DNA of 64,000 nucleotides from the NCBI RefSeq assembly GCF_963921235.1, contig NC_086097.1, positions 148,740,001-148,804,000 of the forward strand. The letters run 5' to 3'. This document shows, in pieces, positions 1 through 64,000 of the stretch; within the stretch, counting starts at the first letter, position 1; each line of letters begins with the position of its first letter. The position numbers and the translations under genes were made by a program. Under the pieces are notes generated by a model. The model was not told the origin of the DNA, ran no database searches, and saw nothing but the letters and a program-made list of their open reading frames with translations. Source of the DNA: Mobula hypostoma (Eukaryota).

Positions 1-818
1 AATACAATGTTGGTAAATGCACGGTTATCCACTTTGGAAGGAAAAATGGAAGAGCAGATTATTATTTAAATGGTAAAAGACTGCAGCAGGCTGCTGTGCA
101 GAAGGACGTATGAGTGCTTGTGCATGAATCACAAAAGGTTGGTTTGCAGGTGCAGCAGGCTATCAAGAAGGCAAATGCAATGTTGGCCTTCATTGCTAGA
201 GGAATTGAACTTAAGAGCAGGGAGGTTATGCTGCAACTCTACAGGGTACTGGTGAGGCCACAGCTGGAGTACTGCGTGCAGTTCTGGTCTCCTTATTTGA
301 GGAAGGATATACTGGCTTTGGAGGTGGTGCAGAGGAGGTTCACCAGGTTGGATCCAGAGATGAGGGGGTTAGACTATGAGGAGTGATTGAGTCACCTCAG
401 ACTGTACTCACTGGAATTCAGAAAGATGAGAGGAGATCTTAAAGGAACATACAAAAATATGAAAGGGATAGATAAGATAGAGGCAATTAAGTTATTTCTA
501 CTGGTAGGTGAGACTAGAACTAGGGGACATAGCCTCAAGATTTCAGGGAGTAAATTTAGGATGGAGATGAGGAGGAACTGCTTTTCCCAAAGAGTGGTGA
601 ATCTGTGAAATTCTCTGCCCAACGTAATATTGGAGGCTACCTACAGTAAATATATTTAAGACCAGGTTGGATAGATTTTTGCATACAAGGGGAAGTAAGG
701 GTTGTGGGGAAAAGGTAGGTAGGTGGAGATAATGGTCAGATCAGCCATGATCTTATTGGCGGAGCAGGCTCAATGGGCCAGATAGCTCAATCCTGCTCCT
801 ATTTCTTATGTTCTTATG
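1..818 (+). mobile_element. CR1-clade LINE, 3' part of ORF2 (RT C-terminus) plus 3' UTR/tail; decayed
   Basis: Translation LYRVLVRPQLEYCVQFWSPY...RRFTR and RTRGHSLK...RRNCFSQRVVNL is typical of the CR1 ORF2 C-terminus; ends in a (tcttatg)-type tail at ~803-818. Confidence 0.9.
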
Positions 819-819
819 G

Positions 820-3295
820 TATGTACCAAGATGTCACCAACTCCAGCACAGAATTACCAACAAGCACAGAGCTGATGAACTTTTGCTCTGATATCTGGTC
901 AAACAATGTGATGCACAATCAAGAAGCAAGCTGGATTTGGGACGGAAAAGAACACACGCTCGCGATTGAAGAAATGCAAGTTCTGTACCTAGAGTTAGGC
1001 TGGATATGCTGAAAAAGATTATAAAAATTCCCACACTGGAAATGTACTGGAAGTGATAATATTCATAATTACTGATATAAAAAATTAACTTGCCTCCATC
1101 CATACCTATTATTGCATATCAACAATTTTCTTAAAAAGTGCCTGAATTTTTGACAGAAGGTAAAACATATCTTTTACCTAAAAGGAAAGTCTCAAAAAGA
1201 TCCATCAAAATAACATTCCATTACAAGTTTACAAACTATATATAAAATTGTAACATCATGCATCATGCAGCTAATCACCTCTCACTTAGATAACTACAAT
1301 ATACTTACAGAAGAGCAGAAAGGATGCCGTAAGGGTATAAGAGGATGAGAAGAACAACTGATAATAGATCCTGTAATTCTAAATCAAGCCCGGCAGAAAA
1401 GCAGAAATCTTTCACATTGCTATATTGTCGACCACACTCATGGTTAAAATAAGTTCTTATTATATATAAACTACACCCAATACTTGTGGAATTCCTACAA
1501 CATCTGATGAAGCATTGGCATACTGCAATCACTTTATCGATTAACAACCAAAAAATAACAACCACCGTTATCAAAATAAACTGGAACATTTTCCAGGGCA
1601 ACTGTGTAAGTCTGCTGTGGTTCTGTCTAGCTTTAAAACCACTCTCTAATTTTAATGAAAATTGGGTATCAAATCAAAAACAACGAAATGAGCTATACCT
1701 TAACACACCTTTTACACATGGATGATTTGAAATTATATGCTCCTTCATCAGTTAAGCTAAAGCAATTAATTCAAATTATAGTATTATTTTTGAAAGTTGT
1801 AAATTTGTACTGGATAAATGCAGAACATTAAACATAAAGAAAGGTGCAATAGAGCTAATAGAATACAAAACAGAGCAACAGGATACAATACAACTGATGG
1901 ATGAATCAGAAACATATAAGTATCTGGGATATCAACAGGGAAAGAAAATAGATCATAGCGTGATAAAAGGAAAATCAGAATTTGCATCAAGGTTTAAGAA
2001 AATTTGCCAAACAGAGCTCAACAGTAAAAATATAACAAATTTATATAAATATGAAAAATATATTTTAAAATATAACAAAACTATATTAATATATCCTTAT
2101 GGCATAATATCTTGGTCTGAAACTGATCTGTAAAATTTACAATGAAAAATAAGGACTGAGATGACAAATTTCAGAAAGCATTATGTACATTTGAATGCGC
2201 TTAGATGAACACTACCTGGAACAGAAGGAGAAAGAAAAATAACAGATATTAAAAATCTGCACAACAATCAGATAAAACGCCTAAGGATATACTTTCATCC
2301 ACGTAAACAGGAATCAACACCCCACACAAGCATATGCAAATCTGATAAGAAGAATACACCGCTAAACTTCAGTGAGACCACAACCCAGAAAAATGAAGAC
2401 ATTATCACTATTGAAGAAAATGTTAACCAATGGTAGAGCATGACCCTCTATGGAAGACACCCCCATGATCTGAGCAGACTGGATGTTGACAATAAGTGTT
2501 GAACCCCTGGCTCAGAGGTGGAGACCTCTTCCTGGAAAGAGAAGGGTTCCTTGTGGCAATACAGGACCAGGTGGTTAACACAAAAAATATCAAAATACAT
2601 AATAAAAAACAACAAATTCAAGACAATAAATGTAGAAAATGCCAAGAAAAGACAGAATGAATTCAACATGTTTCAGGATCCTGTTGTAGTTTAACACAAT
2701 CTGATTACTTATATTGGCACAATCAATGGCAAACATCATTCATCAAAAGCTTGCTTTAAAATAAAAACTCAAAATAAAATCAACCTTACTACACATGCAA
2801 GCCTGATCCAGTTTTAGAATCAGAATACCACAAATTATATTATAACCGATCAGTTATTACAGATAGGGCAATCCATAATAACTGTCTGGGTATAATAATA
2901 CGGGATTATCAGGCAAGAACAACTGATTTAATACGTAGATATAGCCATTCCAAACACACGTAACTCACAGAAATCCATAAGTGTAAAACATCAGAAATAT
3001 GCTGAATTGAAAGAAGAATTTGAAAGACTTTGGAACATAAACAAGGTATACATTGTCCCAATAGTAATAGCTATAGCTGGTATCATCCCAAAGGCGCTAC
3101 ACAATAGCATTAAACTGTTAGAGCTACACAGTAATATCTATGTAAATCTCCAGAAAGCCATAATACTAAGCACCACTAGAACAGTCCGAAAGTTCCTTGC
3201 AAATGAGAAATGAGTGTGTTTGGCTCTTCCTGTACCTCAGGTTTTACCAGCTTGAGCTGAGAAAAATAATGAATAGAATAATAGTAATAATAAAA
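820..3295 (+). mobile_element. R4/Dong (Rex6-like) non-LTR retrotransposon with RT and restriction-like endonuclease; 5'-truncated, frameshifted
   Basis: Motifs read across frames: SDIWSN, TEGKTYLLPK, EEQKGCRKG, IFQG..SLLWFCLAL, YMDDLKLYA, ETYKYLG, GFLVAIQDQV, KCRKC zinc knuckle, DIAIPN, VYIVPIVI, LQKAIILSTTRTVRKFL*. Ends in a TAA-rich tail. Confidence 0.8.
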
Positions 3296-5505
3296 ATATA
3301 TAAGCAATAAATATTGAGATTATGAAATGAAGAGTATGAAAGTGAGTCAATTGGTTGTGAGGCAAGTGAAGTTGAGTGAAGTTATCCCCTTTAGTTCAAG
3401 AGCCTGATGGTTAAGGGGTAATAAATGTTTCTGAACCTGGATGCATGAGTCCTGAGGCTCCTGTACCTTCTTCCTGGTGGCAGCAGTGAGAAGAGAGCAT
3501 GATCTGGGTCGTGGGGGTCACTGATGGTTGATACTACCTTCCTCAGTGTAGATGAGCTCAATGGTTAGGAGAGCTTCACCCGTGACGGACTGAGCTGTAT
3601 CCACTGCTTTTTCTAGTATTTTCTCTTCAAGGACTTTGGTGTTTCCATACCAGCCAGTCAATATACTCTCCACCACACATATATAGAATTTTTTCAAAGT
3701 TTTATATGTCCTGCTGAATCTTCGCAAACTCATAAGGAAGTAAAGGCACTGCTGTGTTTTCTTTGTAATTGCACTTACAGACTGGGCTCAGGACAGGTCC
3801 TCTGACATGATAACACCGAGGAATTTAAAGTTGCTGACTCTCTCCACCTCTGATCCACTAAAGAGGGCTGGCTCACAGACCTCTGGTTTCCTATTCCTGA
3901 AGTCAGTAACAGCTCCAAGGTCTTGCTGACATTGAGTAAGAGATTGTTGTTGTGGCACCACTAAGCCAGATTTTGAAACTCCCGCCTGTATCCTGATTCA
4001 GCACCACCTTTGATTCGGCCTACGACAGTGGTGTCATCAGCAAACTTGAATATGGCATTGGAGTTGTGCTTAGCTACCTAGTTGTAAGTTTAAAGCGAGT
4101 AGAGCAGGGGGCTAAACACGCAGTCTTGTAGTGTACCTGTGTTGTTAGAGATTGTGGAGGAGATGTTGTTGCGGAGGAGAATTTATGGATTATTCTTGAG
4201 GGGACGATAGCATTAAATGCTGAGCTGTAGTCGATAAAGACCATCCTGATGTATGTATCTTTGCTGTCCAGATGTTCCAGGGTTGAGTGAAGAGCCAACG
4301 AGATGGCATCTGCTGTGGACCTGTTGTGCCAAAAGTCAAATTGGAGTGAATCCAAGTTGCTTCTCAGGCAGGAGTTGATACGTTTTACCGCCAACATCTC
4401 TAAGCACTTCATCACAGTGGATACTAATGCTTATGAATGAAAGTCATTGAGGCAGGTCACCATGTTCTTCTTAAGCACCGGTGTAATTGAAGCCTGCTAG
4501 AAGCAGGCGGGGATCTCTGACTGCTGTAGCAAGAGTTAGAGATCTCTGTGAACTCTCCAGCCTATTGACTTGCACAGGTCTTTCGTACTGTACTTCGCCA
4601 GGTACTCCATCTGGGCTGGATGCTTTCCATGGATTCACCCTCATAAAGGATGCTCTCATGTTGGCCTCAGAGACTGAAGTCACAAGACCATCGAGGGCTG
4701 TGGGAGTTCATGATGGTTCGTCCATGTTTTGTTGGTCAAAGTGAACATAGAAGGGATTGAGCTCATCTCTCACTGATGTCTCTTGATTTAACTTTATAAG
4801 AGGTGAGGGCATTCAAGCCCTGGCATAACTCTCGAGTATCCTTCATTGATCAAATTTAGTCCAAAATTGTCACTTTGCCCATGAGTTCGCTTTCCAGAGG
4901 TCGTATCTGGACCTCTTGTAACTTACATGGCTGCTCGACTTGAATGCCTCCTATCTGGCTCTCATAGTTCATCCAGGGTCTCTCGTTGGGACACACTCAT
5001 CTACAACAATTTTTATAAAGTCTGCAACAACCATGGGGTATTCATTCAGATCCACAGATGAATCCTTGAACACAGCGCAGTTCACTGACTCGAAGCAGTC
5101 CTGTAGCTACTCCTCTACCTCCTGTGACCACCTCTTTGTTGTCCTAATCCCTGGAGCCTTGCTCATTAGCCTCTATCTGTATGCAAGTATTAGAAGGACA
5201 GCCAAGTGATCAGATTTCCCGAAGTGAGATCTGGGCATGGAACGACAGGCATTCCTTATCTTAGTATAGCAATGGTCTAGCGTGTTGAGACATTCAGTGC
5301 TACATTATTTGCTGATGGTAATCGGGCAGGAGTTTCTTCAAACAAGCCTGATTGAAATCCTCGACCATGACTTGAAATGCATCGGGATGGACTGTTTCTT
5401 GTTTGGTGACGGCATCATGGATTATCTCAAATGCTTGATTTTAGTCAGCAGCTGGTGGTATGTAAACTGCTGTCAGGATCACAGAAGAGAACGCCCTTGG
5501 TAAGC
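3296..5505 (-). mobile_element. Rex1/Babar-type LINE, decayed
   Basis: Minus-strand translation MKCLE...LDSLQF...NRSTADAISLALHSTLEHLD...[19 protein letters not shown], and C-terminal LRRFS...VESILTGWYGN. Confidence 0.85.
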
Positions 5506-5619
5506 AGAACAGATAGCATTAGATCGGTAAGTGCTCAAGGTCGGAGGAAGACGAGTTTGCAAAACCACCACATCATAGCACCTGATTTCTCAGTCTATAA
5601 TATTATCATCCTGCTTTTT

Positions 5620-6010
5620 GTTTTCTTTTTTTCCCTACCTGTTTTTCTCTCTGTGAGTAGAAATCATGCCTAGTCTTATGTGCTGGGCCTGTCCTTCGCT
5701 ACATTTTACAACACCTCCTCGCCACCCCCTTGCTTTCAACTGGAACTTTTCTTTTGCTTTTCTTCTCACTCTCTAACTGCTCCCATCCTTGTTTACAGCT
5801 TATCCCCATGGCCAACCTGGTTTTACTGTATTAGTAACATCCATCTCCCTACCCAACCTGCAGCTTTAAAAGGTTCTTTTGTCTCCTTTTAAGTTCTGGT
5901 AAGTGGTGACTCTTTCTCTTCCCACAAATGTGGCCTGACCAGCTGATATTTTCCAGAATCTTTCATTTTTATTTTAGATCTCCAATATCTGTAATTTTCT
6001 TTTTGATTTT
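5620..6010 (+). mobile_element. old Penelope-like element 3' end, degenerate
   Basis: Pyrimidine-rich tract followed by 'tgtggcctgaccagctga...tccagaatc...ccaatatctgta', resembling the young PLE terminal module at 11350-11446. Confidence 0.5.
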
Positions 6011-7314
6011 CACTCTGTTCACTTCTCCTTCCAATGAACTAAAAGTCCTGATAACCTTTATACGGAAGCAAGTAAACAGTGACCTTTCCATGTGAGAATC
6101 AAAATATCCATTCTGGAGACAAGAACATTCCTTCAAATGATATTTATGACGCCTTATCCTTAAAGTTAGCTAAGCCTTGGTCACTGAATCAAAGTCCTGC
6201 CCGGGAGTCCTACATTTGGATATTCTTTGTAACACCATTTTCTATAAAGTCACCCCAGAAGGTCTAGGTTTCAGAGCATCATTTAATTGTTATGACTTAG
6301 TAGGGGAATGTTTAACCCATCAAATCCTTGTCAGGTTTTCTGCTTTCAAGCGATAAATTGTTCTTCATTTCTATTACAGCAGAATGCACAAACCCAGGGC
6401 TTGCAAGCCCAACTGTGAATCTTGGAATTTCATATCACATAAATCTGTGGCTTCAACCACCATCACAGCAACTTTGCTTCAATATGCACTTAATGGGCTG
6501 GGAAATCAGTTATTTTATCTTTGTTTGTTTGCTTGTGAACCACATTTGCAAGCTGCCAGCTGTGTGATTTACACAAGACTCTATCAGCAGAACCCAGTCA
6601 ACGTCCAGAGATTTTTAATTAATGCAAATCCAGAGTGCACCATGCAAGAGGGCAAATTATTCCGCTGAGGTGCACTCCTTGTCATTGCCAATTACCTGGT
6701 AATTACCTCACAGACTAACATTTTTATTAATCAGCTTAATAAAAGCTCGTAGAGAAACATGCTGACGAGAGTTAAATTTGAAAGCAGGCAGTAAAACAGG
6801 ATTTGTTTGCAGCATGAAATGAAAGTGGCTATTGATAAAAATTAATTAAATTGTAATGAAAGTGTTTGTGCATTTGTATGTGTGTGTTGGGGGAAGGGCA
6901 AGGAAGGAGGAGTTTTACAATCTGTATTTGAATTTGAAATCGTCCCTTTTACATTATGGAGCTATTTCAAATATAAGCAGTTGTGTGCTGCACTGGAATC
7001 TGCCATGTTCATTTTTTCCACCCTGATTCCACAAAGATAAAGCAGAGTAATAAAGTAACTGTACAAGAATATTTGGTTGTAATTCCCTGCTTTGTCCACT
7101 AGTGTAGTCTGAGTCAAACAATTTCAGCTGAAAAAGGGGCACGATCTTGAAGGTGTAGTTCAGTCAGCATCACTGTCATTACACTAAAGAAATGACAAGG
7201 ACTCACAGGAGCTGACTATATTGAAGAACGGGATCAAGGCAATGTAAATAAAAACATCACACTACCATCACTGGAGCTCGCATGTTTCTATGCTGCTGGG
7301 ACATATGTATACAC

Positions 7315-8172
7315 TGTTACGTATCCCGTAACTGGGTTGCCAAACCAGCAGAAATGGATCACTCAGTTGGAGTCTGGAGTACTAGAACTAAGAAAGTTTT
7401 ATTAAAGAAACAAGCAACACAGTAATCGAAAGGATAATAAATGCAACAATTCAACAATGATAACCACACATGTGCACAGAATTAAGATAACAGCATCAAT
7501 CAAGCTCTATCGTTGTCTAGGGGTAAATGACCAATTTCAAAATGACTCAAAGTTCAGTCCAGTTTGTAGTTCAGTTCGCAGTAATCGTTGCCATGGCGAT
7601 GGACAAGGTGGGGGAAGAGAGACAGAATAGGAACAACTGATCATTCAGAACACTGCTTCACTCACAGACCAGCGGGATGGCTCACAAACAGCATTTGGGC
7701 GGGTCCTTGGTGATGTCACCTGAGGTCACCGACTGTGACCCCTCCTCCAGATGCGGTCAATCCTCTGCAGTGAACCCGGCACCCAGGCAAGGGCGGACAC
7801 ACACCGGGTTCCCGCTGATCGTACCTTTCCACCCTTGTCGTTGTCTGGTACTTCTCACCCACTCGTGAGAAGCGCACCGCTTCCAGGGTCTCGTTACCTC
7901 GGGTGGCGTGTGTGTGTCTCTTAGCGAACCTGTCCCTTTTTATCCCCCTGCTGGGGTATCGCCTGTCCATCACTTCAAACAGTTCAGGGTTCAAAGGGGG
8001 AGCCGCTCCAGACAGCTCTTCCTCCCACATCCCTTCATTACACATCTCCAGACGCTGCTCCATTGTTCCTTATCTCTCCTTCCCCTGAGGGCAGGTGGCA
8101 GACCAACTGCTGATGCCACTGATGCTAGCCCAGGCCAGCAAACATCTTAATTTTATGTGTATTCTCGTAACA
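7315..8172 (-). mobile_element. solo LTR (858 bp) of an LTR retrotransposon or ERV
   Basis: TGTTACG...CGTAACA terminal inverted ends; 4-bp TSD ACAC (7311-7314, 8173-8176); AATAAA (7398-7403) and GATAAAAA TATA-like box (7937-7944) on the minus strand; CpG-richer than flanks. Confidence 0.85.
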
Positions 8173-8394
8173 ACACCGACATCTTCCGTACATAGAAAAA
8201 CAGGAGATTTCATGAGAGCTCTGTTTGATTTATTTTATGATCCCCGTGAAGAATCAGGATAAGCAAATAAGACATTGCTTTTAGTAATAATGAATACCAT
8301 CTGGTGATATGTCAGTCTAAACCACAAATTAAAGAGTAATAGCTAACTTCTCTGAGTAGCAAATATTTAAGATAGTGCTCTGGTCTTTGGAACA

Positions 8395-8720
8395 AAAGAA
8401 GATGAGAGGATAATTGAGGGAAGCGTATCAGATTATGAGAGGCATAACACCATTTTCTCAGGGCAGCAAGGGCCAATACCAGAGGACATCCATTCAACGT
8501 GAGTGGAGGGAAGTTTAGGGGAGATTTTTATAGAGAGTGGTAGGTGCCTGGTACGTGGGATGGTGGGAAACAAAATACAACAGGGATACTTACAAATAAA
8601 CACATGAAGAAGGAGGAAAATGCAGGTTCATGGCCTGTGTTGTGGAATAGGTTTATATTGATCAACACAACATCATGGGCTGAAGGGCCTGTAGTGTACT
8701 GCACTATTCTATTTTCTATG
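8395..8720 (+). mobile_element. CR1 LINE 3' fragment, old
   Basis: 'accagaggacat...gagtggtaggtgcctgg...tgggctgaagggcctgt' resembles CR1 3' ends elsewhere in the window. Confidence 0.65.
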
Positions 8721-9079
8721 TATTACAAAATAACATTAATTGTAATGGATTTTGTTCCCAGTAAATTCTATTTGGAGATGAAAACTTAAGTTATTTTTAC
8801 TTAATTTGGCATGTAAAGACTTATCTGATTATCAACAAGTCATCTAACTTAAATTTAACAAATGTTCTGATCTCAAATAGAATTGGACCTTAGTGAAAGA
8901 TCAGAGTAAACATAACTGTCAAGACAGCATAATCAAACTGTCCACTAAACAATGGTAATATGCTCATGAACAAGGCAGAGGATGATGACCAATATACCTG
9001 TAAGAAAACAGTACCTACAAGATAAACGATGAAACAAGCAACAATTTAAAACTAATCATATAAAGCATAAAGATGCATC

Positions 9080-9530
9080 AGGGCTTACTATGGCAGCTGG
9101 TCTTCTGCAACCACAAGAAACCACAGAGAGTGGTGGACACAGCTCGGAACATCACAGACTCCCCTCCACAGACTCTCTATGCACTTCTCATTACTTTGGT
9201 AAAGCAGCCAGCATAATGAAAGACTCCCTGCACCTAAGAATTTCTTTCTTCTCCGCCCTCCCATCAGGCAGAAGATGCAAAAGCCTGAGAGCAGGTACCA
9301 CCTGGCTTAAGGACAGTTTCTATCCTGCTGATATTGGTTCTCTACTCTGATAAAATTAACGTTTGACCTTACAATCTATCTAGGAATGACCTTGCACCTT
9401 ATTGTGAACTTTCTCTATAAATGTTACACCTTTTTCTGCACTCTGTTGTTCTTTTTGCTCACTATCTCAATGAGCTGAATTGATTTGCAAAGCAAGTGTC
9501 TCAGTACATGTGGCAATCGAAAACCAATCT
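9080..9530 (+). mobile_element. Rex1-like LINE 3' fragment, old
   Basis: Translation KAASIMKD...FSALPSGRRCKSLRAGTTWLKDSFYP is the Rex1/Babar C-terminal signature. Confidence 0.7.
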
Positions 9531-10624
9531 ACTAATTTTATAAGAATGGCTGTAGATGCTTATTTTGTAGATTAATAGTTCATTCCTGCTTTGTACTAAA
9601 ACCCAAGAAATTTTGCTGTTTTAATTCAAGTCCTCAATAACTTTGCTTTTATAAGTTATCTTTCATTTTTACTGAATATTTTATACTACTTGATCCGTGG
9701 ACTGGATGGCATAATGGTGGCCATTCTATATTTTAGAGATTGGGGATGGGATTCAGTCGTAGTTGAAGGTGTCGAATTCATTCTGTTCTTTCTATTGTAA
9801 GATTTCTGAAGAAAATAATTCTAGACATTATTCATGCATTTCTAGTACAAACTGTCTAATACTAGATTTCCGCTCCCTTTCATTCACTGACATAGATTTT
9901 TTACAGAGTTATCCATTAACTGTGGAGTGGAAAGATTTTGCCTTATCTAGCATGGGTTATCTCTTTGTTAAAGTAATTTCACTTCTGTATCTCAGGAAGA
10001 GTCCTGACAATATCCTCTATTCAAATGCAGTGGATCTAGTTAATGGAGGCACATTCGGGCCAGTATATTTTGGCCCAATTGAGCGGCTGCCCTATTAGTC
10101 AACATTTCATGGAAGTAGTTTAAAAGGTATAAAAATGACAAACTACCTTTTAATTGAGTAACAAATTATGTATCTAACTGAAATACAGAACAAATTAGAA
10201 AATTACCAAAACTATTACATTACTATAAATCTGTGTATTAGTTCCTAATAGTTATCAATGGAGGAATGCCGTGTTCTTTTACTTGACTGTAAATGAATAA
10301 AATCAGCGTTGACACCTAGTGCAGATAATGGACTGCCTCCAGACAATGCTTTTGACCATTACATCTTCCAAATCTCATTTTCACTGTAACATTCAAGATG
10401 ATTGTTAATACCTTCAAGTTCTTCATAGCTCCTATTTTGTTGAAATAGTGAAATTGTTTTATTTTCACTCCTGGCCATTTCTGGCATTTCCAAGTCTGAA
10501 TGCTTAAAACCGCAGTGAGCAAAACAGTTCTGAATTTTCTTAGTGCTTATAATTTGTCAGCTACCGGTGTCAAAAATCACGACAAACACAAACACAAATG
10601 ACACTATTTTGCAAATGACACTTT

Positions 10625-11446
10625 AACAAGTGCTACACATGCCCTTACACTTCCTCCCTTACCACCATTCAGGGCCCCAGACAGTTCTTCCAGGTGAGGC
10701 GAAACTTCACCTGTGAGTCGGCTGGGGTGATATACTGCGTCCGGTGCTCCCAATGTGGCCTTCTATATATTGGCGAGACCCGATGCAGACTGGGAGACCG
10801 CTTTGCTGAACACCTACGCTCTGTCCGCCAGAGAAAGCAGGATCTCCCAGTGGCCACACATTTTAATTCCACATCCCATTCCCATTCTGACATGTCTATC
10901 CACGGCCTCCTCTACTGTAAAGATGAGGCGACACTCAGGCTGGAGGAACAACACCTTATATTCTGTCTGGGTAGCCTCCAACCTGATGGCATGAACATCG
11001 ACTTACGCTAATGCCCCACCACCCCCTTGTACCCCATCCGTTATTTATTTTTATACACACATTCTTTCTCTCACTCTCATTTTTCTCCCTCTGTCCCTCT
11101 GACTATACCCCTTGCCCATCCTCTGGGTTCCCCCCCCCCAGCTTTTCTTTCTCCCTGGGCCTCCTGTCCCCCATGATCCTCTCATATCCCTTTTGCCAAT
11201 CACCTGTCCAGCTCTTGGCTCCATCCCTCCCCCTCCTGTCTTCTCCTATCATTTTGGATATCCCCCCCCCCCCCCCACCAACTTTCAAATCTCTTACTAA
11301 CTCGTCCATCAGTTAGTCCTGACGAAGGGTCTCGGCCTGAAACGTCGACTGTACCTCTTCCTAGAGATGCTGCCTGGCCTGCTGCATTCACCAGCAACTT
11401 TGATGTGTGTTGCTTGAATTTCCAGCATCTGCAGAATTCCTGTTGT
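10625..11446 (+). mobile_element. Penelope-like element (PLE), 5'-truncated: GIY-YIG endonuclease domain plus terminal module
   Basis: Translation FTCESAGVIYCVRCSQCGLLYIGETRCRLGDRFAEHL...PVATHFN...EEQHLIF..LQPDGMN is a PLE GIY-YIG domain; followed by a pyrimidine tract and the hammerhead-bearing end. Confidence 0.92.
11314..11351 (+). ncRNA. minimal type-I hammerhead ribozyme motif in PLE terminal repeat
   Basis: agtc-CTGACGA-a-gggt(ctcg)gcct-GAAA-cgTC-gact: stem I agtc/gact, intact catalytic core, 4-bp stem II, palindromic ACGT in place of stem III. Predicted cleavage after 11346. Confidence 0.8.
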
Positions 11447-11869
11447 AAATGAGAATTCTATCTATTTTCTCAATTTGCATTTGTTCTTTAAAAGTTGTCC
11501 CATTTAAGCTGCTGCCCTGATTAATCAGAATGCACTGCATTTACAATTTTTCCCTTAAAATTTCAATTTTCTTTATCTCAACCTTTCTGAGTCATGGAAG
11601 TTCATGTTCCTGCTAGCACTTGTTCAAAGACCATTAATAATCTTTCTTTCCTCTCTCAGTTAAGAACAATATTAAACTGGGATCACTTCCACACAAAGTT
11701 CTACATCAAAGAAAACTTTGTTTAACACCTTTCATTATTTCAGTGAATAAATACATCATGTCTAAACTATAAACTATAAAACCCAATCCCTATTACTAAC
11801 CTTTGAATCTATATTCTAATTTCTCTGGAGATTTCATGCCCTCCCTTAATGGAAGAGCCAAAATTACTG

Positions 11870-13592
11870 TACTGTACTGTAAATGACGTAACAACGTCAG
11901 AGCCAATGTTTTTGCATAAAATTAAAATTTTATAACTTTTTATGGATTTTTGGCGGCTGGTCATGAAAATCACCATGAAATTTCCCTACCATGCACCATT
12001 TTTTGAAATCGCCTATATTTATTATTTCAATTCATAATTCAAGTCAATTAAAATGTTTCCCACAGTGTAAGCTGAAAAGTTTCCTATCTTGCCCAAGCAT
12101 GCTTAGGCAGGGCAGATGCTGCATGGCAGGGCAGATTTTAGAAAAGCTATAAAAGCATCACACACATACCATGCTTTGTGTTGCGTTTATTATATATCGG
12201 TTTGCAATCATGTTGATGAGAATGCTCTACGCCTATAGCATATTGTGTGTACTCATTATAATAAAGTACTTGTATTTTCAGGAGTATTTGTGATAACAAA
12301 ATGTTTCACCAATTTTGCAAGAGACGCAATACTTTCTGTTAGATTCGTGGTGAGTATACGCTTATATCTCAAAGATGGAGCATGACTCTTCATTAAGAAA
12401 ACCTGTAAGCTCTACCTTGGGTGTAAAATTGGTGACTAAGACAAAGCCAGGGCTCTTCCCACTTGTTTCATAACATGCATTGTCAATCTTAGAGCTTGGC
12501 TCAGAAGTACTTGGAAGTGAATGTCGTTTACTGTCCTGGTGAGAGTAGAAGGATAATGTGACAGACAGCTACTTCTGTCTGACCAGTGCGTCTGGTTTCT
12601 CTGCTAAAAATAAGAAATTCATTCAGTCATGACACCTGAGCCACATGACGATCGTCTTCCAGTACAGAAGTCACCAGAGACATGGAGTCTACAGGAGGCA
12701 GACGAAAATGCACGAGCCAAGAATGGAAGATGACACAGATACTGATACAGATTTTGAACTCTTTATGTCAAGTGACCATCATCTGGTAACACAATCTGTG
12801 TTAAATGACCTGGTCAGAGACTTGGTTTTGTCAAAAGCAAAAGCAGAATTACTGGACACTTAAGCAAGACTGCAAGGACAGAATCTGCTGTCACCAGGCA
12901 CAAAAATTTCCATGAGGGATTTCAATATTTGAGACAGATGTTTCCCAGAGTAACTGAAGCCAAGATTAAGAAAGGCATTTTTGTTGGTCCACAAATCAAA
13001 TAGATCATTAATGTCAGGCTATTCGAAGAACTTCTAGTGGGACTGGAGAAAACCGCATGGAAGACATTTAAGGATGTGGTTGAAAATTTTCTTGGCAATT
13101 ACAGAGCGCCAAACCACACGCAGCTGGTTGACAATATGCTTCAAGCACACAAAACCATGAAGTATAACACGTCACTAAAGATTCATTTTCTGCGTTCCCA
13201 TTTAGACTTCTTCCCTGCAAATCTTGGCGCTGTCAATGACAAGCAAGGTGAAAGAGTTCACCAGAACATTGTGCTTGTGGAGAAATGGTATGAGGGCAAC
13301 TGAAATCCATCAATAATGGCTGATTATTGTTAGCTGCTTAAGCGAGAAGCCTCAGCCACCGAGTACAAATTAAAATCTCAATTTTCAGCTCAGTTGAACG
13401 ATTACAAAGTGTCAGCACCATTATGAAATTAAACACATTATATTCAATAAACATTAGTTTTTGTGTCTCCAAATTCCTACGTGACACAAGTAGTCTGAAA
13501 TTATATTTGTATTCAGCTTCAAGTGGTCTATCATAAACAAAAAAAAAATCTGAAGAAGCAACACCTTTGAAAAGTTTTTCTGTCCAATGTTA
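11870..13592 (+). mobile_element. Chapaev3-like (CMC superfamily) DNA transposon, decayed transposase with internal deletions
   Basis: Motifs FC*IRGEYTL, LGCKIGD*DK, YFCLT, LNDLVRDLVLSKAKAELL, GIFVGPQIK, AWKTFKDVVENFLGN, SLKIHFLRSHLDFFPANLGAVNDKQGERVHQ, MADYC* at ~12301-13375. Termini approximate. Confidence 0.7.
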
Positions 13593-13802
13593 TTATTGTT
13601 ACTCTTTTGTCATAGAGCCATATAGCACAGAAACAGTGCCTTTGGCCCAGTAAGTCTATGTAGAGCATCTAACATTTATTTGTATTAATTCTACACTAAT
13701 CACATTTCTATCCTTCCCACATTCTATCAACTTCCTCAGATTCTTAAACAGGACAATCAATTTACAGTGGCCAATGGATCTACAGCCCCACAACTTTAGA
13801 AT

Positions 13803-14912
13803 GAGAATCAGAATCAGCTTTATTATTACCAACATGTGTCGTGAAATTTGTTAACTTAGCAGCAGCAATTCAATGCAATACATAATGTAGAAGAAAAAAG
13901 TAAAAATAAATAAATAAGTGAATCAATTACAGTTTACGTATATTGAATAGATTAAAAATCATGCAAAAAAAACAGGAATATATATTAAATAAAGTGAGGT
14001 AGTGTTTACGGGTTCAATGTCCTGAATTGCTGAGTGTGTGCCTTCAGGCTTCTGTACCTCCTACCTGATGGTAACAGTGAGAAAAGGGCATGCCCTGGGT
14101 GCTGAAGGTCCTTAATAATGGATGCTGCCTTTCTCAGACACAGCTCCTTGAAGATGTCTTGGGTACTTGGCTAGTATCCAAGATGGAACCAACTAAATTT
14201 ACAACCCTCTGCAGCTTCTTTTGGTCCTGTGCAGTAGCCCCCACCCCCCCCATACCAGACAGTGATGCAGCCTGTCAGAATGCTCTCCACAGTACATCTA
14301 TAGATGTTTTTGAGTGTATTTGTTGGCATACCAAATCTCTTCAAACTCCGCACACTGAGTGTAAGGTTGTCGTTGTGTCACCACTCCATTAGTTGGTATA
14401 TCTCGCTCCTATACGCCCTCTCATCTCCATCTGAGATTCTACCAACAATTGCTGTATCATCAGCAAATTTATAGATGGTATTTGAGCTATGCCTGGCCAC
14501 ACAGTCATGGGTAAAGAGAGTAGAGCAGTGGGCTAAGCACACACACCCTGAGGTGTACCAGTGTTAATCGTCAGCGAGGGGGAGATATTATCACCAATCC
14601 GCACAGATTATGGTCTTCCGGTTAGGAAGTCGAGGATCCAATTGCAGAGGGAGCTACAGAGGCCCAGATTCTGTAACTTCTCAATCAGGATTGTGGGAAT
14701 GATGGTGTTAAATGCTGAGCTGTAGTCAATGAACAGCATCCTAACATAGGTGTTTGTATTGTCCGGGTGTTCTACGGCCGTGTGAAGAGCCATTGAGATT
14801 GCATCTGCCATTGACCTATTGTGGCAATAGACAAATTAAAGTGGGTCCAGGTCCTTGCTGAGGCAGGAGTTCAGTCTAGTCATGACCAGCCTCTCAAAGC
14901 ATTTCATCACTG
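13803..14912 (-). mobile_element. Rex1/Babar-type LINE, 3' portion
   Basis: Translation MKCFERLV...[13 protein letters not shown]...[12 protein letters not shown]...[29 protein letters not shown]; (ctgatt)n tail at 13804-13817. Confidence 0.88.
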
Positions 14913-14915
14913 TAA

Positions 14916-15005
14916 GATTTGGATGGAAACTAGAGCAGCTGGAGAAAACCCACATGGTTACATGAAGAATGTGTAAACCCCAGTCAGAACTGGAGGCCAG
15001 GACTG
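14916..15005 (-). mobile_element. V-SINE (HE1-like) core fragment
   Basis: Reverse complement 'gtgggttttctccagctgctctagtttccatcc' resembles the V-domain core GGGTTTCCTCCGGGTGCTCCGGTTTCCTCCC. Confidence 0.6.
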
Positions 15006-15019
15006 TGATCCTGATCACA

Positions 15020-15485
15020 ATCTCTTTGTGATTTTTATATTGACTTGGATGAAGAAGTGGAAGGTTGGGTTAGTAAGCTTGCAGATGACACAAAGTGGCT
15101 CACATTGTAAGATCGAATTTGAAGGCAGAAAATAGAGTTAATGCAGGATTCTCAGCTGTGTGGATGAACAGAGGCATCTTGGGAACCACGTCCATAGATC
15201 TCTCAATTGCCGCACAAGTTGATAGCGCTGTTAAGAAGGCATATGATGTGTTGGCCTTCATTAGTCAAGGAATTGAGCTGAAGAGCTGTGAGGTAATGTG
15301 GCAGCTCTATGAAACACTGGCTTAGACCATAATTGGAATATTGTGCTCAGTTCTGGTTACCCCATTAGAGGAATGATGTGGAAGCTTTAGAAAGGGGGCA
15401 GAGGAGATTTACCAGATTGATCTTATATTTTAAAAGGTCAACACAACATTGTGGGGCAAAGAGCCTATACTGTGCTGCAATGTTT
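15020..15485 (+). mobile_element. CR1 LINE fragment with internal deletions
   Basis: Translation DLDEEVEGWVSKLADDTK, VKKAYDVLAFISQGIE, LEYCAQFW. Confidence 0.8.
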
Positions 15486-15980
15486 TATCCTGGGTCCCTG
15501 CAGTTATGAAGTAGTTATGTTTGCTCCTCTGATAGTTATGTGCTCCTCTGGCAGCACAGCTAGTGTATGTCACCAATTTACAAAATGCAGAATGAAATTT
15601 GCTTTCATATTGGGAAAAGTAGTGAATCTAATCAGGAAAATGAGTGAATCAGCAGAATAGTTGTTTCATTTTCATTTGCATTTTAGCAATCACTAAAATT
15701 AAGTGCTCAACCTGCCTGGCTCTGAATACTCACATAACATCCAGCAAAAGTTATCAAATTCTTTTTCCACACAGAATATTTTTAATGGAATTATTTTTTG
15801 TAATGATTTTCTTGGCCTCAACTTGGCATCGATCACATGATTGAATGCACTGGAGACAGCTTTAATGCTTAATGATGATCAAAAATGGACAAAATAAAAT
15901 TATCTGGCTATTACTTACCACACCTGATTCTCTTTTCCATGATGTTATTGGGAAGGAAAATGAGGCAGGATGTATATTGT

Positions 15981-16110
15981 CAACACAAGAAAGTCAGTAG
16001 ATGCTGGACATCCAAAGCAATGCACACAAAATCCTGGGGGAACTAAGCAGTATCTATGAAAATAAATGAACAGTTGTTATTTCAGGCTGAAATTCTTCTT
16101 CAGGGCTGGA
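15981..16110 (-). mobile_element. PLE terminal module, degenerate
   Basis: 'aacacaagaaagtcagtagatgctgg...' matches the reverse of the PLE 3' module. Confidence 0.65.
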
Positions 16111-16752
16111 AAAAGTATAGTGGTTACTACACCTGGTCCAGTGATAGACTTATAATCAACATGAGAACCTATTAAGTCATTTCAAGGCATAATTGTATAT
16201 TTGAAAAACTGGGTCCTCGAACAAGAAATTCAACAGAGATTTTTCAACAGAATTAAGAGAGAATTCAAAAGAATAAACAAAGAATTCAGCAGAATAAACC
16301 CAAAACTGAGGCTGCAGAATTAATACATGGCACCAATAGCTCTTTGAAGCTTTGAGTTAATCTTTATATATGTCAATTGAATTCCTTTACATCATCCAGT
16401 TGAATAAGTTGGACTGATCCAATATTCACAAATATAGTTAACTGCTACTGTCCAGAAGTCAAATGTAAAGGAAAACAACTAATAACTGAGGAAGAGATTT
16501 AGAGAAATGTGTAATGTTGTCAAAAAGAAAGTTCTGTGGTGAATGGGATATCTGTTAATAGTTATGAAAAAGTAAGTAATTTTTGGGAACAAGGAACAAT
16601 TGAATGAACAATACACAGTTGTATGAAGGGTTGTGTTTTGTTTTCCTATGTTAAATATGATATAGATGTGCAAATTGTATCATATTTCTATTGGTAAGAA
16701 TGGAAACAATACTGTACTTTCTATATAATTAACAAAAAGGGAATGATTTTAC

Positions 16753-16886
16753 AAACCCAAGAGATTCTGCAGATGCTGGGAATCCAGAGCAACACGTACA
16801 AATTACAGGAGGAACTTAGCAGTCAGGCATCATCTATGGGAATGAATAAACAGTCGATGTTTTGGGTCAAGACCCTTCATCAGGAC
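16753..16886 (-). mobile_element. PLE terminal module beginning at a hammerhead motif (core GAAA mutated to AAAA)
   Basis: Minus strand reads gtc-CTGATGA-a-gggtcttgaccc-aAAA-catc-gactg followed by the PLE tail. Confidence 0.75.
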
Positions 16887-17329
16887 GTTACAAATTACAA
16901 AAGAGTTTATAAATTATTAAGAATGAAAACATGTGCCAATATGCTGAACTTCACATGATAGGCTTTCTCATCCCATCCATCATTGTACTGAGAATGATCA
17001 GCACCAAAGTTAACCAAAGCAGGTTAGTCATAACTTTTGTCATGTGTGACAATAATGCTGCACCATGGTTCACATAATGTTAATGAACCACAAGAATTAA
17101 TTCCATAATTAACAGAACTAAGAAAACTGAGTCCAAATCATCATAAGAGAGAGAGAAAATGCAGCTCTAATTGGCAAAGCAACACTGAATCATTAACTAT
17201 ATTAAAATTACTAAATTGGATAGAGCCAACTATTTTAGTTTCCTGACTGTAGCTAGTTCTGCAGGCAAAATGTTTTTAATTACTATTTTAGATTTCACTC
17301 ATGACTTGATTTTCTTTTCATAATGGGGA

Positions 17330-17620
17330 TCAAGTACCACTCTGGAAACTTTGGCACAATATTTCTACTCCCAATTAGTACAAAGAGAATGTGGCATTGT
17401 CAGAGGAGATATAAAACCAAAGCCCCATCTGCTCTCTTATGCAAGTATAGACTAACCATTGGCACAGTTTTGAAGATTTAAGTCCCGTACCTTGGCCAGT
17501 ATTTGTTCCTCAACCAACAGCATAAAAGAATTACCTAGCCATGATCATACAGCTATTTGTGGGAGCTTGCTATGCATAAACGGTCTCGTTTTTCCTATGT
17601 TAGAATTGTGATCGACTCGG
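17330..17620 (+). mobile_element. old DeuSINE (SacSINE1/AmnSINE1-related) fragment
   Basis: 'ttgtcagagg...aaaccaaagccccatctgctctct...ttggccagtatttgttcctcaaccaaca...tttgtgggagcttgctatgcataaa' follows the Deu-domain/SacSINE1 consensus as I recall it. Confidence 0.65.
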
Positions 17621-18119
17621 GTGTTCTAAAAAGAAAAACCAGTCCACCATGTAAGTGCAAGCATTTCTTTTTGTACCTAAACTCCAGATGCATCTTATGG
17701 TTAATGAGCTAACAGATAAAGTGGTCCTAGATAAACCTGAATTTGTAAACTTAACAGGGAAAATAGTCTGTACTACGTTCACTGGGAATGTTGTAACTGT
17801 GACTAACTAGCTTGGAGACTAAATCTGACAAGCTATCATCCTGGAGGAGACGTTCTCAGTAGAATTTCCCCGAACTCAAAGAACATCTGTTTTTTATGTT
17901 CTTAAGAACAAAAGCAGTAGCTGATTCAATACAATTTCAATAGTTACAGTGATGTTGTATATTTCAATGTATTACATTTAGCAAAAACTAACATTGAATT
18001 TGATATTTACCATGGGAGCATACTGTAACTGACATGACACTGCTGAATGTTCAAATGCCTTTAATGGTACGAATTAATTCATATGGGTGATCTAAGAGCT
18101 TCTGAGGAATACCCAAATA

Positions 18120-19540
18120 ATTAATTGCATGAGTATTAACTCCCTTTAATATGACACACTAAATCATCACTGGTGCAGCTAATTGGTTTTCGAAGTCACA
18201 TAATTAGTTAAATGGAGATCTGTTTTTGGAGATCTGTGTGCATGAAGTAAAAATACACTTATATCTGGAAGGTCCAACTTCAGGTGAGTCACTATCCTGG
18301 CAAAAGCTACATCATGAAAACAAAAGAACCTCCAAGCAACTCTGCAAAAAACTTATTGAAAAGCACAAGTCAGAAGATGGATACAAGCAAATTTCCAAGT
18401 GACTGAATATCTCTTGGAGTACTGTTAAGTCAATTATCTAGAAATGGAAAGAATATGTAAATCTCCCTAGAGCAGGCTATCCTCAAAAACTGAGTGACCA
18501 TACAAGAACGGGACTAGTGAGGGAGGCCACCAAGCCACCTACAACAATTCTGGATTACTTACAAGCTTCAGTGGCCTGGATGGGAGCGACTGCGCATTCA
18601 ACATCTGTTGCCCATGTGCTTTACCAGTCACAGCTTTATGGGAGATTGGCAAAGAGAAAGCCACTGTTGAAAAAAACTCACATGAAATCTTGGCTTGAGT
18701 TTGCTAGAAGGCATGTGGGAGACTTGGAAATCAGCTGGAAGCAGTTCTACGGTCTGATGAAAGCAAAATTGAGCTTTTTGGCCATCAGACTAAACGCTAT
18801 GCTTGGTGTAAGCCAAACACTGCACATCATCAGAAATACACCATTTCTACAGTGAAGCACAGCAGTGGATGCATCATGCTGTGGGGACACTTCACTGCAG
18901 CAGGTTCTGGAAGAGTTGTGAAGGTAGAGGGTAAAATGAATGCAACAAAATACAGGGGAATCCTGGAGGAAAACCTGATGCAGTCTGCAAGAGAACTGCA
19001 ACTTGGGAGAAGATTTGTCTTCCAGCAAGACAATGACCCCAAGCATAATGCCAAAGCTACACAGGAATGGCTTAAAAACAGCAAAATTAATGTCCTGGAC
19101 TAGCCAAATCAAAGTCCAGACCTCGATCTGATTGAGAATTTGAGGCTGAACTTGAAAAGGGCTGTTCACTTACGATCCCCATGCACTCTGACAAAGTTTG
19201 AGGTGTTTTGTAAAGAAGAATGGGGAAAAATTGCAGTATCCAGATGTGCAAAGCTGATAGAGACCTAGCCACACAGACTCAAGGCTGTAATTGCTGCCAA
19301 AAGTGAATCTACTAAATACTGACTTGAAGGGGGTGAATACTTATTCAGTTAATAATTTTGTGCTTTATATATGCAATTAATTTGGATCACTTCACTGTAG
19401 AAATCTTCACTGACACAAAAGAGTCTTTTTCTGTTGACCAGTGTCAAAAAAAGCCAAAGTAAATCCACTGTGATTCAATGTTATAAACTAATAACACTTG
19501 AAAACTTCCAAGGGAGGGTGAATATTTTATATATGCACTG
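18120..19540 (+). mobile_element. Tc1-family DNA transposon (IR/DR type), left end partly lost
   Basis: Right end ...gggtgaatattttatatatgcactg|TA with an inner repeat gggggtgaatacttat (~19329-19344); inverse inner repeat at ~18125-18147. Confidence 0.85.
18314..19322 (+). pseudogene. Tc1 DDE transposase pseudogene
   Basis: ATG at 18314 to TGA at 19322 with stops and frameshifts; motifs LYGRLAKRKPLLKKTH, TVKHSSGCIMLWGHF, FQQDNDPKH, *PNQSPDLDLIENL, STKY*. Confidence 0.88.
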
Positions 19541-21018
19541 TATTCCAATTATTGATAGCATTATTGACCAAATCAAATGCCTATGGTTTGATGCGTTGTA
19601 TTGCAATCTTCCTCGATCGCAATCACAATGATACAAAATATCTTATGGTATCTAATGCTCGGTTTAATGTAGGCCAATTAATATACTGCATTGTCTTTGG
19701 GAATGTCTCATGGTCTTGTTGGTTTGGAAACGATATCTCCATCTAGCCTGTGTTCTTTAAAGAGTGCTCTTTGTTTACAAAGCTATGCTTTTAATATCAA
19801 ACTGATTACTGCCTGTGAATTAAAAAAGAACTGAAGACTCATTCGTGTTTGAATTAATGGCTATTACATTCACATAATTCCAATACTCCTAAATCCCAAA
19901 CAGGGAGTAAGTAATGATGTACATAAATTGTGGAACCTCAATTCATTATATTTAATGTATATTTAACGTTACCTTTTTCTTTAATTAAAAAATTTAACTA
20001 TAATTCCCTTTTCCTCTCATTTTTGTTTTTGCTCTTACATGTATGATATAAGAGGCCTCCTTATGTGCCTTACTGCTCCGTGGTGTGATTCCTCACTGTT
20101 CTGACATAGTGTGCGTTCCATTAAACATCTTCTGGTTTCAGCCAGGGCAGCAGTTAAAACACTACAATGAGATTTGGCTGGAGAAATCATCATAAGAATA
20201 TTTGAGCTGGAGAAAACATCATAAGAATATTTTATGTGTATTGTAAAAAAAAGAAAAAAAAGTGGCAACTTTCTACGTATTATCCAAATATCAAAGATGT
20301 CATCAAATAAGGAATATAGCATGGTATGATATAGAAATTGGATCAGACTTAAACATTTTTGGGGAATTACACAGTTCAATTTTAAGAATCCAGTATTGAT
20401 CGCACAGGAATCGTTTTTTGGTGAACTTGCACAAGCTGCAAAATTGGTTAAAGGCACTTTTATGTGGATTCATATTAGCTTGCCCAACAATTTTGCAGTG
20501 TCAAGTGTGCACTAACTGACATTATTAATCATGTAATAATCAGATCCAAAAGAAATTGGATCAGAAGCTGCAAGCAACAACTGCTATGGAACAGTATCAA
20601 TAGGAGCAGATAGTGCTGTTTTTTCACTCTTTAAAGAGACATTCTACACTCAAGAAGCCTGGCGGGGCAACTTTATAAGTAACCGCAGGCTGCACAAATA
20701 CTTTCCAAAATCCACAGAGTGCGCTACAACAAATTGTGAGTGTTTATTTCCAGCATTTAGCTTCTGAGATACTTACTCAATGGATTCTTCAGTAATGGTT
20801 TCACTGTTGGTGTTGCTATGGTCATATCTGACCAGTCAGGACAAGGGCTACAGAGCAGGAAGTTATGACATGCCCATCGGCAAAGAGCCTACTTCCATGA
20901 AGTCTTCATAAACAATATACCCATCTTGAAGATCTACCACACAACCTTAATAGATGGAGGAACACACACAAAATGCTGGTGGAACACAGCAGGCAGGCAG
21001 CATCTATAGGAAGAAGTA

Positions 21019-21052
21019 CAGTCGACGTTTCGGACAGCCTTCATCAGGACTA
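21019..21052 (-). ncRNA. minimal hammerhead motif (shortened stem II)
   Basis: Minus strand agtc-CTGATGA-a-ggctgtcc-GAAA-cgTC-gact; core intact, stem II reduced by deletion. Confidence 0.6.
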
Positions 21053-21652
21053 ACTGAAAGAAGAGAGAGTAAGAGATTTGAAAGTGGGAGGGGGAGGGGG
21101 AGATCCGAAATGATAGGAGAAGACAGGAGGGGAGGGATGAAGCTAAAAGCTGGAAAGTCGATTGGCAAAAGGGATACAGAGCTGGAGAAGGGAGAGGATC
21201 ACGGGACGGGAGGCCTGGGGAGAAAGAAAGGGGGAGGAAAGCGCCAGAGGAAGATGGAGAGCAGGCAAGGAGTAATTGTGAGAGGGACAGAGAGAGAAAA
21301 AAAAGGAAAGAAGGAAGGAAGGAATAAATAAATAAATAACAGATGGGGTACAGGGGGTGGGGGGGAAGGTGGGGCATTAGTGGAAGTTTGAGAAACCAAT
21401 GTTCAGGCCATCAGGTTGGAGGCTACCCAGACGGAATATAAGGTGTTGTTCCTCCAACCTGAGTGTGGCTTCATCTTGACAGTAGAGGAGGCCATGGATT
21501 GACATATCAGAATGGGAATGGGACGTGGAATTAAAATGTGTGGCCACTGGGAGGTCCTGATTTCTCTGGCGGACAGAGCGTAGGTGTTCAGCGAAAGTGG
21601 GAGGGATAGTCCCCCTCCCACTTTCAAATATCTTACTATATCTTCTTTCAGT

Positions 21653-21690
21653 TAGTCCTGACGAAGCGTCTCGGCCAGAAACATCGACTG
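21653..21690 (+). ncRNA. minimal hammerhead motif, degenerate stem II
   Basis: agtc-CTGACGA-a-gcgtctcggcca-GAAA-caTC-gact. Confidence 0.55.
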
Positions 21691-22384
21691 TACTTCTTCC
21701 TATAGATGCTGCCTGGCCTGCTGCGTTCACCAGCATTTTGTGTGTGTTGCTTGAACTTCCAGCACCTGCAGATTTCCTCGTGTTTGCGTTAATAGACAGA
21801 GGTCCCAGATGATTGGAGACCAAGCTCTGCTGCACAGGCTCAGGATACACACATACACACAGGCAGAAAAAACTATGCGCACTATAAGCACATACAGACA
21901 CATTCTGAACATGATCAAGAAATGGGCACAAGCACAAGATTCCTCAGACTTACTCCTTTCTCTTCAGACTTATCCAAACCTTCTGTTTCCTTGCCTCAGT
22001 TCCCTGCTCCTAACTCAATCCCTCAGTCTTTCCTTCCTGCTTCTGCCAGTCTCCAACTCTCTGTCAATTCCTTCTATATAACTCGGTCCTCTTTCACACC
22101 ACTCACCCTCCCGCGTGCCCCTCAGTAGTCTCTTCCCACTCTCCAGCTCCTTGCTCTATTCCAGCATGGTGTTGCACACAGCTGTTCCTGCTGACCCTCT
22201 AGGGCACTTCCCAATTGCCAATTATCTGCCTCACCCAGTTACCCAGCAACTAGATCTCCTAAACTTCCCCATAAAGCTCTGGAGAATCCTTAGTCTCCAG
22301 ATGATGCCATCCAGGTTTCTGATATCAGTTGGCCATAGTTCTCTGCTCTGGGGTGGGGTAGATATGACTTCAAACAAAGCCCTA

Positions 22385-22870
22385 AAGAGAGGATCCAGAG
22401 AAGATTCAAAGAATGCTCCCAGAATGAAAGGCTTAGTACATGAGAAGCATTTGATAGCTCAAGGCCCTGTGTTTGATTGAATTCAGAAAAGATTGTTTGG
22501 AAGGGGAGGGGGATCTCATTGAAATCTACCGGATACTGAAAGACCCAGGAAGAGAATGTGTCAATTAGTAGGACAGACGAGGATTTGAGGATTCAGAATA
22601 AAGGGATATCCCTTTAAATCTGAGGTAACTGAGACATAGAGGAATTTCTTCTGCCAGAAGCTATCAATTCTGTTGAACTTGTTGTCACAACGAGCAGTGG
22701 AACCAAGTCATTAAGATTTGAGATCAGAATTGATAGGTTCTTGATTGGTAAAGGAGTTGAGGATTACAGGGACAAAGCAGGAAAATGGGTCTGAAAAAAG
22801 AGCCTAGATTGAAAGGCAGAGCAGGTTTGATGGACTGAATGGCCTAATTCTGCCCCAGTACCTTAAGGTG
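22385..22870 (+). mobile_element. CR1 LINE 3' fragment, old
   Basis: 'gaggatccagagaagattca...ggaatttcttc...ggactgaatggcctaattctgc' CR1 3' features. Confidence 0.75.
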
Positions 22871-23204
22871 TAATGAAAGCTGACTCACCATACAGGAGAA
22901 GAAGCGTCCCTCTTTCCATCATGATAACTCTTCATATTTGCTGGCCGAGCTACCCATTCAGTGGGGACCACTATGGCAGCATCCCATTATCAAGACTTCA
23001 GGAAAAGTATGGTAGGCCACTTAGGGAAGGTTCATGGCCTCAGGAAGGAGATATAGACATTTCTACCTGAAAATAACCTGTACCCAAAAATACTGTAGCA
23101 GTAATGCACGGTACCTGAACCCTTCTACTGAACAAAGAATACATAATTCAGGTTTTCAAACTCAGCAAAAATAGAAACATTTGAAATATGTGCCTGTTCT
23201 GGCT

Positions 23205-23365
23205 TCTTTCCCTGTCATTCCCTGTCCTGATGAAGGGTCTCATTTCAAAACATTGAACGTATATTCCTCTCCATCGATGCTGCCTGACCTGCTAAATTCC
23301 TCCTGCATTTTCTGTGTGTTACTCTGGATTTCCAGCATCTGCAGAATCTCTTGTATTTTTGACAT
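23205..23365 (+). mobile_element. PLE terminal module, degenerate hammerhead
   Basis: gtcctgatgaagggtctc...gatgctgcctgacctgct...tccagcatctgcagaatctcttgt. Confidence 0.75.
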
Positions 23366-24116
23366 ATGTAATCTTGCAGTGTGATCTTATTTTTGTGTTT
23401 GCACTGCTCTTTCTGTGAAGTCAAAGTTGACAGTGACTTTCAACTTTTTGGCCTATAAATCATTCTAAGCAGTCACATCAGATCCATGCCACAATTCTCA
23501 AATTGCTGCTGGTCAGAAAGGTCATTAAAGCTCTCTGTTCACAAAGTAAACAATTCACCTTGTTTGACTTCAATGGAAAAACCTTGCATATCAAGTAGTG
23601 AATCTGTCAGCATTGTTGGATTCCCATAAATGCACACAGCTATCAGCTATACTTATATTATCTTAACAATCCATTTAATGACCAGAGTTTTTTGATAATG
23701 AGTATTTATTGACAGTGATCGCCCGGATTTCTACTAGTTCCTACAGTATCTGAAGAAGGACACTTTCAGCTGTCAGCACAGCCCTTTGGGATAAAGGAAC
23801 CTAATAGGTCAATAGTTGCTCATTCCAGTGCACATTTCATTTCTACCAGCTCAGTTATAAACAGTGAGTCACATAAGTAACAGGATTCAGAATACCATAG
23901 GTCTGCTCAAAACCTTATTCCAGTGCTTTAGAGGTTCCCTGCATTATATGTTAAGCAGGTTTGGAGACTTCTTTGTAATATCTTTCATGCTGCGTAACCT
24001 GGCTAATTTAGAGAAAAAGGCAGCCTGGGTGACAGGAAGCACAGCAAAGAGACTTTGTGTGCAAGGATCAAAAGCAGATCCTGAACAGCAAGAAGAGCAA
24101 AGAGAGCAGGGGGTCA

Positions 24117-24184
24117 ATGAAAGCTACAAAGGGGAATCTCAAACCTACCGCAGCAGCTAAGCAGAGAGCGCGGGCATTATTCAA
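24117..24184 (+). other. speculative first coding exon (MKATKGNLKPTAAAKQRARALF, phase-2 donor)
   Basis: ATG at 24117 is open to a strong donor AA|GTAAGC at 24185, within a TE-free island with local CpGs; no homology recognised. Confidence 0.2.
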
Positions 24185-26218
24185 GTAAGCAAGACTAGAC
24201 TCTTCATTGGAGTAAAGCTTCTGCTATGTAGTCTGCTAAATTATAGACTCCAGTGCAAGCCAAGTGATCCTCTCCAAACTGATTATTACCATTTATGCAG
24301 AAGACTAAGAACCAAGATAAAACACAAAATTTAATCTTCTTCCTCTGTATGAATGTACAAATTCCTAACCCTGATTATCTAAATGTCTAGGTACAAAATC
24401 TTTATATATCCTGAAAAATGCTGACCTCTGCACACAATATATTGTCCTCTAATGACCTTCACTCTGCACACGCAGTGAGAATTTGAACACGAGAATACTT
24501 TGTTGCTCAACGCAATAGGACAGCCCATGCATCAAAATTGATCAGATTTGCATTGCAGTGAATGTAAAGACCCATTTAGAGACTAAGATGTTAAGCAGGC
24601 ACTCAAGTTACTGAGTGCTACCATCAGTAGACTAGAAATAGCATTTCAAATCATTGCTGGGTTCTTCAATCATGCTTGTTTGAAGAAATATCTGCCCAGC
24701 TATCATCAACATATCACCTGCAGCACCAGGGATCCCCTCACACTCGAGCACTGCTATACTACCATAAGGAATGCACACCATATTTTAAGAAATCAGATAA
24801 TTTGGCTGTCCTGCTTCTACCTGCATAAGGGCAGAAGCTAAAGAGCAAGGCTCCAGAAGTAAGGATATCTAAGAGGTAGTTGCGGCAGGGAGAGAAGCAG
24901 GTATGGAATTGCGTCTACTCAGTGGACTGGGCCATGTTCAAGGTCTCATCAGAGGATCTGAATGAATACACCATGGTTGTCATGGACTTTATAAAAAGTG
25001 CCCCACAAAGTCATTCAGAATACCAACCAGGAACTCCGGATGTACCATGAGATCTGCAAAGAACTGAGGGCCAAATCAGTGCCTTTCAGGACTGGCGACC
25101 AAGCAGAATACAAGAGGTCCAGGTATGATCTCTGGAAAGCCATCTCATATGCAAAGTGGCAATTCAGAAACAAACTTGAATCACTGAAGGATGCTTGACA
25201 GTTGTGCCAAGGCTAGAATGCTATCACCTCCTACAAGCTGAAATCAAGTGACATAGGTGACAACAAAATTTTGCTCTCAGATGAGCTCAATGTTTTTTTA
25301 TGTTTGCTTTAGAGTCATAGACAAGTACAGCAAAAACATGCTATTTGGCCCATCTCGGCCATGCTGAACTATTTATGCTGCCTACTCCCATCAACCTGCA
25401 CCAGGACCCTAGCCCTCCATACTCCTACCATTCATGTACCTCTCCAAACTTATTAAACATTGAAATCAAGCTCACATGCACCACTTGCAGCTCGCTCCAC
25501 ACTCTCATGACCCTTTGAAGAAGTTACCCCTCATGTTCCTCTGAAACTTCTCACCTTTCAGCCATAACCCATGACCTCTAGTTGTAGTCCCACCCAACCT
25601 CAGTGGAAAATGCCTGCTTGTATTTACCCTAAGTATACCCCTCATAATTTTGTACACCTCTATCAAATCTCCTCTCAATCTTCTACGTTCAAAGGAATAA
25701 AGTCCTAACCTATCCAATCGTTCCTTATAATTCAGGTCCTCCAGTCCTGGCAACATTCTTGTAAATTTTCTCTGTACTCTTCCAACCTTATTTACACCTT
25801 TTCTGAAGGTAGGTGATCAGAATTGCACATAGTACTCCAAATCAGGCCTCACCAGCATCTTATACAACTTCAGCATAATATCCCATCTCCTGTACTCAAT
25901 ACATTGATTTAAGAAGGCCAAAGTGCCAAAATCTTTCTTAATGGCCATATCTAACTGTGAAGCAACTTTCAATGAATAATGGACCAGTATTCCCAGATGC
26001 TTTTGTTCTACTGCATTCCTCAGTGCCCTCATGTTCACTGTGTAAGACCTACCCTGGGTGATCCTACCAAAGGGCAACACCTCGCACTTGTCTGGATTAA
26101 GTTCCATCTGCTATTTTTCCAGCTGGTCTCAATCCGGCTGCAAGTTTTGATAGTGTTTTTCACTGATCTACTGATCAAGTTAACCACACTATCATTAGAT
26201 AACAAACAACGAAAAACC

Positions 26219-26647
26219 TGTCACAACCACGGATTTGGCAGTGCAGTAGATACGGCAATTACGCTTGTGAATTTGCACATGTCAGCTAATTGTTATTTAA
26301 ACATGATAGTATTTAACTCCATACTTGTTGTCACAGTGCTTGTCGAGACTTGGACAGAGCACAGCAATGCTTCACTTTTGTTTGTATCGGCCTTGCCTGA
26401 GAAAATCGGACTGTGGAGTCAACTGTCTCTGAAGACTCACAGTATTTGTTTAATAATTAGTTGTTCTTTTCAGCCGCAGTGTAGGCTTCGGTTCCCATTT
26501 GAGAGATTTAGTTAACGGCCCTGTCTGGCCTAGCGTTTATTGTTTTATTTTCCTTTGAACACTGTTCTCATTAAAGTTTTGTGAACTATCGACCTGCTTC
26601 AGTGTCTCTCATTCCGCACTTGGGCCACTATCCGAACCGTGGTGACA
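26219..26647 (+). mobile_element. solo LTR (429 bp) inserted in CR1
   Basis: TGTCAC...GTGACA termini; 5-bp TSD aaacc/gaacc (one mismatch); ATTAAA at 26570-26575; CR1 sequence resumes on both sides. Confidence 0.78.
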
Positions 26648-27279
26648 GAACCAGCAGTGATTCCTGCAGCACTCCAATAGTCACTGGCCTCCAATCAGGG
26701 AGGCAACAATTTAGTACCACTCTCTGGCTTCTCCCACAAAGCCAATGTCTAAACTAATTCTCTACCTTATCTTGAACGCCAAGTGACTGAACCTTCTTAA
26801 CCAACCTCCCAGGTGGACCATATCAAATACTTTCCTCAAGTCCTTGTAGACAACATCTACTACCTTGCCTTAACTAACTTTCCTGATAACCTCTTCTAAA
26901 AACTCTATAAGGTTGGTTAGACATAAAACCATGCTGACTACCCATAAACAAGCTCACCAGCCTCTAATTTCCTGGTTTAGTGTTAAAGCCTTACTCCAAT
27001 CCTCCAGTATCTCTGTTAGGGCCCCTCCAATTTCTGCACTTGCCTCCCACAGGGTCTGAGGAAACACCTTATCAGGCCCTGAGGATTTACCTACTTTAAT
27101 ATACCTCAACACAGCAAACACACCTTGCTCAGTAATCTGTATAAGGTCCATGACGTCCATGACCTCCCTGCTTCTTTACCTCACTTCTATAGGCTATGCG
27201 TCCATCTCCCAAGTAAATACAGATGCAAAAAATCCACTTAAGGTCTCCCTCATCTCTTTTGTCTCTCACATAGATTACC

Positions 27280-28294
27280 ATTCTGTGCGGGGGGGGGGTG
27301 TTAATCACGACCGGAATATAGGTGTTAAGTGGCTAATACATTCAATTTCATTTCTAAAAGGGTCTATCTAACGAATTTAATATTAAACACACAGCGCCTC
27401 TTTTCCTCGCATGAATTTAGTGATATGTCAATTATCGGGGAGGACAGGGGAGCTTGAAGTAAGTGTTGAACGAACTTCCAGTAGAAGTGGCAAAAGCAGG
27501 TTCGATATTGTCATTTAAAGAAAGATTGGATAGCTATATGGACAGCAAAGGAATGGAGGGTTATGGGCTGAGTGCAGGTCGGTGGAACTAGGTGAGAGTA
27601 AGCATTCGGCACGGACTAGAAGGGCAGAGATGGCCTGTTTCCATGCTGTAATTGTTATATGGTTATATAAGTCACTTATAAGTCAATAGCATCACAACAT
27701 TTTAAGTAATGTTTGGATATTAAACACACAGCACATATTTTCCCCGTATGAACATATAAAATCATTGCAACACACCAATATCGCCCTGGGCTTGTTTCCC
27801 TGCAACAAGACAGTCCCATCGAGGGGTGATGGGAGACAGCGATACTCGAAGAAGGTTCCTTATTTCCAGTCTATTCCACAATTTAGTTTTCGTTGCATTC
27901 ATTGCAGGGATATGATGTTGGAAATGGAAGCAACGTTTTCAGTGCTTTTGTGGCTATCTCAGGATATTCAGCCTTGACTTTGATCCAGAATGCCGGCAGA
28001 GGTGTTATGTCAAACATACTTTTCAGCCCGCTGTCATTTGCAAGCTCGAGGAGTTGATCTCCTTCCCGCGCTGACATGGATGACGCATGGGTAATGACCT
28101 CGTGTGCGTTCAAGTTCAACAGTGGCCGTGACAGGGAATGAGGAAAGGTGCAGCTGACTCATATCGCCAAATCATATGGTTTCCTCGCAGCCCGGTAGCG
28201 CATGCTTTGCGGCCCGGTACCGCATGTTTGCAGCCCGGTACCGCATGCTTTGCGGCCCGGTACCTGTCCGTGGCCTGGTGGTTGGGGACCACTG
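27280..28294 (-). mobile_element. non-autonomous hAT (Charlie/Buster-like) element, one end deleted
   Basis: TIR cagtggtccccaacc at the right end; transposase C-terminal dimerisation-domain fragment FWIKVKAEYPEIATKALKTLLPFPTSY; inverted homologue of 61327-62545; three short tandem subterminal repeats at ~28190-28264. Confidence 0.85.
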
Positions 28295-30226
28295 CCCTAC
28301 ACAAACTTCTGTCACCTGCTCTGTCTCAATCCCTAATAAGAGATCAAGTATCACACACCGTCAGTGGGACTTTTATGTACTGATTAAGGAAATGTTCCTG
28401 AACACATTTCACAAACTCTTTCCCACCTGCTCCTTTGAGAGTATGGGAGTGCAAGTCAATATTTGGAAAATTAAATCTCCTACTATAACAACCTTATGTT
28501 TCTTGCAACAGTCTGTGACCTCTCTCCAGATTTGTTCCTCTAAATTGCGCAAACTTTGGGTATTCTGAAATATAGCCCTGTTAACATGGCTATACATTTC
28601 TTATTCCTCAGTTCCACCCATAAAATCTCTCTAGATGAGTTCTCCAGTCTGTCCTGACTGAGCACTGTGGTGACTTTTTCCCTGCCTAGTAATAGTACCC
28701 CTTCCCCTTTAATCCCTCCAGCTTTGTCGTATCTAAAACAACAGTACCCTGGAATATTGAGCTCCTAGTCCTGCCCCTCCTGTAGCCAAGTCTCACTAAT
28801 GGATACAATATCATAATTCCATGTGTTGATCCATGCCCTGAGCTCGTCTGCCTTTCATACGATACTTCTTACATTGAAATGTACGCAGCTCAGGACATTA
28901 GTTGCACTATTCTCAACCCTTTTGATTCCTGACTTTGTCTGAAGTCTTAACAACATCTGCCTCTGTAACCGCTCCACTATCTGTTCTGGTAGTCTGGTTC
29001 CTATCCTTCTGCAACTCTAGTTAAACTCCCCTGCCCCCAGCCCCATGCAGCCCTAGCAAACCTTTCCCACTAGGATATTAGTCCCCCTCCAGTTCAAGTG
29101 CAAACTGTCTCTTCTGTACAGGTCCCACCTTCCCTGGAGAAGAGCCCAATGATCCAAAAAACTGACGCCCTCCCTCCTACAACAAGTCCTTAGTCATGTG
29201 TTAAACTGCATGATCTTCCTATTTCTGGCCTGACTAGCACATGGCATGGGTAGCAACCCTGAGATCACAACCCCGGATGTCCTGTACTTTACTTAGCACC
29301 TTATTACTCACTGTGCAGAACCTCAGCTCTCTTCCTTGCTATGTCATTGGTACCTACAGTACATGGACCACGACCTCTTACTGCTCACCTTCCCAATTAA
29401 GAATGCTGAGGACTTGATCCAAGATGTTCCAGACACTGGCACCAAGAAAGCAATATACCATCCAGGAATCTCATTCTCATCCACAGACTTCCTTCTGTTC
29501 CCCTATCACCACAGCTCACCTCCTCTCCCTACCGTTTGATTCAGAGTTCATCCAGTTCCAGCTACAACTCTTTATTGCGAAGTGTTAGAAGCTGAAACTG
29601 GATGCATCTCTTGCAGGTGAAGTTGGTAGAGAGACTGGAAGTCTCCCTGCTTTCCCACATCCCTCAAGAGGAGCATTCAACTATCCTGCCTGGCATCCTT
29701 ACTGTTAGATCTGTGCAAATATAAAGAAGGAAGCACTAAATAAACTGGGGGAAAAAAATCTACCTACAGCTTTTTCACCTTCTCTCATTTAATCCTCTCC
29801 TCGCTGAAGCCTCAAAGAGCTAAAGCCTCAAATAACCACTCTAACACTGTCCACTCCAACAAAATCTGCTCCAAGAATTGTCACTCTGCTTATTTTTATT
29901 TGTTTTTGCCATTCAATCCTGATCGCTGATTGGCTGCTGTTCAAAAACCAAACTGCTGCGAATTTATGCTCACGGCGCTCAATCGGCAAAAACAAATGAA
30001 CTACGTGTTGTCACGCTTCTAATCACTAATCGGCTTTGAACATCAAAACATGGAGGCACCTTCACAAACTCCACAGCCCCCAGTGACACTGTGATTTCAG
30101 TCTCTGGGGCCAATGAGAAAATTTTTCAGGAGGGTGAACTCACAGAAAGCATCTGGTTCAGATCAGATAGCTGGCTAAGTACTAAAGACCTGTGCTGATC
30201 AACAGGCTGGAGTGTTCACCAGTATC

Positions 30227-31323
30227 TTTCTTAATGGTACTTACGTGCAGGACCCAGCACAGGTCCTCTGAAATGCTAACTCTGAGGAATTTAAAGTTAC
30301 TGACCCTCTCCACCTCTGATCTCCTAGTGAGGACTGACTACACTGACCTCCAGTTTCCTCTTCCTGAAATCAATAATCAGTGCCTGGTCTTGCTGACATT
30401 GAATGAGAGGCTAACAACAGGAATTCTGCGGAGGCTGTTGTTGTGGCATCACTCAGCCCGATTTTCAATCTCCCTCCTATATATCGATTCATCACCACCT
30501 TTGATTCACCAGCACCTTTCACTTCAGCAGTCTGAGATACCCACCTGCTTCAACTGTACCGGTGCCTAAGAAGAACATGGTGACCTGCCTCAATGACTAT
30601 CGTCCAGTAGCACTTACATCCACTGTGATGAAGTGCTTTGACAGGTTAATGATGAAACATAACAATTCCTGTGACTTGGATCTACTATCATTTGCCTCCT
30701 GTCACAACAGGTCAACACATCTGGACAGTGAATACATCAAGATGCTATTCATTGACAGCAGCTCGGCATTCAGTACAATGATGCCCTCAAAACAAATCAA
30801 TAAGCTTCAAGACCTTAGCTTCAATACCTCCTTGTGCAACTGGATCATCAATCTCCTCAATTACAGACCCCTATCAGTTCAGATTGGCAACAACATCTCC
30901 TCCACAGTCTCCATCAGAACAGATGCTCAATAAGCCTGTGTGCTTAATCCCTTATTCTACTCGCTTTATACTTCTAACTGTTAGCATAAGCACAGTTCCA
31001 ATCCCATATTTTAGTTTACTGGCAACACCACTGCTGTTGGCCAAATCAAAGGTGGTGATGAATCGATATATAGGAGGGAGATTGAAAATCGGGCTGAGTG
31101 ATGCCACAACAACAGCCTCCGCAGAATTCCTGTTGTTAGCCTCTCATTCAATGTCAGCAAGACCAGGCGCTGATTATTGATTTCAGGAAGAGGAAACTGG
31201 AGGTCAGTGTAGTCAGTCCTCACTAGGAGATCAGAGGTGGAGAGGGTCAGTAACTTTAAATTCCTCAGAGTTAGCATTTCAGAGGACCTGTGCTGGGTCC
31301 TGCACGTAAGTACCATTAAGAAA
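30227..31323. repeat. 280-bp near-perfect inverted duplication (arms 30227-30506 and 31044-31323; 537-bp spacer)
   Basis: Arms are reverse complements with one difference seen (C/R in the matching ORF translations 30192+ and 31011-). Confidence 0.92.
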
Positions 31324-31778
31324 AAAGCATGGTGGTGCCTCTACTTCCTCAGATGTTTGCGAAGATTTGGCATGTTATGTAAAATTTTGACAAACTTATA
31401 TAGATGTGTGGTGGAGAGTATATTGATTGGTTGTTTCATGGCCTGGTATGGAAATGTCAATGTCTTTGAATAGAAAAGCCACAAAAAGTCCAGTCTTCCC
31501 ACCTTCTTATAGCTCAGTCCATCACAGGTAAAGTCCTCTCCACTATTGAGCACATCTACATTGAGAGCCGTTGCAAGATAGTAGCATCCATCATCAAGGA
31601 CCCCATAATTTCTTCTTGCTGCTGCCATGAGGAAGAAAGTACGGGAGCCTCAGGACCCACACCACCAGGTCAGTTATCACCCCTCAGGCGTCAGGCTCTC
31701 GAACCAGTGGGGATAACTTTACTCAACTTTACCCACCCCATCACTGAACTGTTCCCACAATCTATGGACTCACCTTCA

Positions 31779-31873
31779 ATGTCCTGCCAAAGGGATTCAC
31801 CCAAAGCATTGACTATACTTTTTTTCCATAGATGCTGCCTGTCCTGCTGAGTTCCTCCAGCATTTTGTATGTG
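31779..31873 (+). mobile_element. PLE terminal module inserted in a Rex1 3' UTR
   Basis: Degenerate hammerhead start 'gtcctgccaaaggg' plus gatgctgcctgtcctgctgagttcctccagc; flanked by ~13-bp imperfect TSD gactcaccttcaa/gactctctttcaa. Confidence 0.7.
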
Positions 31874-32457
31874 TGACTCTCTTTCAAGGACTCTTTATCT
31901 CACGTTCTCAATACTTATTGTTCATGTATTTATTTATTATTACTATTCCTGTTTTTTTTCTTTATGTATTTGCACAGTTTGTTGTCTTCTGCACATTGGT
32001 TGTTTATCCATCCTGTTGGGTGCAGTCTTTCATAGATTCTTGCCTTCAAGAAAATGAATCTCAAGGTCGTATGTGCTGACATATATGTACTTTGACAATA
32101 AATTTACTTCAAACTTTGAAGTCAATGAAGTCCACAGTGATTGACAATGGGAAATCTTTCAGTGAGCTCTATGAGAAGCTCTTTTTAAGCCACTCTTTCA
32201 ATTGGTCATTTCAAGCTACAGAATTGTGAAAAATAATGAAGTCTCAGCAGCTTAAATAGAAGCAGTGGAAGTACCTGTTTAACTCAACTCACAATCTGAT
32301 CACTATGATGTCTTAGTTTCCTGTGTATTCACTCTTGAAAAGCACTCTTTGATCTAAGCCTACTAATTTCAAACCTGTGAATAAAAGAGGGTCCCTAGAA
32401 AATGGATATTTCATCTCAACATGCTCCATTAAAGTCAATGCTAAGTTTATTGACATA

Positions 32458-32955
32458 CGAGGGGTGATTGATAAGTTCGTGGCCTAGGGTAGAAGGAGTC
32501 AATTTTAGAAAACCTAGCACATTTATTTTTCAACATAGTCCCCCCTACATGTACACACTTAGTCCAGCGGTCGTGGAGCATACGGATCCCTTCTTTGTAG
32601 AAGTCGGCGTCTTGGACCTCCAGAAGTGGTCCACAGCAGGGGTGATTGATAAGTTCGTGGCCTAAGGTAGAAGGAGATGAGTTATTAACTTCAAACTTTC
32701 TGCATTTTCACTCAAAGAGTTGAACTACACATGCATGTAACGGGAGCTGCATAACTCATCTCCTCCTACCTTAGGCCACGAACTTATCAATCACCCCTGC
32801 TGTGGACCACTTCTACAAAGAAGGGATCCGTATGCTCCATGACCGCTGGATTACGTGTGTACATGTAGGGGGGACTATGTTGAAAAATAAATGTGCTAGG
32901 TTTTCTAAAATTGACTCCTTCTTCCTTAGGCCACGAACTTATCAATCACCCCTCA
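32458..32955. mobile_element. mariner-derived palindromic MITE with nested internal TIRs
   Basis: TA|cgaggggtgattgataagttcgtggcct ... aggccacgaacttatcaatcacccctca|TA; arms encode a mariner transposase C-terminus (FYKEGIRMLHDRW..CV); second TIR pair at ~32639-32670 and ~32765-32797. Confidence 0.9.
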
Positions 32956-33062
32956 TATTTACAATTACATGTATGTACAGGTGCAATGTAACATTTGCAG
33001 CAGCATCACAGCCTTCCAGCGTCATAAAAGCAGCATCCGTAAGAAAAGTATAAATTGTACAT

Positions 33063-33692
33063 AAACACAAGTGATTCTGAAGATGCTGGAAATCTAAATA
33101 AACACAGACAAAATGCTGGAGGGAGGGGAATAAGCAGTTGACATTTCCGACCAAGATCCTTCGTCAGGACTGGAATGGAAGGAGGAACAAGCAAGAATAA
33201 GAAGGTGGGACGAGGGGAAGGAGTACAAGCTGACCGGTGATAGGTGAAACCAGGTGATAGGGAAGGTAGGTGGGTGGGGGAGAGGGGATGAAGTGGGGAT
33301 TTGGGAAGTGATAGGTGAAAAATGTAAAGGGCTAACGCAGAAAGAAGCTGCTCAGAGAGGAGAGTGGACCATGGGAGAAAGGGAAGAAGGGGGATCACGA
33401 GAGTGAGGTGATGGGCAGTTGAGGGGAAGAGAGGAGCTAGAATGAAGAATAGAAAAAGAGAGGAGGGGAAGGGGGAGAAGTTATCGGCAATTAGAGAAAT
33501 CAACGTTCATACCACCAGGTTGAAGGCTACACAGGTGGAATATGAAGTGTTGCTTCTTCAGCCTAAGAGTGGCTTTATCATGGCAGAAGAGGAGGCCATG
33601 AACCAATTTGCCTGAATGGGAATGGAAAGTAGAATTTAAATGGGTGGCCACTCAGAAAACTTGCCCTTTGTGTCAGGCAGAGCAAAGGTTCT
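33063..33692 (-). mobile_element. PLE 3' fragment (older subfamily) with degenerate hammerhead at 33136-33171
   Basis: Homologous to 10800-11446; minus strand agtc-CTGACGA-aggatcttggtcg-GAAA-tgTC-aact. Confidence 0.8.
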
Positions 33693-34124
33693 CGACTGCC
33701 ACGACGAGACTTTTAAGGTCCTCCCGCCTCCTTAGAATTGGCTCTAAGTACAGTCTGAGTTGGACACTGTTCACAATGAAGAGGCGTGTGAGTGGGTGCA
33801 TGTCTCTCTGCTTGCAAACGAGAGATTACTTCACATATGCTAAATTACATAAATAGGTGAGGAATGTGCTCATATCTGGCGTCTCTCTGCTCATGTGCAG
33901 CATCCTTCCCTCTGTCTGGGGAAGGCAGTTAGCTGCTCACATCCAGAATCACTCTGATCCTGCAGAACCATAAGCAGCTCAAAGATTATCTCCCTGTGTT
34001 CACACTGACCCAAACAATATGCTCACAGGTGGCAAAGATGTTAAATTACTCCTTGGTAGCAGAGCTGCTCATGTGTTTCAGAGACACTAAACACTGAACT
34101 GGATTAAGGATACGGCTAGTAAGA

Positions 34125-35300
34125 AACAGTCAACGGTGGTGACGAATCAGCATATAGAAGAGAGATTGAAAAACTGGCTGAATGGTGCCACAACAACTCT
34201 CACTCAACATCAGCAAAATCAAAGAGATGATTATTGATTAAAAGAGGAGGGAACCAGAGGTCAATGAGCCAGTCCCCATTAGAGGGTCAGAGGTGGAGAG
34301 GGTCAGTAACTTTAAATTCCTTGGCATTATAATTTCAGAGGATTTGACATGGGTCCAGCACATAAAGGCCATTACAAAGAAGTAGGTGCCTCTACTTCCT
34401 TAGAAGTTTGCAAAGATTCAGCATGTCATCTTAAACTTTGACAAACCTCTGTAGATGCCCAATGGAGAGTATACTAACTAGATGCATCATGGCCTGGTAT
34501 GGAAACACCAACACCCTTGAGTGGAAAAGCCGACACAAAGTAGTGGATATAGGTCAGTCCATCACAGGTAAAGTGCTCCACACCATTGAGCACATCCAGA
34601 AGGAGCACTGTTGCGGGAGAACAGCATCCATCATCAAGGACCTCACCACTCAGGCCATACTGGCTTCTTCCTGCTGCCATCAGGAAGGAGGTAAAGGACC
34701 CTTCGGTCCCACTCAGCAGATTCAGGAAGTTATTACTCCTCAGTCATCAGGCTTCTGAACCAGATTGGACAACTTAACTCACCCCAACACTGAAATGATT
34801 CCTATGGACTCACTTTCAAGGAACTCTGCAACTCATGTTCTCAATATTAGTTAGTTATGCATCTATCTATCTATTTATTTATTTATATCTATCATTATTT
34901 TGTTTTTTTTTTCTTTTCTTGTATTTATGCAATTTGCTGTCTTTTGCATGTTGGTTGTTGGTATGTCTTTGCATGCAGTTTTCGTTGATCCTATTATGTT
35001 TCTTTGTACTTATTGTAAATGCCTGCAAGAAAGTTGGTATATAGTGACATATGTACTTTGATAATAAAAACAACAGGAATTCTGCAGATGCTGGAAATTC
35101 AAGCAACACACATCAAAGTTGCTGGTGAACGCAGCAGGCCAGGCAGCATCTGTAGGAAGAGGTGCAGTCGATGTTTCAGGCCGAGACCTGAAACGTCGAC
35201 TGCACCTCTTCCTACAGATGCTGCCTGGCCTGCTGCGTTCACCAGCAACTTTGATGTGTGTTACTTTGATAATAACTTTGCTTTCACCTTTTGAACTTTG
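34125..35300 (+). mobile_element. Rex1/Babar-type LINE 3' portion
   Basis: Translation VERVSNFKFLGI, ESILTRCIMAWYGN, ASIIKD; tail ...tttgaactttga. Confidence 0.85.
35068..35261. mobile_element. fold-back (palindromic) PLE mini-insertion
   Basis: Two inverted PLE terminal modules with ~75-bp paired arms, centred on hammerhead stem II; 14-bp TSD tactttgataataa (35054-35067, 35262-35275). Confidence 0.9.
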
Positions 35301-36431
35301 AAAAACAAGGCTTCGGCAAGGAGAGGCTTCAGTGAGAGAAGGAAAAGAAGCTGTAGGTAGAACTCCTCCCCCCACCCCCACTTATTGTTCTTCCTTCTTT
35401 ATATTCGCTCAGTCAGAATAGTAGAGAGGCCAGGCTGGATAGCAGAATGTTCCTTTTGCAAGATGTGGGAAGGCAAGGAGACCTCCGGTGCCCCTGACAA
35501 CTATACCTGCAAGAAGAGTGCATCTAACTGCAACTTCTAACACTCTGCATTAAGGAATCGGAACTGGAACTGGATGAACTCTGCATCATCTGGGAGGCTG
35601 AGGGGGAAATTGATAGGACATATAGAGAGATAGTTACACCCAAGGTGGAAAATGGGTGACGGTCAGGAAGGGGAAGGGGTTAAACAGCCAGTGCAGAGTA
35701 CCCCTGTGGATATCCCTCTCAACAACAGGTACACCACTGTGGATACTCCGGAGGAAGTGGGGAGAAGAAGTGAGCTGTGGTAATAGGAGAATTGTTAGTT
35801 AGGGAACAGAAAGGAGGTTTTGTGGATGAGAATGAGATTCCCCAGCATTCTTAAATGAGAGGGTGAACAGCCAGAAGTTGTGATCCCTGTAGGTACCAAT
35901 GAAATAGGAAGGAAGAGTGGCGAGGTTCTGCAAAATGAGTTCAGGGAGTTAGGGGCTAAGTTAAAGGACAGGACCTTCAGGAATGTGATCTCAGGATTGC
36001 TATCCATGCCATGTGCTAGTAAGACAAGAAGTAGGAAGATTATACAGTTTAACACATGGCTAAGGAGTTGGTATCAGAAGGAGGGCAAAGGATTTTTGGA
36101 TATTTGAACTCTCTTTCAGAGAAGGTGGAACCTGTGCAGAAGAGACAGTTTGCATCTGAACCAGAGGGGGAATAATATCCTAGCAGGATGGTTTGCTAGT
36201 GCTTTTCGGTGGGATTTAAACTGGAGTTGCATGAGGATGGGAACCAGAGTGCCAGGACAGTTAGTAGAGAAGTTGTGGAGACAAATGTTGTTAAGACCTC
36301 AGACAAAGTCAGGAATCAAAATTCAGCATGGTGCAACTAGTGTCCTGAGCTGTGTATATTTCAATGCAAGAAGTATCGTGGGAAAGGCAGACGAGTTCAG
36401 GGCATGGATCAACACATGGAATTATGATATT

Positions 36432-36833
36432 CTCTAACTTCCGCTAGGCCCCACCTCCCCCTCGTACCCCAGCTGTTACTCATTTTTATGCACACATTCT
36501 TTCTCTCACTCTCCTTTTTCTCCCTCTGTCCCTCTGAATATACCTCTTGCCCATCCTCTGGGTCACCCGCCCCCCCCCCCCGTCTTTCTTCCCGGACCTC
36601 CTGTCCCATGATCCTCTCGTATCCCCTTTTGCCTATCACCTGTCCAGCTCTCGGCTCTATCCCTCCCCCTCCTGTCTTCTCCTATCATTTTGCATCTTCC
36701 CCTCCCCCTCCAGCTTTCAAATCCCTTACTCACTCTTCCTTCAGTTAGTCCTGACGAAGGGTCTCGGCCTGAAACGTCGACTGCGCCTCTTCCTATAGAT
36801 GCTGCTTGGCCTGCTGCGTTCACCAGCAACTTT
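36432..36833 (+). mobile_element. PLE 3' fragment inserted in CR1 endonuclease region
   Basis: Closely matches 11005-11402; perfect 13-bp TSD gaattatgatatt (36419-36431, 36834-36846). Confidence 0.9.
36746..36783 (+). ncRNA. minimal type-I hammerhead ribozyme motif
   Basis: agtc-CTGACGA-a-gggt(ctcg)gcct-GAAA-cgTC-gact, identical to the motif at 11314-11351. Confidence 0.8.
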
Positions 36834-37219
36834 GAATTATGATATTGTAGCCATTAAGGAGACATTGTTGCAGGAGGGTCAGTACAACCGATATTATGGG
36901 GTTTTGTTGTTTTAGACGTGACAGAGCAGGGGGGATTAGAGGAGGAGGGGTGGTGTACGAGACAGGGAGAATGTCATGACAGTGTTCAGTAAGAGACAAG
37001 AGAACTCATCTTGTGAGGCATTATGGGTGGAACTGCGAAATAAGAAAGGTATGACCACGTTAATGAACTTATGTTACAGATCACCCAGCGGTGATTTAGT
37101 GGAATAAATTTGTAGAGGGATTGCAGACTGCTGCAAGAAACATAAGTTTGTTGTAGTAGGTGATTTTAACTTTCCACATATTGACTGAGACTCACATACT
37201 ATAAAATGGCTAGATGGAA

Positions 37220-38325
37220 TAAAGACGAGAAAATCTGCAGATGCTGGAAATCTGCATCTCAATGTAGTATGGCAATTGTCCAGTATTGGACTGCAAAGCA
37301 CTCCAGTGTGTGGTGATTGGCACCCAATTGACCACCATTGAGAACATCTACCATAAACACTGTCTAGGCAGGGTGAAAAGCATTATCAGGAATGCAGCCT
37401 AACCATGGACTTTTTACTCTCCTCCCAGCCGGTAGGCGCTACAGGAGCCTCCGCTCCCGCACCAGCAGGCACAGGAAAAGCTTCTTCCCAGAGGCAGTGA
37501 CCCTGCTGAACCTCACATCACAGCGCTAAGCAGTATTGCACCATATTGTACTGTCTCAGTACTTTTATATTTGTGTGCTGTAGCACTTACTTTTTATTCA
37601 CAGTTATTTTGTAAATAACACTATTCTTTGCATTTCTGGTCAGATGCTAACTGCATTTCATTGGCTTTGTATCTGTACTCGGCACAATGACAATAAAGTT
37701 GAATCTAATCTAATCTAAGTCCAAGTAACACAACACAAAATGCTGGAGGAAATCAGCAGGCTAGGTAGCATTTATGGAAAAGAGTAAACAGTAGACGTTT
37801 CAGGCCAAAACCCTTCAATAAAAGATGAAAAGTTAGAGCAAGAAGGTGGGGGAGGGGAGGAAGTTGGTAGGTAATTGGAGAAACTGGGAGAGGAGGAGTG
37901 GCGAAGTAAAGAGCTGGGAAGTTGATCAGTGAAGGAGACAAAGGGCTGGAGAAGGGGGAATCTAATAGGAGAGGACAGAGATCATGGAAGAAAGAAAAGG
38001 GGGAAGGAGCACGAGAGGGAGCTGATGAGCAGTTAAGGAGTGGAGCTGAGAGGGGGAAATGGGAATAGGAATGGTGAAGGGAGGAGCAATTACTGGAAGT
38101 TTGAGAAATCAATTTTCATGCCATCAAGTTGGAAACTACCCAGATGGAATATAAGGTGTTGCTCCTTCAACCTGAATGTGGCCTCATCACAGCAGTAGAG
38201 GAGATCATGGATTGACATGTTGGAATGGGAATGGGAAGTAGAATTGAAATGGGTGGCCACCGGGAGATCACGCTTTCTTTGGTGAAGAGGTATCGCAATC
38301 TATGGCAGGTCTCATCGGTATCACT
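37220..38325 (-). mobile_element. PLE 3' fragment, split by a Rex1-like insertion
   Basis: Terminal 30 bp at 37220-37250, remainder at 37719-38325 with GIY-YIG C-terminal homology (PVATHFN on the minus strand). Confidence 0.8.
37252..37718 (+). mobile_element. Rex1-like LINE 3' end with (aatct)n tail
   Basis: Translation VWYGNC, FTLLPAGRRYRSLRSRTSRHRKSFFP; tail aataaagttgaatctaatctaatctaa. Confidence 0.8.
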
Positions 38326-39379
38326 GAGATGGGATAGAATTTGTCAAATGTATTCAGAGAAGTTTCCTTAAGCAGCGCGTATAAGGCCCAACACAAAAGT
38401 GTGTGATTCTTGATCTGCTATTCGGGAATGAGACAGAGCTGGTGACAGAATTTTCTGTATGGGAACACTTTGCATCTACTGATCACAGTGCCACTAGTTC
38501 CAAAGTAAATATGGAAAAAGATAAGTCTGGTCCTTGGGTTGAGATCCTAAATCGGAGAAAAGCCCATTTTTATGGTATCAGAAAGGATCCGACAAGTATT
38601 GCTTGGGTCAGGCTGTTTTGGTGTACTTGGTAAGTGGGAGGCCTTCAGAAGTGAAATTTGGATAGTATAAAGATTGTATGCACTTGTCAGAATAAAAGGT
38701 AAAGATAACAGGTTTAAGGAATCTTGGTTTTCAGGTGATAATGAAGCCCTAGTTAAGGGGAAAAAAGGTGCATGGCAGGAAGGAATAAATAAGGAGTATA
38801 AAAAATACAAGAGAACACTTATGAAAGAAATCAGGAAGGCTAAAAGAAGACATGAAATTGGTCTAGCAGACAAGGTGAAGGAGAATCCTAAAGGATTCTA
38901 CATATATGTTAAGAGCAAAAGGACTGCAAGGGATGAAATTAGTCCTCTAGAAGATCAGAATGGTAATCTATGTGGGGAACAAAAGAGATGGGGTATTCTG
39001 AAATCATTCTTTTGCATCCGCATTTACTTAGGAGAAGGGCACAGGGTCTAGAGAAGTGAGGCAAACCGGCATCAACTTCAAGAACCCTACACAGATTACA
39101 GAGGAGGAGGTGTTTGCTGTCCTGAGGTAAACTGGTGTGGATAAATCCCCAGGGCCTGACAAAGAGTTCCCTCAGACCCTGTAGGAAGCAAGTGCAGAAA
39201 TTGCCAGCACCATAACAGAGATATTGAAATCATCCTTAGTGACAGGTGAGATACCAGAGGATTGGAGGATAACCAATTATTGTTACACTATTTAAGAAAG
39301 GCTCTAAAAATAAACCAGGAATGTATAGGCCAGTGAACCTGATGTCAGCAGTGGGAAAGTTATTGGAAGTTGTTCATGG

Positions 39380-39510
39380 AGGAAGGGTCTCGGCCTGAGA
39401 TGTCGACTGTACCTCTTCCTAGAGATGCTGCCTGGCCTGCTGCATTCACCAGCAACTTTGATGTGTGTTGCTTGAATTTCCAGCATCTGCAGAATTCCTG
39501 TTGTTTGCGT
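39380..39510 (+). mobile_element. PLE terminal module starting within the hammerhead; replaces part of the CR1 RT
   Basis: gaagggtctcggcctgagatgtcgactg...ttcctgttgtttgcg; no TSD; the CR1 reading jumps across it. Confidence 0.8.
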
Positions 39511-41275
39511 TTTAAAATTAGATTAGACATTGGCTTTGTGGGAGAAGCCTGAGAGTGGTAGTAGATGGTTGCCTCTCTGACAGGAGGCCTGTGACTGGTG
39601 GAGTGCCACAGCGATTGGTGCTGGTTCCATTGTTGTTTGTCATCTGTATCAATGATCTGGATGATAATGTGGTTAACTGGATCAGCAAATTTGTGGGTGA
39701 CACCAAGATTAGGGGTGTAACGGACAGCAAGGAAAGCTATCGTGGCTTGCAGCGGAATTTGAACCAACTGGAAAAATAAGCTGAAAAATGGCAGATGGAA
39801 GTTAATGCAGACAAATGCAAGGTGTTGCGCCTCAGTAGGACCAATGAGGGTAGGTCTTACACAGTGAACGGTAGGGCACTGAGAAGTGAGATAGAACAAA
39901 GGTATCTGGGAATACAGGTCCATAATTCATTGAAAGTGGCCTCACAGTTAGACAGGGTTATAAAGAAAGCTTTTAGCACATTTGCCTTCATAGATCAAAG
40001 AACTGAGTACAGGAGATGGGATGTTATGTTGAAATTGTATAAGACGTTGATGAGGCCTAATTTGGAGTATTGTGTGTGGTTTTTGAGCACCTAGCTACAG
40101 GAGAGATGTAAATGAGGTTGAAAGAGCACATAGAAAATTTACAAGAATGTTGCTGGGTCTGAAGGACCTGAGTTATATGGAAAGATTGAATAGGTTAGGA
40201 CTTTATTCCTTGAAGCGTAGAGGATTGAAAGGAGATTTGATAGAGGTATACAAAAATATGAGGGCTATATACAAAGTAAATTCAAGCAGGCTTGGATGGG
40301 TGGATAAAACTACAATCAGAAGTCATGGGTTAAGGGTGAAAGGTGAAAAGTGTAAGAGGAACATGAGGGAAAACTTCTTCATTCAGAGGATCGTGAGAGT
40401 GCGGAATGAGCTGCAGCACAAGTGATGCATGCAAGCTCAATTTCAAAGTTGAATGAAAGCTTGGATAGGTACATGGATGGCCATGGTCCAGGTGCAAGTC
40501 GATGCGACTAGGCAGTTCAGATGGTTCAACATAGACTAGATGGGCCAAAGGGCTTGTTTCTGTCTTGTACTTTTCTATGACTCTATTTGTTCAAAACAGC
40601 TCAAACCCATGTAGAATAAAAGGTATATGGTAATCTCAACGAAACAGAGACATTCCTGGCAAATTTCCTTTGTCCTCGGACCAACGGATCGTTTGTATCA
40701 TGGTGGTAACTCTGCTACAAAGAAGAGGATTGTCTTCTCCAGTCCAGCAAGTTTGTGTTTTCTCTCTTCTCTACATATATACAGTGGATTTCAGTTAATT
40801 ATATCACTAGTTAATTGGAGCAGCCACTTATTTGGGACAACTCTTGAAGAACAAAAACTGAGAAAATAGCTGGGAATCCATTTGTTTATTTGGGACACCA
40901 TACCATTTAATTGCTGAGCAGTTTCCAACTAGCGTCAATCAGGTATATTTGTGCGGCTGTGAGACTCGATACCGTGCTTAGAGTAAACGATTATTAAATA
41001 GCGTCAGTTGTGTGGCGTTTGTGTTCAAAAAGCAGTGAATCTCGTCACTGCTAGTTGCTGAGAAATAAGCAGTAAGACAATTCAGAATTGTTTTGCTCAC
41101 TGCAGGCTTGGAGATGTGAGAAAAGACCAGGAGTGAAAAAAAAAATGATTTCACTACTTCAGCAAGTTAGAAATATGAAGAATTTGACAATCATCTTGAA
41201 TGTTACAATGAAAATGAAGATTTGGAGGATGTAATCGTTGAAGGCATTGTATGAAGGCTGTCAACTATCTGTATT

Positions 41276-41762
41276 CAGACATCTCACCTCTCCCAGAAGT
41301 TCTGGGAGTCTCCCGCATATTGACAGTGGCTCCCTGATGCCCGCAAATTATATACAATATCCCGGAAATCTATTTTTTTGAGAGCGAGAGAGAGAGCGCA
41401 AGAAAGAGAGGGAGAGAGAGAGAGAGAATGCACCATGGCAGAGTGTTCCAAAAAAAGAAAATATAAAATGTACGTCACCCCAGACTACACTAAAGTGTAC
41501 CCCTACCTAATAGGGGTCGAAAATATTTGCAACAGTGATTTTTCTATTGCCCATGTGGGTTAAGACTGTAAAAGACATGTTGAGGTGAGTTTAACAGGTG
41601 TCATTTGTTCATTAGCGTAGCTAACGTTATTTAAACTAGCTAGCTAGCTGCTAAGGAGCTACTCTATTGCAGACATCCCACCTCTCCCGGAAGTTCCAGG
41701 AGTCTCCCACAAATTGATGGTGCTACCTCCATGAAATGTGTTTTTGCAGGGTGGGATGTCTG
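41276..41762. mobile_element. hAT-like MITE
   Basis: TIR cagacatc(t/c)cacc / ggtgggatgtctg; flanking direct repeat ctgtatt (7 bp); internal second copy of the left end at ~41670-41720; (GA)n tract at ~41380-41427. Confidence 0.7.
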
Positions 41763-41924
41763 CTGTATTAGTTGTTTCTGTTGATTTTGTTCATTTACAG
41801 TCAACCAAAAGAACATGGCAGACAGTTTCCTAAGTTGATAACTATTAGGAACTAATACTGTCTAATAGCACTGTAGTAGTATTGGTAGTATTCTAACTTC
41901 TTTGGTATTCCATTTACTGTAAAT

Positions 41925-42483
41925 GCTGTGTACATACATCTACTGATGCCTCTGGTCACATCTTCAGTGATGTTCCTGGAATCATTGGTTGTTTCGGGTC
42001 TTTCAACATCATACACCCTCCTCCAGGTGACCCAGCCGGGGCTGATCAGACCCCAGCTTGTGTCCAGATGGCTGGCTACTTGTGACTCCATGGCTCCCCT
42101 CTTTTGAGCCACAGCCATCTTGAGGCCCTCTCTGCCGCATCAGTGGTACTACGGATGGCTCTCCTCTTCCTCTCTCCCTCGATGCCCAAATTGCTGAAGG
42201 CTCTAGCTAAGGAACGGGCTGCGAATCCCCTACAACCAACCTCCACTGGGAGACACCTCACTCTCCATCCAGCCTGCTGACAGTTGCTGACCAGTCCTGC
42301 GTACTTGGAGAGCTTCCTTTCAAAGGCCTCTTCCAAGCGATCTTTCCATGGGACTGTCAGCTCCAGCAGCATCACCTGCTTAGTAGACTCAGACACGAGG
42401 AGAATGTCTGGTCGCAGGGTGGTGGCTGCGATATGGTTGGGGAACTTCAGCTGCCCTTCGAGGTCCATCACCACCAGAGACTG
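41925..42483 (-). mobile_element. HERO-clade (restriction-like endonuclease) non-LTR retrotransposon 3' end
   Basis: Open translation LRPDILLVSESTKQVMLLELTVPW..RLEEAFERKLSKY...PVEVGCRGF...AERASRWLWLKR (PD-(D/E)xK RLE domain), then a short 3' UTR. Confidence 0.8.
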
Positions 42484-42959
42484 GCATAATTTGTTACTCA
42501 ATTAAATGGTGAATTACCTTGTTATACCTTTTTGACTATTTCCATGAAATTTCAGCTTATTTGGGCAGCTGCTTAATAGGGCCAAAATGTACTCGTCCTA
42601 AGTGCCCCAATTAACTGGAACCTATTCCAAATATACACACTAATATCCATGCAGCAGTGTCTAGTCTCCAGTCATCTAGGATCCCTCATCAATGGATCAA
42701 GGCCTTGCTCTGTCAAATTTGTGTTGGTTCATATGTAGAACAGCTAAGCCACACTGGAAGAATTATACACAGACATTTCCATTCCTCAATATGAATTTCA
42801 GGACCTAGGATCTCAGAAACCTCATATAGAACAGCACAAGCAACAGATCAGAATGCCACTTGATTACATCTCAGGTATTCAGCCACTTTGACATCAGCTT
42901 TACAAACAACCTGAGTCACGATGGGCACAAGATGGCCAGCTCAAAGAAAAAAATGATAG

Positions 42960-43240
42960 GTATGCCTTCTTCTGGCAAACCAGAACACAAGCATTCTCTG
43001 TTTGTAGTCACTGAACTCAAGACTGACACAAAATACAGGCTGGGTAATTGCTTTATGGAGCACCTAATTAGTCTGCAAGAATGATCCTGAGCTTCCAGCT
43101 GCCTGCTACTGAAATCGATCATCATACTACGACTCTAACCTTTATGCCTGAGTTCTCCTGCAATCTTACAACAAGCTCCAATGCAAGTCTGAGGAACAAC
43201 GTTCTGTCTTCTGTCCTCTGGACTCAATGATGAATTCTCT
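42960..43240 (+). mobile_element. very old PLE GIY-YIG fragment
   Basis: TK.RLGNCFMEHL and 'tgaggaacaacgttctgtcttctgtc' resemble the GIY-YIG region at 10780-10970. Confidence 0.55.
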
Positions 43241-44044
43241 GCCTCTGGCTAACTCATTCTTTTGGTTTACATCAGAATTGACCACTTTTGATAACCCCTT
43301 AATCAGACAAAGCAGCATAAAGTATAACTGTTTGATAAACCCATTTGGACTCACACTATCAGAGATATTCTCCATGCTCCACACATCCCTTCCTCACCTT
43401 CTATATCACAAGATGCTGAGAAAGGGAAGAGACTCTACAATGCAGATGTCCCTGACTCCATGAGATCAAATAATTCAAAATGTTAGCCACAGCTTCCCAG
43501 TTACCAGTGACTCCACACTACTTACCCACTTCCTATCACTAACAATGAAACTATTTTACAACCGTATAAAAATCACCTGAAAATTAACTCTCTGAATTAA
43601 TTCAAAGTGAAATACATTTTTCAAAAAACCTAGTCGCCTTTTCAGCTCTCCTTACTCCCACAAGTTTTTGTTTGCTCTTGTGCTCTTTTGATGTGCTGAC
43701 CTAGTGGCTGTGGTATGAAAGGTGGGGTGCATTCATGTTTTGGTGCAACACTTTAGATATTGACTTCACAGGGTACTTCTTTCTGCTGCCTCCAAAATAA
43801 GCTTCAATAGTCTACTCCATTATCCATTCTATCACTATCCCTGTGTATCTGAAATATCTCCCCCCTCATGCATTTTCAGAATACCACAGTGCTCACCATT
43901 CCACATATTCATCCATTCTTTGAAGTATCCCATGACTGATTCAACCTTCAGGCAGATTGCAGCCATATTACCCTACCTCTGAGAAAGTTGCATGCAGACA
44001 TTGAATAAAGAGGAAAGTCCTGGCTACACATCAGTACATATTCT

Positions 44045-44880
44045 AAACACAAGAAAGTCAGCGGATGCTGAAATCCAAAACAACACACAGACAAAATGCT
44101 GGAGGAACTCAGCAGGTCCGGCAGCATCTATGGAAATGAATAAACAGTCGATGTTTTGGCCCAAGACCCTTCTTCACGATTGAAAGGGAAGGGGGAAGGT
44201 GCCAGACTAAAAAGGTTGGGGAGGGGAAGGAAGCTAGCTGGAAGTTGATAGGTGAAGCCAGATGGGTGGGAAAGTAAAGAGCTCAAGAAGAAGGAATCTG
44301 ATAGGAGAGGAGAGTGAACCATAGGAAGTAGGTGGAGACTCAAGGATAAATGATAGGTGAGTGAGAAGAGGTAAAAGCCAGAGTGGGGGAATAGAAGAAA
44401 AGGGGAGGGGGGAGTTTTTACCAGAAGGAGAAATTGATATTCAGGCCATCTGGTTGGAACCTACTCAGATGGAATATAAGGTGTTGCTCCTCCATCCTGA
44501 GGGTGCCCTCATCTTGGCACAAGAAGAGGCTATAGACTGACTTGTAGGAATGGAAATGGGAATGGGAATTAAATTTTTTGTCCATAGGGAAGCTTCACTT
44601 TTGGTGGATGGAGAATCGGTGCTCAACGAAGCAGTCCCCCAATTTACGATGGGTCTGACCAATGTGGAGGAGACGAGCACTCGACACAATAGACAACCCC
44701 AGCAGATTCACAGGTGAAGTGTTGCCTCACCTGGGAGCACTGTTTGAAGCCCAGAATAACTGCTTGAAGAGAAATTAGTGGGGAGGGACGAATGGACAAG
44801 GGAAACACAGAAAGCGAAAAGCATGGGGGAAGAGGTAAGGATATGTTTAGTGGCAGCATTCCTTTGTAGGTGGCGGAAGT
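44045..44880 (-). mobile_element. PLE 3' fragment (GIY-YIG plus terminal module), older
   Basis: Minus strand QVRQHFTCESAGVVYCVECS; terminal module with degenerate hammerhead at ~44145-44180. Confidence 0.85.
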
Positions 44881-46019
44881 ACATTGTTCATGTGTTTCCT
44901 GCATCTCAATACATGAGTTAATCATATTCTTAGGAGTGAGAAGTCAATTTATAGCCTCCCACTTCCTAACCCTGCCATTCTTTTTCCCATTGTTTCTGCA
45001 CTTTATAATGTATGCCAAGATTGGCCTCTTTGCAGTCTTTTCAGGAAAGAATGGGTAAAAAGAAAATCTTCTTTTTTTACCTGTTCTTTTCTTCTAAGAG
45101 ACAATACTTAGTCCATATATTGAATGGGGAAAACATAGATAATCTCTGTTTTATCTCAGCTAAGAACAGACTTAAATTACAGAATACAAACTGATAATAA
45201 AAAGGCCATCAGAATATAAAACCTGCTCTCAACTGCCATGAGTTTATTGAAGGAAAACAAAACATGAGAATGAATACATGCCTCATGGCAAGATATTCAG
45301 TAAATATTAGATGGCATTGGGAAAGATGCCAATGCACATCAAGTTACATCAAGTCACTTCCTGGTGCAGTGTTGGCAGAAAAAGGGAAATCACCACAGAT
45401 AAAAACAATAGTCCCAGTGGCTACTGAAAACAAAGACTGCCCATCTAACAAAATGAGGATTAAAGTGAATGGGATTCGATCTTTCAGCAGGAGGGATTCT
45501 GTTGCTGTATATTGTGCCTATGAAGAACACAGAGGGAAATTATTTCCTAATTTATGAATTCATTTAAAGTACTTAAATTTCTTTGTACATGAGGCATTAA
45601 TTTCTTTGAGGTTGTTACAAATAAGGAGGTAACTTTTCATCTGTATTGCCCAAGTGGTTATTAATCTACCTGTTCAAGAGTTCACACAGTTTCCATTCTC
45701 TTTATCTAATGAATTATGCTACCATCTGTGTCCTGACAATGTAAATCAATTGATCATTGCAATAGGAAAAAACACAGAACTCCACCAGCAAACTATCGGT
45801 TATGATACACGCTTCGTGCACATACCTCCTTCTGCAGTGAATACTGTTTTGTAACTATGGAATGCATTCTTTACATTCATAATTTCCCCATCAATGATTG
45901 TCTTTGCTGCCAAAGAAAGAAATTCCACATTCAGATAGGCAATTTTCTACCCACATTGCCGTCGGAATAGGACCTTATTACCTCAACCAGCATTTGAAAA
46001 ACAAGGTTAGAAGCAATGT

Positions 46020-46570
46020 GCTGCTGAGATTTATAAGGTATTAGTCTGAAAGCATTTGAAATATGGTGATCAATTTTGGACCCAGAATGTAATGAAAAAT
46101 ATGAGAACCCTGAAGAGGATCCAGAGAAGATTCACAAGCAATGAAACGCTTAACGTATGAAGAGCATTTGATGTCACATTTGGAGTACAGAAGGATGAAA
46201 ACTACTGGTTATTGAAAGGCCTGGATAGAATAGATATGGAGTGGATGTTTCCATTGGTAGGACAGCCTTGGATCGAAGGTCACAAAATGAACTAAAGGGA
46301 CGTCCCTCTGGAATTCAGATAAGGAGGAATTTCTTCAGTACAATGGTGATGAATCTGTGGAATTTGTTGCCACAAATGGCAGTGGAAGTAAAGTCACTGA
46401 GTAACTAAGGCAGAAATTGATAGGTTCTTGATTAATAAGGGGGCTAAGGATTACGGGAGAATGCAGGAGATTTGGATTGAAAAAATATCAGCCATGATTA
46501 AATGGCAGAGCAGACTCAGTGGGCTGAATAGCCTAATTCTGCTCCTACGTCTTATGGTCTAATGGTCTTA
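46020..46570 (+). mobile_element. CR1 LINE 3' fragment
   Basis: CR1 C-terminal homology; tail 'cctaattctgctcctacgtcttatggtctaatggtctta'. Confidence 0.8.
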
Positions 46571-46699
46571 AGGTTAGCAAAGGAGGACTCCACAACGTGT
46601 GAATTAACAATGGCTTGAACTTGGTCTGGGACCTGCTGCCAGCTGAAACTAAAATCATAGCACATTTTCCCCTATATTGGTATCAAGGGAAGTAGCACA

Positions 46700-47803
46700 A
46701 CCAGTACAAAGCATGATTAGTAAGTTTGCACCTGACATCAAAATAAGTGATATCATGTATCATGGACAGTGAATAAGCTTATCAAAAGTTACAGGGAATC
46801 TTGATCAGCTAGGTTAAGTGAACCAAGGAACGGTCATTCAGCTAAGTGCAAGGTGTTGCATTTTAGGACTTACACAAAGAACAGTATGACCCTGGGGAAT
46901 TTATAGAACACTGAAAGCTAGGGGTACAAGTACTTAGCTCCCTGAAAGTGAAGTCACAATTAGACAAGATGGTGAAGAAGTCATTTTGCTTTTCCATTCA
47001 TTGGTCAAGGTATTAAGTATAGGATTTGGAACATTATGTTGCAGTTTTACAAAATGCTGGTGAGGCTGTACCTGATACATGATATATGGCTTTGGTTACC
47101 TAGTTATAAAGATGATTAAACTGGAAAGAATCCAAAAAGAATTACAAGAACATTGCCAGAGCTTGAAGACCTGAGTTATAGGAAGAGGTTAGGCACTATT
47201 TTTTGGAGTGTAGGCAACTGCGGGGAGACCTTAGAGAGGTGTGTAAAATCATGAGGAACATGGATAGGTTAAATGCACATGGTCATTTTCCTAAGGAAAG
47301 GGAACCAAAAATTAGAGGGCATAAGTTAAAGATGAGAGGGGAAAAATTTTAAGAAGGACCTGAGTGGCAACTTCTTTACACTAATGGTGGTACATCTATG
47401 GAAAGAGCTGCCAAAGGAAGTGGTTGAGACAGGTATAATAATAGCATTAAAGGACATTTTAAAAGGTACATGGATAGGAAATGTTTGGAAGGAAATTGGC
47501 AAAAGATTGGCAAATGAAACTAGTTTAGATGGGCTTCTTGGTTGGCACAGACAAGTTGGACCCGAGCAACATACATCAAAGTTGCTGGTGAACGCAGCAG
47601 GCCAGACAGCATCTATAGGAAGAGGCGCAGTCGACGTTTCAGGCCGAAACGTCGACTGCGCCTCTTCCTATAGATGCTGCCTGGCCTGCTGCGTTCACCA
47701 GCAACTTTGATGTATGTTGCTTGAATTTCCAGCATCTGCAGAATTCCTGTTGTTTAAGTTGGACCCGAGGACCTGTTTCCATACTATATTACTCTATGAC
47801 CCT
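46700..47803 (+). mobile_element. CR1 LINE 3' portion, decayed
   Basis: SKFA.D.K, LRGDLREVCKIMR, RGHKLK motifs; tail 'actctatgac'. Confidence 0.8.
47567..47755. mobile_element. fold-back (palindromic) PLE mini-insertion
   Basis: Inverted PLE terminal modules (~73-bp arms) around 'caggccg'; perfect 14-bp TSD aagttggacccgag (47553-47566, 47756-47769). Confidence 0.92.
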
Positions 47804-48325
47804 AGTAAATGAATATCAAGAATATTAAGATGCTGGAAACTTGCAATAAAATAGAAATTACTGAAAACATTCACCAGATCAAGTAGCATTTGTGGGAAGA
47901 GAAAAAAGTCAATGTTCAGGTTAAAGACTTCATTAGAACTTAATCATAGAGCAAACATTTGCACTTACATACATAGTGTCATAGATTATACATTTTCCAT
48001 GTATACGTGAGTAGTGAGAAATCAAGAGAATGCACCTCTTATTAGGGAAACATTATTGACGGAAAAAGTATTTAGAATCTATTACGAACAGAAACTTACC
48101 AAAGTGTTGAATTTATGAAACCACAGTGTTCAAATGGATTGATTTATTTTTAAAGTTTGGGAATAAATATTTTAAGGAGTCCTCATATTTATCTTTTATA
48201 AGTTTACCAGAAGAGATCTCAAAACTTCCAAGCCCTAGACACCAATTCTTGCCATTGTTTGGTGGTTCCATGAAAAGTTGAAAGAAAACATCTGCTGAAA
48301 AATTAATAAGAAAATCTTGCTCTGA

Positions 48326-48362
48326 GGGGGGGACTTCCGGGTCATCAAGGGAATGGCGGCGT
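48326..48362 (+). promoter_or_regulatory. putative L1 internal promoter motifs (ETS-like ACTTCCGG, YY1-like AATGGCGGC)
   Basis: gggggggACTTCCGG at ~48326-48340 and AATGGCGGCG at 48352-48361 at the element's 5' end; function inferred. Confidence 0.5.
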
Positions 48363-48462
48363 AAGGAAAAGGTCTCTCGACAAAAAAGAAGGTAAACTGC
48401 CCCAAAATCGAATTTAGACAAATACTTAATATTGCATAACTATATTAATAAAAGGGGCCAGG

Positions 48463-49449
48463 ATGATGTCTAAGAACAAGAATAAAAAGTCCGCTTCCAA
48501 GGCTGATAAACATAAAGAGATGCAGCAAGGCGACGGGCCTAGCTCCCCCACGGCAAGCCAGGACGGAGATAATGAGGGGGAATCGGTGACTCTGTCTTTG
48601 ATTCTCGGAGAGATTCGCGAGTTCCGACAAGATAACAGCAAACAGCTGGAAGATATTAAAGGAGAAATAGTAAAAACTAACTCGCGGATAGATGAAGCCG
48701 AAGCGAGGATTGTTGGAATTGAAGAGAAGCTACAAAACGCCGAGGAAGTGATAGCAGAAATGCTGAAGCTACAAGACCAGCTCCAGTGGAAACTAATAGA
48801 TCAAGAAGGCCGCTCGAGAAGGGAAAATGTGAGGATCTACGGAGTTCCCGAAGGAACCGAAGGTAAACCCAGATTGATGATTCCCTTCGTGGAGAAGCTG
48901 CTTAGAGAGAACTTTGATATACCGGCTGCGAAAGACCTACAGATAGAAAGGGCTCACCGCGCGTTGGCACCACAGCCTCCGGCAGGCGCCCAGCCCAGAT
49001 CGATTCTGATCAGATTTCTCAGTTACAGAACGAAGGAAGAGGTGCTTAAAAGAGCATGGCAAAAGAAAGGTTTCATGTGGAACAACTGCAAAATCAGTTT
49101 AGACCACGACTACACACCGGGGATTCTTGCCAGACGGAAGGAATATACGGAAACACGGAGAGTCCTGAAGGAAAACAACATCAGATTCCAGACCCTGTAT
49201 CCAGCTCGGCTGAGAGTCTTTTACGACGAAGGGACAAAAACTTACGCTATGGTGGAGGAGGCAACATCGGACCTGGCGGACCGGGGACTACCTATTAAAG
49301 TTATCACCCAACCGGAGTCGCTACTGGAGAGGATTCGGCAGAAGTCGTGGCAGTTAGTGGGGCGAGGACGCTCCACTCGAACCAGAGTGTCAAACTACAA
49401 GGAAAAGCTGCAAATATTCAGACGCGAATGTACAGAGAATACAGATTAA
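48463..49449 (+). CDS. L1 ORF1 protein (coiled coil, RRM, CTD), 328 aa, intact
   Basis: Coiled coil then EGRSRRENVRIYGVPEG, IERAHRAL, PRSILIRFL, LYPARLRV motifs typical of L1 ORF1p. Confidence 0.93.
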   Translation: MMSKNKNKKSASKADKHKEMQQGDGPSSPTASQDGDNEGESVTLSLILGEIREFRQDNSKQLEDIKGEIVKTNSRIDEAEARIVGIEEKLQNAEEVIAEMLKLQDQLQWKLIDQEGRSRRENVRIYGVPEGTEGKPRLMIPFVEKLLRENFDIPAAKDLQIERAHRALAPQPPAGAQPRSILIRFLSYRTKEEVLKRAWQKKGFMWNNCKISLDHDYTPGILARRKEYTETRRVLKENNIRFQTLYPARLRVFYDEGTKTYAMVEEATSDLADRGLPIKVITQPESLLERIRQKSWQLVGRGRSTRTRVSNYKEKLQIFRRECTENTD

Positions 49450-49811
49450 TTAAGAGAAATAACTGAAATGAGTAAATCGGACTTAAAAGTAAAATGAAAA
49501 CTGGTAACTGAAAATAAACTAGGCGGAATAACTTGAATGATAGCAATATGGTCGAGACATAAATAGGAGAAAATTCTCTATGATTATTCAAACTGCTGAG
49601 GGCCCTCTAACACAGGGTGAAGATAGAGGTTATCCCTCTGAACTGTGGCGGGTCGGTGCTCAGGCCTCACTGTGGGAAGTCGGGAAAAATTTTCAAATGT
49701 TATACGTTCAGAAATGTCTAGGGTGTGGTTATATGTCTTGGTTTACTGTTGAGAAGGGATTGCTTACTGTTTGGTTAGAAAAGGAGAGTGCTTTTTTTCT
49801 ACTAGAGAAAA

Positions 49812-52800
49812 ATGCAAACTGAATTGGTAAAAATAATTTCCTATAATGTTAGTGGGGTTTTGAATCCAATTAAAAGAAATAAGATTATGTCTAAATTGAA
49901 AAAAGAGAGGGCACAAATAGCTTTCCTCCAGGAAACACATATGAGCCAATCTGAACATGGAAAATTAAAAAGAATGGGCTTTAAGCATATATTTTATTCA
50001 TCATATAAATTGAGTCACAAAAGAGGGGTAGCTACTTTAATATCAAGTACTCTTAATTATGAACATATTTCAGAGACTAGAGACAAAGAAGGACGGTTTG
50101 TAAAAATCACAGGAAGAATAGAAGGTACAGAAATAACATTGCTGAATGTTTATGCTCCTCCAGGTAGTGAATGGTCATTTTATAGACACATTTTTGACCT
50201 AATGGTCAGTTCTCGAGGGGTAGTAATTTGTGGAGGGGATTTTAATATTAGATTAAATCCTATATTAGATTCTTCAAGAATAGTTACTCAGAATAAACCT
50301 CTGACTCAGAAAGTGAATTCATTGATGGAGGAGTTGGGAATTATAGATGTCTGGAGGGAATTACACCCTACTAGTAAAGATTATACATATTACTCTTTCC
50401 CTCATTCAGCCTATTCAAGGATAGACTATTTCTTTATCTTTAATACAGATAGACTCAGGATAAAAAACTGTAATATTGCAACAATTGATCTGTCGGATCA
50501 TAGCCCAGTATCTATGTCTCTAATCCTGGAAAGGAAAATGAGGAAAACACTATGGAGGCTAAACTCACATATACTCAATAACCCAAAAGTAATGGAGAGA
50601 TTAAGGGGAGAAATCAAAGAATATCTAGACCTTAATGACACGGGAGAAACATCACCAGTGATTTTATGGGATACATTGAAAGCTGTACTGAGAGGGAAAA
50701 TTATTTCCATTACTACTCACATGAAAAAAATCAATGCACAAAAATTAGCAGGCCTTCAAGGAAAATTAAAACAACTTCAAGTTGTAGATAGCAACAAAAG
50801 TAATTCAAATCGAAAACAGGAAATTAGGAAATTGCAAAGTGAAATTGATGATATTTATACGTTGGAAACTCAAAGAAATTTTCTTTACCTGAGACAAAAG
50901 AATTATGAAGTAGGAGGTAAATCAGCTAGATTATTAGCATATAAATTACGAAAACAACAAGCAGACAATACAATTCATAAAATAAAGAATCCAAAGACAA
51001 AGCTTGTGGAGAGTACAATAGGGAAAATTCAAGAGAGTTTTGAAACATATTATCGAGAGCTGTACTCCCAACCCCGGGCCCCCAATGAGCCCTATATAGA
51101 CAGTGTATTGAATTTTTTAGATCTACCTAAACTTACAGATTTACAAAATGAAAGTTTATTAGAACCAGTAACTGTCAAAGAACTGAACGTGGCCATCTCT
51201 AGGTTAAAGGCTGGAATGTCCCCGGGTTCTGATGGGTTTACCTCAGAGTGGTACAAGTCCCTGAAGACACAGTTAGCCCCATTACTACTTAACACCTTTA
51301 ATTGGATCTTGCAGAGAGGAGAAACTCCACCTTCCTGGAGAGAAGCGATTATTTCAGTTATTCCTAAAGAGGGTAAAGATAAACTAGAATGTGGCAATTA
51401 TCGGCCAATTAGTGTTCTTAATTTAGATTACAAACTATTTACATCTATATTAGCGCGCAGATTGGAAAAGCTTTTACCTGGCCTAATCCGTTTAGACCAG
51501 ACTGGATTTATTCAACAAAGACAAACACAGGACAACATAAGGAGAACTCTGCACATATTAGAACAGGTTAATAAGAACGAGACAGAGACAATGGTAGTAG
51601 GATTGGACGCTGAGAAAGCTTTTGATTCGGTTAGTTGGGCATTCCTATACAGAGTGTTAGGAAGATTCGCCTTTCAAGAAAGGTTTATTAAAGTAATTCA
51701 GACTCTATATGACAGCCCTACAGCCCGAATTAAGATAAATGGGGACCTCTCTGACTCCTTCATTTTAGAGACAGGCACTAGACACGGATGCCCAATTTCT
51801 CCTCTCCTTTTTGCGCTATATATTGAACCACTTGCCCAACTAATAAGACAGAGCGAAATCGTAAAAGGTATCAAGGTGGCAGGGATTGAACAGAAAGTGG
51901 CATTATTCGCAGATGATGTTTTGGTCTATCTGAGTGAACCAGAAAAATCATTTATAGGATTGTTGACACTGTTGGATGACTTTGGGAAAATATCAGGTTA
52001 TAAAATAAATGTAAAGAAAACGCAGGTTATGTCCCTAAATTATACACCATCCAAAAAATTGCAGGATACATACGATCTTAAGTGGGAAGCTAAATCATTA
52101 AAATATTTAGGAATAACCCTGCCGAAGGATCTTTCAACACTGTCACAGGTAAATTATGGGCCATTAATCTCAGAGATAAAAGCAGATATGCATAGATGGA
52201 ATCTTATCCCCTTTTTAAGTTTAAATTCAAGGATAAATACTATAAAAATGAATATTCTTCCTCGGTTATTATATCTTTTCCGTACTTTACCAGTGGAGGT
52301 GGATGATAATCAATTCAGGGAATGGGACAAATGGATTTCCCGCTTCATTTGGCAAGGAAGGAAACCTAGAATTCGATATAACACCTTACAGTTAGGGAAG
52401 GAAGGAGGAGGTATGGTTCTTCCTTGCCTGAGAAATTATTTTTATGCCTCACAGATAACCCCTCTGTTATATTGGTGTAATAGGGAATATAAGGCTGGAT
52501 GGAAGGAAATAGAATTTGGATTAGTTGACAGTTTTCCTCTTCAGGCCTCAATAGCTGACAAAGGATTGATGGCCCAGTTGGAGAAATTTAATAATGCTTG
52601 GATAAATCTTACATTAAAAGTATGGCAGAAGGTGGTTAATTCATGTGGAATTAATAACATGTTAAAACTCTTTAGATGGTGTGCATATGATACCGAATTC
52701 CTTCCCAACAGAGGAGATAAAAGATTTGAGCTATGGATAAAGAAAGGTCTTACAACCTACCTCTCATTTATAGATAAAAGAGTATTACAAAGTTTCCAAA

Positions 52801-53600
52801 TCCTGCAGGACAAACATGGCCTAGAACATAATGACTTTTTTAGGTACTTTCAAATACGAAACTATGTTAACCAGAGTTGTAGATATACAGACCTATCAAC
52901 AGTAGAATTAGAATTTTTCAAGATTCTGAATTCGGCTTGCAGTTCAATACCTAGTAAATCAGTTTCTCGCCTATATAATGCACTCTCCCATGCTAAATAT
53001 GTAAATACACTGTATATTAAAGAGAAGTGGGAGAAAGAAGCGGGGTTGGTACTTTCAGAGGAGGCTTGGGGGAAAATCTGCAGCTTTCAATAGTCCTCGA
53101 CTAATTCTTTGACTTGGAGAGAACATTGTTGGAAAAACATTATAAGATACTTCAAGACCCCATATCAGGAAAAATATAAAGATACAAATGTGATGTGTTG
53201 GAGAAGGTGCGGCTCCAAGGAGGCAAATCATTTTCATATTTTCTGCGATTGCCCTAAATTAAGTCTATTTTGGGAAGGTATTCATAGAACATTAGTTAAG
53301 GTACTTAGGTCCCAGATACCTCTGAACTTTGAGACGCTCTATTTGGGGCATGTATTGTTCCTTGAACAGAAGGAAGATATAAAATTGCTGCAGGCCCTCT
53401 TAGCGGCAAGTAAGAAATCAATCACTAGAAAATGGCTAAATCCAATACCACCTACATTAGAAGATTGGTACGAAATTATCTTGGAAATATTTAAAATGGA
53501 AAAGTTGACTTACTCCCTGAGAACTCAAAAAGAAACATTTTATCAAATCTGGAATAAATGGATTGAATATATAACCCCAATGCGAGCAGACTTTAGATGA
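49812..53600 (+). pseudogene. L1 ORF2 (APE endonuclease, RT, C-terminal Cys-rich domain); open for 1093 aa, one in-frame TAG at 53091-53093
   Basis: EN motifs SYNV.G, FLQETH, GGDFN, SRIDY, SDH; RT motifs YRPISVLN.DYK, LDAEKAFDSV, GCPISPLLF, LFADD, KYLG; the same frame continues after the stop to CWRRCG..EANHFHIF.DC and ends at 53600. Confidence 0.93.
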
Positions 53601-54874
53601 CTCTCCTAATGATTTATACTGCTCTTCTCATCAACACAGTAATATTGCTAACGTAAGCACCCCTAGTCTAAATGTTTGTTTTTTTTTGGAAAATAGAGAA
53701 ATTAACACAAGTAAAGGGAAAGATTTGGGAAAGGGATAAAAAAAAAGAAAAAATTAAGTAAATAAGTACATAGGGATTGGATAATTATGTCTGCGGGCAG
53801 GAACAAGCACGAACAAATTGGGATATAAACACCTACAATGGTTGGTATATAGGCTTGTATGCAACATTTTGGACCAGTGGAAATGGTCCAGAAGGGTTGT
53901 ATGGAAACTATTATTACCATTTTTCTTAACAACTAATTTCATTACTTAGCCTAATAGGTTAGATTTACCACAGTACATAATTATCTATTTAAATGTTTAT
54001 TTTCCTTTTATATCATCTCAATGTGTACTTAAGAATGTATAAATAATTGTAGTTTTATACATATATAAAAAAATGGAAAAGGTTATATGTGTGAAAAAAG
54101 TACATGATATTTGTGAATTCCTTATCCAAATAAAAATAAAATTAAAAAAAAAAAGAAAATCTTGCTCTGCAATATATTGACCCACTATCACCATCAACAT
54201 TCTTCTTGCAACGAAGTGTGTGGTATATTCCTAGGAAGTATGATAGAAAAAACCTCCTTTTCTTAAACAATTGTACTCTGGGCAATTTGGATAAGATCCG
54301 AAAAAGAGTAGGTTAAAAGTGATGGAGCAAATTTCACTGAATTTCAAATCCTAGAACTCTAGAACTTCAGTGAGGAAAGGAAGAACATGTGCATTTACAA
54401 AGATGCAGAATTCCAGCCAGATTGTTCTCTTATTTATTTTTCTTAGAGCAAATATTGCTTATACAAATTCTATAATATACCCTGCAGTGTAAAATTTAAT
54501 CCCTGGTGGGCAGTTAGGCACAGACCTGTTCTTCCCTTGCTCCATGATCCTGTTTTTCTAGTTTTTGCTGACACAGACTGATCAGGTGCCTGAGAGGTCA
54601 GTGGATGCCTGACCCAAATCCCTGCAGGCTGCCCCAGTAAACATACCGCGTAATTGCTGTAATAGAAGGGAAATGACTTTAATCCATTTTTATAGACTCA
54701 GCATGAATGCACAAAAACACAGACCCAGATACTATTTCAGAAAGAAAATTAAATTAGTCAAAGTAAAGATTAAGTAGAGATACTCCATTATATAAATGTT
54801 CACAAAATATGATGCAAATGTCTCAAGCTCATTTTCCATTGTCCCTACTGATTCAAGTACCTAACAGCCTGAAT

Positions 54875-55525
54875 CTTCTTCCAGTAAGATGGCGGTGCGA
54901 TGCAGTGCAGGCGGCCGTTCCGAATATCGATTATGTGTTAACTAGGGGGCCGTGCACAATCCCGATTTGATGGAGACAGCCGTGAGAAGCATGGAGGAAC
55001 ACCCGGAGAAACTTCTGAAATGCCTGCTTCGCTGCCGCTGCTACTGTGCAATCGATCAAGAATCTCCGGAGGCGAAGGCCCCAGATCCTCAGCTTTGCCT
55101 ATTGCCTGTTGCCGGGGTCTGGGTCGAAGCGCTCAGCAGAGATGGTGCTCGGTGCTCAGTGTCTGAGTGCTGGTCGGAGGCTCGGAGTTTTCGGACGGAC
55201 TCGGAGTTGGACTGTGGTCGGATGCTTCCAGCATGCTGCATCGGCAAGTTGGAGGTGCTGGAGGTTTACCGTCTGCGTGAGATGATGGGACTTTTGAGAG
55301 ACTTTGAGACTTTTACCGTGTTATGGTCTGTTCTTATCGAATTACGGTATTGTTTTGCACTGTTATAACTATATGTTATAATTATGTGGTTTTTTGTTAG
55401 TTTTTAAGTCGGTTTGTCTTGTGTTTCCGTGATATCATTCTGGAAAAACATTGTATAATTTCTTAATGCATGCATTACTAAATGACAAAAAAAGAGGACT
55501 GCCTGTCCTCATAATCTAAAAAAAA
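54875..55525 (+). mobile_element. non-autonomous retroelement (SINE-like), CpG-rich, fairly young
   Basis: Starts cttccagtAAGATGGCG (YY1-like), no coding capacity, 3' end 'aaatgacaaaaaaagaggactg...ataatctaaaaaaaa' resembles Rex1-like tails; flanked by a direct repeat. Confidence 0.55.
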
Positions 55526-55544
55526 CAGTATCTAACAGCTTGAA

Positions 55545-56605
55545 TCTTCCTCCAGTAAGATGGCAGTGCACACTGTCACAGCAGCCTTACTGGGTCCAAA
55601 CAAAGGTGTGATTGTTCATCCTTTATGTCTTTTTTTATGATCACAAAACACTGCTGGATATTGAGAGCCTCAAGTACTGCAGGCCTACCCCGTCAGCAAG
55701 TTGCATTAAAGTGGTGGAACTAGATTTGTTGTGTACCATATTGTTGCTGCCTGCCACAGCAAGACCCTGGTGGACATTGTTAATGTAGAATACTAAATAC
55801 TACAAGTCTGGTTCACTGGTTCATTAATGAAACTGACAGCGAGGGAGTTGCGTGGTCTCGACTGTTGCGTAGACTGGGTCCTCATGCTGCCCAGTTACCT
55901 GTCGCAGCTGCCCAGGAGAGGAGATGCCCAAGGCAGTGTGGCACGATGGGCATCCATGCTGGGTTAGGGGTGGCCCCTCCCATCAGTGCTGCCCTCGGGT
56001 GTTCACTTGGTGGAAGACAAGCTAAACTGTCTGTGGTAAAGCATGTATATATGTTGTAACTGGGTTAACTGTCTGGACACGCCCCTCTGCTGACTGCCCC
56101 TGTGGATCCTCCCACAGAGTCCTATATAAAGGTGATTTTGCCTTGCCCCTCCCCCTCAGTCCGGGGGCAGACACTCACCGTGGAGGTTGTATTGTACAGC
56201 GAATAAAAGCCTTTCGGTATTTTACCAAACTTCAGTCTTTTGGAGTTATTGAAGGTGCTTCACTGTCTTCCTCTTGGGCCACATTAGTGCGAGATGAAAA
56301 ACCTCTTCTTGTTCTTGCTGAAAACATGGCTCCAGGACAACATCCCATGCACCATCAATCTATAGACCATGACTCCCAGAGACTTGGGCTATATTATTAT
56401 TACTTTTTTCTCTCTGTGACTGTATGCTGTACTGCTATCATGATCATATTGTATGTGCTACATATGCCTTGTGCTGTGTGTGACTATTCTCCTGCATTTT
56501 TGTGCTGTGTTTGACTATTCTCCTGCATTTTGCACCTTCGCCCCAGAGGAATGCTCTTTCATTGCGTATGGGTGAATGACAATTAAACTTGAACTTGAAC
56601 CTTTG
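55545..56605 (+). mobile_element. older non-autonomous retroelement with Rex1-like tail, interrupted by a solo LTR
   Basis: Starts ...ccagtaagatggca; ends 'tgaatgacaattaaacttgaacttgaac'; 31-bp tandem duplication at ~56469-56530. Confidence 0.5.
56032..56262 (+). mobile_element. short solo LTR (231 bp), Gypsy-like
   Basis: TG...CA termini, perfect 5-bp TSD ctgtc (56027-56031, 56263-56267), TATATAAA at 56123-56130, AATAAA at 56202-56207. Confidence 0.85.
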
Positions 56606-58382
56606 AATTCGTAAAATACAAACCAAACTTCTAACACCTGGGGTGTTAGCAGTAAGAATGCATTTTCTCTCCATTCTGCTTTCATCCTTATTCCAGCATT
56701 GTTAATGGTGAACTAAACCAAAAGCCTGCATGCTAATTTTCAACGTTGTCAAAGCTTTTGCTGGTATTTCAGGGCTATGGTGGAGAGGTGTGAGTTCAAT
56801 TTACTAGATCTCAAAACCACTGTTTACTTTATAGATTCTGCAGTCATGTCCATTTGTGTAGGAACATATGCCATAAAATGTAGATATTAAGGACAAATCA
56901 CAAAAGGTTGTAATATAATAAAGGAAAATAATTAATCTGCACAAAGCAATAGCACAGTATCCCATGTAGCCAACCTTCACAAACAGAATACCATCTAATG
57001 ATAAACTTGGTGCTACCTGGCAGAGTGCCATTTGATGATTCAGCTAAAAGTAGTATGTAACCATGCCTCGGGTAACTAGTCCAGATTCATCTAGGTGTAA
57101 AACCAGGCTAATGCTTACCTGGTATTGGATACGTACCTAAAGATGTCATCTTGTGTGCAGTGCACATTTCCATGACTACCAACCAAGATGTGAAATGTGG
57201 AAGATCAGGGAAGGGTCAAGTGTCCCTGACAACTACATCTGCAGGAAGTGGATCCAGTTGCAGCTCCTCTCGAAGTGCATACATCTATTGGGCTGAGAAG
57301 CAGACAGAACTTAGAAAGTATTATAGATAGGAGCTTCGAGGAGATGGTCACACCAAAGGGTCAGCCAAAGGGATGGGTGACCATCAAGAGGATTTGGCAA
57401 GTTAGTGCAGGAGTCTCCAATGGCTATTCCCTCTCAAACAGGTAAAACATTTTGGATACTGTTGTGGAGGAATGTGTCCTCTGAGGAAAGCAACAGCAGC
57501 AGCCAAATAAGTGGAATGATGAAAGGCTCTTTTGTACAGAAGGAAAGGTCCAAGGGTAAGTAATAATGATAGGGAACTCAATGGGAGGGTCACAGACAGA
57601 CACATCTGTGGCCATGAGTGAGACTCCAAGATGGTGTGTTGCTTCCCTATTGCTAGGGACAAGGGCATCTCTGAGTAGTCACAAGCCATTCTGAAAGCAG
57701 AGGGTCATTTCAGGTCACAGTATATATTTTTACTGATAACATAAGCAGGATGTGGTCCTGCAGAGGTTATTTTGGACGTTGTGTTTGAAGTTACAGAGTA
57801 GAACCTTGTGTAATCTTAGGATTACCCCCTGTGCTACGAGCTAATGAGGCAAGAAATAGAAAGACAGTACAGTTGAATGGGTGGGGCTAAAGAGCTGGTG
57901 TAGAGAGGGAGGGGTTACAAATATCTGGCTTGTTGGCCTCTCCTCCAGGGCAAATGAGACCTATACGAAAGGGATAGGTACACCTATACTTGCAAAATGG
58001 TTTGGTAATGCTACTCAGGAGTGCTTAAACTAATGTGACACGTGGTTGCAAACCAGAGCAGTAGGTTCGTATGGGGAGAAACTGAGGAGAAAGTAGTGGT
58101 AACGTCAAGTAAATGTTATAAGTCGGACAGGCAGAGAGAGCTACATTAACCAGTGTGGTGGACCGATGATCTGAACTGTGTTTATTTAACCTACAGTACA
58201 AAGTGCTATGGCTAAGGCCGATGAGCTTAGAGCCTGGAACAGTACATGAAACTGCCATGTTGTAGGGATTACATAAACTTGTTTAAGAAAAGGACTGCCA
58301 ACTCAGTTTCCCAGACTTTATCTAGATTGTTCAGTTGCGATAAAGAGGAATGAGAAAGAGCTGGGAGTGCGAAGGTGGGTAA

Positions 58383-59530
58383 GTTCAAAGTTCAAAATAA
58401 AATTTATTATCAGAGTTCATACATGCCTCCACATACAACCCTGAGGTTCTTTTTCCTGAGGGCATACTTAGCAAATCTACAGAACAGTAACTGTAAACAG
58501 GATCAATGAACAACAAGCTGTACAAATGCAAATGTAAATAAATAGCAATAAATAACAAAAGTATTAAATAACAAGATAGAGTCCTTAAAGTGAGACTCTT
58601 GGTTGTGGGTACACCAGAAATAGAATAAGTGTAGTTATCCACTTTCGTTCAAGAGCCTGATAGTTGAGCGATAGAAACCATTCTTGAACCTTGGTGGTGC
58701 AAGTTCTGAAGCACTGGTAGCTTCTACCTGATGGTTGAAGCAAGAAAAGAGCTTGGCCTGGGTGGTGAGGATCTTTGATGATGGATGCTGCTTTTCTATA
58801 GCAACATTTCATGCAGATGTGCTCAGTGGTAGGGAGGGTTTTATCCATGATGTACTGGGCTGAATCCACTACCTTTTGTAGGATTTTCACTCAAAGGCAT
58901 TGGTGTTCCCATACCAGGCCGTAATGCAGCCAGTCAGTACACTTTCCACCACACATCTATAGAAGTTTTTCAAGGTTTTTGATGACATGTCAAATCTCTG
59001 CAGACTCCTCGGGAAGTATAAGTGCTGTTGTGCTTTCTTCGCAATTACATTCATATGATGTGTCCAGGACAGTCCTCTGAGTGAGTGACACCCAAGAATT
59101 TAAAGTTATTGACCCTCTCCAGCACTGATACTCCACTGAGTACTGGCTCTTGGACCCCTGGTTTCCCTCTCCCAATATCTACAATTAGTTCCTTGATTTT
59201 GCTGACAATGAGTGAAAGGTTGTTGTAATTACTCCACTCAGCTAAATTTTTTATCTCCTTCCTGTATGCATATTCATCACCACTTTTGATACAGCCCACA
59301 ACAGTGGGTGTCATCAGTGAACTTGTATATGGTGTTGGAGCTGTACTTAGCCACACAGTCATAGGTGTAAAGTGATCGAGGGGCCAAGCACACATTCCTG
59401 TGGAGCACCTGTGCTGATGGAAATATTGCAGGAGATATGTTTTGCCAAGCTCAAGTGAGGAAATCCAGGATCCAATTGCACAAAGGGATATTGATGCGCA
59501 GGTATTGGAGTTTACTGATTAGTTCTGAGT
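58383..59530 (-). mobile_element. Rex1/Babar-type LINE 3' portion
   Basis: Minus strand ERVNNFKFLGV, KAASIIKDPHHPGQALF..QPSGR; tail (tttgaac)n at 58383-58395. Confidence 0.88.
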
Positions 59531-60262
59531 CGTTGAGGTTAAGTCACCAGGGCTTGTTGGAATCTATCCCAAGGTACAGTACTAAGGGAAGCAAGGGAAG
59601 AGATTGCTGAGGCTTTGACAGAGATCCACAGTAGACACAGCTGAAGTCCCAGGAGAATGGGAAATATCCAATGTTGTCCTTTGTTGAAGAATTATAGGCT
59701 GGTGAGACTTAAATTAGTGATAGGGGCACTATTGGAGAAGATTCATAAGGACAGCATTTGGAAAAAATGTGTGTTTATTAGGGACAGCCAGTGTGGTTTT
59801 GTGCAGGGGAGATCCTTTCTCACAAATTTTAATGAGCTTTTTTTGAGGAGGTATTTAAGATGATTAATATGGATAGGACAGGTGCCATGTACATGGACTT
59901 TAGTAAAGTAGTTGATAAGGCCTCACAGGGTCTCCTGGTCCAGAAATGAATTCATAAATTGGATATAAAATTGGTTTGGTCTTAGACAGAGCGTAGTCGT
60001 GGTGGGGTGTTATTCTGACTGAAGGTCTGTTACCACAAGACCATAAGAGCAGAATTAGGTCATTCGGCCCATCATGGCTGATTTATTATCCTTCTCAAGC
60101 CCATTCTTCTTACCCTACCTTTAACAGCTTGATTAATTAGGAACCTATCAACCTCCACTTTAAATATACCCAATGACTTGGACCCCACAGCTATCTGTGG
60201 CAATGAATTCCACAGATACACTACCCACTGGCTAAATAAATTCCTCCTCTTCTCTGTTCTAA

Positions 60263-62561
60263 GTGAATTGGGAATAAAAGGATCCTTGTCTGGTTGGCTG
60301 CCAGTGACTAATGGTGTTCCGCATGGGTCGGTGGTGACCACTTCTTTTTATGCTGTATATAAATGATTTAGATGATGGAATAGATGGCTTTGTTGCCAGG
60401 TTTACAGATGATACGAAGATTGGTGGAGGGGCAGGTAGTGTTGAGGAAATGGGTAGGATGCAGAAGGACTTAGACAGATTACGAGAATGGGCAAGAAAGT
60501 GGCAAATTAAATATAATGTTGGAAAATGCATGGTCATGCACTTCGATTGTAGAAATAAATGTGCAGACTATTTTCTAAATGGGGAGAAAATCCAAAAATC
60601 TGAGATGCGAGGGGACTTGGGAGTCCTTGTGCAGAACACCCTAAAGATTAACTTGCAGGTTGAGTCGGTGGTGAGGAAGGCAAATGCTATCTTAGCATTC
60701 ATTTCAAGAGGTCTAGAATACAAGAGCAGGGATGTGATGCTGAGGCTTTATGCAGCACTGGTGAGGCCTCACCTTGGGTATTTGTGTACAGTTTTGGGCT
60801 CTTCATCTTGGAAGAGATATGCTGGGATTGGAGAGGGTCCAGAGGAGGTTCACAAGGATGATTCCAGGAAGGAAAGGGTTATCATACGAGGAATGTCTGA
60901 TGCTCTGGGTCTGTACCCACTGGAATTCAGAAGGATGGAGGGAAACTCACTGAAACCTTTCGAATGTTGAAAGGCCTAGACAGAGAAGATGTGGAAAGGA
61001 TGTTTCCCATGGTGGGACAGTCTAGGACAAGAGGGCACAGTCTCAGGATAGAGGGGCGTCCATTCAAAACAGATGCTGAGAAACTTCTTTAGCCCAAGGG
61101 TGGTGAATTTGTGGAATTTGTTGCCACATTCAGCTGTGGAAGCCAGGCCGTTGGGGTGTATTTAAGGTAGTAATTAATAGGCCCTTGATTGGACATGGCA
61201 TCAAAGGTTACGGGGAGAAGGCCAGGAAATGGGGTTGAGGAGAAGGAAAAAAAAGATCAGCCATGATTGAATGGCGGAGTAGACTTGATGGGCCAGATAG
61301 CCTAATTCTGCTCTTATGTCTTATGGCAGCTGTCCCCAACCACCGGGCCGCAGACAGGTGCCAGGCCGCAAAGCATGTGCTACTGGGCCGCGAGGAAACG
61401 ATATGATTTGGTGATATGAATCAGCTGCACCTTTCCTCATTCCCTGTCAAGCCCACAGTTGAGGTTGTACGCACGCGAGGTCATTACCCGCGCGTCATCC
61501 ATGTCAGCACGGGAAGGAGATCAACTCCTTAAGCTTGCAAATGACGGTGGCCTGAAAAGTATGTTTGACATAACATCTCTGCCGGCATTCTGGATCAATG
61601 TCAAGGCTAAATATCCTGAGATAGCCATGAAAGCACTGAAAACATTGCTTCCATATCCAACATATCTCTGCAATGAATGCAACGAAAACTAAATTGCAGA
61701 ATAGACTGGGCATAAGGAACCCCGTTCGAGTATCGCTGTCTCCCATCACCCCTCGATGGGATCGTCTCGTTGCAGGGAAACAAGCCCAGGGCTCCCACTG
61801 ATTCAGCAATATTGGTGTATTGCAATTATTTTATATGTTCATACGGGGAAAATATGTGCTGTGTGTTTAATATCCAAACGTTACTTAAAATGTTATGATG
61901 CTATTGACTTGTAAGTGCCTTATATAACCATATAACAATTACAGCACGGAAACAGGCCATCTCTGCCCTTCTAGTCCATGCCAAATGCTACTCTCCCCTC
62001 GTCCCACTGAACTGCACTCAGCCCATAACCCGCCATTCCTTTCCTGTCCGTATACCTATCCAATTTTTCTTTAAATGATAATATCGAACCTGCTTCTGCC
62101 ACTTCTACCGGAAGTTCGTTCAACACTTACTTCAAGCTCCCCTGTCCTCCCCTGATAATTGACTTATCACTATATTCATGAGAGGAAAATATGCGCTGTG
62201 TGTTTAATATTAAATTCGTTAGATAAACCCTTTTAGAAATGAAATTGAATGTATTAGCCACTTAACACCTATATACCGGTCGTGATTAACACCCCCCCAC
62301 CGAACAGAATCGCCAAAAATGATTTGTAGAAAAAAATCGGCACGTACACGCATGCGCACCGGTGCCTGCGCAAGGCTTCATGGTCATTGTAGTCTTTCTC
62401 AGGGTAAACACAACATATGTTTGTATTTGACTGCTATTCTTGTCCATTGGCAACCCTACCCCCACCCCCCCACCGAGTCGACCGGTCTGCAAGAATATTG
62501 TCAATAAAAAACCGTCTGCATTGCAAAAAAGGTTGGGGACCCCTGTCTTACGGTCTTATGG
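60263..62561 (+). mobile_element. CR1 LINE 3' portion with a hAT element inserted in its tail
   Basis: Translation WLPVTNGVPHGSV, YINDLDDG...FTDDTKIGG, LVRPHL; tail tcttatgg repeats on both sides of the hAT. Confidence 0.88.
61327..62545 (+). mobile_element. complete non-autonomous hAT (Charlie/Buster-like) element
   Basis: TIRs cagctgtccccaacc / ggttggggacccctg; 8-bp TSD tcttatgg/tcttacgg; transposase C-terminal fragment FWINVKAKYPEIAMKALKTLLP and GKQAQGSH*. Confidence 0.9.
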
Positions 62562-64000
62562 AATTCCCTCTGTTCTGAGCCTGGCCCTCTGGTCCACAAT
62601 TCCCCTACTATGACTGTGGAAAACATTCTGTCCATATCCACTCTATCTAGGGCCTAGGCTTTTCAATATTCAACATGTTTCAAAGAGGTCCACCCTAGTT
62701 CTTCTGAACTCCATTGAGTACAGTCCCAAAGCCATCAAACGCTCCTCATATATTAACTCTTTCATTCCCAGAATCATTCTAGTGAACCTCCTCTGGATCC
62801 TCTCCAATGTCAGCACATTTTCTTAGATAAGGGGCCCAAAGCTGCTCACAATACCTCAAGTGCAGTCTGAGCTAAGCCTTATAATGTCTCAGATTTATAC
62901 GAATAACGTTCTACTAGAATCGGTGCAGGGCTCTCTATTGTTTGTATTATACGGTATATCAATTATTTGGATGTAAATGTAGGTGGTCTGATTATTAAGT
63001 TTGCAGATAACACACATATTGTCAGAATTGTGGATGATCAGAGAGATTGTTGAAGTATACAACAGGATATAATTCAGATGGAAATTTGAATGGAGACATG
63101 ACAGATGTTGTTTTATGATATCATTGCAGGCCAAAGGCTTGTTCTTGTTCTTATTTTGTATGTTAGCTTAGATTTTAAAAATACAAACTTCAAACTCAAA
63201 TGCACATTTATCAGTCACTAAGAAACAAGGGGCAGAAGGTACACAGTTTGTTTGCCTTCATTGGTCAGGGCGTTAAGTATAACAATAGACAAGACATGAT
63301 GCAGTTGTATAAAACTTTGGTTAGACCATACTTGGAGTATTATCTTCAGTTCTGGTTTTCACACTATAGGAAGAATGTGGTTTTAAAGAGCTGCAGAAGC
63401 AGTTCACCAGGATATTGTCTGGATGGGAGTGTATTGGCTCAAAGGAGAGATCGGATGAACTTGGATTGTTTTCACTGGCACATCAGAGGCTGAATAGTGA
63501 CCTGAGAGATGTATACAAAATTATGAGAAGCATACTGTAGATAGAGTAAATAGAGTCTTTGTCCCAGATGGAAATGTCAAATACTAGAGGATGTACTGTA
63601 GATTTAAGATGAGAGGGTAAAAGTTTAAAGGAGATATGCGAGGCAAGTGTTTTCACTCCAAGAGTGATAGGTGCATGGAATATGTTACCAGTGGAAGTGG
63701 CAGAAACAGATATGATAGTAAAGCTTAGGAGGGTTTTAACTGAAAAGAATATAGAGAACTGCAAGGAATAGAGGGATTTCAGAACACGAGCTGACAAATG
63801 GGATTAGTTTGGATTGTCATCATGTTTGCTGCAAACATGGTGGGCTGAACGGACTGTGCCTGAACTGAACTGTTCTGTGTTAACTTTGATTTAAAGGTAC
63901 AAACTTTAATGAGTAGTCATCAGTCACAAAAAAACAAGGAGCATAATCCATGACAGATTGCTAATTAAATGTGAATTAAAGGGTCCTCACTTTCTATCGA

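Follow-up and report, generated by a model that had tools for sequence, protein, structure and literature searches.

Minimal hammerhead motifs from the terminal repeats of a Neptune-like Penelope element in Mobula hypostoma, and junctions suggesting occasional cleavage of the element's own RNA

The hammerhead motifs in a 64,000-nucleotide stretch of the Mobula hypostoma genome (the window) are, with a probability that we put at about three in four, minimal hammerheads that belong to a Neptune-like Penelope element, where they sit in the terminal repeats, and that were dispersed as by-products of insertions with truncated 5' ends. Their activity is probably confined to RNA of the element itself, with the dispersed copies probably inert. 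Minimal hammerheads of Penelope-like elements (PLEs) are as such already published (PMC4209133); there the monomers are described as inactive, the dimers as weak and in vivo evidence as absent.

Two intact motifs lie on the forward strand of the window. The first (11315..11350, predicted cut at 11346/11347) is made up of stem I (AGUC/GACU), CUGACGA, an extra A, a 4-bp stem II, GAAA, and CGUC; the second (36747..36782) has the same sequence and lies inside a shorter copy at 36430-36835. The earlier note on this DNA had described them as identical, and sequence comparison confirmed this over 38/38 nt (11314-11351 and 36746-36783), of which 11315-11350 and 36747-36782 are the motif proper. The note's reading as a minimal type I hammerhead, with ACGU replacing helix III, also held for core order, stems, and palindrome: CUGANGA, GAAA, and UH occur in type I order, helix III is absent, and palindromic ACGU occupies 15.2-16.2 (C-G in 42/53 young copies, the others reflecting CpG decay). 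In isolation, the motif is predicted to form a short helix I (4-5 bp is typical of the class) and a 4-bp helix II, with an unpaired base between 9 and 10.1 (stem pair probabilities, 0.65-0.95). An Rfam scan returned no hammerhead, only microRNA-like matches on fold-backs, which is no surprise where helix III is missing. These traits agree with the metazoan PLE motifs of Cervera and De la Pena 2014 (PMC4209133), which share the type I core, the short helix I, the extra base between 9 and 10.1, a palindromic 15.1-16.1 instead of helix III, the location in both terminal repeats, and the occurrence mainly as solo copies with some close opposite-strand pairs. Unlike those motifs, ours have a stem II of only 4 bp with mostly G-U at 10.1-11.1. 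The consulted sections of that paper name no cartilaginous fish.

The four variants listed in the earlier note exist, but all are damaged in stems and/or core. On the reverse strand, stem II is short by 4 nt at 21020..21051 (copy spanning about 20958-21600), an older-subfamily motif at 16852..16886 (module 16758-16887) has core G12 changed to A, and an older motif at 33136..33171 (module 33066-33174) keeps its core letters with a mismatch at 10.1-11.1 and a broken stem I pair. On the forward strand, 21654..21689 (copy 21612-21791) has stem II mismatches and G16.2 changed to A. Our structure descriptor was passed by only 2/19 window modules; over 880 kb it gave 22 real matches versus 0 in reversed and three shuffled controls.

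Those 19 terminal modules came from a profile built from natural copies, which found 0 in reversed controls; the note's figure was about 18. The first intact motif lies in a 5'-truncated copy at 10625..11446 (+), with a Cys linker and GIY-YIG end (reading frame 10619-11011), a pyrimidine-rich 3' UTR, the hammerhead, and a long tail. All six traces that the note called decayed are among the 19. Five are decayed modules, at 15984..16110 (-), 23222..23354 (+), 31780..31883 (+, in the group with C at core position 6), 37720..37817 (-), and 44048..44183 (-, with a GIY-YIG remnant upstream at 44436-44757), but the sixth (39379..39504, +) is a young, short copy whose 5' truncation falls within the catalytic core. 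A tail-only remnant (5901..5994, +) and a decayed module (47828..47941, -) had not been listed before, and a short tail scrap (37225..37256, -) is a weak match (E 0.0009). Positions below count from the first base 3' of the predicted cut, taken as 0. Two two-armed fold-backs, also missing from the earlier list, were observed. At 35070..35266, arms starting at -19 and -11 and ending at +97 and +68 are joined inside stem II; the complete hammerhead is absent and a perfect hairpin is predicted. At 47565..47751, the arms start at -15 and -13 and end at +67 and +97.

Judged by sequence, the motifs are the ends of a Neptune-like Penelope element that encodes reverse transcriptase (RT) and GIY-YIG and carries the motif in both terminal repeats, which bears out the Penelope origin proposed earlier. 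In the full element L059, motifs at 6724 and 3210 lie in the two terminal repeats, 3,514 bp apart, and flank the RT and GIY-YIG frame; the 3' copy carries G8 to A. A single frame with RT and C-terminal GIY-YIG is present in L057 (921 aa) and L059 (946 aa), in which the RVT_1 and GIY-YIG matches score below gathering scores and the Atlas clusters are at 0.98. The L059 linker between RT and endonuclease is CX4CX2C, and a CX2-5CxxC linker at this place is given as defining the Neptune/Nematis type (PMC8557442). Our label, Neptune-like, rests on this linker together with Neptune reports from vertebrates. The family also shows partial tandems, an inverted 5' copy, and an optional 30-40-nt tail, which are traits of EN+ PLEs; described insertions of that class (PMC8557442, PMC3846280) are likewise 5'-truncated, with partial tandems, an inverted copy alongside, a tail of 30-40 bp on one of the arms, and target duplications of 8-10 bp or longer. 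Junctions clustered inside the ribozyme and repeats starting at the cut are seen in Mobula and are not described in the consulted parts of those two papers.

We then considered where copies begin and end. Copies terminate at two fixed points, +66 and +97, and most cross the cut site intact. Among young copies, 47/119 start 10-45 nt upstream of the cut and 1/119 starts within 3 nt of it; therefore, the motif is likely at the RNA 5' end and mostly copied uncut. The 5'-end hazard is 1.47 per 100 nt at -45..-10 versus 0.12-0.17 in six of seven other bins, with 0.31 at -80..-46. Solo short copies start at -36..-29 in 17/31 cases, many with 9-15-bp target duplications. A non-element G stands at the junction in 10 of these 17 (p 0.01), a signal that drops to 6/13 (p 0.15) after target duplications are discounted. 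Inverted pairs combine one short and one long arm in 41/42 cases, a count that may include duplicates across overlapping loci. We found no pile-up of solo or inverted copies at the cut itself: at most 6 lie there in the first 100 of 387 junction matches listed, and most of these are one microhomology fold-back. Of 26 scorable copies with the 5' region, 15 reach upstream of the motif by more than 60 nt and 4 begin at -32..-21, and such continuations or starts require a template jump, a circle, or read-through.

Could the pile-up at -45..-10 be a structural stall or a splice acceptor (a pyrimidine tract and CAG ending at -35) rather than a transcript start? It was seen again on a second pass, inverted arms spread over -39..-11, and an intron of Drosophila virilis ends at helix I (PMC4209133), all of which would suit such an origin. 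However, upstream of the solo short copies lie host target duplications and no shared exon, copies starting at -36 retain the AG, and 0 of the 15 joints listed (from contigs, with 203 more unlisted) is a splice into this site. We therefore consider a stall or splice acceptor unlikely.

Predicted folding fits a transcript start in this interval. In a test covering 45 of 54 copies, both stems had p > 0.5 in 37/45 copies when the RNA started at -33, in 3/45 when it started at -45, and in 0-1/45 with 60-200 nt upstream. We had entertained a designed upstream anti-ribozyme switch; shuffled upstream sequence blocks folding almost equally (3/45 copies form both stems), and the idea was dropped.

Transcription would thus start at about -36 to -31 and place the ribozyme at the RNA 5' end; in no other setting is it predicted to fold. 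By analogy with the anole element, the element protein may bind the tail, start reverse transcription at +66 or +97, and assist cleavage. Short copies and fold-backs would arise where the enzyme runs off the 5' end of uncut RNA. Cutting by the ribozyme would affect a small minority of RNAs, and on these the enzyme would run off at 0 and could re-initiate near +60 to +63, yielding 61-64-nt repeats. The specific proposal, for and against which we see even odds, is that a hammerhead at the capped RNA 5' end sometimes removes the first 31-36 nt, that the telomerase-related reverse transcriptase recopies the cut-to-tail segment of about 62 nt repeatedly per insertion, and that uncut run-off copies resemble strong-stop DNA rebuilding terminal repeats. 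For Poseidon PAc of Anolis, Frangieh et al. 2024 (PMC11167929) report two internal start sites, protein-assisted cleavage, and uncut RNA as the main template. The Mobula element would likewise have two RT start points downstream of the hammerhead, which set the optional tail, and a mainly uncut template; unlike PAc, it has the Cys linker that marks the Neptune or Nematis type.

The evidence for cut templates comes from head-to-tail loci. Restarts fall exactly at 0 in 11/40 of these (8/28 and 3/12; p 1e-6 versus 1 in 22), and 4 further restart loci are ambiguous; the search required intact sequence at 0 and was blind to restarts at +1 and beyond. In L282 and L283 the cut-to-tail segment is repeated several times inside 12- and 10-bp target duplications, although two L282 pieces can also be read as starting at -4 and -5, and in L289 an intact motif lies beside the restart. 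The arrays found begin either at the cut or within the core, and none holds a complete catalytic core. Restarts at the cut are likely the footprint of occasional cleavage of the element's own RNA. In Anolis, by contrast, no RNA ends were found at the cut (PMC11167929). A literature search with partial full-text coverage found no report of Penelope insertions with junctions at the cut site or with reiterated units, which does not establish absence from print. If cleavage is the cause, these junctions would be in vivo evidence of cutting by a minimal Penelope hammerhead and of reiterative synthesis by a Penelope enzyme.

The motif might instead never cleave in this lineage and be retained for a role in protein binding, as a promoter, or in pausing; restarts at 0 would then come from stalling where stem I ends or at the GTCGAC palindrome. 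The absence of cut ends in the anole reads and the success of Naiad elements without the motif (PMC8557442) are in keeping with this, and so are its structure and variation. Stem II is weak, with a G-U closing pair at 10.1-11.1 in both intact window copies and U at 11.1 in 91/130 young-subfamily copies (G-C, the conserved 10.1-11.1 pair of the published motifs, is commonest in older copies, 45/100), and the monomer is predicted to fold best into an inactive rod, which lies 4 kcal/mol below the open core. C at core position 6, which cripples Mg-dependent cleavage in other hammerheads (PMC7151607), occurs in 26/100 older copies and is linked to a short spacer (p 2.5e-5). Compensatory changes among families count as a supporting trait in PMC4209133, and the earlier note had looked to covariation of stems I and II across subfamilies; within the Mobula hypostoma genome variability is low, the same pair is commonest at all eight stem positions bar one-sided G-C/G-U, and no subfamily-level double stem change occurred in 153 copies. 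A search of metagenomes for elements from other species related to this one gave 50 pattern matches, 0 confirmed. Nevertheless, ordinary copies show no stall at 0, yet the 25 pieces in 7 of the 8 fetched restart loci include none that begins upstream of -5 and 11 that begin at 0. In addition, the G|G and A|G restart junctions are mostly without microhomology, and the motif is conserved across subfamilies with differing flanks, with the full core kept in three. These observations make a motif that never cleaves quite improbable, and we retain occasional cleavage of the element's RNA as the likely source of the restarts.

Genome-wide, we counted 55,586 exact cores in 3.48 Gb (control, 0), and extrapolation from the 22 matches in 880 kb gives about 87,000 descriptor-passing motifs. 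The very large motif number anticipated by the earlier note is therefore borne out, and the window density is typical. Its further suggestions, that dispersed copies are latent ribozymes cutting host pre-mRNAs or defining retrozyme-like circular RNAs, did not fare as well. In 1.28 Mb (128 blocks at round offsets, 8 adjoining the window), 0/24 intact motifs had a same-strand neighbor within its own 10-kb block, and the closest same-strand pair among the first 100 cores listed is 1.67 kb apart. The ACGU duplex is predicted at -1.7 kcal/mol, and a competing duplex that covers the cut site at -10.3. Contigs from 22 sequencing runs aligned to L059 and window positions 5000-24000 gave no RNA ends, no strand, and no host exon joints among the matches listed. 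Scattered copies appear to decay about neutrally: divergence of core versus flank is 17/1046 versus 110/4717 (p 0.20). G8 at first seemed protected from CpG decay (1/110 copies), but this was rejected as evidence of selection on copies because, genome-wide, catalytically dead G8A copies still reach 0.65-0.70 of the counts at two comparison CpG sites (1,607 versus 2,468 and 2,280). A threat to host pre-mRNAs is poorly supported, since copies are solo or inverted, decay is about neutral, and embedded folding is predicted to be absent. Thus, despite the motif number, the somewhat rarer G8 change, the good cleavage of 1/9 Xenopus dimers (bioRxiv 10.64898/2026.07.22.740005), and a possible action of the element protein in trans, latent ribozymes acting at a meaningful rate are very improbable given motifs without same-strand partners, a weak ACGU duplex, unfolded embedded motifs, and arrays without catalytic cores.

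Non-LTR retrozymes (bioRxiv 10.64898/2026.07.22.740005; PMC7229834) also derive from Penelope terminal repeats and are reported in one cartilaginous fish. They consist of two or more consecutive tandem units, every one of which holds a complete hammerhead, and are marked by abundant small circular RNA, whereas the Mobula arrays, which start at the cut or in the core, hold none. No tandem array containing the motif occurs in the 64-kb window, and no retrozyme-type units with complete hammerheads occur in it or in the 1.28 Mb sampled. The tens of thousands of young copies would make this genome a record of template ends, so that junctions can reveal both rare cleavage and the start of the transcript. 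Such a load is arguably tolerated, as an embedded solo copy probably neither folds nor pairs. The exact cores here compare with about 4,000 motifs in coelacanth and 9,000 in Xenopus (PMC4209133).

The two flagged stretches (11314-11351 and 36746-36783) are identical over 38 nt, and each reads, in order, stem I AGUC, CUGACGA, one extra A, a 4-bp stem II, GAAA, CGUC and GACU. The hammerhead cut is predicted at 11346/11347, and we number positions from the first base 3' of it, as 0. The four variants claimed in the earlier note are present, lying at 21020-21051(-), 21654-21689(+), 16852-16886(-) and 33136-33171(-), but in each of them the core or a stem is broken. Scanning with a profile of natural copies yielded 19 modules for the window, 265 for sampled blocks totalling 1.28 Mb (207 per Mb) and 0 for reversed sequence. 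A structure descriptor passed two of the window's motifs and 22 motifs in 880 kb, with 0 passes in reversed and three shuffled controls. Exact matches to the 28-nt core number 55,586 across the 3.48 Gb of the genome, against 0 for the control; by extrapolation, approximately 87,000 motifs genome-wide would pass the descriptor, and modules would total about 700,000. Thus, by motif density in the sampled blocks and genome-wide, the window is ordinary for Mobula hypostoma.

Upstream of 11315 we found the end of a GIY-YIG endonuclease, which we used as a query to retrieve long frames elsewhere in the genome. In L059, a full element, two motifs 3,514 bp apart flank a frame that encodes RT, a CX4CX2C linker and GIY-YIG. 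An excerpt of PMC8557442 gives such a linker as a mark of Neptune or Nematis elements, and by its linker the carrier is a putative member of this type. A proline- and serine-rich segment precedes RT in the element frame (L059:5979-5400; L057:3713-4300, at a second locus) and is doubled in L057 as a 213-bp repeat. Judged by sequence, the motif is one of the minimal hammerheads already described for Penelope-like elements, with cleavage predicted; core, extra base, palindrome and position all match. The published G10.1-C11.1 pair is mostly G-U here, and no covariation was found in this genome: the same stems recur in three tail-defined clusters, which indicates conservation without covariation. 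The earlier note was correct on identity, but its proposal that latent ribozymes could cut host pre-mRNAs or define retrozyme-like RNAs overreached. By the tandem definition of bioRxiv 10.64898/2026.07.22.740005, the motif does not qualify as a retrozyme in the window or the sampled blocks.

The scattered copies are probably not working ribozymes. The motif lacks helix III and would, by analogy, require a partner or a protein: in the excerpted parts of the sources, monomers were inactive and dimers weak (PMC4209133), and an anole motif cleaved only when protein was present (PMC11167929). Of 24 intact motifs in the sampled 1.28 Mb, not one had a same-strand neighbour in its own block; five neighbours lay on the opposite strand. 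In the window, 25 kb separates the two intact copies. A predicted -1.7 kcal/mol for the intermolecular ACGU helix compares with -10.3 kcal/mol for a competing duplex across the cut, and the monomer's preferred predicted fold is a rod with the core paired to the cut site. Given at least 45 nt of upstream element sequence, both stems were predicted to form in at most 3/45 copies (3/45 with shuffled and 2/7 with host upstream sequence). Core and flank diverge alike (1.6 versus 2.3 percent, p 0.20). The G8 to A change is present in 1,607 copies, compared with 2,468 and 2,280 copies for changes at two further CpG sites. This deficit is mild and could reflect sequence context or selection acting on source elements.

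An older group (window 31780-31883 and 26/100 older sampled copies) has C, not A, at core position 6. C6 is tied to a shorter spacer (12/17 short-spacer copies versus 14/83), and an excerpt of PMC7151607 reports that this change makes other hammerheads depend on Mn instead of Mg.

We compared the ends of 119 young copies, of which sampled blocks supplied 52 and the window 7, with 60 chosen by tail pattern. Copies end near +66 (short tail, 69/119) or +97 (long tail, 46/119), and inverted pairs combine one of each in 41/42 cases, in agreement with the two start sites and the optional tail that biochemical work demonstrated for the anole element, according to excerpts of PMC11167929. At the other end, 47/119 start at -45 to -10, roughly tenfold the rate in other stretches, whereas a single copy (1/119, upper bound 4.6 percent) starts no more than 3 nt from the cut. 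Reverse transcription thus passes the scissile bond in most cases. Among solo short copies, most starts lie at -36, -33, -32 and -31; target duplications of 9-15 bp are frequent, and at times there is an extra G, a signal that is weak once the duplications are discounted. Short copies would represent run-off at the RNA's 5' end, which the start positions fit. TCAGTT at -38 to -33 is initiator-like. It also closes a pyrimidine tract in the manner of a splice acceptor, and splicing could instead account for these positions. Predicted folding succeeds mainly for RNA starting at -36 to -33.

Head-to-tail junctions, in which a tail is immediately followed by a new start, were classified by eye among the listed matches. 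Exact restarts at 0 followed the short tail in 8/28 loci (2/28 ambiguous) and the long tail in 3/12 (2/12 ambiguous). We retrieved the 8 clear short-tail loci for closer reading. In seven, 0/25 pieces start upstream of -5 and 11/25 start at 0, compared with 5/119 ordinary copies starting at -5 or later; pieces of one insertion are not independent, and restarts beyond 0 are invisible to the search. Both arms of L287 start at 0, and L282 and L283 have three restarts apiece in 61-64-nt units, enclosed by 12- and 10-bp target duplications, respectively. Unlike the others, L289 carries an intact motif plus filler. The junction-match search found no excess of solo-copy starts at 0. The simplest reading of the restart sequences is a template pre-cut at 0, which would be copied repeatedly through jumps back to about +60 or around a small circle. 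Events of this kind are rare, at tens of loci versus tens of thousands of copies. What the junctions record about the transcript start and about occasional cleavage is the part worth pursuing. Elsewhere in the genome, 124-bp tandem units start at -27, inside the core (G000:C9:50880936-50881114); their spacing is retrozyme-like, yet they lack a complete hammerhead.

An exact pattern matched 1,533 tight fold-back insertions joined within the ribozyme genome-wide, and the window holds fold-backs at 35070-35266 and 47565-47751. If transcribed, these would be long perfect hairpins and possible sources of double-stranded RNA. A 280-bp inverted duplication (30227-30506 and 31044-31323, 100% identical) inside LINE remnants is either a recent rearrangement or an assembly artefact; each arm includes 17 nt from the end of the Penelope tail. 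A near-intact L1-like LINE at 48430-53600(+) has a 339-aa first frame (weak Transposase_22), then a 1,095-aa endonuclease and RT frame and, after one stop, 168 further codons. A DDE transposase remnant in two frames at 18442-19103(+) (DDE_3, E 0.00015) is presumably Tc1/mariner-like, and a 141-aa frame without a Pfam match at 42076-42501(-) resembles the end of a non-LTR retrotransposon that carries the restriction-like endonuclease.
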